Part shown: one piece after another, positions 1-61,849 of the stretch
Layout: every line of letters starts with the position of its first letter
How positions within the stretch are numbered: the stretch's first letter is position 1
Origin: Sphacelaria rigidula
Taxonomy: Eukaryota
Length of the DNA stretch: 61,849 nucleotides
Direction of reading: 5' to 3'
NCBI GenBank assembly: GCA_964200075.2
Contig: CAXNAA020000002.1
Location: forward strand, 1 to 61,849
The notes under the pieces: generated by a model
The model's input: only the letters and a program-made list of their open reading frames with translations
Told to the model about the DNA's origin: nothing
The model's database searches: none
Position numbers and translations under genes: made by a program

Positions 1-34
1 ATATACTCAACCGTGACGGCGTGATTTCGCCACA

Positions 35-495
35 GGCCGCTCCTTAAAGCACACAAACAAAAGTGCTCTAACAACGCTTTTTTGGCTCTTCTTCGTCCTT
101 TTATGCCCTAAAAAAGAGCTAGGCGGAGTTCGACGCCTTGGAATGACTTGCTCTACTCGTTTAGGTGGTTGCAAGACATCATCGTGTTTTCCGATTGCCA
201 CAGTTTTTATTTTGGCCGAACAAGAATTTTTGTCCAGAGACGGTCAAGCCGAGAGAAAACTGGCAGATTTTTCTGGATTTCACCGTTCTTGACCGTTCGT
301 GGACAAAAAGTCAAGTTTGGCCAAAATAAAAACTGCGGCCACCGGACAACGCGAAGATTTCTGAGGACCGTCTCAACGAGTGGAGCAAGTCATTCCAAGG
401 TTTCAAACTCCGCCTTGCTCTCTTTTAGGGCGTGTAACGACGAAGATTCTCTTTTTTTCACAGAGCTTGATATTTGTTTGCTATAAGGAGCGGCC
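35..495. mobile_element. Non-autonomous DNA transposon (MITE/foldback) with long imperfect terminal inverted repeats
   Basis: GGCCGCTCCTTAaAGCA at 35 pairs with TGCTaTAAGGAGCGGCC ending at 495. Inverted similarity continues inward (e.g. CCTTGGAATGACTTGCTCtACTCGTT ~136-161 vs AACGAGTgGAGCAAGTCATTCCAAGG ~375-400), ~130 bp per arm. No coding capacity; TSD imperfect (aca/tca). Confidence 0.85.
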
Positions 496-2014
496 TCAGT
501 CATGACTGGTGAGATATGTGCCCGTCAGTTTGCAAAGGTGACACAAGTAGACCAAAATGATCACAATCACAAGAATGGTAAATTCAGAGGACTAAATGAT
601 CGTCTACGCAAGAGAAGCTCATGAAAGTCCATATCATGAATACGCGAACCCAGTTCTTCTTCGTATCCTGCACAATCCGGATCCTCTCAGGGCCGTTGCC
701 TTGTTGGAAGTAAGATATCTGATCCATGGATAGCGGCCAAGAATCCTGGTTTTTTTGGGCCAGAATTATAACACAACAGCTCAAACTGGTACAGAACAAC
801 GGCAGTACCTTTTTACGAGGTACGGAGGTACTTCGTGACAGACCCAATTATTTTTTTGGCGGGTTGGGATTCTTACACATTGAAAACCGCCCGGTACATT
901 CGCGCGTTGTAAATGCAAGAATGAAATGTCTTGTGTGTCATTCACAGTCTGGCCACACGTTGGTCGATGGATACTTGAATGGTGGCATGAACGCCGCACG
1001 CCACCTCAACCATTCAGGGGTTCGACTGGTGCACACTTGGAAGCCAGGCCACGGAAACATCCCTCATGAGCGTGTTCATCGGGGCAATCGTATTTTTCCA
1101 GCTGACTTATGAACAAGCGATTCTTGATCAGCTTTTGGGGAAGCTGATGAGTCAGTCCCAACTTTGGGTTGCCAAGGAGCATGCACATGTAGAGGGCAGG
1201 ACTTAATCACCCCCTGTGGTTTTTTTGTTGAATTGCCTTTGCGGGAGTAAGTAAGTACACTGTATCGAAAGACATAGCACGAGTCCGAAATTTACTGCAC
1301 AAGCCAGAATCCAGCCGTAGAATGAAAATACAAACAGTAGGGCTCTGAATACAACACTGGAGGTCGCCAAACAAGGCATGCAGAGCAGGCTACAGTTGGC
1401 GATTGTGCACTGCATCATCGAACACCAGGATTGCACTGGTAACCTTGGCAATGTTGACTTTGTTCTGCTATCGTATCACGCAAGTTGCTGGGTATTATTG
1501 GTGGAGACATACTATACTCTATGATATCCCGATCCACACTCTGGTGTTCACAGGTATTTTACTAAGTAGCACTTGAACACCGTTAGCGATAATCGAGGCA
1601 TACAACTGATATGAACTTACAACGGGAACCAATCCCGTAGCGGAATTTATTGATCGATTGTAAAGACATCTGTAACTCAAGACCAGACAATTACATGTAG
1701 ATTTCACCAGCTGTACTTTTTCATGTCTTAACCTTAGCTGTTCGTTTTATCGGAGAGAAGGATCCCACTCTCTCTCCCACTCAGTAAAAGCCAAAGACCT
1801 CATATACCATGGAGATGAAACACTCACGGCGTCCATCGATCGGACGCGCAGACCAGCGACCCGTCGACCTACGGTAAACGCCTGGTACGTATTGTTCCGC
1901 CTAAAATTTTGCCCCCAACCCAGGTAGGAATGGTGCTAGAGTTGCGACGTTTAATTAAAACGACAATGGGCTCGGTGGATTGCTATTCAATATAATCAAA
2001 TACATTTTACAACG

Positions 2015-2686
2015 ATGGCAACGTCCACAATATATAGGTGCGCATCGATCGACATCGGCGTCATCAACCTTGCGTTTTGCGTGGTGGAGTTCACCGAAAC
2101 ATGTGACGGAGCGTTCACGTTTAATCTTGTCCACATGGAACGCGCGACGATCGGTGACGCGAAAGAGACCATTCACGTCCTGGGGAAAAAACTCTTGACA
2201 TTTTACGGCACCAATGATGCGTTGCAACACAAGAAGCTGGACTACGTGTTCATCGAGCAACAGCTCTCTCGTGCAGTAAAAAATATCGTGCTCGCTTACG
2301 TCACCATGGCGTATTTCGAAACAAAGTGTCTTGGTGAAGACAATACGACAATCGTCTTCGCCTCGCCTAAATCCAAGTTCAGGGCTGTGAGATACGCGTT
2401 TCACGAAGATGTGCTCGACTCCATCAACTTCAACTGCCATGGGCGTGAGCTGAAAAAATTGTCGGTGAAAATTGCCCAGGTAGTATTCAAGAGATTCGGC
2501 GTACAAGTCGGATTGGACAGTCTCATCCGATACAAGAGCAAACTTGACGACGTCTCAGACGTTTTCCTCCAAAGCTTTGTTTTTTTCCTGGAAAAGTTTC
2601 CGTCAAAGTCACGCGGTCACCAAGGTAGACTTTCCTTGTTTGTTGGAATTGAAGAGAACGAATGGACAGCGCGAAGACGCCGATGA
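2015..2686 (+). CDS. Holliday junction resolvase, poxvirus A22/RuvC-like
   Basis: SIDIGVINLA, VFIEQQ and KLDDVSDVFLQ RuvC-fold catalytic motifs; intact 223 aa. Confidence 0.88.
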   Translation: MATSTIYRCASIDIGVINLAFCVVEFTETCDGAFTFNLVHMERATIGDAKETIHVLGKKLLTFYGTNDALQHKKLDYVFIEQQLSRAVKNIVLAYVTMAYFETKCLGEDNTTIVFASPKSKFRAVRYAFHEDVLDSINFNCHGRELKKLSVKIAQVVFKRFGVQVGLDSLIRYKSKLDDVSDVFLQSFVFFLEKFPSKSRGHQGRLSLFVGIEENEWTARRRR

Positions 2687-2972
2687 AAAGACATAAGAGG
2701 TGACAGTCGTGACGATCGATTGTGATATGAATTTCGTAGTTACCATTCTTCTCTCCCCGGGTTGATCTTGTGTGAAGGACAGGGGTAGTGGACGTCGTGG
2801 AAACATGTCCGTCCGTGGCCACGACGGCACCAAGAGAGGACTGTGGCTTCATCAGTTGTTTCGTGATCGTTCTCAGCAATTCTTGTGCGAAGATGGGGCC
2901 GTATGCGTCGCTGAGCAGAGCCGGCATTGTGTCATATAATACAGAACAGATATTATTATCATCGCTGGACAA
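2523..2972 (-). CDS. Hypothetical viral protein (3' end uncertain, overlaps resolvase)
   Basis: ATG after AT-rich spacer; no motif. Confidence 0.4.
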   Translation of the reverse strand: MSSDDNNICSVLYDTMPALLSDAYGPIFAQELLRTITKQLMKPQSSLGAVVATDGHVSTTSTTPVLHTRSTRGEKNGNYEIHITIDRHDCHLLCLFIGVFALSIRSLQFQQTRKVYLGDRVTLTETFPGKKQSFGGKRLRRRQVCSCIG

Positions 2973-3096
2973 CTATTTTTATGACCATTTTTTCCCACCC
3001 AAAATGTTCTGAAAAGTTTTGTTGGTATCCGCACCACCTTCCTCATTCTTGCAGCGCCACCCCGCTCGCCCACGACGGCAACAAGGCTCGCGCAAC

Positions 3097-4046
3097 ATGT
3101 CTTCGGCTCCTTTCATCCCAGAGTCGGTGCTGGCGTTTTTTGCGGGTTCAGGTGGCATCAACGTCCTCGCATCTCCCTTGTTTCTTAAAAAGCACACGGG
3201 ACAGTCCCGAGTTTTCCTTCCCATCCATGACATTTACCACGCGGGTAAAGACAATGACGGGAACGCTGTGTACACTGTGTACAGAATCTTGGCTAAAGAG
3301 TACAAGCACAACACGATCCAGGGAATGCTGTGTGTCTCGCTGGTTTCCGGGTACGGGGTCAAGGACGACGGTGCTCGTGGCAGCAGCAATTCGACGTTCA
3401 TGCGACCAAACGACTTGAAGAAGTTGATGACGGAAGGAACAACAGCGATCAAGCGCAACTCGGTGGTGGCATTCAAGACGGGGATGGTGTGTCAGGCTGG
3501 AGGATATTGAAATTTTCTGCGATCTTCCCATAATCAACAGGAGAGACCTCATCGACAATCAGAGCGTTGGTGGTGTGATCAAACGCGACATGTACAAGAG
3601 AGACAGGGGCGAGCCAAACTGGGCGCCTGTCAAGCAGGGGGCACTCATCAAAGACATGGAGGCTTCTGTTCACCAACTACTCCTCCCGTACTACAGGAGG
3701 TACAGGGACAACAAGGACGACGCCACCCACTTCTTCAAGGCGTTCATGGAGGACATGATACGGACGTGCACTGCGCCACCACAAAAACTTCACGGATGGT
3801 GGTGACTTCGGTGATTTATTGGGTGATATTGTCGAGAGAAACCGTAAGAGGTCGTTTCCTTCTTTGCAGACGGAGACGCGCCCACGGAAGAAATGGGGGG
3901 GCAAGTCGGAAGTCACTGCAAGCAGCACAGCGATGCCGGTTTCTCCAGGCTCATCCAATCGGGACCAGCGTCAAACGAACAGGGATGTTGTCAAGGAAGC
4001 TTTGAAGAACGTCTCGAGAGAGAAAATGGCGGCGATTATTTTTTAA
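3097..4046 (+). pseudogene. Hypothetical viral protein broken by two frameshifts
   Basis: ORFs 3097-3510, 3575-3805 and 3819-4046 join across a G-run (~3481) and an A-run (~3785). Confidence 0.55.
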
Positions 4047-4093
4047 ATCGTAAAGTTTTCTTTTACCTTTTTTCCAAGAATGTATGATAAATA

Positions 4094-4531
4094 ATGTTTA
4101 TCAAGTTCATCAACATGTCGAGGTTTTCTGACTTCAGTCTGTACAACAGAACGGACGAGCAACTGAGGCCCGCCGAGAAAAGGCTCAGCTGTCAGTTCCA
4201 CTCAACGGTAAATATCCAACTTGTTTACAAACGAGCCCAGTCGGAGATAGATTCGCACATCCTGTACTCCGACGTGACGACTACAATGGATGCGGTTTTC
4301 AGACTCGCGATCAGGACTGAAAATCTACCCGGGGTCGTGGAGATGAACACTGATGTACTCCACAGGCTTTCCGATGCAACAGAAAGGACGAACACAAGTC
4401 AGCATCGGTTCGTCGAGAGGGTTTTCAAAAACAGCAACGTTCCGGCTCAATTTCTTTCAAGGCCGTCGTTTAGTTCTCACAACGACGATAAAGATGGTGG
4501 TGATCATCCTATCGAGCTTTTAAGGCGATAA
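4094..4531 (+). CDS. Hypothetical viral protein
   Basis: 145-aa ORF between AT-rich spacers. Confidence 0.55.
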   Translation: MFIKFINMSRFSDFSLYNRTDEQLRPAEKRLSCQFHSTVNIQLVYKRAQSEIDSHILYSDVTTTMDAVFRLAIRTENLPGVVEMNTDVLHRLSDATERTNTSQHRFVERVFKNSNVPAQFLSRPSFSSHNDDKDGGDHPIELLRR

Positions 4532-4586
4532 AATATAATGCAATCACAATATTGTCACGGAAGCAACGATTCGTGACGACAACTTA

Positions 4587-5864
4587 TTATGCTTCGGGTG
4601 GCAGAGTCATTGACGGTGTCGTCTGGTCGTTGCCGAAAATTGAAGTGGGGATGGCTGACGTCCCGGGACCTCGCATGGTTTTCCTCCTAAGTTTGTCGGG
4701 CTCTGGTGTGCGTGAATCAGGAGCAGGAGGATCCTTTGTAGGAGGCGTCGAACGAGGAATAGGGTAGTTTTTGGAACTCGCAGAGTTGGCACTGTTCAGC
4801 ATCCCCATCATGTTCATGACGGACGACATCGGACTGGGGCTTGGCTTTCTCTTTTCGGTAGAATCATGGCCTCGACTCCTTCCAATGGCATTACCGGCGT
4901 GGTGGAAAATGGCGGCTGACGTGAACGTGAACATGATTTGCATCTCTGGTCCGACGGAAGATCGTCCCGAGTACTTGTGGTGTATCTGTTCATAGCAGTC
5001 GTCATAGTCGTCCAAATTGAGCATCATACTCTCGGAGAAGCCTTCCAGCCGTAGGTTGAACGGGTTGAAGTAGGCGTTCCCGGTTTCGACCAAAGTTGTG
5101 ATGGTCACCAGAACGCGCCTCATAATCTTGATGGACTTTTTGGAATTGCTTTCCCTCTGCATGCGGTAACACTCGTACCTTATCTCGTCGACGTCGTCTT
5201 TGATATTCCACTCCTTTGTCACCGTGAAACCATTCTTTGACAAGTTTGTTATGCGCGTGAGCATCTCGACCTTCTCGTGAAGCAGTTCTTCTTTCCGTTT
5301 TTTCTTTTTACGGGCTATTTTGCCGGAACTGCCGGCGGAAGAACGGCTTCCGGAGAGCGCGGACGAAACCGTGTCGCTCCGCGTCGAAGATCGAGACGAC
5401 ACAGATGAAATCGACGAACGGTTCGAAGAAGAGGTTGACACCGATGGCATGGACGACGACGACGACGACGACGATGCGTATCCTTTTTTCGCCGTGACCT
5501 TTTTTCCGTCTTTCACGGTGTTCTTCTTTGTCTTGCTCCGCCCTACCGAATCCATTTGATCGACGGGGCACGTCTTCAGCAAATTAACCAGTGTTCCAAA
5601 GAGCTGGGAATTCGTATCGGGCTTGACGACGGGAGTTGGTTGTGCAATTGCCGGAGAGGGTGGCGGCGGCGTCGTCGATACACCTGGTTTCTTCTTCGTC
5701 GCGACCGATGGTTTTTTCTTTTGGATGGCTTTGACATTGTTTTTTTTGGTCGCTTTCCCCATCTTACCCACAAAATCGATCGGTGGACGAGGAAAACTTG
5801 GCGTCATGTTGGACTGACCAGCTTTATTCATATCCTGGCCTATGATGGTCTTCATGGACTTCAT
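4587..5864 (-). CDS. Conserved NCLDV protein (DUF5767-like) with Ser/Lys-rich N-terminus
   Basis: Block EIRYECYR...NPFNLRLEGFSESM...DYDDCYEQIHHKY...GPEMQIMF..AAIFHH typical of this family. Confidence 0.7.
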   Translation of the reverse strand: MKSMKTIIGQDMNKAGQSNMTPSFPRPPIDFVGKMGKATKKNNVKAIQKKKPSVATKKKPGVSTTPPPPSPAIAQPTPVVKPDTNSQLFGTLVNLLKTCPVDQMDSVGRSKTKKNTVKDGKKVTAKKGYASSSSSSSSMPSVSTSSSNRSSISSVSSRSSTRSDTVSSALSGSRSSAGSSGKIARKKKKRKEELLHEKVEMLTRITNLSKNGFTVTKEWNIKDDVDEIRYECYRMQRESNSKKSIKIMRRVLVTITTLVETGNAYFNPFNLRLEGFSESMMLNLDDYDDCYEQIHHKYSGRSSVGPEMQIMFTFTSAAIFHHAGNAIGRSRGHDSTEKRKPSPSPMSSVMNMMGMLNSANSASSKNYPIPRSTPPTKDPPAPDSRTPEPDKLRRKTMRGPGTSAIPTSIFGNDQTTPSMTLPPEA

Positions 5865-5974
5865 GGCATTCAGTATGCCTTTGTCGTTTGGCGGGGTCGG
5901 CGTGGGTTGAAACGTCAGATAACTAAATGATTAATTTTATTTTTGGCAATCTCGACGCAGTCAAAACAAATGCA

Positions 5975-6289
5975 TCATAGATTCAGACTTTCCTTCATCT
6001 TCTTTAGCCCCCCAAGTGCGCCGACCACGACTAAGTTGTTTTCACGAAGGCTCTGGATGTCCATCAATCTCTTCTTGATCTCGTCGTTGTTAGTAGACTG
6101 TATCTTTCGGAGACTTGCGATTTCACTGTCGATCACCTCCTGAGTGTAAGTCATTGACCCTTTCTTTGGGGTTTGTTGCTCAAATTGTTGGCGGACATCC
6201 TTGCTGTGTTCCCCGCCCGTGGTGTTCGACATAAACATTTCCGACATCGGAATCAAAGGATTTTGCTTTGAGGCGCCGCTGTCGGTCAT
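5975..6289 (-). CDS. Hypothetical coiled-coil viral protein
   Basis: 104-aa ORF, heptad-like C-terminus. Confidence 0.55.
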   Translation of the reverse strand: MTDSGASKQNPLIPMSEMFMSNTTGGEHSKDVRQQFEQQTPKKGSMTYTQEVIDSEIASLRKIQSTNNDEIKKRLMDIQSLRENNLVVVGALGGLKKMKESLNL

Positions 6290-6405
6290 TGTCGCGTTTA
6301 ATGTTGATATACTATAGTTTATACAAATTTAATATCTTTGTTTGAACGCGCCGGAAACTTATCTAATTACTTTGTATCGGCCGTGGTCCTGCTTCAGTGT
6401 TATTC

Positions 6406-7371
6406 ATGATGGAAAACGGCGACGCTGGTATCATCAGCAAGCCCCCGGAGACGGACGGGTTTCACCATTTGACGAAGAGGATCAAAACCAATATGAAGAA
6501 CACGACACAAGATCCCAAATTTCTCGAGAAAATGAACGCGTCCTTCCCGAACGTGACGTGTACGATAGACAACTTTGTTGGTACTTCTGGAAAGCATGCC
6601 GGTAGCAACGCCGGCGACAACGGGTGGCAACATGGCATGGAGATGGACGCCAGAGGCCAGGATGCGGACGATTGTCCGGACTTCAGGGACGACACCGCCA
6701 ATTGTCTTTCGAAAGAATGGCTTTGTGAAGCTTGTAACAAAGAGTTGGTCTATATACGCAAAGATGCAGAAAGGGTCTGCCCGGACTGCGGTCTGTCACA
6801 CCCGTACCAGGAGATGACCAAGGAGGACTGTATCCGACAGGGATACGTGAGCCACACCACACACATGTACAAGAGACAGAATCACTTCAAGACCTGGCTC
6901 AAGCGCACTCAGGGGAAAGACACTACGACGGTGGACACGGAGGTGGTCGATAGCGTGCGCCTCGAACTAAAGAAGCAACGCGTGGATGACGTGACGACAG
7001 TCACCCACACCAAAGTCAGAGAGATTCTGAAGAAACTGCGCCTGAACAAGCACTACAATAACTGTGTTCAAATCACGTCGATCATCACGGGCATCATGCC
7101 TCCACAGATGACGAACGAACAGGAGACGGCTCTTCTACAAATGTTCGACGTAATACAGGAACCTTTTCAGGAAATCATACGGAGCGAGCCCCGACAGAAC
7201 ATGCTGTCGTACTCGTTTCTTATTCACAAATTCCTGGAGATTATGTCTTGGGACGAATATCTTCCGTACTTCCCCTTGCTTCGCTCCGTCGACAAGATAC
7301 AGTATCAGGACTGGATCTGGCGGAAACTCTGTGCCAAAGTCGGGTTCCAGTACATCAAATCGACGCTGTGA
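6406..7371 (+). CDS. VLTF3: Viral late transcription factor 3-like (poxvirus A2 family)
   Basis: CxxC..CxxCG zinc ribbon, YKRQNHFKTWL..QGK, LKKLRLNKHY, NMLSYSFLIHK, YFPLLRS..K..QD.IW.K.C. Confidence 0.93.
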   Translation: MMENGDAGIISKPPETDGFHHLTKRIKTNMKNTTQDPKFLEKMNASFPNVTCTIDNFVGTSGKHAGSNAGDNGWQHGMEMDARGQDADDCPDFRDDTANCLSKEWLCEACNKELVYIRKDAERVCPDCGLSHPYQEMTKEDCIRQGYVSHTTHMYKRQNHFKTWLKRTQGKDTTTVDTEVVDSVRLELKKQRVDDVTTVTHTKVREILKKLRLNKHYNNCVQITSIITGIMPPQMTNEQETALLQMFDVIQEPFQEIIRSEPRQNMLSYSFLIHKFLEIMSWDEYLPYFPLLRSVDKIQYQDWIWRKLCAKVGFQYIKSTL

Positions 7372-7374
7372 TCA

Positions 7375-7850
7375 TCAATGTATGTCTTCCTGTGCGGGCA
7401 AGGGGTCCGTTGGCGGCGGCGCCAGTGGTGTCTTTGGCGGTATATCTGGCGTTGTCGCCGGAAGCGTTGTCGTGGCTGCCAACGATGGCCATGAGTTCGG
7501 GCCTCCGTTGCTGTCTCTCATGATGGATTCCTTGATAACCGGATAGACACGTCTCTGCATGTGATCGGCGAAATGTCGTCCGCTACGGAAATATGTTTTT
7601 TTCGATTCCTCGGTGGCTGCCATTCGACACCTCTCTTCGTAGTCGGTGAAGTTGTGTAGCCAATGCATCGTTGCACACTCTCTAGCAACCGTGGCGGCGG
7701 TCCACTCTGGAGAAGTCTGTGCGTTGATAAAACATGAGCAGAGCCTGCTGTCGTATCTCAGCACCAGACTGAGTTTCGACAGCTCTTCTTCCAGTTGATT
7801 CTTTCTTCCATTTCTAGTGTTGAATGTCTTGCATCTCGCGAATGCTTTGT
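7375..7850 (-). CDS. Conserved hypothetical viral protein (start uncertain)
   Basis: RKNQLEEEL..L.LVLRYDSRLCSCFI motif seen in NCLDV proteins; upstream part of the called ORF is spacer-like. Confidence 0.45.
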
Positions 7851-7899
7851 ATTGAGTTGTTTTTGTATAGAATATAAATATTATAATATATAGAAGAGA

Positions 7900-8133
7900 A
7901 TGGACGAGTCGGCAAGAGACACGGACGCCCAGCAACAGGGAAAGAGAGTAATGACACCAGCCATCGAGAGTATGACCGTCAAGGAAGAGAGAGCATGTCT
8001 CTCTGAAATACGAAAGCTGGGCTCGGACGTCGATCATCGGTATTTATTGTCAAATGGTTGGACGACGGGCAAGTTTGCCCTCATGTACGTCACAGGGCAG
8101 CATGTGAAGCGAAAAACAAAAACAAAGAAATAA
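7900..8133 (+). CDS. Hypothetical small viral protein
   Basis: 77-aa ORF after AT-rich spacer. Confidence 0.5.
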   Translation: MDESARDTDAQQQGKRVMTPAIESMTVKEERACLSEIRKLGSDVDHRYLLSNGWTTGKFALMYVTGQHVKRKTKTKK

Positions 8134-8153
8134 GAAACACACAGACAACCGCT

Positions 8154-8825
8154 TCAAAGCTCGAGTGTAATATGACGCCGACCCCGAGCCTTCTGAAACA
8201 TGACGTCCATCATCTTCTCCAAGAAGGACGCCGTGGTATACATGATATCGGCGGATGCCTTTTCCATCGATGCCATTGACACAGAGACAGAGAACCGTCG
8301 TGGATCTCTTTCAGCTTGCTCCTTGGTCTCGCCTTGCCACACGACAGCCAGATGGAACTTCCAGGATGACCTCTGGGATTCGTCCTCAAAAACTTTCTCC
8401 GACTTGATCTCCACATTCTTGTACCTTGAATCGTGGTACGAGCTGCTGGTGTAGTCGAGCTCGTCCCTGCGAACTTTTTTTATGACAAACTGCACGTATT
8501 TACACGCCGATGACCCGTGCACCGTCTGTAACACGTGCTCTCTGAAAACGACTGTCCGCTGCCCCCTGTTGGTGTCCGACACGACGATGTCGTCCTGCGG
8601 ATGCTGTATCGTGTATTCGATACCAGTGTCCCACTGGCTGACTGACTTCCAGCTAGTGGAAGATTTCATGTGATTGTGGATGTTGATGAAGTTCTGGTTA
8701 TCGGTGAAGAATTATCCCCTGATCATGAAGGACGGGCGAAGGTCTTAGAAGAAAGACGACGCTTTGACGACACAATTTTCATCTTTCGCGTGCCTGTAGT
8801 AGTAACCTTCATCGTCGTCAGCCAT
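8154..8825 (-). pseudogene. Degenerate CYTH/RNA 5'-triphosphatase (Cet1-like) fold protein, frameshifted near N-terminus
   Basis: F..I...M....W.....W....EY and VEIKSEKVF...SWKFHLAVVWQGETKEQAE..P.RFSVSVS resemble the tunnel-triphosphatase pattern but lack the ExE motifs. Upstream MADDDEG.. frame joins via a shift near 8715. Confidence 0.45.
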
Positions 8826-8946
8826 ATGCAGACAAAAGAAACTGCAAACTTTGTCTAATAAATATGCTAGTCAAGACAAAATGAATTTTGTAGTGCTGTG
8901 TTCAACTGTTTCCAATCATCTTTAATTTACAGGTAATTATGACGCG

Positions 8947-9405
8947 ATGGGATTGCGATGTCAAGCTGTGGAGAGGCGTACCGTACCGTGTTCTTTGCCG
9001 ACATTCCACGGTTGGCCAGTTTCAAAGTTCGATATCGTGTTGTCGTCAACGGCGCACCTTCGTTACATTTGTTGCCCCGTGTGCTGTAAATGGATCCCTG
9101 AATCCTCGCTATATCACACGTGTCAAATTAAAGCAGACGATGTCGCCGAAACAGCAGCAGCACGCTCCGATGGTAAACCAGCCGACTTTGCTATCGGAGA
9201 AGAAGACATTGTTGAACAACCCAGACAACGCGCCTGTGTTGTAGCGACGGACGAGAATTTGGGGAATCATATGTGTAACCTGTGCCAACAGCGCATGCGT
9301 CTGGAATATATTGACAATGACGATGAAGACTGGGTGTTCATGGATCGCGTCGAGCACGAGGGGAGGATCGTTCACGAACTTTGTCGAGACGTCGTTTTTG
9401 GTTGA
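8947..9405 (+). CDS. Zinc-finger protein with Pcf11-type C-terminal C2HC zinc finger
   Basis: VVATDE...CNLCQQRMRLEYIDNDDEDWVFMDRVEHEGRIVHELC matches the Pcf11/PCFS4 pattern V.ADE..CxxC.E.F...y.....eW.......G.i.HxxC. Second CPVC..HTC knuckle upstream. Start may be 8939 with a frameshift. Confidence 0.65.
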   Translation: MGLRCQAVERRTVPCSLPTFHGWPVSKFDIVLSSTAHLRYICCPVCCKWIPESSLYHTCQIKADDVAETAAARSDGKPADFAIGEEDIVEQPRQRACVVATDENLGNHMCNLCQQRMRLEYIDNDDEDWVFMDRVEHEGRIVHELCRDVVFG

Positions 9406-9494
9406 CTCGTCTTCGTTTTACAAGTCGTTCATCAGATGAACCTTTATGATGAAAAAAATATTTTGTGGTATAAAAGAGTGGAGAGAAGAAGAAA

Positions 9495-10487
9495 ATGTCG
9501 TCGACGCAGCAAGGTACCACGGTGATTCTCGCCACTATGGCGGTGTGTCTTCTTGTCTATGTCATGAAACAAGAAATCCAGGGACCACGGTCGTACCCTC
9601 GTGTAGAGGGAGTCGTCGGCGCCGTGAACAGTGCACTGGGCATCTCGAGGGGCATCGATTGCTCAAAGATCAATCCTGGTCACTCGGACTGGGCTCGATG
9701 TGCAGAAGGAGCCTCCAAGGGAAGAGTGCCGACAAAAAACCCGACGTCCGTTCTCAGGAACACCGCGCTCGATTTCGCCAGCGACTCGGTCAACAACCAG
9801 GGCCTCGGCGTCGGACGTCTTCAAGACGAATTCGTCAATGACCAGTACTCGAACAGTCTTGGCGCTCCTCGACCCGGAGGAATGAGAATCGACAAGTCGA
9901 ATCTCAAGAACAATTTCGTCTTCTCCAGCGGCACGCAAAACGCCACGAGTCTTGTAACTTCCGGAATCAGTACCGATGGTGCTCAGGCGTTTCCCTTTGC
10001 GACAAAGAGCGGGCCTGAACGCGGTGAAGATTTTCGCTCAAAGAGGATGTCGGGCGATGTGACAGGCACAGAACCGGTCGGGATGGGAATGAAGTTTGCG
10101 GACTGTAAGCGCAAAGTTGGCGGGGTTACAACGAAGCACGGAGGAATCGGCGGGTTCGCATCTCGTGCACAGGTAGACAAAAAGCTAGGCGTAGCTCCCT
10201 TCGACGAACAGGGTGCAGAATTTAATCCCTTTGTGGGGAACACATCCACCGCCTTGGGGGTGGGGCTAAAGCTCAGCGAGGCGTACGACGTGCCTAACCT
10301 TGGCATGGGGTCCAATCTGCAACAAGCCTTTCGAGACCGAGGCCTCGGTGCGGCGATGTCGCCGATATCGTCTTCCGACGTCGGTGTGTCTCCGGTTGAA
10401 ATATCGGCAGCAACCGCGGCGCTCTCTGACGTGAACATTGTGCAGAGCAAACCCGGCGGGCACATGGACCGATTTATTTGCCCATAG
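9495..10487 (+). CDS. Hypothetical viral protein with N-terminal membrane anchor
   Basis: 330-aa intact ORF, hydrophobic residues 10-25, Gly-rich. Confidence 0.7.
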   Translation: MSSTQQGTTVILATMAVCLLVYVMKQEIQGPRSYPRVEGVVGAVNSALGISRGIDCSKINPGHSDWARCAEGASKGRVPTKNPTSVLRNTALDFASDSVNNQGLGVGRLQDEFVNDQYSNSLGAPRPGGMRIDKSNLKNNFVFSSGTQNATSLVTSGISTDGAQAFPFATKSGPERGEDFRSKRMSGDVTGTEPVGMGMKFADCKRKVGGVTTKHGGIGGFASRAQVDKKLGVAPFDEQGAEFNPFVGNTSTALGVGLKLSEAYDVPNLGMGSNLQQAFRDRGLGAAMSPISSSDVGVSPVEISAATAALSDVNIVQSKPGGHMDRFICP

Positions 10488-10544
10488 TTGTCCTTACACA
10501 ATAGCGTATGTGATTGCCACACATGTCTCACTTTTCAAGTTGAA

Positions 10545-11434
10545 ATGATGCGTACCATCTCACACAGGCAACGCACAACAGACGACGATATGAAATCCGT
10601 TCAGCGACAGCCGACCGCGACTGTAACAAAGACTACGATAACAATTCCCGAGACTCCCAAGACCCCGATTTTTGTGTGTGGGGGGTCGTTGACCACTGAA
10701 GACACCGCATCGATCAGGGCCTGCCTCAAATGGCCTACTTCTTCCGATAAGCGCTGCCATAACTGAGCGCATTTTCATGACGGTGTCCCCGTCCCTCTCC
10801 CAGTGAGCAGAGATGAGCTCCGTCACGTATATTTTTGTCAAGGAAATTTTGTTCATGGCAATGTGCGAAATCATTCAACATGCGCGAGACATCTCCGGCG
10901 GGGAGAGGCAACCGAAACATGTACATCGCGTTGCTGGCGTACAAAACATGGATAAAGCTCAAAGGTTCCGTGATCGATGTCACGACCAAAGAGAAGATGC
11001 GGAAGTACTGTAACTATAGGCTGGACTCCGCGCCGCCCAAAGCGATACTTACTGAGTTTGGGGGACATGTGTCAATCGAGGAATACCGCAAAGATTTCTG
11101 CGGAATCGTTCTACCGTCACAGATCGTACAAGACACCAGCCCTCTTTTGAACATCCGGCAAATGGCTGTGCTTCCGTTGATTGATACAAATTCCACTGGC
11201 TCCTCTCCCACGAGCGCCTCAAAATAATCAGTTCAGCGTATCGAGCACGCACGATCTTTTTCGGGCACCAGACGTATCGAGACGAACCGCGTACAAGAGT
11301 TCAACAACTCCTTCGTCGATAGACTGAAGAAAGCTAAGTTAGACCCAGACATTATGAAGAGAAAAAAGAAGATGAATGTTTCCAATACTCTTCTTTCGAC
11401 CGTGGGGATAGAAATTAAAAAGAGATCAAGGTGA
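10545..11434 (+). pseudogene. VLTF2: Viral late transcription factor 2-like (poxvirus A1), inactivated
   Basis: RCHN*AHFH..VPVPLP...GNF/CSWQCAKSF...APPK..L.EFGG.VSIEEYRK. TGA at 10764, 1-bp loss in a T-run ~10848, TAA at 11225, frame continues to 11434. Confidence 0.85.
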
Positions 11435-11789
11435 TTCGTGTTTGTGAATTTCCGTGTCTGGCTTCACGGCGAACTGCGAGTAGTCTATGTCTTTGTCATT
11501 GAATGATTATTTACGACTTTTGCTATGAGTGTACGGTGGCGGGAGGCGTCTCTGCTGTTGCATCTGCGGCATCACTGGTTGCATAGGTGTCCGGGAGTAG
11601 TTACTTTCGAGAATATAGACTCTTTGACCTAAACGAGGCCTACCAATTTTGGATCGTTTTGTTCATTTCTTACGAGTAAATTAATAACTGATCTGAATCT
11701 GTTCATCCTTGTTTGACACGATCAAAAAATATATTTTTTTAGCAGAATCTGACGAAGGGTTGCATGTAGTGTAAGAGTCAGACAGAAAA

Positions 11790-12044
11790 ATGTTTGTTAC
11801 AGACAACTGTCGCTTGTTTCTTATGGAAGGACTACATCACGGTGCAGGGGGTGTGAATCTCACGAATGGAACGACGGTGTCCGACGGAGACTCATTTACC
11901 CTCATATCAGGATCGAGAATTTGGCGACTTAGAATTCCGTCCGTTCAAGAAAGCGTAGACAACATCCTGATTATGGAGGTCAAGCAGGGAACCACGTGGT
12001 ATCCGGTCCAGCAGTACGTCGTCACCGACGACTTACTGGTTTGA
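11790..12044 (+). CDS. Small protein resembling the C-terminal domain of the fibre-like paralogues
   Basis: ISGSRIWRLRI...ILIMEVKQ..W resembles the C-termini of 37954-38913 and 51375-53027. Confidence 0.5.
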   Translation: MFVTDNCRLFLMEGLHHGAGGVNLTNGTTVSDGDSFTLISGSRIWRLRIPSVQESVDNILIMEVKQGTTWYPVQQYVVTDDLLV

Positions 12045-12422
12045 TTATAAATGTTGCCGTTGACCGTGCCCCGTGTCGCCAATGCTCAGGGTTTTGTTTC
12101 CACCGTCGAGGAGCGCGTTGAGTCTGGAAATAAATACATACTCGTACAACTTGACACAAAAGAACGTGTACGCCAGGTACACGAGAAGGATGGCGTAGAT
12201 GGAGATGACGAAGGCCTCGAACTTGCGGCGAATGAGTTCTTCGCATGCAAATATCGCGTCATCGGACGATGACCAGAAAAGAGCATCAATGTTCGTCAAC
12301 TCGTAACACATGTTTTCTTCGCCCAAGCCTTCCCAGAAATAGAGGAGCCTTGGTCCCTTGCGGTAGAGCGTCTTTAGTGGCCACTTCAAAAATGTCCAAG
12401 CCAACTCCTTTAGAGCGTCCAT
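12045..12422 (-). CDS. Hypothetical membrane protein
   Basis: 125 aa; YFWEG..MCYELT..FW..C motif and one transmembrane helix. Confidence 0.6.
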   Translation of the reverse strand: MDALKELAWTFLKWPLKTLYRKGPRLLYFWEGLGEENMCYELTNIDALFWSSSDDAIFACEELIRRKFEAFVISIYAILLVYLAYTFFCVKLYEYVFISRLNALLDGGNKTLSIGDTGHGQRQHL

Positions 12423-12469
12423 TTTTAGTTAAATTTCATTTTTTTTGCGAAAATCTTCGAAACAAACAA

Positions 12470-15400
12470 TCAAACTTTCTGCCTCTTGAAAAACGACGTA
12501 ATCTCTTTCCGGCCATGGTTCAAGTTCGACATCCTCCGTTGCGATCCCACGAACAGGCTCGATGGCGAATCTATCACGTGCTGTAGCAGATCGACCAGCG
12601 GGTTCCTGAGCTGATGGTTGATGTAGTAGAGGGAATCGGGTCTGCGTCTCCCGATGTTTACCATCCGGGGGTCTTCCGCTCTGGAGCTGATGTCTCCTCT
12701 CCCCGTCGTGATAACGTAAGGTATCCTCTCGCCCAGCGTTGGTGGGTCCCAGTCAACGATGTCATACCTCACAAACGCCATATATCTTTCCCCTAGCTTG
12801 TGTGCGTCACTGATGCCGGCCATTACTAACCCAACAATTGTCGCATAGCTATCGTCGACCAGCACGCGTTGAGTGTCGTCGTACAATCGGCGCAGCGTTT
12901 CTATCATATAAGCTTCCGCCTTCCAGGGACTCGCGGGGTCGCCACGAATACTCTCGACCATGTCTGCCATTACGATATATCTCTTGGCCCTCGTCGACAG
13001 AAACGACCTAAGATTGGACATCTTGTTCCAGACGGATGAAAGCAAAGAGTCGTCGTATCCACCGGGAGTCTCGTAGGCAGGCTTGATGAAATCGCGGAAA
13101 ACTGCCTGTTCCTTGGTGCGCTCCAAAACCTTCAGGGCGAGCGTTGCGTGTGGAGAGGGAGTTTTGTAAAGCCACCGCTTGAGCTCCTTTCTGATCGTCA
13201 GATCCTCGATCGATATATCCCCCTTCTCTAGTTTCAACAAGGTGTTTGTCAAATGTTCCTTCACGGCCTTCCTTCCGTCGATGACGCCGACGTCCATGAG
13301 CATGTGGATGGCATCGGATGTGCATTTGCCTACGAACGGAGCGTTGTCTCTCCTGACGGTGACAAGCCCCTTCATTGTCATCGAAGGCGGTCCTTCAACC
13401 GTTTCCCATGAAAGACCGGCGTACCTCTTCTTGGAGACCAGGAGGTACTTGAAGTATATGTTCTCGAACTCCAGCAGAATGGGATGGCCGAACATGTCCG
13501 AGATCTCCTTGGAAACTTTCGTTCCCATGTCGAAGCAGTAGCGCATTTTGTCCGGGAGGTTTTTTATTTTTTCATGATCAGGAAAGATGACCATGACCGA
13601 GTCCGTGTCGCCGTAGATGACGTTGCAGCCGTGCACGTTTTCCGCGTATTCCTTGGTTTTCTTGATCATGTTTCTTCCAGTCGAAGTCACGGTGGCGGCG
13701 ATCTCCACTAGAGGAAGCATTCCGTTGTTGACAGTTCCCGTGAACCCGTAGATGGAGTTCATTGTCACCTTCTGTGCTTTCTGCTTGGAGTCCAACAGAA
13801 AATACTTGAATGGATCCTTCTCAGACTTCATGAGTTTTTTGGTCGCCTTTCTTTCTTCGCCGAGAACTTCCTCCAGCTCGCAGAGGATGCTCTTGGATCC
13901 TGGGCGGTGCGCAAAGGTGGCAGTTACTCCGTCGGAAATCTCGTGGTCTTCGTACACCACGTTCTCAATCTTTGACGACTGTAGTGTAGCACAGCTGCTT
14001 CAGCCGCATGATGCTCGGGTACAGTGAAGCAAAGTCCATTGTCACGACGGGATCCTTTTCATAAAACCCTTTCTTGGCGTCTATGACGGACGCTCCTTTG
14101 TAGCCTTCGTTCATCACTTGCTTGCCGTCGGCCGTCGTCTTCTTCTTGGCCGGCGTGTAGTTGCACACAAACTCGCCGTGTGTTCGGTTGAGGATCAGGC
14201 TCATGCACTTGATCTGCTGACCTCTTCCAACGATATACGTCAGCGGGACCGCGCAGAGCTTGGCCATTTCCGTGGCGTCATATACTTCCTTGATATTGTC
14301 CAGCAATTTCAGAACCAGCCCGCTGTCCTGGTAGCAGTACTTGGCGATAACCCCCAGCTTCCTGGGATCCTTGGACGTACATGCATCCAGGATGTCCTTG
14401 TATGTAACATCATCCTTCTTTCCACCGAAGAACTTCTCGCACACGGCGTTCAGCTTGTAGCTGGATAGCTTTTGTGAACGCCTCATCACCATAAAAAGAT
14501 CTATCTCGACGCGGCCCGGAATTATGATTTGCTTGAGCTCGTTTTTTCCGAGAGCGGCGCTTTGCAGAGTTTTAACCTCGAGATCGCAAACGACATCCTT
14601 GATGAAGCTTAGCTTCTTGAATGCGTCGAACTTGTACTTCTCCGCCCTCTTGTACAGGAAGGCCGAGTCGAATTTGAACGTGTTGTACCCGCACAGGATG
14701 TTACAGCCGCGGTCGATCAGGATTTCCCTGAATTTGTCGAGAAGATCAAGCTCGTTCTCGACGACAAGAATCGGCGTTCCGTCCACGGAGTCGGTGTCGC
14801 CCACGCACATCACGACACCGTCGGCGTACGACGCGACGGCGTGATCAGCTGCGGAAGCGTTCGAATCGCCACCGGAATCACCGAGCCTGGCGAATATCAT
14901 CGACACTTGAAAAATGCAGTCGTCATTGGCGTTGAGCCCCGACGTCTCGAGATCGTAGGAACAGATGGTCATCGGCGGTGGCATTCGGTCAGAGGCTTCT
15001 TGTCCCACGGGATGGACGTTATGGAAGTCGACGACAAACTCTTTCGAGCAGTGCGTCTTCTTCGCTTTGTCGGGCACCTGCTCGTAATCTTCCATCCGAA
15101 AGTAGGAGGACGGTCGGACACCGCTTGCGTGAAAGAACTTGAGAATCGAGTCGATGCCATTGCATTCGTACACGCGCATTCCCGGGTACTTGTTGAGGTC
15201 GACGAAAGTGTTCGGAGCTGGCTCACGTTGGCCACAGAGCTCCTGTAGCTGCTTTCGAACGATGAAGAAGGCGATCGATCCGGTAAACTCCATAAGGATG
15301 TAGGGGAAAAGCTCTCCGTCGGAAAATCCAATTAGTCGTTTTCGTTTGATGACGGTCATGGCGTACACGTGCCGGGCCCACTGCTCCTGCTTGAACTTCT

Positions 15401-15572
15401 CGACGTAAATCGTTTTGACAACGTCTTCCGACACATCGAGATCGAAGCCCACGTACAAGTAGGTCTTGAAATTCTTGACACTAACAAATACGTTCGTGCC
15501 GTCCTCTTCCATCGCGAAGATCTGCATCATGGGACTATAATTCGTGTTTCTCCTCATTAAAAAATTGAACAT
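12470..15572 (-). pseudogene. polB: Family B DNA polymerase (phaeovirus type), split by a deletion/frameshift
   Basis: Exo motifs YDLETS and GYNTFKFD; pol motifs DFASLYPSIM, KVTMNSIYG, YGDTDS, KKRYAG. Frame breaks at ~13965 (..TTVVKD* / IENVVYEDH). Confidence 0.95.
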
Positions 15573-17287
15573 GTTTCTCCGACATGGTAATTCGTGCCAT
15601 CCTCATTAAACAATTGAAACCTGATCTTGTTCAACCTTTTGAGCACGCTTTTGAACTCGTGTGAACCCACGGCGGTCTCCGAACCGAGGAAGTTCACCAG
15701 GTCCATACCGGAAAATAGTTGAATTCTTCCAAAGAAAGATCTCGTCGATAGAGAAGGTATGTGAATCGAGCCGACGTCCTGGTTGTCGACGACGGCACGA
15801 CAGAGAACCATTCTCCTCCCACGACTCAGGTCGAAGCGGTCAGGTGCCACGTACGTGGTGCGGATCACGGTCGTCGGGTTGACGGGGGATATCGACGTGA
15901 CATCGTCCTCGAACAAAGAGTTCGTGTGGTAGTCGAACTTGACTGCTACGCCTTGGTCCAACGAAGGTACTGTCGCCCGCAGGTTCTGAAATTCTTCGTT
16001 GTGGAAATTGGAAAACACCACCACTTCTCCAACCGAAAGGGAAGTTCGTGAAGACGGCGTGATCTTCAGCTCCACCACATTGTTGTCCACAGATTAGATA
16101 TCTATGTCGTCGACACCCGCACGGCAGTTCCAATAATGTATGAACATTTGCCTTGTAAGGTCGCTTTTTATAACAGACAAACATTAAAATCTGGAAAAGT
16201 GCCTTATTGGAGCTTTCACGTCGGTTTACGCCCTAGAAGAGAGCTAGGCGGACGAATCATCCAACTTCGCAAGCGTGCCCGAATCGTGCGACCACAGCGA
16301 GGATCTGTCTACATAAACCTCTATGTGTGATTCGTCGTGCACAACGGCAACCTGGCACACCATATCGTTCATGAAACCGGGCACACCGGACAACTGCAAG
16401 AAGTCTCCGGGCGACATGAAAGGTGTGAAGTTTGTCGTGATCATCACCGTAGTACTGAGAGAAGCATTCACGCCTGAAAAGGGCGAGCCAATGGCTAAAA
16501 CCTCGAAATCCGTCTGACCGCAAATATCAGACTCCCCGAAACCCATGATCTTGGCGATCGAGTTGACACCGGAGTACGGCACCATCTTAGACAGCGACAC
16601 GTCGAGACTCTCCCAATCCAGGTCAGAGAAGTCTCCGATCACGCGAACCTGGTTGCCGACAGACTCTACTGTCTCGACGACCTGTACATCTCTGTCTGCG
16701 TACTTGTACGGTTGAAACACGAGGAGAGCACCCGGTTTGAAAACTTGCTCCGACGGGGCCAGGAAGGAAACAACAGCCTCTGTATCGGAATTGACGACGA
16801 TCGACGTAAGCGTGACCGTTTGTGTGGCGGCGTGTATGGTATAGTCGTACTCGCCCGAAGACACAATGCCTACCTTGCCGAACAGGAGGGACGTGTGAAA
16901 GTTGTATATGTTTCCCATGTCTCTGTCGCCGTTGAACATAACGGGGCACTTGGAGGAGAGAGTCAGCGAGACGCCAAGGCTTTGGATGCTGTGCCCACCG
17001 GTGCACTCTCGCAGAGAATAGAAGTAGTGCTCGTCTTCGCCATGTTTCTCGCTGATGTACAAGTTGATGGTGGTTTTGTCGATGGCGTATCTCGTGTGAG
17101 GTATTTCGAAGTTTAGGATTTTCATGCCGATCACATTTGACTGTGAATCAAACGAGAGCTCGGAATCGGCCGAGTCTGGGTACAGGATTTTGTTCCTATC
17201 CGCGGAAGAAAGGTTGAGGTATTTATGATGAACACCGTCCGTTCGAGACAGAGATGTGTCGAGATCGGAACGACGGTTGACGGACAT
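15557..17287 (-). pseudogene. Putative virion structural protein (DUF5901/penton-like N-terminal motif), interrupted
   Basis: LNLSSADRNKILYPD..NVIGMKILNFEIPHTRYAID and C-terminal KRLNKIRFQLFNEDG.NY. ORFs 16244-17287 and 15557-16090 are in the same frame, separated by an AT-rich segment containing stops. Confidence 0.5.
16126..16214. repeat. Short AT-rich insert bounded by an 11-bp imperfect inverted repeat
   Basis: AGTTCCAATAA (16126) and TTATTGGAGCT (16204-16214), inside the interrupted gene. Confidence 0.4.
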
Positions 17288-17331
17288 AAGTGCACAATGT
17301 AATGTAGGACAGATATTTTATAATTCTCCAT

Positions 17332-17634
17332 TCATGAACCACACAACGTTGCAGAAGACGCCGGCACAACTTTTCCCGACATTCTCTTGGAGCACTCCTC
17401 TCTAAACTTTCTCTTTTCCTCGTTGGCGAACACAACCTCTTCCTCTGAAAATATTCCCTTGTAAAGGTGCTTTGTTGCGGTGTTCTTTCGGATCAGTTTT
17501 TTAGCGCTTTTTCGGATCACCCGGATTTCTCTTTCCATCTTTTCCCAGCTGCGTGAGTTGAACCCTCGGCCGTCGACCGGGTTCAGTTTCTTCTCGTCCT
17601 CCTGTATCCTAGCATGTACCTTGCTCAGAGTCAT
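17332..17634 (-). CDS. Hypothetical basic viral protein
   Basis: 100-aa ORF. Confidence 0.55.
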   Translation of the reverse strand: MTLSKVHARIQEDEKKLNPVDGRGFNSRSWEKMEREIRVIRKSAKKLIRKNTATKHLYKGIFSEEEVVFANEEKRKFREECSKRMSGKVVPASSATLCGS

Positions 17635-17728
17635 GGTGGCGGTTGATCGGTGGCCTACTTAATGGCAATATAAAAATTTACGATCTAATCACGCACGCTT
17701 CAAAGTTATGAAAAGACTACATACGGGA

Positions 17729-18535
17729 CTATGGTGGTGGGGGAACGGGGACCTGGTGCATCCGGTACGGCGCGTAAGGACTCTGTGCCTGCATCGCTGC
17801 TCTGTTGTGCTCCATGGCACGCTCGCGCTCGCTGAAAACCGGAGGGGCTCCAATCAAATTCTGCAGATCGTACGCGTTGTATCCACCAGCGAGAGCGGGT
17901 CCGGGCTGCGTCAATGACCCAGTCATCGGGTGCGGGTACTGGTTGTTCGGATCAGTGGGGTGCGGATTTTGCGGTGTCGCGACGTGCATTGCGAAGGGGT
18001 CCAAAAAGTACGGGTTGTATGGGTTCATGTAGTATGACGAAGATGGGTCTGCACCGGCGTTGGAGGAAGACGACGGGTTAGACCCGGTGGCGAAGGATGA
18101 ATCACCAGAAAGGGTGGAAAGGGTAGCGGCCATGAGGAGAGGATTCATGCCGCCCATCGGAGGCATCATGGGGCCTGCCATAGGAGCCACGTGATCTGTC
18201 GCAGGAGCCATGGGTATCACCGGCGTCGTGGGCTGCAGGAGGGGTGTGAACGGGTTAGGGCCAATAGTGTTCAGAGCGGGGCCCACGGGGGCCACGGGGG
18301 CGATGGCTGCGGGTGCCGCTGCTAAACCACCAAACATATTGGGATTGAAGGGTTTCATGTTGAAGGGGTCGTGCTTGTTGATCCCGAACATTGGAGGGGG
18401 GCCGTACACTTCCTCTCCTGTTTCGTGGTGCGGATACATGTTGTAAGGGTCGAGCGGATTGTAATTTAGACCGTAGCCGAAAGAAGAATCGGGTTCACCA
18501 CCGAGCTCATTGCTGCTGTTCTGTGCGTGCTCCAT
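17729..18535 (-). CDS. Pro/Met/Asn/Tyr-rich low-complexity protein
   Basis: 268-aa intact ORF with repeated NPY/DPF/NPF motifs. Confidence 0.7.
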   Translation of the reverse strand: MEHAQNSSNELGGEPDSSFGYGLNYNPLDPYNMYPHHETGEEVYGPPPMFGINKHDPFNMKPFNPNMFGGLAAAPAAIAPVAPVGPALNTIGPNPFTPLLQPTTPVIPMAPATDHVAPMAGPMMPPMGGMNPLLMAATLSTLSGDSSFATGSNPSSSSNAGADPSSSYYMNPYNPYFLDPFAMHVATPQNPHPTDPNNQYPHPMTGSLTQPGPALAGGYNAYDLQNLIGAPPVFSERERAMEHNRAAMQAQSPYAPYRMHQVPVPPPP

Positions 18536-18637
18536 GGATTAGATTTGAATGTACTTGTTGCCAAGATTGTATTTTTTGAGAAGAGGTTGAAACTTGACAT
18601 CTGCGAAAAAATGTTTGCGTGTGGTGTAAAAGCGCAC

Positions 18638-19987
18638 ATGAAAGCAATCCGTGGTTTTTTGTCCAACAGCCACAAAAAAAGTGGAAAAAATGTGCGCGAC
18701 GAAGCCGAGCTTTCAAAACAAAACTTGGTTTGTGTAAGAACACAGTTTCTGCGCAATATGGCCCACCGTATAGACACAGACATGGTTCACCGATTTGCGC
18801 GAAGCTCTTCCAAATTCCGGGAAATTACGGACAAGACAACTATACCGGACTTTGTTTCGACAATTTTCGACGTCGGTGAAGAGTACGGCACGGTTTTGGA
18901 AAACGTCCTCAAGTACTACGATTGTGTCAACGGTTCCTTCAAGACCATCGATGGACCTATGCTAATCCGTAACGTGGTTGCTGACGCGAAGACAGATGCT
19001 AGGCAGCAAATGCTCCGAGTTTCTAAGGTGCCACCGTTGATCAACATCGACATCCGTCACGACGTGCCCGTATCCGAAATGATAGGTGACGCTCCGGTCA
19101 TCAAGGAGTGCCTTCAGGAGATTATTTTCAATGAACTGCGCCACGACGAGAACACGCATGTCTCTGTGCACGTTGCGGCGAGTCACGGTCCTTGCTACGT
19201 GACGTTCACCGTGGAAAACCAGGGTATTCGGAAAAGCGACGCCGACATGTTGAATAGTTTCACACCGTTCAATAGCATTCACAGAGGACTCGTGCACGGA
19301 TCTGGATTAGGTTTGGGACTTACCAGATGTAAACGCATGGCGCACGAACTGGGGGGCGATATTCACGTTCAGAACGGGGAGATCACCAGATTTTCACTTG
19401 TTGTCCCTTTGAAGCACGAGAAAGAGATACGTGTGCAGCAAGAAGGCATGGTCGTGAAATACGAGAGAAGGGAAAGCAATTGTTTAGTCGCATTCGATGT
19501 CGCCGATGAGTGAGACGTTTTCTCGCACGACACGATTTCGGCGACGACAACGCGACCTTCTATCTTGGTGGTGGATGACTCTGCTGTCGCCAGAAAACAA
19601 TTCCAAAAAATGATGGAGTATGTCGACATCGACGTCGACCTCTGCACAGGTCCGCACGAATGCTTGGAAAAGGCCAATGCCAAGAAATACGACGTCGTCT
19701 GCCTAGACATTATCATGCCCGTTATGTCAGGTGTTACCTGCGCTCACCACGTGCGCGAAGGAAATTCGGACAACAAGAACTCTCCCATCGTAATCATCAC
19801 GGCTGACAACTCCGTCGAGACGCGGCAGCTGTGCGCGTGCATTGAAGACAGCATGGTGCTAGAAAAGCCGGCGAAGCGCAACGTTTTGTTCAGGACTCTC
19901 GTGTCATCTATGAAAGACCTGCCGCAGAAGGAATGGATGCGAAGAACGTGGCACGAAAAAAACACAAGCGCAAATGTTGTCGCGTGA
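18638..19987 (+). pseudogene. Hybrid sensor histidine kinase (HisKA-HATPase-receiver) with an in-frame stop
   Basis: H-box FLRNMAHRIDT, G2 box GSGLGLGLTRCKRMAHELGGDI, receiver ILVVDDS..CLDIIMPVMSG..ITAD..KP. TGA at 19511 separates in-frame halves. Confidence 0.88.
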
Positions 19988-20242
19988 AACTAAAACAAGA
20001 TGTTTGTGATAACTTGACAAAGATGTTGCTGGTCACTGACAAGATATTCTTAGTTTTCTACCTTTCCCTTCTCGTGCCGGCACTCGTATGCGCGACGATC
20101 GTATCGCAAGACTGCGTTGCGATTACTCTTATTTGCATGTACGCCGTGTTCTCTGTCAGACTGATTAGCTCGAATTGCATTTTTTAAAAATCCTTAGGGT
20201 ACGGGGTCGTGTCAGCACCACTGCTGCTGTTGCTCGAAGCCA

Positions 20243-21188
20243 ATGACAACGGCATGGGTTGACAGGTATCGACCACAGAGCTTTCAAGAGGTGGTCGGTA
20301 ATACGAAAACGGTTCAGATCCTATCCAACCTCGTGGAGAAGAAGCGGTCCATACCCAATCTGATGTTTTGTGGACCTTCTGGGTGCGGTAAGACTGTGTG
20401 TGTTGACATTTTGTGCAAAGCATTGGTCAGAGAGAACCGTGGTTCAAGAATTCTGCAAATGAGCTCTTTCGACGACAGAGGAATAGATGCGGTTAGGACG
20501 ACTATCAAGAACTTTGCGAGAGGAAGGGTAAAAACCGAGGAGAATCCCGTGTTGCAAAAGATTGTGGTTCTCGACGAGGCAGATTCGATGACAACTGGTG
20601 ATTTACTCTAACACCACGCGGTTCATCATCGTTTGCAACAACTCAACCAAGATAATCGAACCAATTCAGAGCAGGTGTGCCATTCTTCGGTTCTCTAAAG
20701 TTGAAGACAAGAACATCAGCCTAAGACTTCGTCAAGTTTGTGACATGGCCGGTTTTAGGTACAAACTCGACGGCATTAAAGCGCTGGCACGTGTCGCCGA
20801 CGGGGATGTGAGGAGCGCCTTGAACAATCTGGGCCCCACCGTATCAGCTTTCAACGAAGTCACTTCGAAGAACGTGTACAAAACATGTGACACTCCTCAG
20901 CCAGCCAAGGTTGAAGAAATTCTAGAGACTCTCCGACGCAGCACCGACTTCGTTCTTGCCTGTAGAAAACTGAAAGAAATGTGTGATGACGGACACTCGC
21001 CGACAGATGTCGTGTCGACTTTTTTCAAGACCATTTGTACATCATCGGATGTTGATGAAGGACAGCGTCTCGAAATTGCGAAGGCGATAGGATGGTCACA
21101 AGCCAGTGTATTGAACGGTGCGTCAACTTACCTTCAGCTCACGGACATGCTATGGAATATCGCCAAAGTTTTTCACGAAAGTGGTTAA
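20243..21188 (+). pseudogene. Replication factor C small subunit with an internal deletion/frameshift
   Basis: WVDRYRP, GPSGCGKT, LDEADSMT, IIEPIQSRC, DGDVR. The usual AQ.ALRR.ME segment is missing at ~20598 and the frame shifts. Confidence 0.9.
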
Positions 21189-21216
21189 TTTGCACAACTG
21201 GAGAAATTAAATGTAG

Positions 21217-21675
21217 ATGATAAGAAAGAAATTCATGTCTGTCGTCGCAAAGTACGTTGCACCGTCGTTTCTGCTTACTCCTTCGGGAATCACCCTCTAT
21301 CAATCGCGACCTCCGGCGACCGGTTCAGTGGCTTTTGCGAAAGGATCCGCGGCGCTGGCAGCGTCAGTCGTTCTACAGCTCCTCGTCATCAGGCGATGCG
21401 CGATGAGGGGCAAGCCATCCAACATGCAGGGGCTGTTTGTACTTGTATACCCTGTACTCCTCCTCTCTTCGATGGCACTGAGCTTTATGCTATACAACAA
21501 CATTCCGCCACAGATGCTATTATTATTTTTGTCGGGTGGGGGTGGACCTCGACGGCTCGGCGCGTTCGGAAACCAGCCCATTCACCAGTACAGGCTAAGT
21601 GACGTTGTCGATCGCGTGAGAGAAATCGTCGGAGACAGGATGAACCAGGGCTTGTATGATGTGCGAGAGCGTTGA
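21217..21675 (+). CDS. Hypothetical membrane protein
   Basis: 152 aa with 2-3 hydrophobic segments. Confidence 0.55.
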   Translation: MIRKKFMSVVAKYVAPSFLLTPSGITLYQSRPPATGSVAFAKGSAALAASVVLQLLVIRRCAMRGKPSNMQGLFVLVYPVLLLSSMALSFMLYNNIPPQMLLLFLSGGGGPRRLGAFGNQPIHQYRLSDVVDRVREIVGDRMNQGLYDVRER

Positions 21676-21717
21676 TTCAAAAACAAATTTTGTGACGTTA
21701 GTGGTATAGAAGACAAT

Positions 21718-22539
21718 ATGGAATTTTCGTCTAACATTTTGAATTCAAATCTTGGGAACAGTTTGTTACAAGCCGGGACAGCTGTCGCCTCCGGAAAATC
21801 CGCGAAAGATGTCGCCAAGAGAATGGTAACCCGGAAGCAGACAAGGCTACTCGAAAGCCACTTCATGCAGGCCGCCGACGCATACTCTTCGGGATACAGC
21901 ACTTTCAATGCGCCAAGCATGATGAAGTTTGGGGTTTCGGGTGGCATCGCGCTGGCGACGTGGACCACGATTTACATGGTCAACAAATCGAATCGGGATG
22001 CCGACGACGCAACGGAAGAACCTTTCAAGGCTCCCGCGATCGCAGGCACCGCCGCCTTCTTCGCGGCGTTTTTCTCGGTTTTGGTATTTGACACTGTTCG
22101 AAGACAAAAAACCTTCTCCAATTTTACTGGCACAAACATGTTTATGCAATATGCCATGTTTTTCTCTGATCCACTGGCTCTTTTGTCGACCGTACTTGAG
22201 GTAGCTTCCCCTCTCGATTTCAAACAGAGCGTGCTTGCGGGGACGATCGTTGCTGTCGCTGCTGTGGTTGTGGCGAAAAAGTTTTACTTTGTGTTTAAAC
22301 AAAACGACCTTTAAAAAGAGGTCTTTACCCAAATCGCAAACGTTTTGGACGCTTGCCAAGGCCCGGGCAAGGCCGGGTGCAGCCACAAGCACGCCGGCTA
22401 CGTGGAGGCTTTCGCCAATATGGTCAAGCCCTATATCGATCAGATTAACTACGTCTTGCCCGATTCGCTCGACGCCGGTGAAGTCGCACGCGACATTGCG
22501 TCGAGGCAGATCTTCGACACTTTGAGAAATCGAGTGTAA
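21718..22539 (+). pseudogene. Hypothetical multi-pass membrane protein with an in-frame stop
   Basis: TAA at 22312; the same frame continues to 22539. Confidence 0.6.
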
Positions 22540-22556
22540 AAAGATTTGGGATGACG

Positions 22557-24196
22557 TTACAATTTATTGTGCGACGTGTTCCAGTTTAGGATTAGGGCAA
22601 AAAAAACGTAAACGTAAACGCTTTCCCAATCCTTGTCTTTTGTCTTTGACACCGGGTTGATCGACGAAGAAGCAGGTTCTGGTGGCGACAGCGATGGGGT
22701 GTCGGTTTCAATCGAAACTGTATTTCCCCATGCAAAGTTTGTGGCGGTCAAGAACATTTTGCTCACCGCCACGACCGACAAAAATGGCATAAAAAATTTG
22801 TTCAGAAAGAAACCAGCAATCATCTGTGTCCTCTCGGGAACGATGCAGAGAATCCAGGCGAATGCGTACAAGTAGGGTATGGCGATGATCGTCGAAAGGA
22901 AGACAATGCCGATGATTGAAAACTGGGTGATATATATCCAGAAGCACGTGTAAGAAATGAAACCAAAGAGGATTGTAAAAACGCGACCAATGTCAACTAT
23001 GGTCGCTGCCTTGATGTACAGGGGTATGTTACTGGTGTAAATCAACACCATGGAGTTGAAAAATGAATTTGAAGACCACCTCCTTCTCTGCTTGATGAAA
23101 GACTTCGCATTGAGCGCAGGCTCTGCGTGGACAAACGCGCGCCAATTCATCTGTAGGTTGGCCCCTTGTCTCAATAGAAGAGTGGTGTACCGCCGATCGG
23201 TCCCCTGCATCCTTGTGACCGTTTGAAGCAGGCTGCTCGTTTTCGTCGGAAGCTTTCCATACTTTTCAATCGCGACGTCGGTGCGTGTCCCGATTCTGAT
23301 CATGTTGGAACATCCTGGAAGACACGTCGTCGAATTTAAGAGACTTTCTGTCATACGCCTCACGATCAGCGAAAAAAAATACTGAAAATCCTGCATCATT
23401 ACAAACCCCCGTTCCGTCCAGGACGCGTCCTCCTTCAAATATGTTCTGAGCAGTCCAGAGACACCATCGAGGTTGTCGTCATCAACCAGAGACTTGAGCA
23501 TTTCGTTTAGACAGTTCTCGTCAGAGGCAGTGTCCCCGTCCGTGTGATAAATGTAGTCAACTCTTGGTACGTCGATGGAGCTGATGTCCGGGATACCGGT
23601 AGTGATGAACTTTTCCCCGATGATCAAGGAATCCTTCTTGCCCGAGTTGTTCTCCTTGTGTGAGAGAATTACGATCGTGTTGTTGTATGTGCCTACGAAG
23701 TACGACAACTTGGTGTCTTCTTTACTCTTCCAGTTCTGGTACCATTTATCTTCTTCAGAAATTGTGCCGAAATCCACGACGTCGACCACCGAGTCATAGA
23801 GGCCGTGTTATGTTCACCCAGTCCATCGAAGAGAAGAACGACCAGTACGGTTGTGTTTGTGGAAAGTTTTTGTGTTGTCAAACCATCCAGGTTTTTTTTC
23901 AACAAGCTGGCATCTTCGTTGTAAACGGGTACCAGGCAGCATATTGTGCTGACTTGTTCGGTGGGAATGTCGGGCAGAGATCTCACGATCTTTTTGATGT
24001 TACATATTTGATGAAAAACGTTTACGAGGTCTCTCATGTGTCCACCGGCAACAAAGAGCGCGACGATCAAGTACCCATAATCCAGATACAGTAGGAGGAC
24101 AGCTAAAAGTAGATTAAACATAATGTACGCCGCAAACAAGCAGTTTTTTTTCGCGTGGATGTTCATCGCTACGCAACACGTATACGTGTGAAACAT
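22557..24196 (-). pseudogene. Processive GT2 glycosyltransferase, chitin/hyaluronan synthase-like, frameshifted
   Basis: VPVYNE, FDG, KENNSGKKDS, HTDGDT, CLPGC, GTDRRYT, QRRRW, C-terminal TM helices and WG. Frameshift ~23805. Confidence 0.85.
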
Positions 24197-24201
24197 TTTT
24201 T

Positions 24202-25068
24202 TTAAGTGTCACAAGACTTGGTTTTGTGTGTCAGACTGTTGGTGTCCGAGTATCGTAGGACGAACTCCGACAGGTTCGTCTCACCCATGTGTTCTTTCAG
24301 GATCACGCAGTTTGGCAGAACGCAATGTCCACCGATTACCTTTTGCCCCTCCTCGTTTGTAGGAATAGGTGTCAACACAGGTCGGCACACGTTGGGTTTA
24401 CCGAGATCCCTGTAGCCGACGTTGTACCCCGTCTGCCACCTCGTGAAAACCTTTGCAAAGTCGACACCGTTGTCCTCGCACAGATGCGACACGTCGGTGA
24501 TGGCAGTAATGTTTACCCCATACAGAGTAGTCGAGACAACTTTTGCCAGCTCCGACTCCTTCGCTCGACACGTGACGGGTTTCATATTGAGAGACTTCAG
24601 GTGTTGGATCAAGAGCGGTTTGATCGACTCGTCTTGAAAGAAACGGTCGCTCAGACCGACATACTTCTCGAAAGTGAGCAACCCTTCTGTCAGGTTTGGG
24701 TGCACTCCGCGCACGGGCGATTGAACACACACTAGACTTGGAAATTCGGCCTGCAAGCGATCTGTGCATCCCACCTCGACGGTAGACTGGATGATGATCA
24801 CGCAACCATCCCGCAATTGAAGATCGCGCAAGACTTCCACAAAACTGTCGTAGTCGAAGAATTGCGTGCAGATATTTACCATTTCACACTTGGACAAGGA
24901 AGAGTCCAGTCCTTGGAAAGGGTCTCGCACGATGACGTCGGTAATATCGGCCAACTTGTACACCTCGTGCAGAGAGGCACCTATTTGTCCATTTCCCAAA
25001 ATACCTATCGACATGGTTGCACGTTCTTGATATATAAGCAGAATATTTTCATCCAAATGTCCGCTCAT
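24202..25068 (-). CDS. UDP-glucose/GDP-mannose dehydrogenase family protein (short form)
   Basis: Rossmann GILGNGQIG, IQSTV..G.T, SPVRG, ESELAK, IGGHCV catalytic Cys; likely start 25014. Confidence 0.85.
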   Translation of the reverse strand: MSGHLDENILLIYQERATMSIGILGNGQIGASLHEVYKLADITDVIVRDPFQGLDSSLSKCEMVNICTQFFDYDSFVEVLRDLQLRDGCVIIIQSTVEVGCTDRLQAEFPSLVCVQSPVRGVHPNLTEGLLTFEKYVGLSDRFFQDESIKPLLIQHLKSLNMKPVTCRAKESELAKVVSTTLYGVNITAITDVSHLCEDNGVDFAKVFTRWQTGYNVGYRDLGKPNVCRPVLTPIPTNEEGQKVIGGHCVLPNCVILKEHMGETNLSEFVLRYSDTNSLTHKTKSCDT

Positions 25069-26009
25069 TGCAACGACATCGCAGTCAGAGGAGAAGACGA
25101 CGTCTGCAGCGACATGGCCGTCGGCCGAGCAGACAAGCTAGTCGTCTGATCCACGGAGTATGACGTTATCTTTGGAGCGGTGACGTTGCGACCGTTGACG
25201 ATGTTTTCCCACTGCACGATGATGTATCGGATAAAGTCTCCTCTTTTTCTTGCGTTGTTCTTTGCGGCGCCGTTCCCGTACACCATGAGCATGTCCGAAA
25301 TAACCTTTTGACACGCCTGGTCGGGGAACTTCGACAACGCGGCCATGGTATTGTCTTCGAAACCGTGATCATCGTTTCTTGCGTGAACATCTCCTGGATT
25401 CGACCCAAGAAACGCGTCCAGTAGACTCACGCCTAGTGCATAAATGTCATGCGTGCTGTCAACGACGGGATTCGGCATTGGCATGTATCCTGGAGTTCCG
25501 CTGAATCTTTTTTTCTGCATGTACTTCGCGCACGAACGCGCCAAGCCCACGTCGCCGAGAGCGGCCTTCGCAATAGTTCCGTGGGCATCGGTGTTCATAA
25601 GGATATTGTCGGGCTTGATGTCGCCATGGACGACACATTTGTCGTGCAAGTGTATGTATGCAATGCCTCGCATACAGTCCCTCCCAACGACGGCGACCTC
25701 GCCCAAGGATTTCAGTTTCTTGGCGTTGCCTTTAAACATGTCCATGACGATGTAACGAGAGTCGTACGCGATCATACACACTATGTTTGGATGGCGGAAC
25801 TCCATCAGAATACCGATTTCTTCCAAGAGTTCTGCCTTTGCCTGTCGACGAACCTCGGGCATCTGGTCTTTTCCCGTGAGCAGTTCTTTCACGGCGACCG
25901 GTGTGTCGCAGTACAGCGCCCTTTTCACATTGCCGAAAGAACCTCGCCCTAAAAATTCTCGCTCGGGGAAAGGTCATCGCTTTAGTTCTTGAACGTTCAT
26001 CGTGGACAT
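25065..26009 (-). pseudogene. Ser/Thr protein kinase with an early in-frame stop
   Basis: LGRGSFGNV, VAVK, HPNIV, HGDIKPDN, DVG, GTPGYM, DIYALG. TGA at 25974-25976 after MSTMNVQELKR. Confidence 0.88.
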
Positions 26010-26081
26010 TGGTTCTTAGTTAAACACACGCAGTATTTTTTTTCGCGAAAACTGCGTTTCAGCGAGTGTGTTTTTTTAATG

Positions 26082-26723
26082 TCACATGAAATCACAAACC
26101 AAGTTGACGAGACTCTTTGGTAGCGACATCAAGCTTCTCACCAAAGCGCTCTCGTATGGTCCGTTATGGTCCATGTACGCGCGCTTAATCGGGAGAGACC
26201 TCTGCCAGTTCCCTTCTCTGTGGCAATCGTCGTTCAACTCCTTGCCCATCTGTACCACCGTTCCCCCCATCTCCATGTACTTCATAGTAATATCCAGATC
26301 TCTCGGAAACACGGCGTCTCTGTCGTACAATCTGCACTTGTACGTCGTCCAAATATGCTCCATCATACCCGTCGTGGTACAGTGACAATACGGTCTCGCC
26401 GTTGCGATCACCGACCCACCATTTTTCACACAAAAGTCGAGAGTCTCGGGGCGTCCCGATCGTATGACCGACGCAATGCTGTTGCAAGCGCCAATCGGAC
26501 TTCCCCATCGAATACAGTTCTGCAAAATGTCAACCCTTCCTATCTCCCATGCGTTGAATACAACAGGTTTCGTCAACAGATCTTTGGCATCCAAGACTTG
26601 ATAAATATTGTTGTCGCCGGGTCTCATCATCATGTACAGACGCAAAAATCGGAAAACACGGCTACCGTTGCTGCGTACCATCGATTGGATTTCACTCACA
26701 GCGTCGTCGCAAAGCGTAACCAT
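26082..26723 (-). CDS. Hypothetical protein with degenerate ankyrin-like repeats
   Basis: GRVDILQNCIRWGS and GRPETLDFCVKNGG helical repeats. Confidence 0.45.
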   Translation of the reverse strand: MVTLCDDAVSEIQSMVRSNGSRVFRFLRLYMMMRPGDNNIYQVLDAKDLLTKPVVFNAWEIGRVDILQNCIRWGSPIGACNSIASVIRSGRPETLDFCVKNGGSVIATARPYCHCTTTGMMEHIWTTYKCRLYDRDAVFPRDLDITMKYMEMGGTVVQMGKELNDDCHREGNWQRSLPIKRAYMDHNGPYESALVRSLMSLPKSLVNLVCDFM

Positions 26724-26799
26724 TCATTTCCTTTGATCTCTGTCAACAATAAAATTGTCGAGAAGAAGAATTGCGAGGACGACGTAACACGTGTGGTGT

Positions 26800-27036
26800 T
26801 CGTTGTCCATCCTCAGAATGTGACCAACACCTCTCTCTTGAGTACAGCACTTGACGAGAGTGTAGAACAGGGAGGATGTGTCTATTTTACGGCGTCTCTG
26901 AATCCATTGTTCGTCGCATTTTTTGAAGACATCATAAATCTCGTGATGAGTCGAGTAAGTCATTTCAGGTTTGTTTATATTTTTACAAAACATTCAACTT
27001 TCCAATGTGCCTAACTTTACAACAATGGGTTCGATG
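26800..27036 (-). mobile_element. Truncated 5' end of IS4-family element (second copy)
   Basis: MTYSTHHEIYDVFKKCDEQWIQRRRKIDTSSLFYTLVKCC..HILRMD closely matches the transposase at 33823. Shares upstream AACTTTCCAA/AACTTTACAACAATG repeats and ends in CAT at the same offset. Confidence 0.8.
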
Positions 27037-27071
27037 GACATTCCTGTTCTGTACCGTACGACAAAAATAAA

Positions 27072-27692
27072 ATGTTGCTTAATCAGCATCCGGTCATGGA
27101 AACCACGCCCACCCTGTACGACGCGATCGGCGTGAGCGCAGATGCTCCCGCCGACAAAATCAAGAGAAAGGTGCGTAAGCTAGTGGACGAAGTCAGAGGA
27201 TCGGATAAAAGGAACTCGGAGAAAAACGAACTCATCCGCTTCTTCAAGAGCGCAAGGGACACTCTAACGAGTCCTGACGCGAGAAAAGAGTATGACCAGT
27301 CAATCGGCATCGAGACCGTCTCAAACAATGACACTGCTGCCGATGATGCGGAGTCAGTCGTATCCTTCCAACCCTTTCAGCCGTTTGGTGCTCTTGGTGC
27401 ACTCGGTAGTATTGGTTCGCTCCTCGGCCCCATAGAGTCATCACCCTCTCGTTCACCTGCCACGTCGTTGATGAGGCTCTTCGGAGCGGATATCGATGAC
27501 ATGTTCTCCAACAGCATCATACCGGAAGAAATGTCTGCGTCCACCGGAAGCTTGAAACCTGGAAGTTTTCAGGTCTTGGAGTATACTAAAGTCCGAAACC
27601 CCGATGGTGGGTTCGACGAGTTCGGGTTCACGCGACAGGGAGACATGAGGAACGATCGGGTCACAGAGAAACGCTTCGAGCGCAAGTCCTGA
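27072..27692 (+). CDS. J-domain (DnaJ-like) protein lacking HPD
   Basis: TLYDAIGVSADA..KIKRKVRKL...ARDTLTSPDARKEYD. Confidence 0.75.
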   Translation: MLLNQHPVMETTPTLYDAIGVSADAPADKIKRKVRKLVDEVRGSDKRNSEKNELIRFFKSARDTLTSPDARKEYDQSIGIETVSNNDTAADDAESVVSFQPFQPFGALGALGSIGSLLGPIESSPSRSPATSLMRLFGADIDDMFSNSIIPEEMSASTGSLKPGSFQVLEYTKVRNPDGGFDEFGFTRQGDMRNDRVTEKRFERKS

Positions 27693-27750
27693 GTTTCCGG
27701 GAAACTTTCTTCATATTTTTCTACTGTACGACGACTTTAGCATCATCTTC

Positions 27751-28176
27751 ATGACATATCGTCCAACGCCTGCCAAAAGACGAAGAGTCCATCGACCGGC
27801 GAAAAAGCCGCGATAATCAGTAAATCAAACATATGCGCTGTACCAGAATCCTGTGGAGGTCGTCGCATCGCCCGTGACGGACGAAGAACGAGCATTTTTC
27901 TTCGAGTGGGTGACGAAAAGAAACCTGGAGAATCAGTACGTTGTTCTGGCGTTGACATATTGGATGCGAGTCAAGTCCAAGATATGGACATGTTTTATAG
28001 TACACCGAAAAGAATTTTATATGATTGTGTGCGTCCACATATCGCTGAAGTGGCTTGGATACGACGAGGTTCGCAAGTGTAACATCAAGGACTTGAGAGA
28101 AATCGCGCCGATAACGATGGACACGCATCAACAAATCGAGTTCCTCATCCTCGGCGAACTAGGGTGGGACCTGTGA
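27751..28176 (+). pseudogene. Cyclin-box protein (PHO80-like) with an in-frame stop
   Basis: VLALTYWMR..CVHISLKW..IEFLILGELGWDL cyclin N-domain pattern; basic NLS-like N-terminus; TAA at 27814. Confidence 0.6.
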
Positions 28177-29001
28177 ATTGCAAAAAATCTTCGAGTTTGA
28201 CTTGGATCTGGTCACGACAATCTGCTTTTGTTCCTGGTACCGAGCAGAAGGATCGAAGAATGTCACGACTTTTTTAGCCAGACATGGATCGTCTTCGACG
28301 TCGACGTAAAAGTTACGCCGAAGGCCGGAGGATTGCTTGGACTCCTGTCCGTAGAGCATTTTCCCGTTATCCTCCACAAAGTTGGCCCGGATGATGCGAG
28401 CAACACCGAGGCCGCGCTTAATTTCATCGGACGATGCGTAAGGCGGGAAAAGATAAACTCGTGAGAGTATACATTCGTTCCTGACAGAAAACGTCTCTGA
28501 TGAGTACCTTTTTGGAATGTTGCTATGTCCCGAGTACCTGATCCTCATAACCACGTCGGCGTCGTGATCCCGACCTTCTAAGTTTAGGCACTCGAGCACA
28601 ACGTTTGTGGGAACATCGATGCGCAATCCGTCGCCGTAAGTCCACATATCCTTTAGGACTCTGGTGACGTCGTAGTCGCGACCGCTCACCGTAGCAATTG
28701 CGCGACGTATGATGATTGATTCGTGCCCGGACGACGTGTCCAGCAGCACCTGTTCCTTATTAATCTTAAGTAGAGTATCGAGCACGTATACCAGAGGTCT
28801 GACCAGCCGCGTCCTTTTGTCCCACATGTACGCCAATCTGAGCGCCATCATGCATCGGGCCACCTTGGCCACCGTGAACGCGACGATGATGATCATGTAC
28901 GAGGCTGTTCTCGAAAGCTCACGAGACACGGCGACTGGTACACATTTCGTCGCGAGAAAATACAGCGATACAGAAATAATTGGGACGTAAATGAAGAACA
29001 T
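28159..29001 (-). CDS. Hypothetical viral membrane protein
   Basis: 280-aa intact ORF with N-terminal hydrophobic segments. Confidence 0.65.
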   Translation of the reverse strand: MFFIYVPIISVSLYFLATKCVPVAVSRELSRTASYMIIIVAFTVAKVARCMMALRLAYMWDKRTRLVRPLVYVLDTLLKINKEQVLLDTSSGHESIIIRRAIATVSGRDYDVTRVLKDMWTYGDGLRIDVPTNVVLECLNLEGRDHDADVVMRIRYSGHSNIPKRYSSETFSVRNECILSRVYLFPPYASSDEIKRGLGVARIIRANFVEDNGKMLYGQESKQSSGLRRNFYVDVEDDPCLAKKVVTFFDPSARYQEQKQIVVTRSKSNSKIFCNSQVPP

Positions 29002-29087
29002 GTTTTTTTAAAGCGAGTCAACATTTTTAAGTTTGCGTTTTGGACGCTTCGTGGCGATTTAATTATTGCCTGTGTTGTAAAGGTTCA

Positions 29088-30077
29088 ATGAACGATCGGC
29101 AAATCTTGGACAGCATCGTGGGAATTGGTACACAAAGCCCGATATCAGGTCCGTGGAGGTTGACTGCGTGGGATTGCCCAAACACGGGGAAAATCTATGT
29201 GTTCAGCGAAGAGCACGCGAACAAGGCTTCGTGTCCCCAAAACCGGCACTTTTCCGCCCTCGCGTCGGAAATACTGCAAAAAACTAGAGGTGTGCACGTC
29301 CTGGTGGAGAATTTCATTCACGCCGCCGACATCGTGACTCCTAAAACGGGGGCAAATACTTCCCTTCTTCAGGCGTGCTCGCCTGTCAATGCGGGAATTC
29401 TCAACAACCTCAGGAACTGTCTGGAAGTCATGAAGATCAAATCTAAGTACTGTCCCAAAGGTTGTGCGGAACGCATCCATTTCATCGATCCTCGCGTAGA
29501 TATGGTGTCTGTTCTTCCGGACGGAAAGTTGTTCGGGGCGATATCGCACTACGCACACCACAAAGCGTCACATGGGGCTTTCGATGACGCCGTCTTGACA
29601 ATATTTGAATCCATTGTACACCCTCTTTCGAGCCTCTTGCCCGACAGAAAAAATCTGATGGGGCGGCTCGTGGGCGTCTTTGAAGCTTTCAAGATCAAGA
29701 TGACGCCTGTCCAGAGAAGGACCTTTGACGATATATGGGCCGGTGACATCACCGGAGGGATTGTTGGTATCAACGCCAAATATATTAAACTTCATGACAA
29801 CTTCTCTTCGTCGAAAAAAACAAGACCACGCCGTCGCTCGTCAAATTCTTACACGACGTTGACGAAATAAAAGAGCTGTACAAGCGATACACCAATAAGT
29901 TCATGGACATGGCTTCTCGCTCACGTTTTCATGATACAAAACACGGTAGGTTCAAATGGTATGGTTATGTATCTGGGGTCGCTTCACGGCCTTCAGATAG
30001 AAAAATACATGAGTCGCCACGGGCTCCGCAAAGTGTACCATGCGGAAAATCAAAACTTGGATTCGTGTCTCTCCTGA
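29088..30077 (+). pseudogene. Conserved NCLDV protein, possible EreA/ChaN/TraB-like fold, two frameshifts
   Basis: IYVFSEEH, VLVE, IHFIDPR, FMD..LLAH, MYLGSLHG; shifts ~29820 (A-run) and ~29911. Confidence 0.5.
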
Positions 30078-30084
30078 CAGTAGC

Positions 30085-30936
30085 TTAATTGAATTCCTCT
30101 TCATCTTCTTCATCGGGTCCTTCCTCCGATTCCTCTTCGTTTTCTCCAGAAGATTCCCTTTTGCGCTTGTTGGCAGATGAGTCAGAGTCGTCGTCTTTGG
30201 TGTTGTTGGTATCCTTGACGTCCGAAAAGTCGTCCATGTCCGTGAACTGAAACTCGGACTCGGACGCCTTGGGCTCGACCAGAACAAAGTTAACAATCCA
30301 AGAAATACCACTCATCATCGGAGTACACCATACATACGAAGCCTCCGCGATAACGCTCGCGAGACAGCCACCCTTCAGCTCTTTGGGGGAAACGGGAGTC
30401 TTGTCCTTTCGGAAAACAACAATCTTCATGTCCATGGCTTCATTTACATCATCGGACGAGGGGTTCTTCCCTTCCTGTAGAGGAATCTTGCCCTGGAAGG
30501 TCGGAGGGTACTTGTCGTTGGCCGATCCCTTGACCGAGCTCTGGAAGTAGGCTTCGATCTTGGCCGCATCCATGCTCTTCTGCCAAAGCTCGCTCTTGTT
30601 TTGAACCGCAAGCTCCTTGACCCTCTTGTCCACGCCGTTGAGGAAGTTGAAGAAACGGCGGAGCTTGCCGTCGTCGGCTTCGTCGTCACCCATCCCCTGG
30701 AACGACAGAGCGATTTTAGAAGAGCATTGTCCGGTTTCTTCGCTCTTCCTGATCTCCATGTTCCACGGGATCGTCATTGCCGGCGTCTCGCATACCAACC
30801 GTCGCCCGTTGCCTCCAACGAGACTCGCGAACTTCGTACCGTTCTTGCCCGGGCGAATACCGTCGAACATGATTCCCGAGAAGTCCACGTCGGGGAAAGT
30901 CTTGTATGTCAAGTTCATGTTCGTCTTTCCGGTCAT
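30085..30936 (-). CDS. NCLDV single-stranded DNA-binding protein (OB fold, acidic tail)
   Basis: VCETPAMTIPW, KYPPTFQGKI, YVWC....GISW....V, D/E-rich C-terminal tail. Confidence 0.75.
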   Translation of the reverse strand: MTGKTNMNLTYKTFPDVDFSGIMFDGIRPGKNGTKFASLVGGNGRRLVCETPAMTIPWNMEIRKSEETGQCSSKIALSFQGMGDDEADDGKLRRFFNFLNGVDKRVKELAVQNKSELWQKSMDAAKIEAYFQSSVKGSANDKYPPTFQGKIPLQEGKNPSSDDVNEAMDMKIVVFRKDKTPVSPKELKGGCLASVIAEASYVWCTPMMSGISWIVNFVLVEPKASESEFQFTDMDDFSDVKDTNNTKDDDSDSSANKRKRESSGENEEESEEGPDEEDEEEFN

Positions 30937-31356
30937 TTTTGGTTCAGAGGAATTCGGAGAGAAGAAGGGTGTGCTGAGGAGTTGTGAGGAACAGTGCGAG
31001 ATATATGTGTCCATTGTTTACTGTTAAAGTTTGTTCCATAAAAAATTCGAAAAGCGTTCAGAAACGCGTGCTCGCGATTGAACACTGGAACGTCCTCATC
31101 GCTCCTCAAAGGATTGAGAAAAAAGCTCTCCGTACTTTCATCATTTGTCTTCTTCGGCATTTTTGGTCGACGCAGCAAGAACTTGATGATGCGGCGAATT
31201 TTCCCATCGCCCGAGCCCTTGTTGGAGTACTGCGTGAAGAAAATGTCGGTCTCGGCTGTGACGTTCTTCATCTTGTTGTCGACCAAGAAACACATCTCGG
31301 GTGCGTCATTCTGACAGGTTAACAGTTGTCCTCCGAAATCAACACTCTTCACTGTA

Positions 31357-32424
31357 ATGATCAACATGGCGACAAGTTTCGATGAAGCTATACTCCAGGG
31401 AAACATTGCCATGTTCATGAGATGTTTGGCGGAGGGCGCTGATCACTCCACACTCGATTTCTTCGGGCGCACGCCAATGTTCGGCCTCCGATTTTGCTAC
31501 AACGCGTCGGTGGATGACTTCGTGAACGTGTTGTGCGCTTTCATCGACGCCGGCGCTGACATCAACCACGTGGATACGTTCGGTAACACTCTTCTTCTCC
31601 GGTCAGAAGTCAACAACCTCGGTGTCGCGCTCGTCCACGTTGGAGCCGACACCACCAAGAGAGCGCTCGCAAATGCCGCAGTGTACGGCTGCACGGACAC
31701 GATCGATGCCATCGTAAAGAGGCGGGTGGGTCGTCTGGATCGATTCCACCAGAGAGATTTCGACTCGTGCCTCGACAACGCTGCCAGCGCCTTGTCGAAC
31801 AACGTGACGATGGATGACATGAGCGGAATCGTAAAGCTCGTTGTCGACTATGGTGCCAACCCCAACAAATGGAGCACGCTTCACAACTGCGTTAGGAGCA
31901 ACGACGTGCTCGTGTCCACACTGGTTTCGCTCGGAGCTAATGCCGACACTCTCGAATGGGACTTTTCCAGAGGGGTGCTGAACACACCTCTGCATAGAAT
32001 GACGGACATGGTGTATTCGGACGTGTACGAGGCGATCGTCACTCCAACCACCGGCTTTAATGTCAAGGATTCATCGGGTGCCACGCCGTTTATGGCGATG
32101 ATGAAAGACAACGCGTTGTTGAACTCAGACGAGGTCGTCATCACTAAATACAAGTGGTTGATCGGGCGCGGCGCTTCGTGTTTGCCCGTCGACAACAAGG
32201 GGAGAAGAGTTTCCGAGATGACCAGATGTAGGAACTCGCCCTTCAAGGAAATCATCGCGGCCAAAATCGGGGAAGAGAACTGGATCAAGCGCAGAGGGAT
32301 CGTGCTGCTGCGCGCCAGAAATAGAATTGGGAGAAGAAGAAGTAGGCGCAAGATGACGTTGGTGGACGAAGTTGTGCGATTGAATGTCGATGGTGTTTTC
32401 AGGCATATTGTTACGTTTTTGTGA
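31357..32424 (+). CDS. Ankyrin repeat protein
   Basis: GRTPM, AGADINHVDTFGNTLL, GANPN, NTPLH, GATPF repeats. Confidence 0.88.
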   Translation: MINMATSFDEAILQGNIAMFMRCLAEGADHSTLDFFGRTPMFGLRFCYNASVDDFVNVLCAFIDAGADINHVDTFGNTLLLRSEVNNLGVALVHVGADTTKRALANAAVYGCTDTIDAIVKRRVGRLDRFHQRDFDSCLDNAASALSNNVTMDDMSGIVKLVVDYGANPNKWSTLHNCVRSNDVLVSTLVSLGANADTLEWDFSRGVLNTPLHRMTDMVYSDVYEAIVTPTTGFNVKDSSGATPFMAMMKDNALLNSDEVVITKYKWLIGRGASCLPVDNKGRRVSEMTRCRNSPFKEIIAAKIGEENWIKRRGIVLLRARNRIGRRRSRRKMTLVDEVVRLNVDGVFRHIVTFL

Positions 32425-32440
32425 ATGAGGACCAAAATAT

Positions 32441-32971
32441 TCAGTTGTTTTCAGCAATCACCTCGTCAAGAACTTCTTTCACTTTCTCAAACAACCAAAA
32501 CGGCCTTCCCCAGATCAAGTCCACGATTTCAACGTGCAGAGCATCATCTTCCACAATTCTTTTGCAGGTGTCGCTCTGCATTACATGCTTAACCTCGGGC
32601 AAAATACACCGCAAAGAGTAATCCAGAGATTGGGTTGCCATCGGCGCGCTCGTACTAAAATCGGGTTCACCATCGCCCTGTCGGTACATTGTGACTTCAA
32701 TGTAATGTATCGAGGAAAAGGGGAAATGTGCGTCGTGCAGACCGATAAAGAAGTCGACGCCATAAACCAACCGCATCTTTTGCTCGAATTTTCGCCCAAG
32801 GCCTTTCGCCAAGATGCCGCTGACGTACGATCGTTGCCAGAGTGTTAGCGGAGGATTGAGAACGTGTCCGTCAAAATGGTGGGTTACCTGCTTTTTTGCT
32901 CCCATCTGCGAATCTGTCGTTACGAGACCCCTACTATTAACCTCAGATAAATGTGGTCTTGCTTGCGCCAT
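32441..32971 (-). CDS. Hypothetical viral protein
   Basis: 176-aa ORF. Confidence 0.55.
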   Translation of the reverse strand: MAQARPHLSEVNSRGLVTTDSQMGAKKQVTHHFDGHVLNPPLTLWQRSYVSGILAKGLGRKFEQKMRLVYGVDFFIGLHDAHFPFSSIHYIEVTMYRQGDGEPDFSTSAPMATQSLDYSLRCILPEVKHVMQSDTCKRIVEDDALHVEIVDLIWGRPFWLFEKVKEVLDEVIAENN

Positions 32972-33019
32972 CGACGCGTCTTCTGTTACATCTCCATCAC
33001 TAGCGTCAAGTTTAGAAAA

Positions 33020-33135
33020 TCAAATCGAAAGAACTATAAACATGACGGTCGTGAAAAAACGGAAAACCCTTAAAACCACTTCTGACCGAGCAAAAGCCCG
33101 AAACCACGCATTCCGATGTTTGTCGACCCTACATT
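33020..33135 (-). ncRNA. Candidate Fanzor omegaRNA (scaffold overlapping ORF end, plus flank-derived guide)
   Basis: Position at the element 3' end; only 29 nt from stop to terminus; possible CGGTC/GACCG pairing around a U-rich stretch. Inferred from architecture, not demonstrated. Confidence 0.35.
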
Positions 33136-33336
33136 GTCGCGATCCATCTCGAACTCTGGTGTCAGAGGATGTAGTCTACAGGACTCTTCCGGATACCCGA
33201 CCTTAAAGTTTCTGCAACTCCGGGTTCTCCGTTCTTTGTCCTCGACCGTATCCTCGAAACACCCTGGGCACCTCTTGGAAGTATAGTGTTCGTGTACCAT
33301 CAACACCACTCCTCTGCTTAGCGTGTCTTCATTCCA
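33070..33336 (-). pseudogene. Fanzor/TnpB nuclease C-terminal remnant (zinc finger + RuvC-III)
   Basis: VHEHYTSKRCPGC...SCRN...C...MDRDNVGSTNI matches TnpB/Fanzor E.yTSk.C..C and DRD.naa.NI motifs. Confidence 0.85.
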
Positions 33337-33823
33337 TACACTCCGGAGCATCGATACAGCTGCCTTCCTTTCGTTAAAGTGTTTCGTGAGCTCAAAGTCT
33401 ACGCATGCATTTACTCTTCACATCTACCATAGAAGAGAGCATGACAAGTGGCCTTTTCGCGGGACCCGACATGGGCTTATCGTTCGTTCTGGTCTTGTAA
33501 CCAGCGTCGATGAAGGAAGGATGCACGTGGACTTTGGAACCATCCACAGCAAAAACACGCGGGTCATGAGGCCCGCGGTGTAAAAACCGATTGACCTCTT
33601 TGAAAGCTCCCTGGGGAAGTTTCTTCGTGGCCAGGTGAACCGCCTGCGACGAGTATTGTTCATCGTCCATCCTCAAAATGTGATTAACGCCTCTTTCTTG
33701 AATACAGCACTTCGTGAGCGTATAGAAAAGCGAAGACGTGTTTATTTTACCGCGCCTTTGTATCCAGCGCTAGTCGCATTTTTTTAAAGCGTCGTAGATA
33801 TCGTGATGAGTCGAGTATGTCAT
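33337..33823 (-). pseudogene. IS4-family DDE transposase, N-terminal remnant
   Basis: YSSQAVHLATKKLP, RVFAVDGSKVHV (first catalytic Asp), MLSSMVDV, FNERKAAVSML; stop at 33770 and frameshift ~33410. Confidence 0.8.
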
Positions 33824-34107
33824 ATTTGCTTCAAGTATAGCAACATTTAACTTTCCAAGATGCTTAACTTTACAACAATGATCGCCATGGCACTCAACTT
33901 TCCAAGCGCATGTACAGGAGACAATTCCTACGCGCCGTGGTCCCCGAAACAATCGTACGTCTGCTGCCTTCGGATACGATTGCTGCTACATCGCACAGAC
34001 GGAGGTTGACGCCGGCGCTGGCTCGGAGGCGTGCCCGGTGGCGTGGCAGAAGGTAACGACATTTATTTGTCTTGAATAAAAAAAGTAAATATTTTAATTT
34101 CCGCTAG

Positions 34108-35253
34108 TCACTTCTTCAGCAAAGCATGAAGCCTCGTCGACTTTTTGACGTAGTTGGCGCGCTGTGGGTCGGAAACATAGTCGGAGTAGCTGCGGTAGGA
34201 ACGTTTTTCGAGAGGTGCCATACTTGCCCTGATCTCTTCGGTAATCACGGGCTGTGCGGCAGACGCTCGAGGTTCTATCCCACAGCAATTTTGGCCTGCG
34301 CGCATGTAGAAGAGGCCCTTGGAGGCTGGTGATTTTATCGGCCACGCACTACTCCAGCTGTTGCGAATAAACCACATATTTCCATCGAAGCTCTCCTCGA
34401 CACCATTCACTTCTTCCGAATAGCCAAATATGACGGCTGCGTGCCCACCGACATACTCGTCACCTTTTTCTGGCCCATTATAAATATGTAGACCGGAAAA
34501 GTTGTACATTGATTTATAGACAAAAATTATGCAGCATATACTGCCATGCAGATAGAGCTCAACTTTCATTCTCTGCATATTTTTTTCGATTACTTTTGAG
34601 TAGTCGACACTTCCTTCCTTGTATCGATAAGGGTCTTCGCACAGCGACTTGACCGACCTTCTTGCAACAAACGTCCTCGGACCCTGTTGCTTCCTAGAAT
34701 CACATGGAGCGATCTGCGTCGTCTTCTGTTGGGCATACGGGTAGCGAGAATCTGCGGACAAGCCATTTTTTTCGGCCCAGTGGAAACCAGCTTCTGGTGA
34801 TCCCCCCACCTCGCATCCCTTGTCGGTTCCCTTTGGGTTGAAACAGGTCAATAACTCTTGGTAAGAGAGTGGTCGCATAATCTTGCCGCCAGTCAAAAGC
34901 GAGATCCGGTCGCTGATTACTTGGCAGATGGATATCGCCCAACAAGACGCACAAATTTCTTGATTTACGACTGGGGAAATTAGATGTTCTTTATATTTCA
35001 AGTATTTTGGCAGCTTCTTCGATATATCAGGCAAATTTGCCAAACCGATACCAATGGGGTAAGCGGGATCGATAGCCGCCGCCTGCTTCACGAACACTCT
35101 GTACGATTTCTTGGGCCCCGGCTTCTGCATGCCCTCCGGCAAACTGGTGTTCTCCAACACTGCAATCTCATTTCGGGAATCGACGAGATAGATGATGATG
35201 AGCAATGCGACGAAAACGAACGCCAACGTCCGACGACTACGAATGATGGCCAT
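34108..35253 (-). CDS. Papain-family (C1A) cysteine protease with N-terminal membrane anchor
   Basis: NQEICASCWAIS, GCEVGG, YPY, GGHAAVIFGY, IRNSWS; all catalytic residues present. Confidence 0.92.
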   Translation of the reverse strand: MAIIRSRRTLAFVFVALLIIIYLVDSRNEIAVLENTSLPEGMQKPGPKKSYRVFVKQAAAIDPAYPIGIGLANLPDISKKLPKYLKYKEHLISPVVNQEICASCWAISICQVISDRISLLTGGKIMRPLSYQELLTCFNPKGTDKGCEVGGSPEAGFHWAEKNGLSADSRYPYAQQKTTQIAPCDSRKQQGPRTFVARRSVKSLCEDPYRYKEGSVDYSKVIEKNMQRMKVELYLHGSICCIIFVYKSMYNFSGLHIYNGPEKGDEYVGGHAAVIFGYSEEVNGVEESFDGNMWFIRNSWSSAWPIKSPASKGLFYMRAGQNCCGIEPRASAAQPVITEEIRASMAPLEKRSYRSYSDYVSDPQRANYVKKSTRLHALLKK

Positions 35254-35288
35254 GACTCTCCCTACCCCACCGCAACAAAATTTAACAT

Positions 35289-36704
35289 TTAAAGAGACAT
35301 TTCAGAGACGTTGTACTTGTCCACCAAATGCTTCATCATGTGAGCCGGGATCGGTTGGCACGACCTGGCTTCGAGCACGATATCGTGCGAGATCTTGCCC
35401 ATCTTGGTCTTCTTGACGACGTAGTCCACCGTCTCAGTGTTTCCGCCGCAGATGGCGAGGACGATAATGTCTCGGTTGAACGTGTACCTCTTCTGGTTGG
35501 AGAAGAATGCGGGAACTCCAAAGTAGGCGGCGAGCAGAGGCTTGGCCACATGGAATCCTCTGGAGATGCGGATTTCTTCGTTCTTGAACTCGGCCACGAG
35601 CTTGTCGTACGCTTCAATGTTGCCGCCTCGGATAAGGTTCATGGCGATGAACTCGGGCGTAAAGAACTTGAGTAGCTCGTCGATGTTGGCCTGGGCGCCG
35701 GCCGCGAAGGCTTGCAACGTTTTGTCGAGATAGGTCATGGCGTTGAAGACGGACTTGCTGTTGCCACTGGCGAGCGCATCGATGTAGAGGTCCGAAATGA
35801 TGTTGTACTTGTTGTTGGTGTCGATGACGACCTTGTGGATCTCCTTGTTGCCGGTGGCGAAGGCTTTCTGTGCGATCTGGTGCAGATACGTGAGCGCGAT
35901 TGGCAACGGCGTTCTCGCCAAAATCCTGTGGAAGTTCTTCTTGTTGTTGGTGTTTAGGACGTCGGCGATGACATTGTACATGTACTCTGCCGGAGATACC
36001 ATGGACGACGGGATGCGCGCGGAAGCGACGTTGGTCATTGCAGGTTTTTCCATTTCTCTGGTCATCTCATCGGCGGTGGTATCGGTCCGGGCTTCAGCGT
36101 CGGCTGTGCCATGGACTTCAGCCGTGACCGCGGCTTCGGTTGCAGCTTTATCTTTGACTTTGGTCTTGGTGGCCTTGGACCTGGCCTTCGAGGTAGCCTT
36201 GGACGGCTCCTTCGTGATGGATTTGGATTTAGATTTAGATTTGGATTTGGATTTGGATTCGGACGACGAGTCAGTCTTGACCTCCGACCTGGATTTTTGT
36301 GGTGACTCAAACGTAACCCTGTCCTTGTCGGCAGCTGTGGAACCGGCCTCCGACTCCGTGTCAAACTCTGACTCCGAAGATGATAGGAGTTCGCTCAAGG
36401 ATGAGAAAGATTCCGCATCATCGTCGTCGTCATCGTCGTCGTCGTCGTCATCGTCGTCATCGTCATCGTCGTTATCAGACCCATCGTTGTCATTCGAATG
36501 CCTTCGCTGACTCTGCTTGTCTTGAACCTGTTTCTTCCTCGCCTGAAGGATTTGCTGCTGGTGTTGCTCATACATCATCTGCTGTTGTTGCATCCTTTGT
36601 TGCTGCATCCGCTGCCTCTGCTGCATCATTTGCATTTGTTGATGCTGCTGCATCTGCATCTGGTGCTGTTGAGGGTACATGTATGCGGCCTGGTTGTTGT
36701 ACAT
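35289..36704 (-). CDS. Low-complexity protein (Q/M-rich, poly-D, (SK)n) with helical ankyrin-like C-terminus
   Basis: 471-aa intact ORF; LIRGGNIEAY and AICGGNTETVDYV repeats. Confidence 0.75.
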   Translation of the reverse strand: MYNNQAAYMYPQQHQMQMQQHQQMQMMQQRQRMQQQRMQQQQMMYEQHQQQILQARKKQVQDKQSQRRHSNDNDGSDNDDDDDDDDDDDDDDDDDDAESFSSLSELLSSSESEFDTESEAGSTAADKDRVTFESPQKSRSEVKTDSSSESKSKSKSKSKSKSITKEPSKATSKARSKATKTKVKDKAATEAAVTAEVHGTADAEARTDTTADEMTREMEKPAMTNVASARIPSSMVSPAEYMYNVIADVLNTNNKKNFHRILARTPLPIALTYLHQIAQKAFATGNKEIHKVVIDTNNKYNIISDLYIDALASGNSKSVFNAMTYLDKTLQAFAAGAQANIDELLKFFTPEFIAMNLIRGGNIEAYDKLVAEFKNEEIRISRGFHVAKPLLAAYFGVPAFFSNQKRYTFNRDIIVLAICGGNTETVDYVVKKTKMGKISHDIVLEARSCQPIPAHMMKHLVDKYNVSEMSL

Positions 36705-36778
36705 GATGACGAGCCCGTCTGATCTGGTGTTGTCTACTACACACTTTTTTGTATTAGGTCTGAACGCACACTTGTTGG

Positions 36779-37030
36779 TTAAATCTTTTCTACCTTTCTG
36801 GGCTCAATCTTTTCCATGACTTTCAATATTTTCCCGGCCGGACAGCGATGGTCGTCCTTGAACCTGTGTTTCATACATAGCAAAAGTACACACGAGCACA
36901 GTTTTCCCTCGTGTATCTTGAGTCTCGTTTTGCAAACGTGGCACCGCCGTGTGGTTGTCTTGGTGACCCAGGTCGCCGTCATCCTAGATTGTGGCGATGT
37001 TGTCTTGCTCACAGTTGACATTTTAATCAT
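36779..37030 (-). CDS. AN1-type zinc finger protein
   Basis: RCHVCKTRL..CSC...CMKHRFKDDHRC...KVEKI. Confidence 0.8.
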   Translation of the reverse strand: MIKMSTVSKTTSPQSRMTATWVTKTTTRRCHVCKTRLKIHEGKLCSCVLLLCMKHRFKDDHRCPAGKILKVMEKIEPRKVEKI

Positions 37031-37075
37031 AAAAAAGATGTTGTCAAACAGGGTATTAAATGGGAAAAAAAATAT

Positions 37076-37957
37076 ATGTCTATGGTAACAAGAATTCGAA
37101 CCAATTTTTCCAAGACGATGTCGCATGTTACACTCGGCGAGCGCGTTTACGTTAAGGGTACGGATATGTTCGGAGATGTGACGCGGACGACGGTTTTGGG
37201 GGTGGACGCCGTGAGTCTCGTGGACGACGAGGGCACCGCGAAAGCATTCTTCGGGACGACTGCCAAAACGGTGCTTGTCCCGAAAACCACAGGAGTGGAT
37301 GGAACAGTTGCACAGGTTACAGTGCCGGTGGACGTTAAGGAAGAAGGCATCGAGGTTCCCACGGCCATGAATATCCCACCTGAGGAACAGCATCTCAGGT
37401 TCGTGAAGTTCATGGGGATGTTTGACCAACAGACACGTCGAGCGTACATGGAAGACTGGGTCACCAAGAAAGACGACGCTGACCAGAGAGCGGCATTCGT
37501 CCAAGGTCTGATGCATGAACTAGATGACGACATGGAGTTCATCACGGTGGTCGGCAACCAAGCACTCGCAGCCGTGGAGCCAGAGGTGAGGCAGTACATG
37601 TTTCAACGCATGCTCACGACGTTGAGCAAGGAGGAGCGCGAGAGCCTCATTCTCGATTGGATACAGGTGAAGAATTACCCTCTGAAGAAAGAGGATTTCC
37701 TTCAGAGCAAGTATGAGCTTCTGATGGACGACGACGACTACATCGCAATGGAAGGCAAGAAAGCATTCACTAAACTCCGAATCCTGGCCGATGAACAAAC
37801 TGAGATCTTTACACAGTTTATGGCCAACGTCAGCGCAGAAGACCGTGCAAGCTACGTTGTCGAATACAGGAAGGTGCGGGCTATCGCTTCGGAGAAGAAG
37901 AGACTGTTGGAACACTTGATCAAACTTGCAGGATCTGTGCCCGAGCCAACTCCCTAG
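37076..37957 (+). CDS. Hypothetical viral protein with three internal helical repeats
   Basis: RRAYMEDW, RESLILDW and RASYVVEY repeats, two followed by ELxxDDD. Confidence 0.7.
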   Translation: MSMVTRIRTNFSKTMSHVTLGERVYVKGTDMFGDVTRTTVLGVDAVSLVDDEGTAKAFFGTTAKTVLVPKTTGVDGTVAQVTVPVDVKEEGIEVPTAMNIPPEEQHLRFVKFMGMFDQQTRRAYMEDWVTKKDDADQRAAFVQGLMHELDDDMEFITVVGNQALAAVEPEVRQYMFQRMLTTLSKEERESLILDWIQVKNYPLKKEDFLQSKYELLMDDDDYIAMEGKKAFTKLRILADEQTEIFTQFMANVSAEDRASYVVEYRKVRAIASEKKRLLEHLIKLAGSVPEPTP

Positions 37958-38913
37958 GCCTTTATTTCCGCTTTTGTCACGTACGACTTAGAGTTGGCAT
38001 CGTAAAACTCAAAAACGAGGTGTTGTGAAGAAGAGTCGAAATCGATTTTCCACCCCGTTTCACCTAGGTATACTGCCGCGTCTGTGTTTTTTAGGTGTAG
38101 GCCTTGTTGGTCGAGCAGGACGTCGGGACCAAGCGATAGGCCGGACTCGACGGCTAGACTGATGTCGTCCCCGATCGTAAACCCCGACTTGTCAACGACG
38201 ACTGAATCAACGTCAGGTTCATCGGGGTTACCGATTACGAAGCCACCAAGTGGCGTAATGGAAATGTCTTCAATTTGCAAACCTCCCGTTTCTAAAGAGA
38301 CATCCTCCGAGAGTCTTAGGCTTCCGGATGTAAGGGAAACGTCGCCGATGGTGAGACCCGTGCCGTTCAAGACAGTTTGAGTATCGTCAACGCTGAATGC
38401 GGCCGCGGCGTCAAGATTGATCCCAGTGTTCGAATCCCATTTATCTCCGACGTAGTCGTAGAGCAGGGTCTTCGTTCCCGAGTCGGTCGTTCCCAGGATG
38501 ATACCCCCTTTGTCCAAATGTTCGAGAGACGTGGCACCACTAGCCAATAAGTCTTCCACGACGACCGAAGTGGTTTCGAAGGACGTGTGTCCACCCTTGA
38601 CATTGAGAGAACCTTCGATGGTCGTGCCTTCCTCTCCGATTGTGAGGATGGGTACCGAAACACCGTCTGAGTTGTAAATATGCAACTCCAGTGCTCCTCT
38701 GCTCGTGTTGGGACCACTCTCCACGACACGGAAGGAGGCCAACGAAAAAACTCTTCCCTCTTGGCTGATTCCGTAAAAGTCATGATCGAGTGTAACGGCA
38801 TCTATCCCGTTTGACTGACCGACTTGTTTAATGTTTTGCACGATTTGATCTCCTGAAATAGAGGTTGGGTATCGCGATAGGTCTGTGACGTAGGAAGCTG
38901 ACATGGAAACCAC
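37954..38913 (-). CDS. Beta-rich virion fibre/adhesin-like protein, paralogue of 51375-53027
   Basis: GSLNVKG.HTSFETTSVVVED..ATSLEHLDKGGIILGT..LLYD....WDS shared with the paralogue. Confidence 0.65.
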   Translation of the reverse strand: MVSMSASYVTDLSRYPTSISGDQIVQNIKQVGQSNGIDAVTLDHDFYGISQEGRVFSLASFRVVESGPNTSRGALELHIYNSDGVSVPILTIGEEGTTIEGSLNVKGGHTSFETTSVVVEDLLASGATSLEHLDKGGIILGTTDSGTKTLLYDYVGDKWDSNTGINLDAAAAFSVDDTQTVLNGTGLTIGDVSLTSGSLRLSEDVSLETGGLQIEDISITPLGGFVIGNPDEPDVDSVVVDKSGFTIGDDISLAVESGLSLGPDVLLDQQGLHLKNTDAAVYLGETGWKIDFDSSSQHLVFEFYDANSKSYVTKAEIKA

Positions 38914-39010
38914 ACGTAATACTTTTTACTATTGATATCTGTAGCCAATATTTAATTACTGATTTTCCGTGGGTTTGACATTCAGTGGGTTTTTCGCTTG
39001 GCTTTTATAA

Positions 39011-39015
<5 letters not shown>

Positions 39016-39060
<45 letters not shown>
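39016..39060. repeat. (CT)n microsatellite
   Basis: Perfect CT dinucleotide run of about 22 units. Confidence 0.95.
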
Positions 39061-39063
<3 letters not shown>

Positions 39064-39067
39064 CTTT

Positions 39068-40546
39068 CTAAGCAAGTTGGTCCAGAACGCTCCTCAGATA
39101 CTCATCAGTTGATCGGTGCTCTTGCATAAACTGGTCGACCTCGCCCTTCCTGTTCCACGCGTGCAGAATAGAGGAAATCTTCTGCATGTCGATGACAAAG
39201 TTCCTCCAAACCCCCTCTCCTCTCTTCTTGAAAATAATAAAGATTTTTGTCGTACAATACTCCGCAAAGGCGTCCATGGCCACGTAGGAGATTTTCAGGC
39301 CCGTGTAGATGTCGTTGCAGAAGGAGGGCATCGTCGCCGCAACGATCCTAAACACTCCTCTGACGGACTCCTGTGCGAAGAAGCCGACGCGCTCGGGCAG
39401 CTGCTCGCCTTCCGCTAGAAATTGGTGGTTGTTGTACCTGGTGAAAATGTCTGCGATTCGAGGGTCGAGCCACAAAACGATGAGCTCTCTCGTCTGGGGA
39501 CCGATGTGTCGAAAGCTGTGGAGCGTTTGCGCAAGATTCTCTATCCCGATCGATCGTGCGAGCGCGTCCACGATAGCCTTGGTTCCCTTTGTGCAGCCGG
39601 CATCTCCTTTGACGAGGTACTTGGGGTATATTTGTCGAATAAGTGGCGGTGAAGCAGACGACCTGAGCTCGACAAACATTTCGAAAATTCTTGCCCGCAT
39701 AACCGGCACCCATGGCACAGCTGACTCGAAGTCATAACCGTACACCACCTCATCGGCCGTAGTTTTCGAAGGAACGGGCAGAGTCACGGCGAAAACCTTG
39801 TTGCCCTTAGCGGCTTCCACGAACATCCTGAACTCCGATGGTATGGATACAGCGCAGTTTAATGGTAGCTGGATGTCCATGATTCTTTTAATGCTGGGAA
39901 ATCTGATCACCTTGTCCATATTGGCGAGATGTTTGTGGAAGTCGTTCATGTAATATCTGTAGACCATGTGTATGTAGAATCGAGGGTTGTCTTGTGGATA
40001 CACTGCGAGCTTGTGTAGCTTGCAGACGACCCTCTTGTAGTCCGGATCCGTGTAGATGGACGCCATGTCGTCAGCATCGCTCACGAACACTCCCAGAGAA
40101 TCCGGCCTCCCGCACACTTTTGTAGCCTTGTCGTTCACCCTTACACGCATTACTTTCTTCGCGCTCGACAGCTTTTTGCGACTGTTGGCCATCGACCAGT
40201 TCTCTATCTTTTTTGACATTGCTTTGTAGACTCCCGGTCTTCGTTCGAAGTCGTCGAAGGTCGGCGATGGCGACAACTCCCAGCTCGGAGAGTAACCCAT
40301 TGCTGCTGCGTAGTATGCCATTGCATGAATTAACTCCGACATTGTCACAATGTCTCCTTTTTTGCCCACGAAGTCGTCGTCTGCCAGCTTTGTACTCTGT
40401 AATGTTTCTGCAATGAGTGAAGAGATCCACGGGCCCATGTTCATGTCCGAAACATTTTTGGTAATCTCGCGCGGAGAAACCCGTTCTCGGCAAGACGTTG
40501 TGCCGCCACGAGACGAGAGCTCCATCTCTTTTGTCACTGGATACAT
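39068..40546 (-). CDS. Hypothetical viral protein
   Basis: 492-aa intact ORF; no motif recognised. Confidence 0.75.
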   Translation of the reverse strand: MYPVTKEMELSSRGGTTSCRERVSPREITKNVSDMNMGPWISSLIAETLQSTKLADDDFVGKKGDIVTMSELIHAMAYYAAAMGYSPSWELSPSPTFDDFERRPGVYKAMSKKIENWSMANSRKKLSSAKKVMRVRVNDKATKVCGRPDSLGVFVSDADDMASIYTDPDYKRVVCKLHKLAVYPQDNPRFYIHMVYRYYMNDFHKHLANMDKVIRFPSIKRIMDIQLPLNCAVSIPSEFRMFVEAAKGNKVFAVTLPVPSKTTADEVVYGYDFESAVPWVPVMRARIFEMFVELRSSASPPLIRQIYPKYLVKGDAGCTKGTKAIVDALARSIGIENLAQTLHSFRHIGPQTRELIVLWLDPRIADIFTRYNNHQFLAEGEQLPERVGFFAQESVRGVFRIVAATMPSFCNDIYTGLKISYVAMDAFAEYCTTKIFIIFKKRGEGVWRNFVIDMQKISSILHAWNRKGEVDQFMQEHRSTDEYLRSVLDQLA

Positions 40547-40677
40547 TTTATTATCGCGACACTATTTCGCGGAAATATTAAAAATCCTTCTTTATCCTTT
40601 GAAAATCGCTTGTGGTCTATTGTTTTGTGCAAATTGCGAAATATTATGTTTACGTGGAGTAGTTTCAAATCTACAAA

Positions 40678-41133
40678 ATGGCTCCTGTGAAGCGAACGCG
40701 TTCGGCAACCAAGAAGAAGAGATCTAATGGTAAAAGCAAGTCCTACATCGTACTCAGAAAATCTACGATTGACCCGAAGAAGAAGGTGTCGAGCCAGGGA
40801 AAGTCCGCCACCACGACCAAATCTGGAGCTTATTTGGCAGCGAGGATCGCATTGCGCAAGACCAAGCGACCTACTCGTACCTTCCTATACCGCAAGAAGA
40901 AAATCATAACCTATGTGATCAAGTACACGAAGAAGGACGGTAAGACCAAAGCCACTGCCAAGCTGTCGAAGACGAAGACGGTGAAACGTAAAAAGACCAC
41001 CTAGCGCAAGAAGAGCACCACGAAGAAGAGGAAGGTCAAAAAGAGGAAGACCTCCGTGAGCAAGACTACTGAGATCGCGCAGCTCAAGAGGAAGTTGCTT
41101 AGGCTGACTAGAAGCAGGCGACGGACTGTGTAA
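40678..41133 (+). pseudogene. Highly basic DNA-binding/condensing protein (possibly MC1-like) with an in-frame stop
   Basis: Very K/R/T-rich; core SYIVL..G.....AYLAARIALRK...FLYR..KIITY. TAG at 41002, frame continues to 41133. Confidence 0.55.
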
Positions 41134-41182
41134 AATGTATCGTACAAATAAAAAAATGTTGACAAGATTAAACAAGACGTAG

Positions 41183-43156
41183 ATGGAAATCCTAATATTG
41201 TCTGCATGCGGCCTCGTCGCGAATCAGTACATGAGGATGAAGAGTTCGTCGATCGTAGCCCCACCGAGCATTGCCGTCGTCGGTGAAGAAGTAGTTCAAG
41301 AACCAGAAGACATTCGACAACATCATCAACAACAACAACAACAACAATAACAAGCTATTGGTTCCTCCGACGACACGGCACCACCACCACGCCATGTCTG
41401 CACCTCCTCGTCTCCGGCACCGATACCCCTGGGTGTTCGAACTCTTAAGACAGACAACACCGGTGATGTCGGGTACGATGATTCCAGGTACAGCGAGCAG
41501 TTCAGCCACCCGCAGGACCCTAACCCGAACGTCAGTGAGAAACCGTGGATGAGAATGGCCAACGCTCCTTACAAGCCGAAGGAGGAGATCGTTTCGGAGA
41601 TTCCCGGACCTCAAGACGTCTTCGGGCGCAACATGAACTCTCGTGTGAAGAAAATGGAGTCAGACTTTGCAGCGAGCACCGTTCCCGTGACCAGCGAGAA
41701 GCAGTTCGATCGACCAGTGGAGCAGATATCCACTGGAAACGGATCGGCAATTGGATTCCACATAGGGGCTGGCAGGCGATACCACAAATTTATATTGAAC
41801 GATCAGCCGACCATCGAATCGGACGGAGGTCCAAGGGGAGCTTTCTCCGGCGCGGGAGGTTCTCATGTGAAGGGAGACTACAGAACCGTGACTCAGCGGT
41901 CATCTCTGAAGCACGAGTCCGTCGGGCCTCCGATCGCAGTGGGTGTTCCACAATCCTCCGCCCCTGTTCCTTCGTTCGAGATCACGCCTGCTCATCTTGA
42001 AACATACAGGCTAGATGATCACATGGCAAAGAGCAGCAGGACCCCAGTACAAGCCTCGGCGTCGACGGAAAATGTATCGTTTAGAGGCGCTCACGATGAA
42101 AATTTTGACGTCCTTCACACATCTCTCGTCACTGGAGGAGAAAGGTTCGCCACCGGAACATCGGGGAACCGACACACCAAAATCCATGTGCCGCTGAACA
42201 ACGACCCTCTCGAGACATACGACCAGCGCGTGGTTCCCAACTTCAAGATCGCCAAAGCTTCAGACTATCAGGAGCAGCAGATTATAGCCAGGCAGATGAT
42301 AATCCCAGAGATGTCGCAGAACGTGTCGGCCCTCCGCAAGGACCGAAAGCCTCCCGTCTCCGGGTCGACGACCCACAAAAAGAGTAGCTTGGCCATCTTG
42401 ACGGATGGCGTCAAGTCTGGAGCGGGAGCGAGGGGTTCAAGCTACTTGCCCGTGAAGGTTGACACGGACTCCTTCCGCGTGCCCGCCGACAGAACAGGCG
42501 TTGTCGCCGAGACGGCAGCTCTCGTGTCGTCCGGTGCTTCGGCTGCACACGCCGTTGGAAATTCGGCCAATTCTTCGTCTATCTTCCGCACGACACAGAG
42601 CATGTCCGAATTGGTGGGCACGCCGTTAATCCGCGGCACCGGCACTAGGCACGCGAGCAATCTCGAATCTCTCCACGAGGCCACCGACACTCACTTGTCT
42701 GAAATGGAGCGTTCGGGAATCTTACGGGGTCTTAACAAAGTTTCTACATCGAGCGCCCATTCTTCTGTACCCAAGGAGAAATCGCAACAGACACAGGAAA
42801 GAGGCGACATCTTCAAGAAAACAGAGCGCGATCCTGTGTTGGTCGCACCGGGGTTGCTGGGTACAAACCGCTCCGGAGCCGCCAATCGCGACGCCGAAGG
42901 CATGATATCTCGCAGAGGTTTGGACGACGAGGGTGGAGTCAACGTTGTGCGCGCGGGCAAGACGAACAACGTTCGGTTTTCCTTGGACAAAACACAATCG
43001 TCGGGTCCGAGCAAAGACTCGACCAAAAATCGCAAGCTTGGTGGCGTTCTGAACGCGAGAATGCGGTCTTCATCTGCGCTGAAAAAGCTCTTGAAAAACC
43101 CGTACTCTTTGCCAGCGGCGTCGAGGCTTTCTGCACTTTACTTTTGTTTGTTTTAA
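41183..43156 (+). pseudogene. Large disordered viral protein (DUF5899-like) with a stop inside a CAA repeat
   Basis: ATG 41183 is in frame with 41549-43156; TAA at 41348 within (CAA)n; YKPKEE..EQISTG.G..GFH motifs. Confidence 0.55.
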
Positions 43157-43181
43157 TTCAAGAGACATTGCTTGTAATAAA

Positions 43182-43553
43182 ATGGATCGGATGAACCAGC
43201 GTTCCGCAATGGCTTACTGGAAGTTGTCAACGATTGTCGTGGTCTTTGTCGGTGTCACGTCGTACCTGTCAGCAAAAGCTCACGAGAGCTCCAAGCTTCC
43301 GCGGGAACACATCCTGAAATATTCGGAGCTTCTGCGCGAGGCTGCCCGAGCGAGCATACAATCAACACAGGACCAACATCCAGTCCAGAGTTTTGTCGAC
43401 AGCTCCAAAGCCATGTGTGCGGTGAATATCGTTTCCGAGTTCCTCACTCCGCACCAGGTAAAGCACATCATGAACGTTGACATCGCGGAGATGAAAGAGT
43501 TTATTTCGAAACAGTACGACGACGCGACCAGCGCGCTCGTTGAGAGCCGGTGA
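43182..43553 (+). CDS. Hypothetical protein with N-terminal transmembrane helix
   Basis: 123 aa; LLREAARASIQSTQD.HP motif. Confidence 0.65.
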   Translation: MDRMNQRSAMAYWKLSTIVVVFVGVTSYLSAKAHESSKLPREHILKYSELLREAARASIQSTQDQHPVQSFVDSSKAMCAVNIVSEFLTPHQVKHIMNVDIAEMKEFISKQYDDATSALVESR

Positions 43554-43740
43554 AGTCACTGTCTGTACGTGACATTGATGCGGGTTTTTTTCTAGATCGT
43601 TTCGAGCTGGAAAGCTTCGTCAAGTTGTTCTAGAAACCTTAAATTGATAACAATGATCGTTCATCAACATGTACGTTGGTAAAACCAACTCAACAAAATT
43701 ACCTTTTTGATTGTTTGGCGTTTCCACACCACCTTCGTCG

Positions 43741-44895
43741 TCAATTTTCCTCAAACTGACGATCACGTATTAGGACACAAATGCGATTGCGAGTCAAGTC
43801 GTAATTCACTTCTACTCGCTCGTGGTTGTTATCGAAGATGGGGCCATCGTGCCTTCGGGGTCGGTCAACCCAACCCGGGTATGATGCAATCAACAGTGGC
43901 CCCAACGATTTGACAGGAATGGTTAAAGGCAAAGGGAATTCATATTCGAAAGTATTTAATGTTGTGAACCTTGCTCCACTAATCATAGCAACCACGTTAT
44001 CCGCACCAAAACCTGTCATGTCCACCGGGCAATGAATGACAAGTTTTCTTCTTTTCCCGAAATCTTGTGCTATTCTTCTAAACGACACAAACGATACGGT
44101 AGCCCCTGTATTATCCCCACCTTCTGGCGCGCGTACATGTATGATTGAACGTAGGTTACTCATACTCTCGTCCAGATTCTCGCTTGGCTGATTGACAGTA
44201 TTGTTAATCGTAACGCTGGTGCGCACGAACACGGCGAGCTTCAAGATTTTCATGTCATCGTCTTTTGCAGTATCCAGGCTGACTTCCGTGCTAAGAGGAA
44301 TATTGTGCGTTTTCATCCAGTCGCGGATTTCACGCACAATCCTCCCGTTGTTGAAGATCCTGTGTGTCAGTCCATATCTTACGTCGAATTTATCTCTCCC
44401 TTGTTCCATGACGGCTGCGACCTTTGCGCAAAATTCCGTGTCCGTTTGTTCACAACAGTTCCAGGCATTCTTAGAAGCGAAGGGGCCGCAGCCGGTACCC
44501 TTGTCCGGGTTGGTTCTGAACGTATTTTCTGTTGGGAGACAAATCACCTCTCTGTTTCGGGGGTTGACGAAAGACATGCCGTCGGTAGGATTAAGATCAG
44601 CAAGATGCGATCTGTCGCGTGCTTCCGGCAGATATTCTGAAATCAGTTTTCCCAGAGCGGGCTCGTCACGAATTGAACGTAAACCTTTGCGTCGCCTCAC
44701 GTTCTGTAGTAGATGATGAACTTTTTCAGGACTTACATGCTGCCTTAGAGTATTTATCGCTTGCGTTTTTCTTCTCCACTTGATCGTTTCCACGAGTTCT
44801 TGGAGTTGTTGTAGTTTATCGCTGTCTGAGACATCTTCTCGTTGCAGTAAGTTCTCAATCTCTTGTACGTCACTACTTTCCATGCTCTTTTCCAT
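43741..44895 (-). CDS. Hypothetical viral protein
   Basis: ~384-aa ORF from MEKSME. Confidence 0.65.
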   Translation of the reverse strand: MEKSMESSDVQEIENLLQREDVSDSDKLQQLQELVETIKWRRKTQAINTLRQHVSPEKVHHLLQNVRRRKGLRSIRDEPALGKLISEYLPEARDRSHLADLNPTDGMSFVNPRNREVICLPTENTFRTNPDKGTGCGPFASKNAWNCCEQTDTEFCAKVAAVMEQGRDKFDVRYGLTHRIFNNGRIVREIRDWMKTHNIPLSTEVSLDTAKDDDMKILKLAVFVRTSVTINNTVNQPSENLDESMSNLRSIIHVRAPEGGDNTGATVSFVSFRRIAQDFGKRRKLVIHCPVDMTGFGADNVVAMISGARFTTLNTFEYEFPLPLTIPVKSLGPLLIASYPGWVDRPRRHDGPIFDNNHERVEVNYDLTRNRICVLIRDRQFEEN

Positions 44896-44944
44896 GCTAA
44901 ACCTTTTAAATCTACAAACTTTCTTTTCAAGAAACCGACATTTG

Positions 44945-45227
44945 TCATCTCTGAAATGGAAATGTTTGCTGCCGATGCTTCTCTTGCGTTTCTTCCACCA
45001 CAACAACATTCTCTTCCAAATCTTCGTTGAGCTTGGTGATGTTCGCCTTTAACTTTTTGTAGTACGTCACCCGCTTCCTCGCTTGTGCGTGAAACACGGA
45101 AGCGTCGTCCACGAAATCGATGACCCGTGGCACCTGCTTCGACGGATGGTATCTTAGGATTCTCCCACAGCACTGAACAATGTCGTTGCGCGGTATCGCG
45201 AGGACGCACGTGTCGAGAGACGGGATG
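44945..45227 (-). pseudogene. Superfamily II helicase (A18-like) C-terminal remnant
   Basis: IPSLDTCVLAIPRNDIVQCCGRILR (motif VI)..VIDFVD..QARKRVTYY. Confidence 0.8.
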
Positions 45228-45344
45228 TGCGATGATCGTTGACGCTTCGGAAGCGGTGACACGTTTCTTGCGGTATTCATACCACTCGGGCGTTCTCTGC
45301 GCAATTTTTGGATAGTCAATTATTCTTTTTATGGCGGGGTGCAT
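45228..45344 (-). pseudogene. YqaJ/lambda-type exonuclease N-terminal remnant
   Basis: QRTPEWYEYRKKRVTASEASTII. Confidence 0.85.
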
Positions 45345-45447
45345 CTTTGCTTGGCTAAAACGTTTCAACATATGTTTCCGAGCGCGGTAGACGAGTCAGA
45401 TAAATAATATTAAATGGGTGCATCTACTGTTTGCACCACACCACGCC

Positions 45448-46026
45448 ATGTCAAGAGGAATGATGCCGTCCACGAACAATCCGGTGCCGGCACCCGTGAG
45501 GCTAGCGCCAATAATAAGAGCTCCTGAGAGAGAAGCAAACAGCACGCACAGGCGTGTTCAACATAAACAGCCTTCTGTCAAACAGGAGCCTGTGTTCACC
45601 GTGTACGTCAACTCTGCCGAGTGCAAGCACTCGGCCGATCTGATGCGAGAGATAAGAGACGTCCACAACGTCCCGTGCACCGTGATCGACGTCGCTGACG
45701 GTGTTAACATCCCCACGTGGCTGCGGGGAACGCCAAGCATTGTCGTTGGTACAGAGGTGTATTGCGGAGACACAGCCTTCGACTTCGTAGCATCGGTCGG
45801 CGCGGACCACGGACAGCAACCCTCGCCCGATTCTCAATCTGATCAGACATCGTCGTTTCAAAATATAGTTTCGGGCGAGAGTTCAAAGAACAGGAACGAT
45901 GGCATAGGGTGCGGGCTGTCTACGGCGTTCTCGCCTCCTGTCCGCATATCAGATGAAGAGGCGGAGAAGAAATATTCGGTTTCCGTGGACGATGTTATGA
46001 CAAGGCTCATGCAATCTCGCGGATAG
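45448..46026 (+). CDS. Thioredoxin-like fold viral protein
   Basis: VYVNSAECKHS (CxxS)..IDV...IPTWLRGTPSIV...Y.G..AF. Confidence 0.6.
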   Translation: MSRGMMPSTNNPVPAPVRLAPIIRAPEREANSTHRRVQHKQPSVKQEPVFTVYVNSAECKHSADLMREIRDVHNVPCTVIDVADGVNIPTWLRGTPSIVVGTEVYCGDTAFDFVASVGADHGQQPSPDSQSDQTSSFQNIVSGESSKNRNDGIGCGLSTAFSPPVRISDEEAEKKYSVSVDDVMTRLMQSRG

Positions 46027-46093
46027 TGCGAGCGCGTCTCTGCTTGCAAACTAATAATGTTGCTTCAGAATACAATCATTACATTCCTTTCTC

Positions 46094-47518
46094 ATGAACT
46101 ACGCAGACGCCGACATTCCAGACTTTTCGTCCGTACTTTCGCAAGGCGGTCAGTCGAACGACGACATACCTAATATTAACATGGAACAGAATGATCCTGC
46201 CGAGCGCGACCTCGAAGAAGAATCACTCGATGAGTCGAGCCAGGATGAAGCGGCATCTGACGACGACTCTGGGTCGGACTCCGACGCATCAGAGGTTGAC
46301 TCCGTGCACGAATCTGCATCAGAAAGCGATGATGATGAACCTCAGAGCGATGACGATGAATCTCAGAGTGACGATGATGACTCGGTCAGCGAGGAGTATG
46401 AATCCGACAGCGAATATGACAGCGATGGTGCACAATCCACTGAGTCATACGAGTCGCTACAAGCGTCTAAAACGATTCGGTTCGGTGTGGGCGATGAGAG
46501 CGATGGTGGTGGTGTGGCGCATGTTTACGAGGACGACGGGCAATTCCAAGATGATGTCGAGGATGAAGACGACGAAGAAGTACATTACGAAGATACCGAT
46601 CTTGGCGGTGAGGATGTGGCAACGGCGTCGCTGATCGCTGCATCTCTTGTCGCAGGAGGTGGTGCTGTACGATCTGGAACTGGATGGACGTGGATGAGTG
46701 TGTTCATTGTGCTTTCTGCTGCAGGTGGACTTGGTCTCGTTCTTCTCTACGCAATCAAGAGAATCAATGATCTGACTCGTCTAGTGAAAAGTCTAGAGGA
46801 GGACAGTCACATGGCAATCAACGAGAGAGATGTTCAGGTCATCACAAAACACAGGTCATAGGTGACATGCTCCAGGATTCCGAAGAGCCCGATGGCACGG
46901 ACACCGAGAGCTCTCGTGTTGGAAAAGGAGACACTGTTCAAACTGAGTTTGACAACTTCGCTGTCGATTATGAAAAAGAAACGATTGAAAACGCACAAAC
47001 GATATCGGATCTGCTTCAAGATGAAGATCCTGGTGACGACGAGAAGGCAGAAATCATTGCCAAACAAAAGATGGATGTCGGTACAACCGATGGTATTGAA
47101 GGTCTGGGCGGAGAGACCCTCGTGCACGTCGCCAATGAAACCAGTGTGGACGAGTTTGTTGTACAAGATGTTAGAGAAAAGGAAGAGAAAAAAGTACGGG
47201 AAATCTCGCGAAGAAGCTTTCATTACTGTCGAGGAGAAAGAAGAAAAGGTTGACGACGATACTTCCGCCATCACAGAGGAGCACCGGGTTGAGGCATCGT
47301 CCAATGATGTCGTATCGAAGGACCAGCCAAAGCCGTCGCCCGCAGACGTCGTGGAAGAGGACAATTCGGAGCCGTCGCCTGCACAAGTCGTAGAGAAAGA
47401 GCCAAAGCCGTCCTCCATTGACGACCTTGCCACTATGGTTGAAACGATGTCGTTGTCAGACGATCGCGTCATGACAAGAGAGTCGTCGCGTCTGATTACG
47501 GCCGCAAAACGAAGTTAG
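46094..47518 (+). pseudogene. Acidic low-complexity membrane protein, two frameshifts
   Basis: D/E/S-rich frames join at ~46848 and ~47203; one TM helix. Confidence 0.65.
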
Positions 47519-47547
47519 AGTTTGTTTACAAATTCAAAAAGTTTGGT

Positions 47548-47793
47548 TTAGATGCAACGATCTCGACTTGTTGTTGTCATGGACATGACGAAGGCACAAA
47601 AATGATTGAACCTGCATTTGTCTAACATAACGATTCCTCTCTTTTCGATATTGTCTTTGACGATGTGCCATACGTCGAGCAGGTCATCCTCGTATTCCGA
47701 ATACCACTCCTCATCAGAGTTGCGAAAATTGTTACCACTCACGCTTGGTTTAACCGGTGGTGGTGATTTGGGTAAACAAGATTTTGGTTCCAT
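47548..47793 (-). CDS. Hypothetical small viral protein
   Basis: EEWY..YEDDLLDVW..LDKC.F..FC.F motif. Confidence 0.6.
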   Translation of the reverse strand: MEPKSCLPKSPPPVKPSVSGNNFRNSDEEWYSEYEDDLLDVWHIVKDNIEKRGIVMLDKCRFNHFCAFVMSMTTTSRDRCI

Positions 47794-47841
47794 CTTTTCC
47801 CGACATAATATGATGTCTCAATATTAAAAAAACTGGCAATT

Positions 47842-48315
47842 CTACGAATAATTCTGAATGAATGAACTGATCTGCGCACTTGCACGAGCGGCCAGTTCCG
47901 CGGCGGACTCTCCCGTTTGCTTACTACTCATGTCTCTGTTGGACGACTGTGCGATACTTCTTCTCAGTTTGGCCGCGGCCGCGGACACTCGGTCCTGGAA
48001 CCTGGACAGCTCTGCGGGAGACATCTCGGACGACGAACGATACTGCGATGAAGACGACGATCTGCCAGATGTCGCGTAACGCGTGTACTGATGATAAACT
48101 TGTGCGAGGACGCCCATAGAGAGGATTGATCCACCCAAAGCCAAGAGAGTCTTTTTCTTGTTGATATTGGTGGCCCGAGTCTCACCACCGCTGTCGTTGT
48201 CAACCGGGCCGGTGTCGATAGCCGAGGCGGATAGCAAAAGTACTACGCCGGTGATGATGGCAACGGCGCCGACGCCGGCGACCTTGTTTTCAGTCAATAG
48301 CCTCGGGCCAAGCAT
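47842..48315 (-). CDS. Hypothetical protein with two transmembrane helices
   Basis: 157-aa ORF. Confidence 0.65.
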   Translation of the reverse strand: MLGPRLLTENKVAGVGAVAIITGVVLLLSASAIDTGPVDNDSGGETRATNINKKKTLLALGGSILSMGVLAQVYHQYTRYATSGRSSSSSQYRSSSEMSPAELSRFQDRVSAAAAKLRRSIAQSSNRDMSSKQTGESAAELAARASAQISSFIQNYS

Positions 48316-48431
48316 CGTTTGTGTGTATGCATGTAGCGATACAAAAAAAAGTGGGTAAAGCGCGATTTAATCGACATAATTATTTTGTTGTGGCATTGTA
48401 ACAACGATCGAACTCAAGAGAAAAATACAAC

Positions 48432-48843
48432 ATGGATTTCAACGCCAACGATAACGACGAAGAATTTGTCGGAAATGTCAACGTTTTCTTAAAGGTCGAC
48501 GACGAACTCAGAGGTGTCTCTAAAGAAATCAAAGACCTCAAATGCAAGGTCGTCACTGGAAGGAAGAATTGCTCGACACATGCACGACAACGGAATTCCA
48601 GAAACTATTTCACCTTCCGGAAAGATCAAGGTTTACAGTAGCAAAACCAGTTCTCCGATAAACAAAGCCTTGATTGAAGAGGCTGCAACGGAACTTTTTG
48701 ATGAAGATCAGGCCGCGCGTCTCGTAAAGCACATCGAAGAGAAAAGGGGGGTCACCGAAAAAATAAAACTCAAACGAGTCGCCGCGCCGTCGAAGAAAGC
48801 GGTGCCGAACAAGAAGAAAAAGTCTGGTAAAACACCCGTCTAG
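48432..48843 (+). pseudogene. Conserved NCLDV coiled-coil protein (DUF5760-like), frameshifted
   Basis: VNVFLKVDDELR..SKEIKDLK / LEGRI..HM..NGI....GKIK...SKT..PINK; shift ~48541. Confidence 0.65.
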
Positions 48844-50301
48844 GAGGGGGAAGCCCTCTTCTTTGGGGCAGAAGCCCTCTTTTTTTTGGACTCGGTGCTC
48901 CTGGCATTCTTCGGTCTGGATCCGTTTGACTTTGATGTCCCGGAGCTTCTGTACGCCGGTGCTGCTCCGGGGTACGCCATGTTGAAGTTCGGCCCGGGGC
49001 CCTGTGGCATCTGCTGCATCGATGGGTGGTACGACGGCGGCTGCGCCGGCCTCGAGTCTACACCGGGCATGTGCCTCACTCCCGCCCACTGGTTGGGTTG
49101 CTGCATAGGCTGTGCCTGGTGTTGAACCATCTGCGGACCTCCTGCCGACAGGGCCGGAATCTAGCCACTCTGCACCCAGTGAGCGTTTTCGTTCTGGTCG
49201 CGCTTCGCCTGGTACAGGTTGGTGCGCCCTTCGTTGTGGCGAGGGTTACCTGGCTGGAACTCGTCGTTCTCCCCGAGACACATGGCGGGGTTCATGGCCG
49301 GCGTGGGTCCCTGGTGGTTCCACTCGTCGCCGAACGGCTGGCATCCCGACTGGGCCTGCATGTTTGTCATGACCTCCTTGAGCTCCTGTAGTTTGACAAG
49401 TGAGATTATTTCGGCGCTTCCATTAGCCGGCGTAGTTGTGTGGTCGTTGCCCTTCTTGACCAATTCTTCGAGGTACTTGACGGGCTCCAGACGGAGAAGC
49501 TGTTCGCAAGAGAGCCCACCAGGTGTAACATCTAGATTCTTGTTGTTCGGAGTCTGGTCAACACGTTCGATCGCATTATCAACGTTGGTGTCGTCGAGGA
49601 GTTTATGGTAGGTCACGATAGCATCATTGTACTTGTGGTACATGGGGTCCGTGATCGCCGTCAGCGGGTCGGGCATGCTCTCGAACATGAGGTTCTCGAT
49701 CAGCGGGATACCGGCGGAGAACTGTAGGTCGGTGAGATTTTTGACGAGCGTCGAGACACACGAAGACACCGACTCGATCTTCTCCCGAAGAATTTTGTTT
49801 TCCGTCACGCACTTCACCGCAAGCTTGGTCTGAAGGGCCTCGGCGGGGATCATGCTCAGGTACATGGTGGGGTACGACTCGACGTACTTCGAGTACATGT
49901 CACGCATCTTTTCGTCGGGGATAAGTCGGGTGATTTCGGCCGTCACTCGGTTGAACTCTTTGACCAGCTCCTCGATCTGCTCTTTGCTGAATCCGTATTT
50001 TCGGTTGAACTTCTTGATGTATCTTTCGTAATACTCTTCGGCAACCTTGCGCATCTGCTTGTGCTCGTCAATTTTGAGTGCAGCGGGAAGGATGCCGGCC
50101 ATCATGCCCATTCCTTGAGGGAGAACTCCGCCGCCGAAAGCAAGGGCGCCGTTGAGAGCGGCTTGCGTGTTCAGAGTTTTTGAATCGAAAGAAAAGGATC
50201 CACCGGGATTGCGGTTGTCGTGGGTGTATACCCCTTTGGTAAACCCGCCACTTCCTGTCACCCATGGTTGAGCCCATGCTGTCCATCGCACTTCGTGCCA
50301 T
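48840..50301 (-). pseudogene. Hypothetical viral protein with Q/P/M-rich and basic C-terminus; one frameshift and one stop
   Basis: ATG 50301, shift ~50260, TAG at 49161 in frame with 48840-49130. Confidence 0.65.
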
Positions 50302-50380
50302 CTTGTTTGTCAGTATAGATTTTCTAACTTCACGCAATATTTCATTTCTGGAAAATTCACGCAATGATAATCATCACAAC

Positions 50381-51265
50381 CTACTTCGAAGTATCTTTCT
50401 TGAAAGACGCGATAAACTTGCCGTCTTCGGTGTGAACGGACCATTTGCCGGAACCGATGTAAGAGACGGCGGTCACCCCAATCGAAGCCAGATCAAAGCC
50501 GGGACCAGCGGGACCAGCGGGACCCGTTTCACCCTTTTGTCCGTCCTTTCCACCTGGACCGCGTGGACCCTCTGGGCCAACAGCGCCGGCTGGGCCTGGG
50601 ATACCCTTTTCGCCAAGCGGACCAGCTGGACCCGGTGCACCTTTGATTGAAATGCCGTCCTTTCCTTTCGGTCCTGCCACACCTGCGGGACCGCGTGGCC
50701 CAGATTTTCCATCCTTGCCATCCTTTCCGGCCTTGCCGATGGCACCCGCGGGACCGGAGGAGCCAACGAGGCCTCGTGCACCGACGGTGCCTTTCAGTCC
50801 TTGTGGACCGGCTGGACCGGGGGGGCCCTTGGGACCCCTGGGACCGTGAGTACCAGTGACCAATTTACTGTCTGCAGAGGATGGTGCACCGGCGGGACCA
50901 GCGGGACCAGCGGGACCAGCGCGACCCGGAGGACCGGCGGGTCCGACCGGCCCGCGTGCACCGAGTGTGGCAGAGGAGTTGTTTGAAGTGGTTCCGCCGA
51001 TGATGCTCTTGAGTTCACTCTTGGTGATCTGTACAGGAGCCTTCGTTTCACCCGTAGCACGAACAACGAGCTCCGCCTTCGCGCGGTCGGCCGACGTCTT
51101 GTTGAAGATCGAGCGTACGTTTGTTGACGGGGAAGGTACCGACGAAGGAGCAGAAGCCGTGGAACCCGTGGATTTCTTTTTTTCTTCCTGTTGACGGTGG
51201 GCGCGCACGGCGCGAACATCCATTCTGGGGGATCGACCACGAGAGTTTTTTCTTGCAGAAAACAT
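50381..51265 (-). CDS. Collagen-like (Gly-X-Y) protein
   Basis: Long uninterrupted G-X-Y tracts. Confidence 0.92.
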   Translation of the reverse strand: MFSARKNSRGRSPRMDVRAVRAHRQQEEKKKSTGSTASAPSSVPSPSTNVRSIFNKTSADRAKAELVVRATGETKAPVQITKSELKSIIGGTTSNNSSATLGARGPVGPAGPPGRAGPAGPAGPAGAPSSADSKLVTGTHGPRGPKGPPGPAGPQGLKGTVGARGLVGSSGPAGAIGKAGKDGKDGKSGPRGPAGVAGPKGKDGISIKGAPGPAGPLGEKGIPGPAGAVGPEGPRGPGGKDGQKGETGPAGPAGPGFDLASIGVTAVSYIGSGKWSVHTEDGKFIASFKKDTSK

Positions 51266-51374
51266 GGTTCAGGTTTTCGTAAGACACTAGATGTGTGATT
51301 AATTATTGAATTACATTTTATATTTCGAAAAATCTATCAACGACGAACCGTTGTTTGTTCAAAAAAAATAGCGT

Positions 51375-53027
51375 TCACTGCATAATGTCCATCTTTGTCT
51401 GCCAAGTGGTCTGCGTCCCTTCGTCGTCGTGCTCAAAGTACAAGTGGTCGTGTGTTCCATCGTTTTCCATACGGATCCTCCACTGCTTGGAAGCACCAAG
51501 GTGGATGACACCGGTGTCGCTGTTGACATCGAGACCAGTAGAGCTGAGTTCGGTGACGTTTCCGCCGACAGTCAACTTCTTGTTCGCAGGCACATTCATC
51601 GTGATGGAAGATTCCCACCTCGTGTCCACGAGGCTGTACAGTACCGACGGCACCACGATTCCTGTCACGTCGGTACCGAGAGTGAACCCACCCTGGTCGA
51701 GCTCCGCGTGAGTCGTTGCGTTGTAGGCGAGGTCGATCTCTTTGTCCTCGACGCGCACCTCGGTGGAGTTGACGGTGGTGGTCGTGCCGTTCACGAAGAA
51801 GTCTCCGGTGACCGTCAGGTTGTCGGTGACGGTCGTCGCGACGTTGACGGTCGCCGCGGACTCGGTGAGAGTCATGGCCGTCGTGGGTGTTCCGGTCAGG
51901 TCTCCGAGAACGAAGTCGATCTGCGGGTCGGTCGCACTCGACGTTAGAGCGATGGTCGCCTGCTCGGCCAGTGTGTCGCTCGACGTGATGTCGGAGACGT
52001 TCAGCAAGTCGTTGCCGGTGACATCGAGTTTGCCGCCGACTGCGACGTCTCCAGTGAACGAAGAAGTACCGGACACCTCGAAGCGGTGAGTTCCCGAAGG
52101 GGCGGCACCGATGCCGACGTTGACGTTGCTGAAGGTGGCGCTCTGGTCTCCAAGACCTCCCGCAAACTTGAGACGGTCGAGGTAGGTGTTGTTTCGACCG
52201 TTAGTCGTTTGGAAAACAAGAGAGTCAGACGCGCCTCCCTGATCCGCCAGAGAAGTTCGCAGAGCCAGAGAGTTGGCCGTGTTATCGAAAGACATGGTGC
52301 TCAGGTTAGTCAGGCCGGTCGAGTCGTACATGTAGAAGTTGTTGCCTCTGTCGACGATGGAACCATTGACGTCCAAAGCCACAGGAGTGGTGTGCGCGTT
52401 CAGCACGTTGACGTGGACGAGAGGGTAGTCGGCGTTCAATTCCACAGTCGTGCCGTCGATATGCCAAGCGTTTCCGTTGGTGATCGTCTGCAGGATGTCC
52501 GTGCCATCCACGTTCAAAACACCGGTCACGTCCGTGGCAAACTCGGACATCTCTAGCCTGGTGTTCAGGTCTGTCCCGTTGGCCAGGTCGCCGACAGCGA
52601 GGTTGATCACGGGGGTGACACCGGTGCCGCCCACGATCTCGATTTCGGATCGTTTGGCGTCTGCGTCCTGATAGATTTTAGGGGCCTCAATCAGACCGTC
52701 GGTCTTTACCAAGGAAGTTTCCAGGTTGATGGAGGACGACGTGAGCGTGGAAGCAGCGTTGCTCAACTCGAGGACATTGGTCACGGCAGCGCCGTCGTTC
52801 ACACCGACGGCATAAGTGCCGACTGAGTCATCCGCGGCACCTTCGCTTACAACCACTGTTGCGAGGGAAGCCTCGGTGTCGTCAGCCGAAGGGGTGCCAT
52901 AGAAACTCTGAGTCAGGGAAGCCGCGGTCAGCCCGTCTCCTTTAACAGTCTGGAAGAGGTTTCGGGAGAACACATCTCGACCCCTCATGTTACCATACTG
53001 CGCCAAGTCAATGATTTCGGTCGACAT
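51375..53027 (-). CDS. Beta-rich virion fibre/adhesin-like protein
   Basis: T/D/G-rich; NVGIG..P...FEVSG and NLTVTGDFFVNGTTTTVNSTEVRVEDK fibre-like repeats; 550 aa intact. Confidence 0.7.
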   Translation of the reverse strand: MSTEIIDLAQYGNMRGRDVFSRNLFQTVKGDGLTAASLTQSFYGTPSADDTEASLATVVVSEGAADDSVGTYAVGVNDGAAVTNVLELSNAASTLTSSSINLETSLVKTDGLIEAPKIYQDADAKRSEIEIVGGTGVTPVINLAVGDLANGTDLNTRLEMSEFATDVTGVLNVDGTDILQTITNGNAWHIDGTTVELNADYPLVHVNVLNAHTTPVALDVNGSIVDRGNNFYMYDSTGLTNLSTMSFDNTANSLALRTSLADQGGASDSLVFQTTNGRNNTYLDRLKFAGGLGDQSATFSNVNVGIGAAPSGTHRFEVSGTSSFTGDVAVGGKLDVTGNDLLNVSDITSSDTLAEQATIALTSSATDPQIDFVLGDLTGTPTTAMTLTESAATVNVATTVTDNLTVTGDFFVNGTTTTVNSTEVRVEDKEIDLAYNATTHAELDQGGFTLGTDVTGIVVPSVLYSLVDTRWESSITMNVPANKKLTVGGNVTELSSTGLDVNSDTGVIHLGASKQWRIRMENDGTHDHLYFEHDDEGTQTTWQTKMDIMQ

Positions 53028-53132
53028 GATATTTATCGAAGACAACCTTTGCGGTGTTAGTATCTCGCAACATTTTTATTTTCCAAATTGGTACAATTTC
53101 ATTTCAATTTTTGGTTGAGCACGCCAATCGTC

Positions 53133-53580
53133 TCAGCGCGGGCCACATGGTAACATAATTTTTCTGTTTAACGCGGCTATGTAGTCAGATATGCTTCTTT
53201 CAATTCCAAATTCACTGGACTTCTCGGGCAACCTCTCTTTCTTCTTTTTTGTTATTCTGTGCATCATTGACACGGACCTCGAAAGCGTCATTCGTGACGA
53301 CGGTGTCGCTAATGTGTCGATTGTAACGTGTGTGCAACGCGGATTGGTTACCATCTTGCCCGTTATCGTCGACGCTCTCTCTGTGCTCTCGAACGTGATG
53401 GATATATACTCGTCGATGCATGAGCTGCATTCATTCCAGTATACACGAGACGCGACAACGTTGTCCGAAAAACCTACAAAGTCTGCGTGCACTGCATCAT
53501 GGAGAGAAAAACAATTGATTGGGTCGCGAAGACTCTATGGAGGCTGCTGGAGACTACTACGCCACGATAGTCACATGCTG
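53133..53580 (-). pseudogene. Last viral gene, decayed and truncated at the provirus edge
   Basis: 119-aa ORF whose frame extends upstream through stops to the junction. Confidence 0.4.
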
Positions 53581-53629
53581 ATGTGCCAGTGTTTGTAGGA
53601 GTGACACTTTTCATTTTTGCGATATGCAG

Positions 53630-53701
53630 GCGAAATTCCGGCGTCGCTAGGACAGCTTGACAACCTACAGGAGACCAACCTGTCCTGGAATCAGCTCAGC
53701 G
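53630..53701 (+). pseudogene. Single 72-bp leucine-rich-repeat exon (brown-algal ROCO/LRR type)
   Basis: pyrimidine tract..tgcag|(G)EIPASLGQLDNLQETNLSWNQLS|gtgagt; exactly 24 codons, phase 1-1. Confidence 0.85.
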
Positions 53702-53779
53702 GTGAGTATCTCTCAGCGCCTGCCGTCGAATATTAATCTTTCGTGTAGCTGATTCCATGGAAAAGTCCCGCGTAGGGGG

Positions 53780-55570
53780 TTGAGCGCGCAGGTGAGAGCC
53801 AAGCGATTGTTCCTTCTAGAAGATGCTTCCAGATGCTCCTTTTGAGCTTTTAGGTCTTTCTAAATGCTTCTAGAGGCCTCTAGACCTGCTGGTTCTAGAA
53901 CACGTGGATCCTTCTAGCACGGTGTCGATGTTCTATAACCCTGTTGTTTACATCCGTTCAATCATTTCACATGGGATTTTGTATACTGTTGCTACGGAAC
54001 ATCGCGGTGCCGCCGGAATTTGGCTGTCACATTGCAATGTGTAAACTGCTGCAAAATGATTTTTACAGGAAAAGTACGCTGAGGCGCAGCCATTGTTCCA
54101 AAGAGCTCTGGAAATCAATGAAGTTGCTCTGGGGGTGGACCACCCGAGCACGATCACGTCTCGTTCGTGGATGGTGGACTTGTATGAGAAGCAGGGATTC
54201 TTGGACAAGGCTTCTCCTCTCTTGGAGGAGGTTGTCAGCGCCCGTGATCGTGTTCAAGGACGTTCAAGGACATGACCACCCAGACGTCGCTTCAGCGCTT
54301 AACAACAGCGGAGTTGTTGAGGAGCCAGGTGAGAGCCATCATAATTTTCCAGAAATATTCTCAGGGCCGCTATTGGTTGAATTGTTTGTAGTTCTGGGTG
54401 GATCGTTGGCTCACCATACCCCGCTGCTTCCTACACAGGGCAAGTACGAAGAGGCAGACCCTCTATATCTTCGAGCCATTGAGATTGGGGAGAAGACGCT
54501 TGGCCCCGACCACCCAGATCTTGGCGCATTACTCAACAAAAGGGGGTTGTTGAGATTATGTTCCTCCGCAGTTCTATTTTCGATATCTCACTGAAATACG
54601 ATTCTACCACACTGTCCACTGCATCCAGGGCAAAAACGCGGAGGCTGAGCCACTCTATGAGCGGTGTTAGGCGATAAAGGATAAGTCTCTAGGCCCTGAG
54701 CACCCAAGTTTGGCCATAACGCTCAACAACCGGCGCGGTTGTTGAGAGCGGTTATTGAGAGCACAGGTCAGAGCGGTTAGTAGCATTTATTAGTAGTTTT
54801 CGCAGGGTTCATATCGATTGATAAACGTACTTGTGATGGCAGACAACTGCCTTGCCTACATCAAACGGCTGCTTGTAACCCAGGGGAAAGTATGGCAAGG
54901 CCAAGCCACTGTACAAGCGCTCGCTGGCTGTCTGTGAGAAGTTTTATAGTTTTGATCACCCGGAGGTCGCGACAGACCTCAACAACTAGGCGCGCGGGAT
55001 TGTCAGGGCATTTGTTCCTCCGCATTTCTTGTCTTAGCCACAATATGTTTGCGCGTTGACGCTACTACATTCCAGGTCGAAAATGATGAAGCCGGGCCGT
55101 TGTTCGAACGTTCCCTTGCCATCCGCGAAAAAATCCTAGGACCTGATCACCCTGCGGTGGCAACAGCGCTCAATTGAGCGCGCAGGTGATGGCCGACTTT
55201 ATTTTCTGGAAATCAAAGTAAACAGGGGGGAGTGAACGTGAAATTCAAACAATACTCTTGTGGTAGGCAGTCGTTGTTCAAGAACCGGGATCGATGTTTT
55301 CAACCAGATCTTGTTCACATTTGCGGTTTGCGCGCTGGATGAAGCTTGTCAACCCTGCATCTCAAAACGTCCACAGGACAACCACAGGGAGGCAATTCCA
55401 CTTGGAGAGGGCCCTGTCAATCCGCATGAAGAAGCTCGGGGGAAGCCACCCGGACACGGTCAGCGCTCAGAACAACCTGGAATTCATTCGAAAAAAAGTT
55501 CGTGTACAGTTGGGCCGTCTTGCAGGCAAGCCTCGTATACAACCATTGCGCAAAGCCTGGCACTACTGAA
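53780..55570 (+). pseudogene. Array of degenerate TPR exons (NB-ARC-TPR/kinesin-light-chain type)
   Basis: cag| acceptors before 54069, 54439, 54629, 54884, 55076 and 55377, each opening GKYxEAxPL..RAL.I.EK.LGPDHP..A..LNN-type repeats. Stops and small duplications (10-bp GTTCAAGGAC at 54252-54271). Confidence 0.85.
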
Positions 55571-56499
55571 AAATACCTTGTCCCGTGTTGCAGGTGTGAA
55601 GACAAGATCGAAGCAGCTGCCTGCGATACCGGTCACAGCAAACGCGATGCTCAAGATTGGGGGAAAACTTTCATGGGCAAATCGCGTCAAGTGTACGAGA
55701 CGTCGCGTGTCTAGCTCATGTCCACGGCGACTGTGATGCAGAACACATATATATGTCCATTCATGTTGTTGGTATTGACGGTCCTGGTCCGTCTATGGTT
55801 CTTTTTCGCTACCCTTTTGTGCCATGCGCTTGGTATGGGTTGTACCGGACGTGATGTTTTTCATGCGGATTTTTTGCATGCATTGACAATCCTACGGACA
55901 GGGTGGGCGATGTGCCTCGTAGTCGTGAGGCAAGGTGGTGAAAATAGAACCACGTGTAATCGATAGTTGTTTCCAGTCGTACGCAACTTGTGATCTTGAT
56001 TGTTCCTGAGAACTTGATTTTCGAACAGGCTGTTTAGCCACCACATGCCAGCTTGTGAAACTAGGCAAGAACAGCCTATTGTTGTGCTCAGTTCTGATTT
56101 GTAGCGCAGCGTAGCAGCGTATCATGAATAGTGGATCACAAGTAGCCCTCGCCGAAGGTGTAGCGGCCTACGTGTGACACCGAAATTTGGCAGTGCATAG
56201 AACCGTTCCAGCGGTTCCAGAACCGTTCCAAGTAAACACATGAGAATTAGTATACAGCTTCTGAAGGACGTTGTTTTAGAGGTGAGACAACGGGAAGGGC
56301 CCTCTTCTGGCATCGCTTTCTCTAACTCTTTTCGTTCACAACCAACAGCGTTATGGATACCCACTTTCTTTTCACTGAAGGATGTCCTTGTCCACTTTCA
56401 GAAATTCCAAGCAGTTTACGAATTTCCAGCACGCGCGAGCTACCGCCCAACAAGGGTTTACCAACATCACAGCCGTACCGCCGCGAGACAGCTACGCAA

Positions 56500-56970
56500 C
56501 ACCGATGGTGGTTATGGCGGGTTGACACGAGTCACACCCTGCAAGCGAGTTTCACGCGCGGCGAAGGCGTCCAGAGCTCAGCACCGCCCTCTGTCCTATG
56601 GAAATATTGTACTGCCGACAACTTGCTGGAAATCGTACCCGCCTGGTTCCCTTCTACCGCAAAACACCAGGCTATGGAATCCAACAACGCCTGCGTCTGC
56701 TCGTCTACTGTGCGCTCCAGCCTTAAAAAATACCTTTTCCCGAATCAACCTGCGAAAGATGGCCCAACTCCCGAAGCTATGCTTGTAAGTTTGCTGATTC
56801 GACGGCGCGACTGACTGGCGGACGTACTCGCTGCCGAGACTCCGGCACAAAGCGAGACAGCCTCCGGCCCCAAGATCTGTTTGCGCCAACGAAAATCAGG
56901 TTGCAATGCACGTAGGCGGATTTCGATTTCATTGCATTCCCACCGTGAGATGCCATCCGCTGACATGCCC
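56500..56970 (-). mobile_element. DIRS/Ngaro-like tyrosine-recombinase retrotransposon remnant
   Basis: RNase H end ADGISRW overlapping a frame YVRQSVAPSNQQTYKHSFGSWAIF that resembles the YR N-terminus. Confidence 0.55.
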
Positions 56971-57051
56971 CAAATTCTGATACACTGTCACCAACCGATG
57001 GCCCCCTGTTTATGGTACAAGCACAAGAAGACCTAAGCGCCAACTTCCCCA

Positions 57052-58144
57052 TCACTGCTCCGTCGAAGAGCACCCTGCAGGTTGCAGCGTCTCCGGTTTA
57101 CATGAGTCTCGTGGTCGTTTAACACGCTTGAACGCAAACACGAAATCAGGCAGCGGAGGGAGAAGACGCACGATATTCCAATACGGCTCCTGTGATCGAT
57201 TTATCTCCTCCACTTTGCGTGCCGCGCCTGCTACACCCTCGCCCCAAAAGGCCCTCTTTAACCTGTTCATGTGGAGATTGTTGCCGTGCAACGTGGTGGA
57301 CGTCCTCAAATTACTTTCGCGACAGTCTAGGGCGATGTCGTTGAGGTGCTCGACGTACTCGAATCCGTGCTCGTTGGGCGAGCCTGTCACACCAAGCAGC
57401 CACCGATGAAACAGAGTAGACTGGAGAACTTCCAGGCTTTTTGCACCATTGGGCACGAACCGGGTAGTTTTGGCCGAGAGTACTGGTTGACTCGTATCGG
57501 TCGGCGTAGACTGAGTTCCTTCCGGTGTGCAACTCATCGATAACACGGTGGATATGTTTTCTGTCGAACACGAGGAAGGCCAGAACGTCCTCCGTTTCAT
57601 AAGGAGTGACGTCTCCGAGGTGGACGACAGCACATTTGTCGACGAACGCTATATGTAATGTTTCGCATTGTCTGGAAGGTTTTTTACACCATTGCGCACG
57701 AACTGGAAAATTTTGGTTGAGCACGTCAGTTGAATCGTATCGGTCGGCGTAGATTGAGTTCCTTCCGTTGTGCAACTCATCGATAACGCGGTGGATATGT
57801 TTTCTGTCGAATACGAGGAAGGTGGGAGCATTGCCCGATTCATGAGGAGTGACGTCTCCGAGGTGGACCACAGCACATTTGTCAACGAACGCTAGAATGT
57901 TTCGACTTGTCCTGTGCCCCGGGTTTTTCGTTGACGTCCGCCCCTTCACGTCGGCAAAACGGGTTGTCGTGCCAAGCTCGATGTACCAGATGCTATCCAA
58001 GAATATCTTACTAAGGAGAGGGTTTTCACAGTCTGGGCTACGACACAGCCCGCAAGTGCTCGACTCTCGCTTGATTCCCGACATACTCCACGCACAACCA
58101 TGCCCCTCACCTCTGTATCCGTCCACGTAGAGTGTGCGAGGCAT
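57052..58144 (-). pseudogene. Intronless HNH endonuclease-like gene, frameshifted
   Basis: ORF 57311-58144 shifts near 57425 into LFHRWLL...YVEHLNDIALDCRESNLR...NN (HNH_3-like HR...VDH.N...DNR.SNLR). Confidence 0.6.
57434..57893. repeat. Tandem duplication, 243-bp (81-aa) period
   Basis: AFVDKCAVVHLGDVTP..FLVFDRKHIHRVIDELH.GRNS.YADRY..PVRAQWCKKP occurs twice. Confidence 0.92.
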
Positions 58145-58996
58145 AGCACAACGCGTACTAGTTGAGGCCTCACAATCACCAACGCCCTCTCACATTTGTC
58201 CAACCACCCTGCGCCGTGGGGAACACTTGCTATTCGCGAGAGCAATGCGCGCGAATCTTTCCAGAAGGGGCTGATAAGAGAGAAACAAACAGGTGGATGG
58301 TGCGGGGCTTCTTCACTCTGGCTGATTCTGGCCTTATAAAAGTCTAGAACGCCAAAAGTCTGTTGTAGAACGCCGCTTTTTCTAGAAGCCTATACCGTCG
58401 TCTACAGAAGAAGGCCGAAAACAGATCTGTTCTCGCAACCTATCCAAAAGAATCCTCACAAGCATGTGTCGCTGCTTACGTGCTCCAAACCACCATGATT
58501 GTTTGTTATCAACACGATCCGATGCGCATGGCTCACAGAAATCGATCACAAAAATCCGAGCTCAATCGGAGGGAGTGGTGACGAGATACGACCGTTTTTA
58601 TGGGTTGCGCCGCAAACTGTCCCGAAACGAAACAAACGTTTAAGAACCCGCCGAGCGGCGCGCGCTTCCTCTGCCTCCCTCACACACACAGCCCTTCATC
58701 ACCTATCGCAGCAGCAGTCAACGGCCATCAGCAGAAGCACCAGCCAAATTCCCCAAGCTACGTTCGGGGAGATGGAAGGTGCGTGTTTCTCTCCCCTCGT
58801 TGTTTGTCTTGTGGGTGGAACGCGCGTGTGTGTTCTGTCAACCATGGGACGCACATGTAAGATCTCATAGGCGTTGATATCAACACACAGACATTCCCCC
58901 ACCTCCCCTGAACTTCAGTGTTTCTTCCTTAGAGTGTGTCTAAGCCTTCCACTGCAAAAAGTTTTACTTTTGAAGCTATATGGCGAGCGCGTTTAA

Positions 58997-59704
58997 CCCT
59001 TTTAGTACTGGAAGCCCGTTTGGTGACGATTTAGTGACACCTAACTTTAGCCACTGTTCATATGACTTTGCGGTGCACAGACAGTCTTTTGATACCGTAC
59101 AAAGGCCTGAGGTTACCCTGCCGAGGGGTATGGACACTATAGCTACGTATGTGGCCTCCACACAGCTCCACAGCAGCGCTGGGGACACAACTGAGTTGTC
59201 ACGGATATCTCAAAATCACGAAAAAACAAACGTCTCAGCGATTCCAAATTCTGTACTTTCCGCGGCGCCCCCAGCGATTTGAGCCGTTGAGCTGACAGCA
59301 GACACACGCCGCTTCGCTGTAACTCTCGAAAAACACCGTCTGCCGAGCTTAGAGCGGGTTGCCCCGCCCGCCACGCTCTTTTGTGTGCTGGGGGGGCTGC
59401 TTCGTGTGTTTACACACGCAGTAGCCTAGGATTCACCTCATGTCCCAGGCGACCAAGAACTTCTGTATTGTCTAGCACCCGAAAAAAGTTTGACTTGGGT
59501 TTAAGTATGGGAAGTGTCACCAAACGTTTGGGAAAGTTTGACTGCTCTTTAGTATAGGGAAGTGTCACCAAATCGCAAGGGTCCTCGCAGCTGGGTTTTG
59601 AGAGAGACTGTACTCCTCGACCAATCAGCGGGCACCCAGAAAGGCGCGATACATTTTTTTCCGATAACTTTTTTTTCAGAGGGCGTGGGTTCTAAAAGGA
59701 AGGG
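58997..59704. mobile_element. Non-autonomous piggyBac-like element
   Basis: TTAA|CCCTTTTAGTAC...GTTCTAAAAGGAAGGG|TTAA. Subterminal TTTGGTGAC is inverted to two GTGTCACCAAA copies (~59515, ~59562). Confidence 0.7.
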
Positions 59705-61214
59705 TTAAATGCTCAACGCTCACAAGAAGTGGCGGGGGCACCGTGATTTCATTCAGAGGGTATGTTCATGAGCCCCCTTTCAAATCGCCACCCTGCACCC
59801 GTCTGCTAGACCCCCGACCCACCCAAACTTACCCTCACAACACCAAATGTGTTTTTTTTACGTCTTGGGACGTTTCCGCGGAGAAACCCGCCGAAAAGCT
59901 ACGGACCTCCTGTCTTCACGACCACGTTTCCGTATGTATCTCGGCGCCAAATCGTCCGCTGGACCTTTGTTTTATTTTGCTAGATGCGCACTGACCGCAT
60001 CTTCATTTCTGACCGGCCAGAATTTGTTTTGAGGAAACAATGGATTTTTAGATTTGAAAAAGCTGTATTTGCGGCCGATTGTCTATGCTAGTAAAAAGCC
60101 GCATAAGTGGCCGACATGTTGTTCGATCTCGTTCAAATTCGAGGGCAGTGTGTGTCTTGCCTATGTCCACCTGACGCAAAAAAAACGAAGAGAATCCGAG
60201 TTCATGTCGATTTTTAAAGCTTGTATGAAGATTTTCAGCAGTAGTGTTTCAGTCTACGTGGATTGCCCTGAAACCTGGCACCCGTATGTGTTTGGGCCAT
60301 GCCTACCGATCTACGCGAAGAAAAACGATTGAAATCGAAGTACCAGTTGTTATTTTACAGGCATATTTCCTACCCGTACATCCACAAGGCCCCCTTGATC
60401 ACTTACTCCGCCCCCACTCGTCACAGATAGTGCTATGACCCACAAAATGTGCCACGTTTGTGCTCCCGGCCCCTTTGCCTACCATTCGCAACTTCTGAGC
60501 CGAATCCGAGCAGGTGTCTTCGAGAAACGCGCCCGTGCGATGGGATGCTCACGGGACTGTAGTGTAGTAGTGTAGTCAACCAGTTAGAAAACGTACACCG
60601 AGCCGTACACTTTTTTTGGATGGATCGCAGCCAATCAGCAATCGTGCACGTATCGTACAGAGCCGTGCCGTAGTATTTTCAAGTGTTTTTTACGATTGGA
60701 GCATGATTCAAGTTTCCTGGAAACTTTGAGAGCGCCTTATACAAGAGGTATTCGCGAATCGTTTTGAGAACGATTGCAGCTTGTTATTGTGTGGTTTGTG
60801 GTCATGCTTACGCATGAAACATGGTTGTTGAGCGAGTATGATCGTATCGCGTGTGCAGGGTAAATCTCTGGCGTACACGTGGGTATTTGGCATGTGTGTG
60901 TTGTGCTGATATGGTTGGCACGGACGATGCATGGCGTTTGCTGCGAGGAAGATGGCATTGCATGTGCTGATTGGAATATTGGCATACACGTGCGGATTTC
61001 ATATGCTGAGTGGAAATTTGACAGGCATGTGCGAATGTTTGCTCGAATGGTACTGATGTGAATGGTATCTGGTGACGACCTAGGGTGGGGCAGTTTTCAA
61101 TATACTGCTGTATGCTGAATGGAGTAGACCTCATATAATCTTGTTCGCGTAGGAACACAGTTGAATCATATCTGTGCGGGTTGGACGTGCTGACTGCAGG
61201 ATATATGGAATGCC

Positions 61215-61334
61215 GCTGTTAGCGTAAAAATGAGCAATCAACTACGAAATGCGTAGGCTCGTACTGGCTGTAGGATGGTGACACCTGCTGTTAGCGTGAA
61301 AATGAGCTGAAAGGTAAGAAATGCGTAGGCTCGT
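61215..61334. repeat. Imperfect direct repeat, 72-bp period
   Basis: GCTGTTAGCGTrAAAATGAGC and GAAATGCGTAGGCTCGT each recur 72 bp apart. Confidence 0.6.
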
Positions 61335-61849
61335 CGTATGTGAGCAGGTATGACGCGAGTGCTTCCGGTGGTTGAAGATAAAGACATTATGCGCGCATGC
61401 ATCAATGATCTGTGACCGTGGCACGATTTCGTATGAATTGTCACGTGTTTGAACAAGCACGTGGTTGGTTTTTCGTTCCTGTCAGAAGGAGCATGTGGAT
61501 GATGCGTTCATTTCTTCGAAGAACTGGTGTAGGAAACGTGCACGAGTGTCGAGAAATTTATTGTTTCTACCTGTTGGCTGATGCACGGATGGGATATGAC
61601 GGTCCAAGATCCAAACGAGATATCGAAATGTCGGGGATTTGCTCGAACACCAGAGTTTGAAAACGAGATCACGAGGGGTGATCAATGATGGCGGTGGACG
61701 ACGTCCGTTCGCCGTCGTTGGATTTCTATACATGGCTTGAAAAGCGGTTTGAGTCATGGCTTTCCTTTGATTGTCTTGACGAAATGATGGCAAGTTGAAG
61801 CATTGAAGCTCTGACGGCGGGGAGGCATGCGATTGCACATACGTATTTT

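Follow-up and report, generated by a model that had tools for sequence, protein, structure and literature searches.

Partial and Complete Phaeovirus Elements in Brown Algae

Phaeovirus integration has been described as the action of a tyrosine recombinase on the circular viral genome at a CC dinucleotide (PMC13236599). In complete, reactivatable endogenous viral elements (EVEs) of Ectocarpus, the left and right ends are conserved and the junctions are of CC-CC type; these elements also carry a tyrosine recombinase, and their genes are intact (PMC13236599). Partial proviruses have already been catalogued by the hundred in brown algae; those of the Phaeoexplorer survey carry single-exon viral genes between host flanks, with a subset of markers that includes DNA polymerase B (PolB), and their commonest size class is 2-50 kb (bioRxiv 10.1101/2024.02.19.579948). 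In Porterinema fluviatile, EVEs show frameshifted core genes, lost markers, fragmentation and internal transposable elements, the inserts being virus-carried IS4 or IS200/IS605-type transposons (PMC11890097).

The stretch of DNA analyzed here (the window: 61,849 nucleotides of Sphacelaria rigidula contig CAXNAA020000002.1) is an ordinary further example of such partial proviruses. Very probably, it holds part of an endogenous phaeovirus that no longer functions, lodged in the nuclear DNA of the brown alga, inherited along with it and decaying neutrally. The element is roughly one sixth of an EsV-1-like (subgroup A) phaeovirus genome, and its lineage is distinct from EsV-1, not EsV-1 itself. 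It belongs to the same viral clade and host group as the Ectocarpus EVEs but, among the features described for them that could be tested in the window, it has none (PMC13236599). Its length is at the top of the commonest Phaeoexplorer size class, and it shows no difference in kind from the partial proviruses as that survey outlines them (bioRxiv 10.1101/2024.02.19.579948). Its modes of damage are likewise those reported from Porterinema fluviatile, whereas its insert is a piece of a high-copy host foldback repeat instead of a virus-carried transposon (PMC11890097). The block adds to a known class and opens no new question; it provides a well-resolved, gene-by-gene example of how an integrated giant-virus segment decays.

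Extent and Identity of the Viral Block

A sequence-only reading of the window had proposed a fossil phaeovirus segment at 1950-53600, forming a contiguous intronless block of virus-type genes between host-type DNA. Pfam matches of the open reading frames (ORFs), together with the repeat and exons in the flanks, confirmed this block of contiguous, single-exon virus-type genes, which spans ~1,932-53,492 (~51.6 kb). The reference was a 335,593-bp IMG/VR record, which we took to be EsV-1 and call the EsV-1-length record; the published EsV-1 genome has 335,593 bp (PMC2373305). The block is collinear, gene for gene, with ~82.2-133.9 kb of this record: the reference genes within 82,219-133,916 map monotonically onto the window from 53,492 down to 3,094 with zero inversions, in line with the EsV-1 gene order that had been proposed for the block. 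This interval has 50 distinct genes, 46 of which have a counterpart in the window, and at least 18 of the 50 are broken or truncated. Gene content and order are shared with EsV-1 at ~82-134 kb, with 85% amino acid identity in PolB, and the resolvase at the left end extends the same gene order in a relative, G001. By blastn, 39,849 of the 51,561 bases of the block were aligned to viral references at a mean identity of 72.6%, compared with 0 bases of the flanks.

The absence of capsid (MCP), packaging ATPase (A32) and integrase was also borne out, since none had a Pfam match among the ~69 window ORFs or ORF pieces scanned; D5 and RNR were likewise absent from these ORFs, and none of these markers appears in the collinear map. 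Among the markers of a complete or functional provirus (MCP, A32, D5, PolB, SF2, VLTF3, RNR and integrase), VLTF3 alone is intact. The broken PolB, VLTF3 and the stump of an SF2 helicase make the block a partial provirus as the Phaeoexplorer survey defines it, and the PolB grouping and the phaeovirus gene content and order mark it as a probable EsV-1-like endogenous element. Collinearity, PolB placement, gene breakage, the invasion of a viral gene by a host repeat and a bridged left junction support the proposal of a relic left in algal DNA by an integrated relative of EsV-1.

Gene Content and DNA Polymerase Phylogeny

Read-derived Logan contigs of X1 and X3, which come from different studies, were compared with the window over positions 1-20,000. 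X1 is possibly the sample behind the window assembly, and X3 alone is clearly independent. The genes of the block are as follows.

2015..2686, +: A22-type Holliday-junction resolvase, intact ORF (Pox_A22 E 4.3e-05); aligned at 64% identity, without stops, to a collinear open frame of G001
3094..4043, +: homologue of a 314-aa reference gene, two frameshifts; tblastn pieces in frames 1, 2 and 3 (85%, 81% and 65% identity), X1 contig identical
4587..5864, -: DUF5767 protein, intact (Pfam E 4.9e-30; 97% reference coverage in a single frame)
6397..7371, +: VLTF3 late transcription factor, intact (Pox_VLTF3 E 3.1e-58 and A2L zinc ribbon; 77% identity to reference)
8157..8822, -: homologue of a 224-aa reference gene, two in-frame stops
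10548..11431, +: homologue of a 294-aa zf-FCS reference gene, frameshift and in-frame stops
12473..15536, -: PolB, split into two frames near 13,968, with DNA_pol_B_exo1 and DNA_pol_B in separate ORFs
15587..17317, -: DUF5901 gene, interrupted by a piece of host foldback repeat (insert ~16,085-16,252)
18638..19960, +: hybrid histidine kinase, a single-frame HSP with one in-frame stop near 19,513; HATPase_c and Response_reg in separate ORFs within 18527-19987
20255..21173, +: replication factor C (RFC) subunit, frameshift near 20,600, pieces in frames 2 and 3; AAA/Rad17 part in ORF 20243-20611, Rep_fac_C in 20598-21188
22668..24166, -: chitin-synthase-like GT2 (Chitin_synth_2 E 5.9e-20; ORF 22557-23789), frameshift near 23,801-23,807; reference residues 1-121 in frame -1, 124-493 in frame -3
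24202..25068, -: UDP-glucose/GDP-mannose dehydrogenase-like gene (Pfam), unbroken, 73% identical to reference
25098..26006, -: Ser/Thr protein kinase (Pkinase E 6.5e-22; ORF 25065-25928), one in-frame stop near the N-terminus
27072..27692, +: DnaJ-domain protein (Pfam DnaJ), intact
30109..30936, -: highly conserved gene with no assigned function, 80-91% identical to reference
31357..32424, +: ankyrin-repeat gene (Ank_2), no equivalent in the EsV-1-length record
34108..35253, -: papain-family cysteine protease, intact (Peptidase_C1 E 2.5e-29; 69% identical to reference)
41183..43156, +: homologue of a 690-aa reference gene, in-frame stop at ~41,348
43741..45009, -: 422-aa accessory ORF, absent from both references
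44954..45226, -: SF2 helicase remnant, C-terminal 90 aa (reference residues 385-474 of 477)
45228..45344, -: YqaJ-type exonuclease remnant, N-terminal 39 aa (reference residues 1-39 of 208, 90% identical)
50381..51265, -: collagen-repeat protein (Collagen E 1.8e-19), partial match to a 358-aa reference gene
51375..53045, -: 556-aa Thr/Ser/Gly-rich gene, intact, 83% identical to reference, no Pfam family

Among the genes named in the sequence-only reading, resolvase, VLTF3, PolB, histidine kinase, RFC, GT2, sugar dehydrogenase, kinase, DnaJ and protease are supported by Pfam; the VLTF2 is not, having no Pfam support. The claimed helicase and exonuclease are present, but only as the remnants of 90 aa and 39 aa, fused by deletion at 45226/45228; the corresponding reference genes match ResIII, DEAD and Helicase_C, and YqaJ and Viral_alk_exo, respectively.

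In PolB, frame -3 encodes reference residues 17-539 and frame -1 residues 545-1043 (84-85% identity), and the Pfam-matching ORFs are 13965-15572 and 12470-13960. The X1 contig has the same sequence over the break as the window, and no indel occurs there in X3. The C-terminal fragment shares 85% identity with the EsV-1-length record, compared with 41-42% with FsV and FirrV-1. In a 26-row tree, the window PolB fell within the phaeoviruses, in a 10-row clade (SH-aLRT 100) whose members include the EsV-1-length record and genome copies from Ectocarpus sp. 8, Ectocarpus sp. 12 and Pylaiella; FsV and FirrV-1 stood apart from this clade, and cellular delta polymerases lay outside.

Junctions with Host DNA

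The block is bordered on its two sides by the following features.

36..497, no strand: high-copy host foldback (MITE-like) repeat, inverted arms 90-248 and 288-446
498..1931, no strand: left host flank, single copy, sharing its Logan contigs with the viral DNA
1932..2014, +: left edge, what remains of the spacer upstream of the resolvase, whose D5-like helicase neighbor is gone
53148..53492, -: right edge, a truncated viral gene
53629..53700, +: host LRR exon of 24 residues, splice-type borders ...tgcag/G...G/gtgagt
53944..55569, +: host TPR repeats, split among four exon-like pieces (TPR_12/TPR_10 matches)

The 462-nt foldback repeat has a folding energy of -255.3 kcal/mol and a word depth of 64,131 in X1 and 77,836 in X3, versus 26-31 alongside (26.4 in X1), and its family was not found in 169,996 bases of viral loci. 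The left flank (498-1931) matched neither the viral references by blastn nor the D5-like gene next to the resolvase of G001. At the edge itself, window 1932-1968 gave a weak local alignment, 37 columns long, with the D5/resolvase spacer of L009, and the window lacks an equivalent of the D5-like ORF of L009 (DUF5906). An X1 contig of 15,714 bp covers 474-16187 with 0 differences from the window, and an X3 contig of 5,003 bp covers 474-5443; both carry the same frameshifts as the window. The left junction is thereby spanned by contigs from two studies, as an integrated segment had been expected to be, and the viral block is shown to be physically joined to host DNA on this side.

The foldback repeat also occurs inside the block. 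Window 16158-16252, within the DUF5901 insert, is 72% identical to positions 34-127 of the flank repeat, and the alignment shows four stops in the inserted stretch; depth in bin 16009-16675 is 5,598 versus 26, and the contigs end at 16187/16194. Misjoining of a free or episomal viral fragment to algal contigs during assembly is barely credible on these data. The right junction is seen in the assembled sequence, which would leave some room for such an artefact, but the bridging of the left junction with shared frameshifts, the presence of a high-copy host repeat within a viral gene, and the breakage of PolB, RFC and a further 12 or more genes, which would be intolerable for a replicating virus, all argue against it.

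On the right, the edge cuts through a gene, as had been claimed: 53492-53148 keeps residues 208-321 (the C-terminal 114) of a 325-aa reference gene. The 8.2 kb of host-type DNA to the right of the block showed no viral homology by blastn. The LRR exon at 53629-53700 translates as GEIPASLGQLDNLQETNLSWNQLS, and TPR_12/TPR_10 matches lie at 53944-54594, 54060-54275, 54956-55177 and 55267-55569. Judged by this context of LRR and TPR exons, the right junction (53,493-53,626) would likewise represent integration into host DNA. Both edges of the block cut genes at internal positions of the viral genome (~82.8 kb and just beyond 134 kb of the record), and by these features it is not a canonical tyrosine-recombinase insertion.

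Decay of the Element

Frameshifts or in-frame stops were found in 14 of the 40 scorable genes, including PolB, RFC, GT2 and two kinases; of the remaining reference genes, the host foldback repeat splits one, three are cut short and four have no counterpart. Open frames are kept by 26 of the 50 genes of the reference interval, among them VLTF3, resolvase, protease and the 556-aa gene. Broken genes are longer than intact ones (397 vs. 253 aa; one-sided Mann-Whitney p = 0.011), and a length-proportional Poisson model predicted 25.9 intact genes, compared with the 26 observed. By this length test, chance accounts for the 26 surviving open frames, although selection may act on a few of them.

Comparison of the window with X3 gave 33 listed differences in the viral part, with 11 further differences outside this list. 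Of the 33, 27 are in coding-homologous DNA, and this small sample comprises 18 non-synonymous and 9 synonymous changes. The 18 include two stop/sense polymorphisms, with one stop in each strain; at position 10766 in the zf-FCS homologue, the window has a stop codon and X3 a sense codon. Many disabling mutations are common to the two strains and others differ between them. These data suggest that mutation in the block is still ongoing and neutral. Length-proportional point hits, invasion by a host repeat, kilobase deletions that fuse stumps and segregating stop codons can all be seen in this one block, which could be used as a measure of neutral decay when insertions of this kind are dated.

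Origin of the Partial Element

A whole circular viral genome would first have entered the host by the tyrosine-recombinase route known for phaeoviruses; the provirus would then have lost function, and later deletions or rearrangements would have removed everything outside ~82-134 kb of the record, so that the present edges would be secondary breakpoints and not attachment sites. The earlier suggestion that the relic was trimmed by deletion is plausible: internal deletions of ~1-4 kb are seen in the block, and deletion may also have formed its two edges. Alternatively, end-joining in the course of an abortive infection may have inserted a broken fragment of viral DNA directly, which then decayed in place, with no full-length provirus ever present at this site. 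Such a capture would account for two edges internal to the viral genome and lacking attachment-site context; we consider it unlikely, as it has no positive evidence, the internal deletions show that deletion was active in the element, and phaeovirus integration as described involves a tyrosine recombinase acting on a circular genome (PMC13236599).

It is possible, though doubtful, that little was lost: the block would be part of a larger provirus, dispersed by rearrangement or broken up by host DNA, and the remaining viral genome would survive on neighboring or other contigs. The window is a whole contig, since a protein identical to its VLTF3 ORF over 99% of the length is encoded on a contig of exactly 61,849 bp. 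This contig ends 2 kb to the left of the block in a high-copy repeat, with the sequence beyond unseen, and in Porterinema an integrase lies ~30 kb of algal genes away from its element (PMC11890097). Against this reading, the 8.2 kb of host-type DNA on the right is without viral homology, and the extent of gene breakage in any case argues against a recoverable genome.

Transcription and Possible Host Use

Several genes keep long open frames, and run X6, guessed to be RNA, has a 1,211-bp contig on 3052-4235 at a depth of 15.8, with small contigs up to 7332 and, at 8-20 kb, none except on the repeat. Co-option of some surviving genes by the host, or their expression from the relic, is nevertheless very unlikely, given that the best-covered X6 stretch is the gene with two frameshifts, that intact-gene lengths fit random decay, and that viral regions are reported to be mostly silent (bioRxiv 10.1101/2024.02.19.579948).

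The relic directly adjoins LRR/TPR repeat-per-exon genes, and for this reason a role in phaeovirus sensing can be imagined. Such genes are candidate immune receptors of brown algae. If the left end (~3.0-5.4 kb) were transcribed, transcripts or proteins such as VLTF3, resolvase and protease might sense or interfere with incoming related phaeoviruses, an idea to which we attach only a very slight probability.

Accessory Genes

Compared with EsV-1, the window lacks a histidine kinase of 767 aa and three further ORFs (284, 122 and 92 aa), and has an ankyrin ORF and the 422-aa ORF in addition. The ankyrin gene is 54% identical to a 361-aa ORF of a metagenomic relative, L011, which has the same neighbors there. 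The 422-aa ORF lies within a 1.4-kb stretch without reference match, and only four relatives of it were found. One of these relatives is on a 27,260-bp contig, and a VLTF3-bearing contig is equally 27,260 bp long.

Gene content of the viral block

The stretch from about 1,932 to 53,492 of the Sphacelaria rigidula contig is an incomplete endogenous phaeovirus element that belongs to the EsV-1 clade, no longer functions and is lodged in a brown-algal genome. A sequence-only reading had proposed a relic of an EsV-1 relative in algal DNA, and this is supported by gene collinearity, by the clade of DNA polymerase B (PolB) and by broken genes. The window contains 108 open reading frames (ORFs) of at least 120 aa; a Pfam scan was applied to 50 non-overlapping long ORFs and then to about 19 further ORFs or pieces, and matches of giant-virus or phaeovirus type were found from about 2 kb to 53 kb.

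Pfam matches in the block
A22 resolvase, 2015-2686
VLTF3, in block
DNA polymerase B, split over two ORFs
DUF5767, in block
DUF5901, in block
Hybrid histidine kinase, split
RFC, split
Chitin-synthase-like GT2, in block
UDP-sugar dehydrogenase, in block
Ser/Thr kinase, in block
DnaJ, in block
Ankyrin protein, in block
Papain protease, in block
Collagen-repeat protein, in block

Homologues of the protease, a 471-aa ORF, the resolvase and a 492-aa ORF were all present in viral loci or in the metagenomic relative G001. No capsid, packaging ATPase or integrase was recognized by Pfam among the roughly 69 scanned ORFs and pieces. GC content is about 0.48-0.57 across the window, alike in block and flanks, and the window holds no tRNA gene and no Rfam family at gathering score.

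Two internal similarities were also observed. A stretch of about 240 bp at the end of the ORF upstream of DnaJ (26789-27027) recurs 6.86 kb downstream (33649-33880, within a stretch lacking from the EsV-1-length record described below), the copies being 79-90% identical. An intact 556-aa Thr/Ser/Gly-rich gene (51375-53045) is 33-42% identical in its C-terminal region to a 319-aa gene (37954-38913); the two are paralogues that belong to no family and possibly encode structural proteins.

Collinearity and placement of PolB

The C-terminal ORF of PolB, used as a query, led to two IMG/VR loci, one of them on a 335,593-bp record, which we take to be EsV-1 since the sequence of that virus is reported to be 335,593 bp (PMC2373305). 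Four loci of this record (L001, L005, L007 and L010) jointly span 73,270-134,024, and their ORFs were compared with the window by tblastn. Its part at 82,219-133,916 comprised 58 ORF rows, of which 8 were set aside (seven because they were duplicates or overlapped other ORFs, and a 105-aa ORF because its status is doubtful, itself broken if counted), leaving 50 genes. By tblastn, the matches of these genes run monotonically from window position 53,492 down to 3,094 and show neither inversion nor transposition, in agreement with the EsV-1-like gene order proposed in the sequence-only reading. The resolvase lies past the covered part of the record; it occurs in the same order in G001, with 64% identity. 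With blastn, the record aligned to 39,849 of the block's 51,561 bases at a mean identity of 72.6%, and to not a single base of either flank.

The PolB fragment shares 85% identity with the record and 86% with the best database protein; identities to the copies in assemblies of Ectocarpus sp. 8, Ectocarpus sp. 12 and Pylaiella littoralis are 84%, 79% and 76%, and those to FsV and FirrV-1 are 41-42%. The protein search scored 7,999 candidates, with 77 proteins at E <= 1e-50. In a tree of 26 rows, in which the window's PolB is represented, with its frame unmended, by the C-terminal 496 residues that fill 47% of the kept columns, the fragment falls in a 10-row clade (SH-aLRT 100) with the record and the Ectocarpus and Pylaiella copies; with cellular delta polymerases as outgroup, FsV and FirrV-1 group in a clade of their own. 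This C-terminal fragment branches inside the phaeoviruses, as expected of the relic proposed in the sequence-only reading, and its placement supports a phaeovirus origin of the block. An intron or intein at the break in PolB was considered and rejected, because the two pieces lie within 2 nt of each other, leaving only about 5 residues of the reference unaccounted for.

Two stretches of the block, at 30.9-34.1 kb and 43.6-45.0 kb, have no match in the record. In the metagenomic relative L011, a homologue of the ankyrin ORF of the former, with 54% identity, occupies the corresponding position. The latter holds a 422-aa ORF (43741-45009) with no Pfam family and no usable protein-atlas match; four relatives, at 65%, 49%, 48% and 30% identity, were found among 5.8 billion proteins, and one of them lies on a 27,260-bp contig; a contig of equal length, probably the same one, carries a VLTF3. 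The stretches were rejected as host insertions because relatives of their ORFs occur in phaeovirus-type contigs, and the 422-aa ORF appears to be a rare phaeovirus accessory gene.

Gene decay

Of the 50 reference genes, 26 look intact in the window. Frameshifts or in-frame stops are carried by 14, namely those for PolB, RFC, GT2, the histidine kinase and the Ser/Thr kinase, and the homologues of reference genes of 690, 503, 333, 314, 294, 288, 224, 144 and 141 aa. One more, the 566-aa DUF5901 gene, is split by an inserted stretch with four stops; three are truncated, two are low-complexity genes with only a partial match, and four are missing from the window (one for a histidine kinase of 767 aa, and ORFs of 284, 122 and 92 aa). 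A helicase and an exonuclease had been named in the sequence-only reading, and homologues of both are indeed present, but only as truncated remnants: residues 385-474 of the SF2 helicase (477 aa in the reference) and residues 1-39 of the YqaJ-type exonuclease (208 aa) are kept, joined at 45226/45228. Compared with the EsV-1-length record, about 4 kb is gone through this deletion; compared with L006, a related viral locus, the loss is about 1.7 kb.

Among the 40 genes scorable for point hits, broken ones are longer than intact ones (mean 397 vs 253 aa; one-sided Mann-Whitney p = 0.011). Under a Poisson model that assigns every residue the same rate, 25.9 genes should be intact, and 26 were observed. 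Selection is therefore not required to account for the frames that are still open.

Junctions, host repeats and origin

Features at the block edges
Foldback (host repeat with inverted arms at the left contig end), 36-497, 462 nt
LRR exon, 53,629-53,700, 24 residues, with cag and gtgagt borders
TPR_12, 53.9-55.6 kb, four separate matching pieces

The window is a complete contig: a protein identical to its VLTF3 ORF across 99% of the length is encoded on a contig of 61,849 bp. At the left, the sequence from about 1,932 onward weakly resembles the G001 spacer that separates the resolvase from a D5-like helicase gene; that D5-like gene has no counterpart in the window. At the right, viral homology stops at 53,492 within a 325-aa gene reduced to its last 114 residues, so that the earlier statement that this edge cuts a gene proved correct. 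The window comparison found no direct repeats flanking the block, and the right flank has nothing in common with the rest of the window.

The viral relic directly adjoins a lone LRR exon, with TPR exons coming next on its strand, less than 300 bp away (53629-55569). One repeat per exon is the architecture described for Ectocarpus ROCO-LRR and NB-ARC-TPR genes (PMC3341825). Since LRR and TPR repeats belong to different receptor families in Ectocarpus (ROCO and NB-ARC, respectively), the exons here may be debris, or parts of a shuffled gene. Further into the right flank, a 292-aa open frame with no clear family contains a 243-bp tandem repeat (57434-57894; 1.9 copies, 85% match).

The foldback family is a very abundant element of the host genome, at about 2,400 times single-copy depth in the sequencing runs X1 and X3, and is also seen in contigs of run X6. 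Positions 16,158-16,252 are 72% identical to 34-127 of the foldback, and nothing like them was found in 169,996 bases of viral loci. Word depth in X1 is 64,131 in the bin 1-667, 5,598 in the bin 16,009-16,675 and 26.4 elsewhere, and contigs are interrupted at 16,187/16,194, within the DUF5901 insert region. The DUF5901 insert is thus a piece of a high-copy host repeat.

Because the edges are internal to the viral genome and genes are cut, they are not attachment sites of the kind found in complete elements, for which CC-CC junctions, conserved ends and a tyrosine recombinase are described (PMC13236599). Most likely, a whole viral genome would have integrated into algal DNA, would then have been inactivated, and would have lost its remainder by deletion or rearrangement. 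Alternatively, a viral fragment that was never full-length at this site may have been captured directly, or the rest of the viral genome may have been dispersed to other loci. As regards whole-genome integration followed by loss, the kilobase-scale deletions inside the block show that such events happen there, and it is plausible that the edges arose by the same route.

Across 72 genomes, 792 viral regions were counted in the Phaeoexplorer survey; 81.3% of these are 2-50 kb in size, many are partial proviruses, and the survey's authors conclude that inserted viral regions degenerate and fragment. Core-gene frameshifts, fragments and transposons within such elements are described in the Porterinema study, and viral pieces in Ectocarpus DNA by Delaroque and Boland (2008). 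The Sphacelaria block adds another example to this known class of endogenous viral regions in brown algae.

Sequencing runs and strain differences

Part of window 1-10,000 occurs in 20 sequencing runs, and at least half of the sampled words in four: three of coded organism A from one study, and one "algae metagenome" run from another. Logan contigs of X1, X3, X5 and X6 were compared with window 1-20,000. One X1 contig of 15,714 bp spans 474-16,187 with zero differences, and the window may itself derive from X1. In X3, a 5,003-bp contig covers 474-5,443 and a 10,753-bp contig 5,486-16,187; a second study therefore reproduces the left junction as well as the frameshifts at 3.4-3.8, 10.8 and 13.97 kb. 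Assembled contigs from two studies thus span the left junction, one of the two that the sequence-only reading wished to see bridged by long reads, and an assembly artefact is very unlikely. X5 (word share 0.33) was considered as an empty-site allele and rejected: its contigs match the window without a difference, in scattered places and at a depth of 2-5x, and it is simply a shallow run.

Apart from a 12-nt insertion behind 15,635, no indel is listed for X3. Single-letter differences from the window comprise 40 listed and 11 further, not itemized; of the listed ones, the repeat accounts for 2, the left flank (1,069-1,916) for 5 and the viral part for 33. Reference-defined frames contain 27 of these 33 (18 non-synonymous and 9 synonymous), the other 6 lying outside matched frames. 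Two of the 18 exchange stop and sense codons: position 10,766 is a stop in the window and sense in X3, and 19,757 is a stop in X3 and sense in the window. The 2:1 ratio and the segregating stops, in this small sample, fit unconstrained DNA.

X6, guessed to be RNA (none of the listed runs is marked as such), has a 1,211-bp contig on 3052-4235 at a depth of 15.8 and small contigs at 4446-4753, 5017-5364 and 7156-7332; at 8-20 kb, its contigs cover the repeat alone. The gene that it covers best carries two frameshifts. This patchiness over 3052-7332 looks more like transcripts than shallow DNA.

Follow-up and report, generated by a model that had tools for sequence, protein, structure and literature searches.

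An 883-bp element in Sphacelaria rigidula DNA aligned as an internally deleted relative of the phaeovirus IS4-Fanzor1 transposons

What, if anything, does a transposon do once it appears to have lost both of its enzymes? The question is raised by a short element in the window, as the whole 61,849-nucleotide stretch of Sphacelaria rigidula DNA analysed here is called, which the first-pass annotation had read as a miniaturised IS4-Fanzor element with both enzymes lost and, possibly, as a guide-only cassette. Alignment to full-length relatives bore out the first part of that reading: the element, 32998-33880 on the minus strand and 883 bp long, is identified by its sequence as an internal-deletion derivative of a known phaeovirus family, the ESv-2/ISvEsV1_1 type. 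ESv-2/ISvEsV1_1 itself comes from Ectocarpus siliculosus virus 1 and is a transposon of the IS4 type that carries a Fanzor1 as passenger (Bao & Jurka 2013, PMC3627910; De Palmenaer et al. 2008, PMC2266710), and a related IS4 transposon is described in Ectocarpus endogenous viruses (PMC13236599); the terminal inverted repeats (TIRs) of 18 bp and 8-bp target duplication of the family are in print (PMC3627910, PMC13236599, PMC2266710). The mini-element is like ESv-2/ISvEsV1_1, as far as the accessible text of these papers describes it, in its ends, its transposase N-terminus, its Fanzor C-terminus, its 18-bp TIRs, its 8-bp duplication and its residence in a phaeovirus-like genome, but is unlike it in length (883 bp versus ~3.6 kb), in having neither transposase core nor Fanzor nuclease, and in the broken state of its transposase remnant. 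No deletion derivative of the family is mentioned in that text, figures and supplements apart.

The full-length parents that the annotation had proposed to seek were found in a related virus and in metagenomes. Two ~3.6-kb copies that are 99.6% identical (L001 and L002) lie on one 335,593-bp viral contig, each with an intact 383-aa DDE_Tnp_1 transposase (Pfam E 1.7e-19) and an 803-aa Cas12f1-like_TNB protein (26.6 bits, cut-off 26.3); metagenome contigs supplied a complete copy (L010) and a partial copy bearing the Fanzor half (L011). In the scans of viral contigs, relatives occurred on that one contig only, and a search of a phage collection gave no match. With the 3603-bp L001 copy, blastn aligns the mini-element in two blocks, parent positions 1-561 at 76.7% identity (563 nt) and 3286-3556 at 84.5% (271 nt), and the tail and right end were aligned to relatives by hand and by MAFFT. 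The ~2.72 kb between the blocks (roughly 564-3285 of the L001 copy) is absent, and the deletion joint falls at 33319..33320 on the minus strand. The joint had earlier been placed at ~33337, after one frameshift; the fusion and the frameshift do exist, but the IS4 N-terminus runs at 33320|33319, with the frame kept, into the last 82 Fanzor codons, and the frameshift, of one base, lies near 33409, ~90 nt upstream of the joint. By these alignments both enzymes are gone from the mini-element, and both termini, the last 82 Fanzor codons and the 3' tail are kept.

The IS4 (DDE_Tnp_1) transposase remnant (33320..33823, minus strand) comprises ~168 N-terminal codons, as delimited by DNA alignment and by tblastn with the 383-aa L001 transposase, which gave 81% over 132 aa (33802..33407) and 73% over 33 aa (33417..33319). 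In addition to the frameshift it carries an in-frame stop at codon 18 (33770-33772). The IS4 piece alone matches NCBIfam IS4 at E 0.015, and a Pfam profile search with it gave no family match. The remnant retains the region of the first Asp (VFAVDGS); the second Asp, the Glu and the Y-2-R-3-E-6-K signature, which can be read in translation (YREK) in the full-length parent, are deleted. Compared with L001, the transposase part has a pN/pS of 0.116/0.688. The idea that this higher divergence (pS 0.69) is peculiar to the mini-element was rejected, as the full-length copies likewise show 0.56 versus 0.30.

The Fanzor1 C-terminal remnant (33070..33319, minus strand) consists of the last 82 codons and the stop (33070-33072), with no internal stop or frameshift, in keeping with the earlier statement that the last ~270 bp of the Fanzor ORF had been spared, and is 84% identical to residues 722-803 of the 803-residue L001 Fanzor. 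The TnpB/Fanzor profile match expected of 33070-33336 was found: searched by itself, the remnant matches Pfam Cas12f1-like_TNB with an E of 2.8e-5, its 24.6 bits falling slightly short of the 26.3 cut-off, and NCBIfam guided_TnpB with an E of 0.0067. The published C-terminal motif of Fanzors, [TS][TS]-x-x-C4 zinc finger-x(5,50)-RD (Bao & Jurka 2013, PMC3627910), is represented in the 82-aa remnant by a [TS][TS]xx-C4 zinc ribbon and an RD motif (TSKRCPGC..C..C..DRD). Lacking a complete RuvC-like triad, the first Asp of which is to be expected 125-275 residues upstream, and the WED/REC body, the remnant is, to judge from its sequence, a gene fragment and no nuclease. The similarities on the two sides of the joint confirm the annotation's recognition, on the minus strand, of an IS4 N-terminus (VFAVDGSK) followed by a TnpB/Fanzor C-terminus (EHYTSKRCPGC..DRDNVGSTNI).

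The boundaries of the element had to be redrawn. Six left-end and five right-end copies set the true ends at 33880 and 32998, replacing a proposed span of ~850 bp: similarity among the left-end copies begins exactly at the left TIR (33863..33880, minus strand, 18 bp, CATTGTTGTAAAGTTAAG), and the right-end copies diverge after ..GTG at the right TIR (32998..33015, minus strand, 18 bp, plus-strand CACTAGCGTCAAGTTTAG). In fixed register (33880..33863 versus 32998..33015) the two TIRs agree at 12 of 18 positions (P 2e-4) and end in CA..TG, and at position 13 both carry the same departure from the ESv-2 type. The pair first put forward as TIRs, CATGRCGRTCRT (33041-33052 and 33878-33889), matches at 9 of 12 positions and is unremarkable: eight pairs as good exist between the two 100-nt end zones, random pairs of zones in the window average 3.7, and 80% of 200 such zone pairs have at least one. 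Its left copy lies inside the 3' tail of the element and its right copy combines the target duplication of 8 bp with 3 nt of element on one side and a single nt of flank on the other. The AACTTT(C/A)CAA subterminal repeats at 33849-33858 and 33866-33875 are real and occur in relatives too, the left TIR containing the first of these two TTG-AAAGTT repeats and the second being that at 33849-33858; the supposed third, at 33896-33905, is flank and is also found at the insertion-free site of the 335,593-bp viral contig.

Between the Fanzor stop and the right TIR lies a tail segment (33016..33069, minus strand) that can be aligned with the L001, L010 and L011 tails if indels are allowed. From the stop codon to the right end the tail measures 72 nt, rather than the 29 nt first given, and is 65-69% identical to these three tails. 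The stretch that had been taken for a guide of viral DNA (33040..33026) falls within the element, and its TTTATAGTT core is common to the L001, L010 and L011 tails. The annotation had set a scaffold/guide boundary at 33041 and had named beforehand, as refuting, a conservation among copies that did not end there; that conservation extends to 32998.

The left copy of the 8-bp target duplication (33881..33888, minus strand) abuts the left end. Run X4, from a sister strain, has 25 extra letters behind 32993; these turn the second ATGGCGAT into a perfect one and supply a further 17 nt in agreement with the insertion-free orthologous site found in L006, on the 335,593-bp viral contig. The duplication is perfect on both sides in X4 and 7/8 in the window, where the right copy (32990..32997, minus strand, ATGGAGAT) is the result of a 25-bp deletion in the window strain. 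No target duplication was found at the ends of the three full-length relatives L001, L002 and L010. An insertion without duplication beside a fixed 13-nt target was rejected, since the right TIR includes these 13 nt, 9 of which match the left end, and the perfect duplication in X4 rules it out further. Also rejected was a right-end remnant of the same ancestral insertion on the 335,593-bp contig: X4 has a right-end-like 13-mer as flank beyond its duplication, and because it does, the 13-mer is taken to be native sequence. The target site resembles the element's own ends.

These comparisons show the following history. A ~3.6-kb member of the family inserted at the ATGGCGAT target just upstream of a DUF6919 gene, giving rise to the 8-bp duplication; ~2.72 kb of mid-element was lost, taking the transposase catalytic core and the whole Fanzor apart from the final 82 codons; and, after insertion, a deletion of 25 bp removed the flank directly beyond the right end. 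In run X8 a contig tracks the window from 32997 to 33319 at 98% identity (6 differences in 323 nt) and then carries on as Fanzor coding sequence, and P0001, also an undeleted form at the joint, agrees with the window's Fanzor remnant at 81 of 82 residues. The alignments accordingly place the mini-element in a diverged subtype, whose nearest undeleted form is of the X8/P0001 type and not among the copies on the 335,593-bp contig. Because its 3' part differs by only 2% from the undeleted X8 form, the derivative is young, and the absence of decay in that part says little either way. The undeleted form is all that X8 contains, and it lies at a different site. In each of the three covering runs (X1, X4 and X5), contigs span the deletion joint at the locus seen in the window; in the four runs examined, no contig joins across the element, none puts the joint 33320|33319 elsewhere, and there is no sign of mobilisation in the form of other sites or of presence/absence polymorphism. 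Nor does the 61.8-kb window hold a second copy of the mini-element.

To our knowledge, the omegaRNA of IS4-associated phaeovirus Fanzors has never been mapped. In three intact relatives, Fanzor codons 736-795 have a pS of 0.05-0.08 versus 0.32 in the rest of the gene (binomial P about 1e-4), and the 68-nt tail is 93-97% identical versus 84.6% overall for L001-L010. This block of ~180 nt at the Fanzor gene's end, nearly free of synonymous change in the intact copies, is a candidate omegaRNA scaffold, and the window retains the whole of it. There the region beside the right end is homologous to the constrained block and tail of the intact copies, 98% identical to the X8 form and 65-69% identical to the ESv-2-type tails, and its 3' block has a pS of 0.36 with intact ESv-2-type copies. 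The possibility that the window remnant is itself under synonymous constraint was rejected, since its pS of 0.354 (52 sites) is not different from the 0.448 of the single flanking gene. Among 23 sequencing runs listed for the stretch none was an RNA run, Rfam with permissive filters gave 0 matches in 32500-34300, and no fold was supported either by RNAalifold with three and five sequences (covariation terms -0.09 and +1.76) or by shuffle folding (z-scores -1.74, -1.50, -1.43, -0.05 and +1.24). The TIR position 13 pair is G-C in the window fold and C-G in the ESv-2-type fold, a single event that is given no weight. As to position, the constrained 3' block is where a Fanzor guide-RNA scaffold would be expected.

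A regularity is also seen at the target. The 8-bp target is preceded by CC and begins with A in 6/6 left flanks and at both loose left ends (read by eye), that is, in 8/8 insertions, and this invariant CC-A at the 5' edge of the target is a candidate TAM. In the empty allele the CC occupies precisely the position expected of a 5' TAM for a guide taken from the right flank, and the occupied allele has the right TIR there.

A guide-only cassette is not new as a kind. The Spu-1 ghost omegaRNA loci of Spizellomyces punctatus, as the accessible text describes them, have no Fanzor ORF, are active in trans and number 134 copies, with RNA shown (Saito et al. 2023, PMC10432273), and Chlamydomonas has extra fRNA copies in a family of 20, again with RNA shown (Jiang et al. 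2023, PMC10530073). Like these, the mini-element keeps both inverted repeats and the region by the right end without a Fanzor ORF; unlike them, it is a single copy known from DNA, its tail has diverged, a deletion affects the would-be guide, and its carrier is a DDE (IS4) transposon in a giant virus. The layout expected here is like that given, in the accessible part of the source, for the TIR-type Fanzor1 of a Spodoptera frugiperda ascovirus, where a ~120-nt scaffold ends in the right TIR and ~20 nt of flank serve as guide (10.1101/2023.08.09.552727). The corresponding stretch is kept in the window, but its layout, unlike that of the ascovirus Fanzor1, is deduced purely from nucleotide conservation among the intact copies.

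Could the mini-element be such a locus? A transcript from the left-end region, trimmed by a Fanzor made elsewhere in the virus, would then become a scaffold ending at the right TIR plus a 14-21 nt flank guide after 32998. The retained block with its constraint and conserved tail in the intact relatives, the CC-A at the would-be TAM position in all flanks, the published viral TIR-type Fanzor1 guide RNAs with the TIR in the scaffold and ~20 nt of flank guide (10.1101/2023.08.09.552727) and the published ghost loci that work in trans (PMC10432273) are all consistent with this. However, the window block has diverged from the intact ESv-2-type copies (pS 0.36; tail 65-69% identical with indels), neither covariation nor z-scores favour a fold, and there is one locus only, against the 134 ghost loci reported in S. 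punctatus (PMC10432273). In addition, the 25-bp deletion directly after the right end altered the would-be guide in the window strain, and because of it that guide no longer matches the undeleted X4 or L006 flank. The CC-A would be explained equally well if the transposase simply preferred such targets, pronounced specificity for target arms being reported for the IS4 subgroup (PMC2266710), and the insertion-free site of the 335,593-bp viral contig reads CG-G, not CC-A, before the 8-mer. Production of a guide by the mini-element is therefore judged unlikely, and it is likewise doubtful that the resulting complex would cleave alleles without the insertion in relatives, whether co-infecting or resident, and promote the element's spread into them by copying. 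That the window holds a virus-borne ghost guide locus of a DDE-transposon-associated Fanzor, used with CC as TAM by the Fanzor of a full-length copy against insertion-free alleles of competing or resident phaeoviruses, so that a 0.9-kb passenger would spread by homing while encoding no enzyme, is decidedly improbable.

The reading we prefer, and consider probable, is that the 883-bp mini-element is a non-autonomous, decaying derivative and most likely an inert relic, its inactivity being what we infer from its sequence. It would encode no working protein, could move only if the transposase of another copy acted on its two TIRs, and most likely does nothing today, being carried in the viral genome at a position that stays the same; its appearance is that of ordinary decay in a transposon family in print since 2008-2013. 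Counter to an inert relic, the deletion spared exactly the parts that a trans-acting element needs (the two TIRs, what lies upstream of the transposase start, and all of the 3' block constrained in intact relatives), and the 82 Fanzor codons are without stop or frameshift. Other contigs ~90% identical to parts of the element are present in the same samples (X1 and X4), so a source of transposase or Fanzor in trans may exist. The mini-element resembles MITE-like internal-deletion DNA transposons in having its partner's TIRs and duplication, a deleted interior and no transposase, and might still be a mobile passenger with no function of its own, cut and pasted through its 5'-CA..TG-3' TIRs by the IS4 transposase of a full-length copy. 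Position 13, changed alike at both ends, is as expected for ends matched to one transposase; the duplication is perfect in X4; related IS4 pieces ~90% identical occur in the X1 sample, one of them (X1 record 6) without the frameshift; and insertions of the same transposon family are described as polymorphic among Ectocarpus endogenous viruses (PMC13236599). Such mobility nevertheless seems unlikely given the identical locus in 3/3 covering runs, with neither a joint across it nor a second copy in the window, the 4 mismatches to the ESv-2-type right end within the last 13 positions of the right TIR, and the stop codon acquired in a severed piece of the upstream gene, which suggests long residence. 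Unlike MITE-like elements, moreover, the mini-element shows no amplification or second locus and keeps 250 nt from the 3' end of a passenger gene.

The severed piece points to a further reading, in which the insertion acts through its neighbour. The downstream gene, DUF6919 (32441..32971, minus strand, 176 aa), starts 26 nt after the right end, and its ortholog on the 335,593-bp viral contig is one 249-aa open frame running across the insertion site; the upstream piece of that frame (33928..34062, minus strand) ends in the window in an in-frame stop at 33928-33930. The first ~60 codons of the 249-aa frame would have been severed and DUF6919 expressed from an internal start at 32971, perhaps by transcription out of the element. 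The single open frame at the uninterrupted site, the short same-strand distance from right end to ATG and the conservation of the 176-aa core (74% aa identity, pN 0.15, pS 0.45) agree with this. However, the upstream 60 codons may never have been coding, their 73% DNA identity being close to the synonymous divergence of the single compared gene (pS 0.45), and the internal Met is conserved in both viruses; an effect of this kind is very unlikely. Finally, the in-frame fusion of IS4 N-terminus and Fanzor C-terminus might encode a small protein that regulates transposition in the manner of truncated transposase inhibitors. Its joint is in frame, and the N-terminal part of the transposase, presumably DNA-binding, is under purifying selection relative to L001. 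Against this, chance alone would put one joint in three in frame, and no other protein cluster spans the joint (0/9 matches in a protein search at similar lengths). The stop at codon 18 and the frameshift near 33409, moreover, break the frame twice and bring the idea close to refutation. The cysteine-protease neighbour of the element has no relative in the viral contigs scanned.

As found, the mini-element changes nothing in the understanding of its transposon family. If it did provide a guide in trans, viruses would have in it their first ghost locus of this kind. What makes it useful is that it draws attention to three signals at the level of the family, the constrained block, the CC-A and the end-like target site, which make more testable the open question of the role that a Fanzor plays for a giant-virus DDE transposon of the cut-and-paste type. 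A second fragment of the family is present in the window at 26795..27027 on the minus strand; it has a left end and ~64 transposase codons, lacks a right end and is 76.6% identical to the mini-element. Pieces of the family without the 3' end are found on the 335,593-bp viral contig as well (L005, L004 and L006), and because such pieces occur in both places, loss in this family looks haphazard.

The mini-element on the minus strand of the window, 883 bp from its left end at 33880 to its right end at 32998, is probably an inert relic, and its kind is already known, the transposon family being in print. The first-pass annotation had correctly sensed a real deletion derivative of a known transposon, but drew its boundaries wrongly. 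ORF reading gives two gene remnants within 33880..32998, an IS4-type transposase N-terminus (VFAVDGSK; minus-strand stop-to-stop frame 33769..33392) and a minus-strand frame ending in a TnpB/Fanzor C-terminus (33417..33070). Taken alone, the pieces match profiles weakly: Pfam Cas12f1-like_TNB (E 2.8e-5, 24.6 bits; cut-off 26.3 bits) and NCBIfam guided_TnpB (E 0.0067) for the Fanzor piece, and NCBIfam IS4 (E 0.015) for the other. In the DNA alignment, parent positions 1-561 correspond to window 33880..33322 at 76.7% identity and positions 3286-3556 to 33319..33051 at 84.5%, and the window tail, the 3' stretch after the Fanzor stop codon, can be aligned with indels as far as the right end. The two parts meet in frame between 33320 and 33319 (..EDTL joined to SRGVV..). 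The position of this joint is independently fixed by a contig from sequencing run X8, which tracks the window with six differences between 32997 and 33319 and past 33319 encodes, on the minus strand as read by eye, PRKAMIREMA; the same residues stand directly before SRGVV in P0001, a protein of the undeleted Fanzor form that matches the Fanzor remnant at 81 of 82 residues. From its start at 33823 onwards, the transposase remnant is broken twice, by an in-frame stop (33770-33772) and by a frameshift of one base near 33409; a related X1 contig does not have this extra base. No break occurs in the 82 Fanzor codons or in the stop that ends them (33070-33072).

The similarity shared by six left-end copies sets in exactly at CATTGT.. 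(33880), and that shared by five right-end copies stops after ..GTG (32998). In that register the terminal 18-mers of the window copy match at 12 of 18 positions (P 2e-4) and those of L001, a copy on a viral contig, at 13 of 18; TIR position 13 has the same change with respect to the ESv-2 type at both ends of the window copy. Run X4 contains the same mini-element in the same place with 25 extra letters behind 32993. On the minus strand, part of them makes the ATGGCGAT adjoining the right end a perfect second copy, and the other 17 nt correspond to the insertion-free site. Because of this perfect second copy, the target duplication can be set at 8 bp, as published. In the window the right duplication reads ATGGAGAT (7/8), the leftover of a 25-bp deletion: at 32990-32997 the 25 nt that follow the right end directly in X4 are missing, and the loss, between two ATGG repeats, takes half of the right target duplication. 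The element-free orthologous site lies between 5604 and 5605 of L006, a stretch of an EsV-1-sized contig. Since the copies and the 8-bp duplication fix the true ends, the inverted repeat proposed earlier (33041-33052 and 33878-33889) is not an end; its 9/12 match is within chance (eight such pairs occur here; random zone pairs average 3.7, with at least one in 80%), and its copies fall one inside the tail and one across the left duplication. The guide proposed at 33026-33040 also falls inside the tail.

The DNA around the mini-element is phaeovirus-like, with densely packed ORFs, a G+C content of about 0.5, genes for a B-family DNA polymerase, a papain-type protease and an ankyrin protein, and one gene with an ortholog on a 335,593-bp IMG/VR contig. 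The polymerase (12470-15572, minus) is split into two minus-strand ORFs, one with the exonuclease domain and the start of the polymerase domain (13965-15572) and one with the rest (12470-13831), the frame changing somewhere around 13830-13990; either the core gene is broken, as would fit an integrated virus in decay, or the assembly is in error. The insertion site is spanned by a 249-aa frame in L006 (5432-6178), of which the first ~60 codons (window 33928-34062, with an in-frame stop at 33928-33930) are severed by the element; that these were ever coding is uncertain.

A search for full-length parents, suggested at first pass, was productive. When viral contigs were scanned with back-translated queries, relatives were found on the EsV-1-sized contig (335,593 bp, IMG/VR) only, where there are two complete copies, L001 and L002, with 99.6% identity across 3615 nt. 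Both have an ORF for a 383-aa transposase (Pfam DDE_Tnp_1, 1.7e-19), in whose translation the Y-2-R-3-E-6-K signature can be read, and an overlapping ORF for an 803-aa protein with a Cas12f1-like TNB domain (26.6 bits). This arrangement fits ESv-2/ISvEsV1_1, described as a transposon of the IS4 type that carries Fanzor1 as a passenger, ends in 18-bp TIRs and makes 8-bp duplications (PMC3627910); two copies of ISvEsV1_1 are reported for Ectocarpus siliculosus virus 1 (EsV-1; PMC2266710), and related, polymorphic insertions for Ectocarpus endogenous viruses (PMC13236599). The metagenome scan added L010, a complete copy 84.6% identical to L001 with ORFs of 383 and 796 aa, and L011, a partial copy (93.6%) with an open Fanzor frame. 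On a third metagenome contig, L012 2452-2586 is a piece of the conserved Fanzor 3' block some 135-160 nt long, with 86.7% identity to L001; it lacks upstream Fanzor sequence and a right TIR and is overlapped by a 384-aa antisense frame. At least three further fragments lie on the EsV-1-sized contig (L005 4908-5475, L004 4977-5229, L006 1803-2168), namely a left end that retains 176 transposase codons, pieces from inside the transposase, and the end of the transposase with the first 41 Fanzor codons. The window itself has a second, separate fragment (26795-27027, minus), a left end with ~64 transposase codons, 76.6% identical to the mini-element and without a right end.

The 3' end of the full-length copies stands out. 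Identity between L001 and L010, 84.6% overall, rises to 98-100% at element positions 3331-3510, and Fanzor codons 736-795 have a pS (all pS values are from a Nei-Gojobori script) of 0.05-0.08 among L001, L010 and L011, compared with 0.32 elsewhere in the gene; 2.5 of 38.5 synonymous sites are changed (binomial P about 1e-4). With the tail, which is 93-97% identical among the three, the last ~68 Fanzor codons form a nearly invariant block (L001 5105-5377, L010 3344-3617, L011 2195-2467). The pattern is one of constraint at the nucleotide level, located where the guide RNAs of TnpB and Fanzor are encoded, and makes the block a candidate omegaRNA scaffold. In published examples, the scaffold of an ascovirus Fanzor1 measures about 120 nt, TIR included, and is followed by some 20 nt of flank (10.1101/2023.08.09.552727), and the length is 88-90 nt for SpuFz1 (PMC10432273); no earlier mapping for IS4-associated Fanzors was found in the literature searched.

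The deletion in the mini-element begins 45 nt upstream of the constrained block, so that the block is whole, as had been supposed. The mini-element could thus be a ghost guide locus, and guide loci lacking a Fanzor have been published from a fungus (PMC10432273), the one source found in the literature covered on Fanzor, ghost and giant virus. Against ESv-2-type copies, synonymous change in the window block amounts to a pS of 0.36 and tail identity to 65-69%; a fold finds support neither in covariation nor in stability, the would-be guide flank is altered by the 25-bp deletion, and no RNA run was found to contain the stretch. By itself the kept block does not show function here, and such a role is improbable. 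A still-mobilisable passenger is about equally doubtful. The left end is seen at other sites in X8 and in a further X4 contig, and X1 and X4 have other contigs that match parts of the element at ~90% identity, one of them with an ESv-2-like 3' tail, so that these samples contain related copies, seen as short contigs. In X1, X4 and X5 (two studies), contigs bridge the joint as well as both ends, and no contig in the runs joins across an empty site.

Compared with L001, pS and pN are 0.69 and 0.12 in the transposase part of the mini-element and 0.35 and 0.09 in the Fanzor part; for the flanking gene the values are 0.45 and 0.15. The low pN/pS of the transposase part indicates a working gene for nearly all its divergence, and its breaks are therefore late. 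The literature text found on Fanzor with IS4 and Ectocarpus or phaeovirus, figures and supplements aside, holds no mention of a deletion derivative.

The 8-bp target begins with A, preceded by CC, in all eight distinct insertions, six left flanks being counted by script (L001 1765-1774, L002 1765-1774, L003 4545-4554, L010 5-14, window 33881-33890 and 27028-27037) and two loose left ends, in X8 and X4, by eye; A is also the first base after the right end in 5/5 copies. CC-A is a target preference, and possibly a TAM for the Fanzor; marked specificity in both target arms is described for the IS4 subgroup (PMC2266710). The insertion-free site (L006 5560-5640) looks like the ends of the element itself. 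Its native GTTGACAACGGTG, which follows the 8-bp target without a gap, agrees with the ESv-2 right terminus GTTGACAATGGTG in 12 of 13 positions; no other non-terminal stretch of the 179,683 bases searched comes within one mismatch (0.21 expected). The upstream flank at 33895-33905 equals the left subterminal repeat of the window element (33849-33859) over 11 nt. In L010 a 10/13 match, found by eye, lies 22 nt after the right end. The 8-bp duplication is absent from the three full-length copies, whose flanks read ATCCGTGG/AATCGCCA (L001 1767-1774/5378-5389), ACTGCTCC/AGCGCCTC (L002 1767-1774/5378-5388) and AGTCGGTG/ACTTCACC (L010 7-14/3618-3625); L001 and L002 are alike for ~12 nt past the right end.
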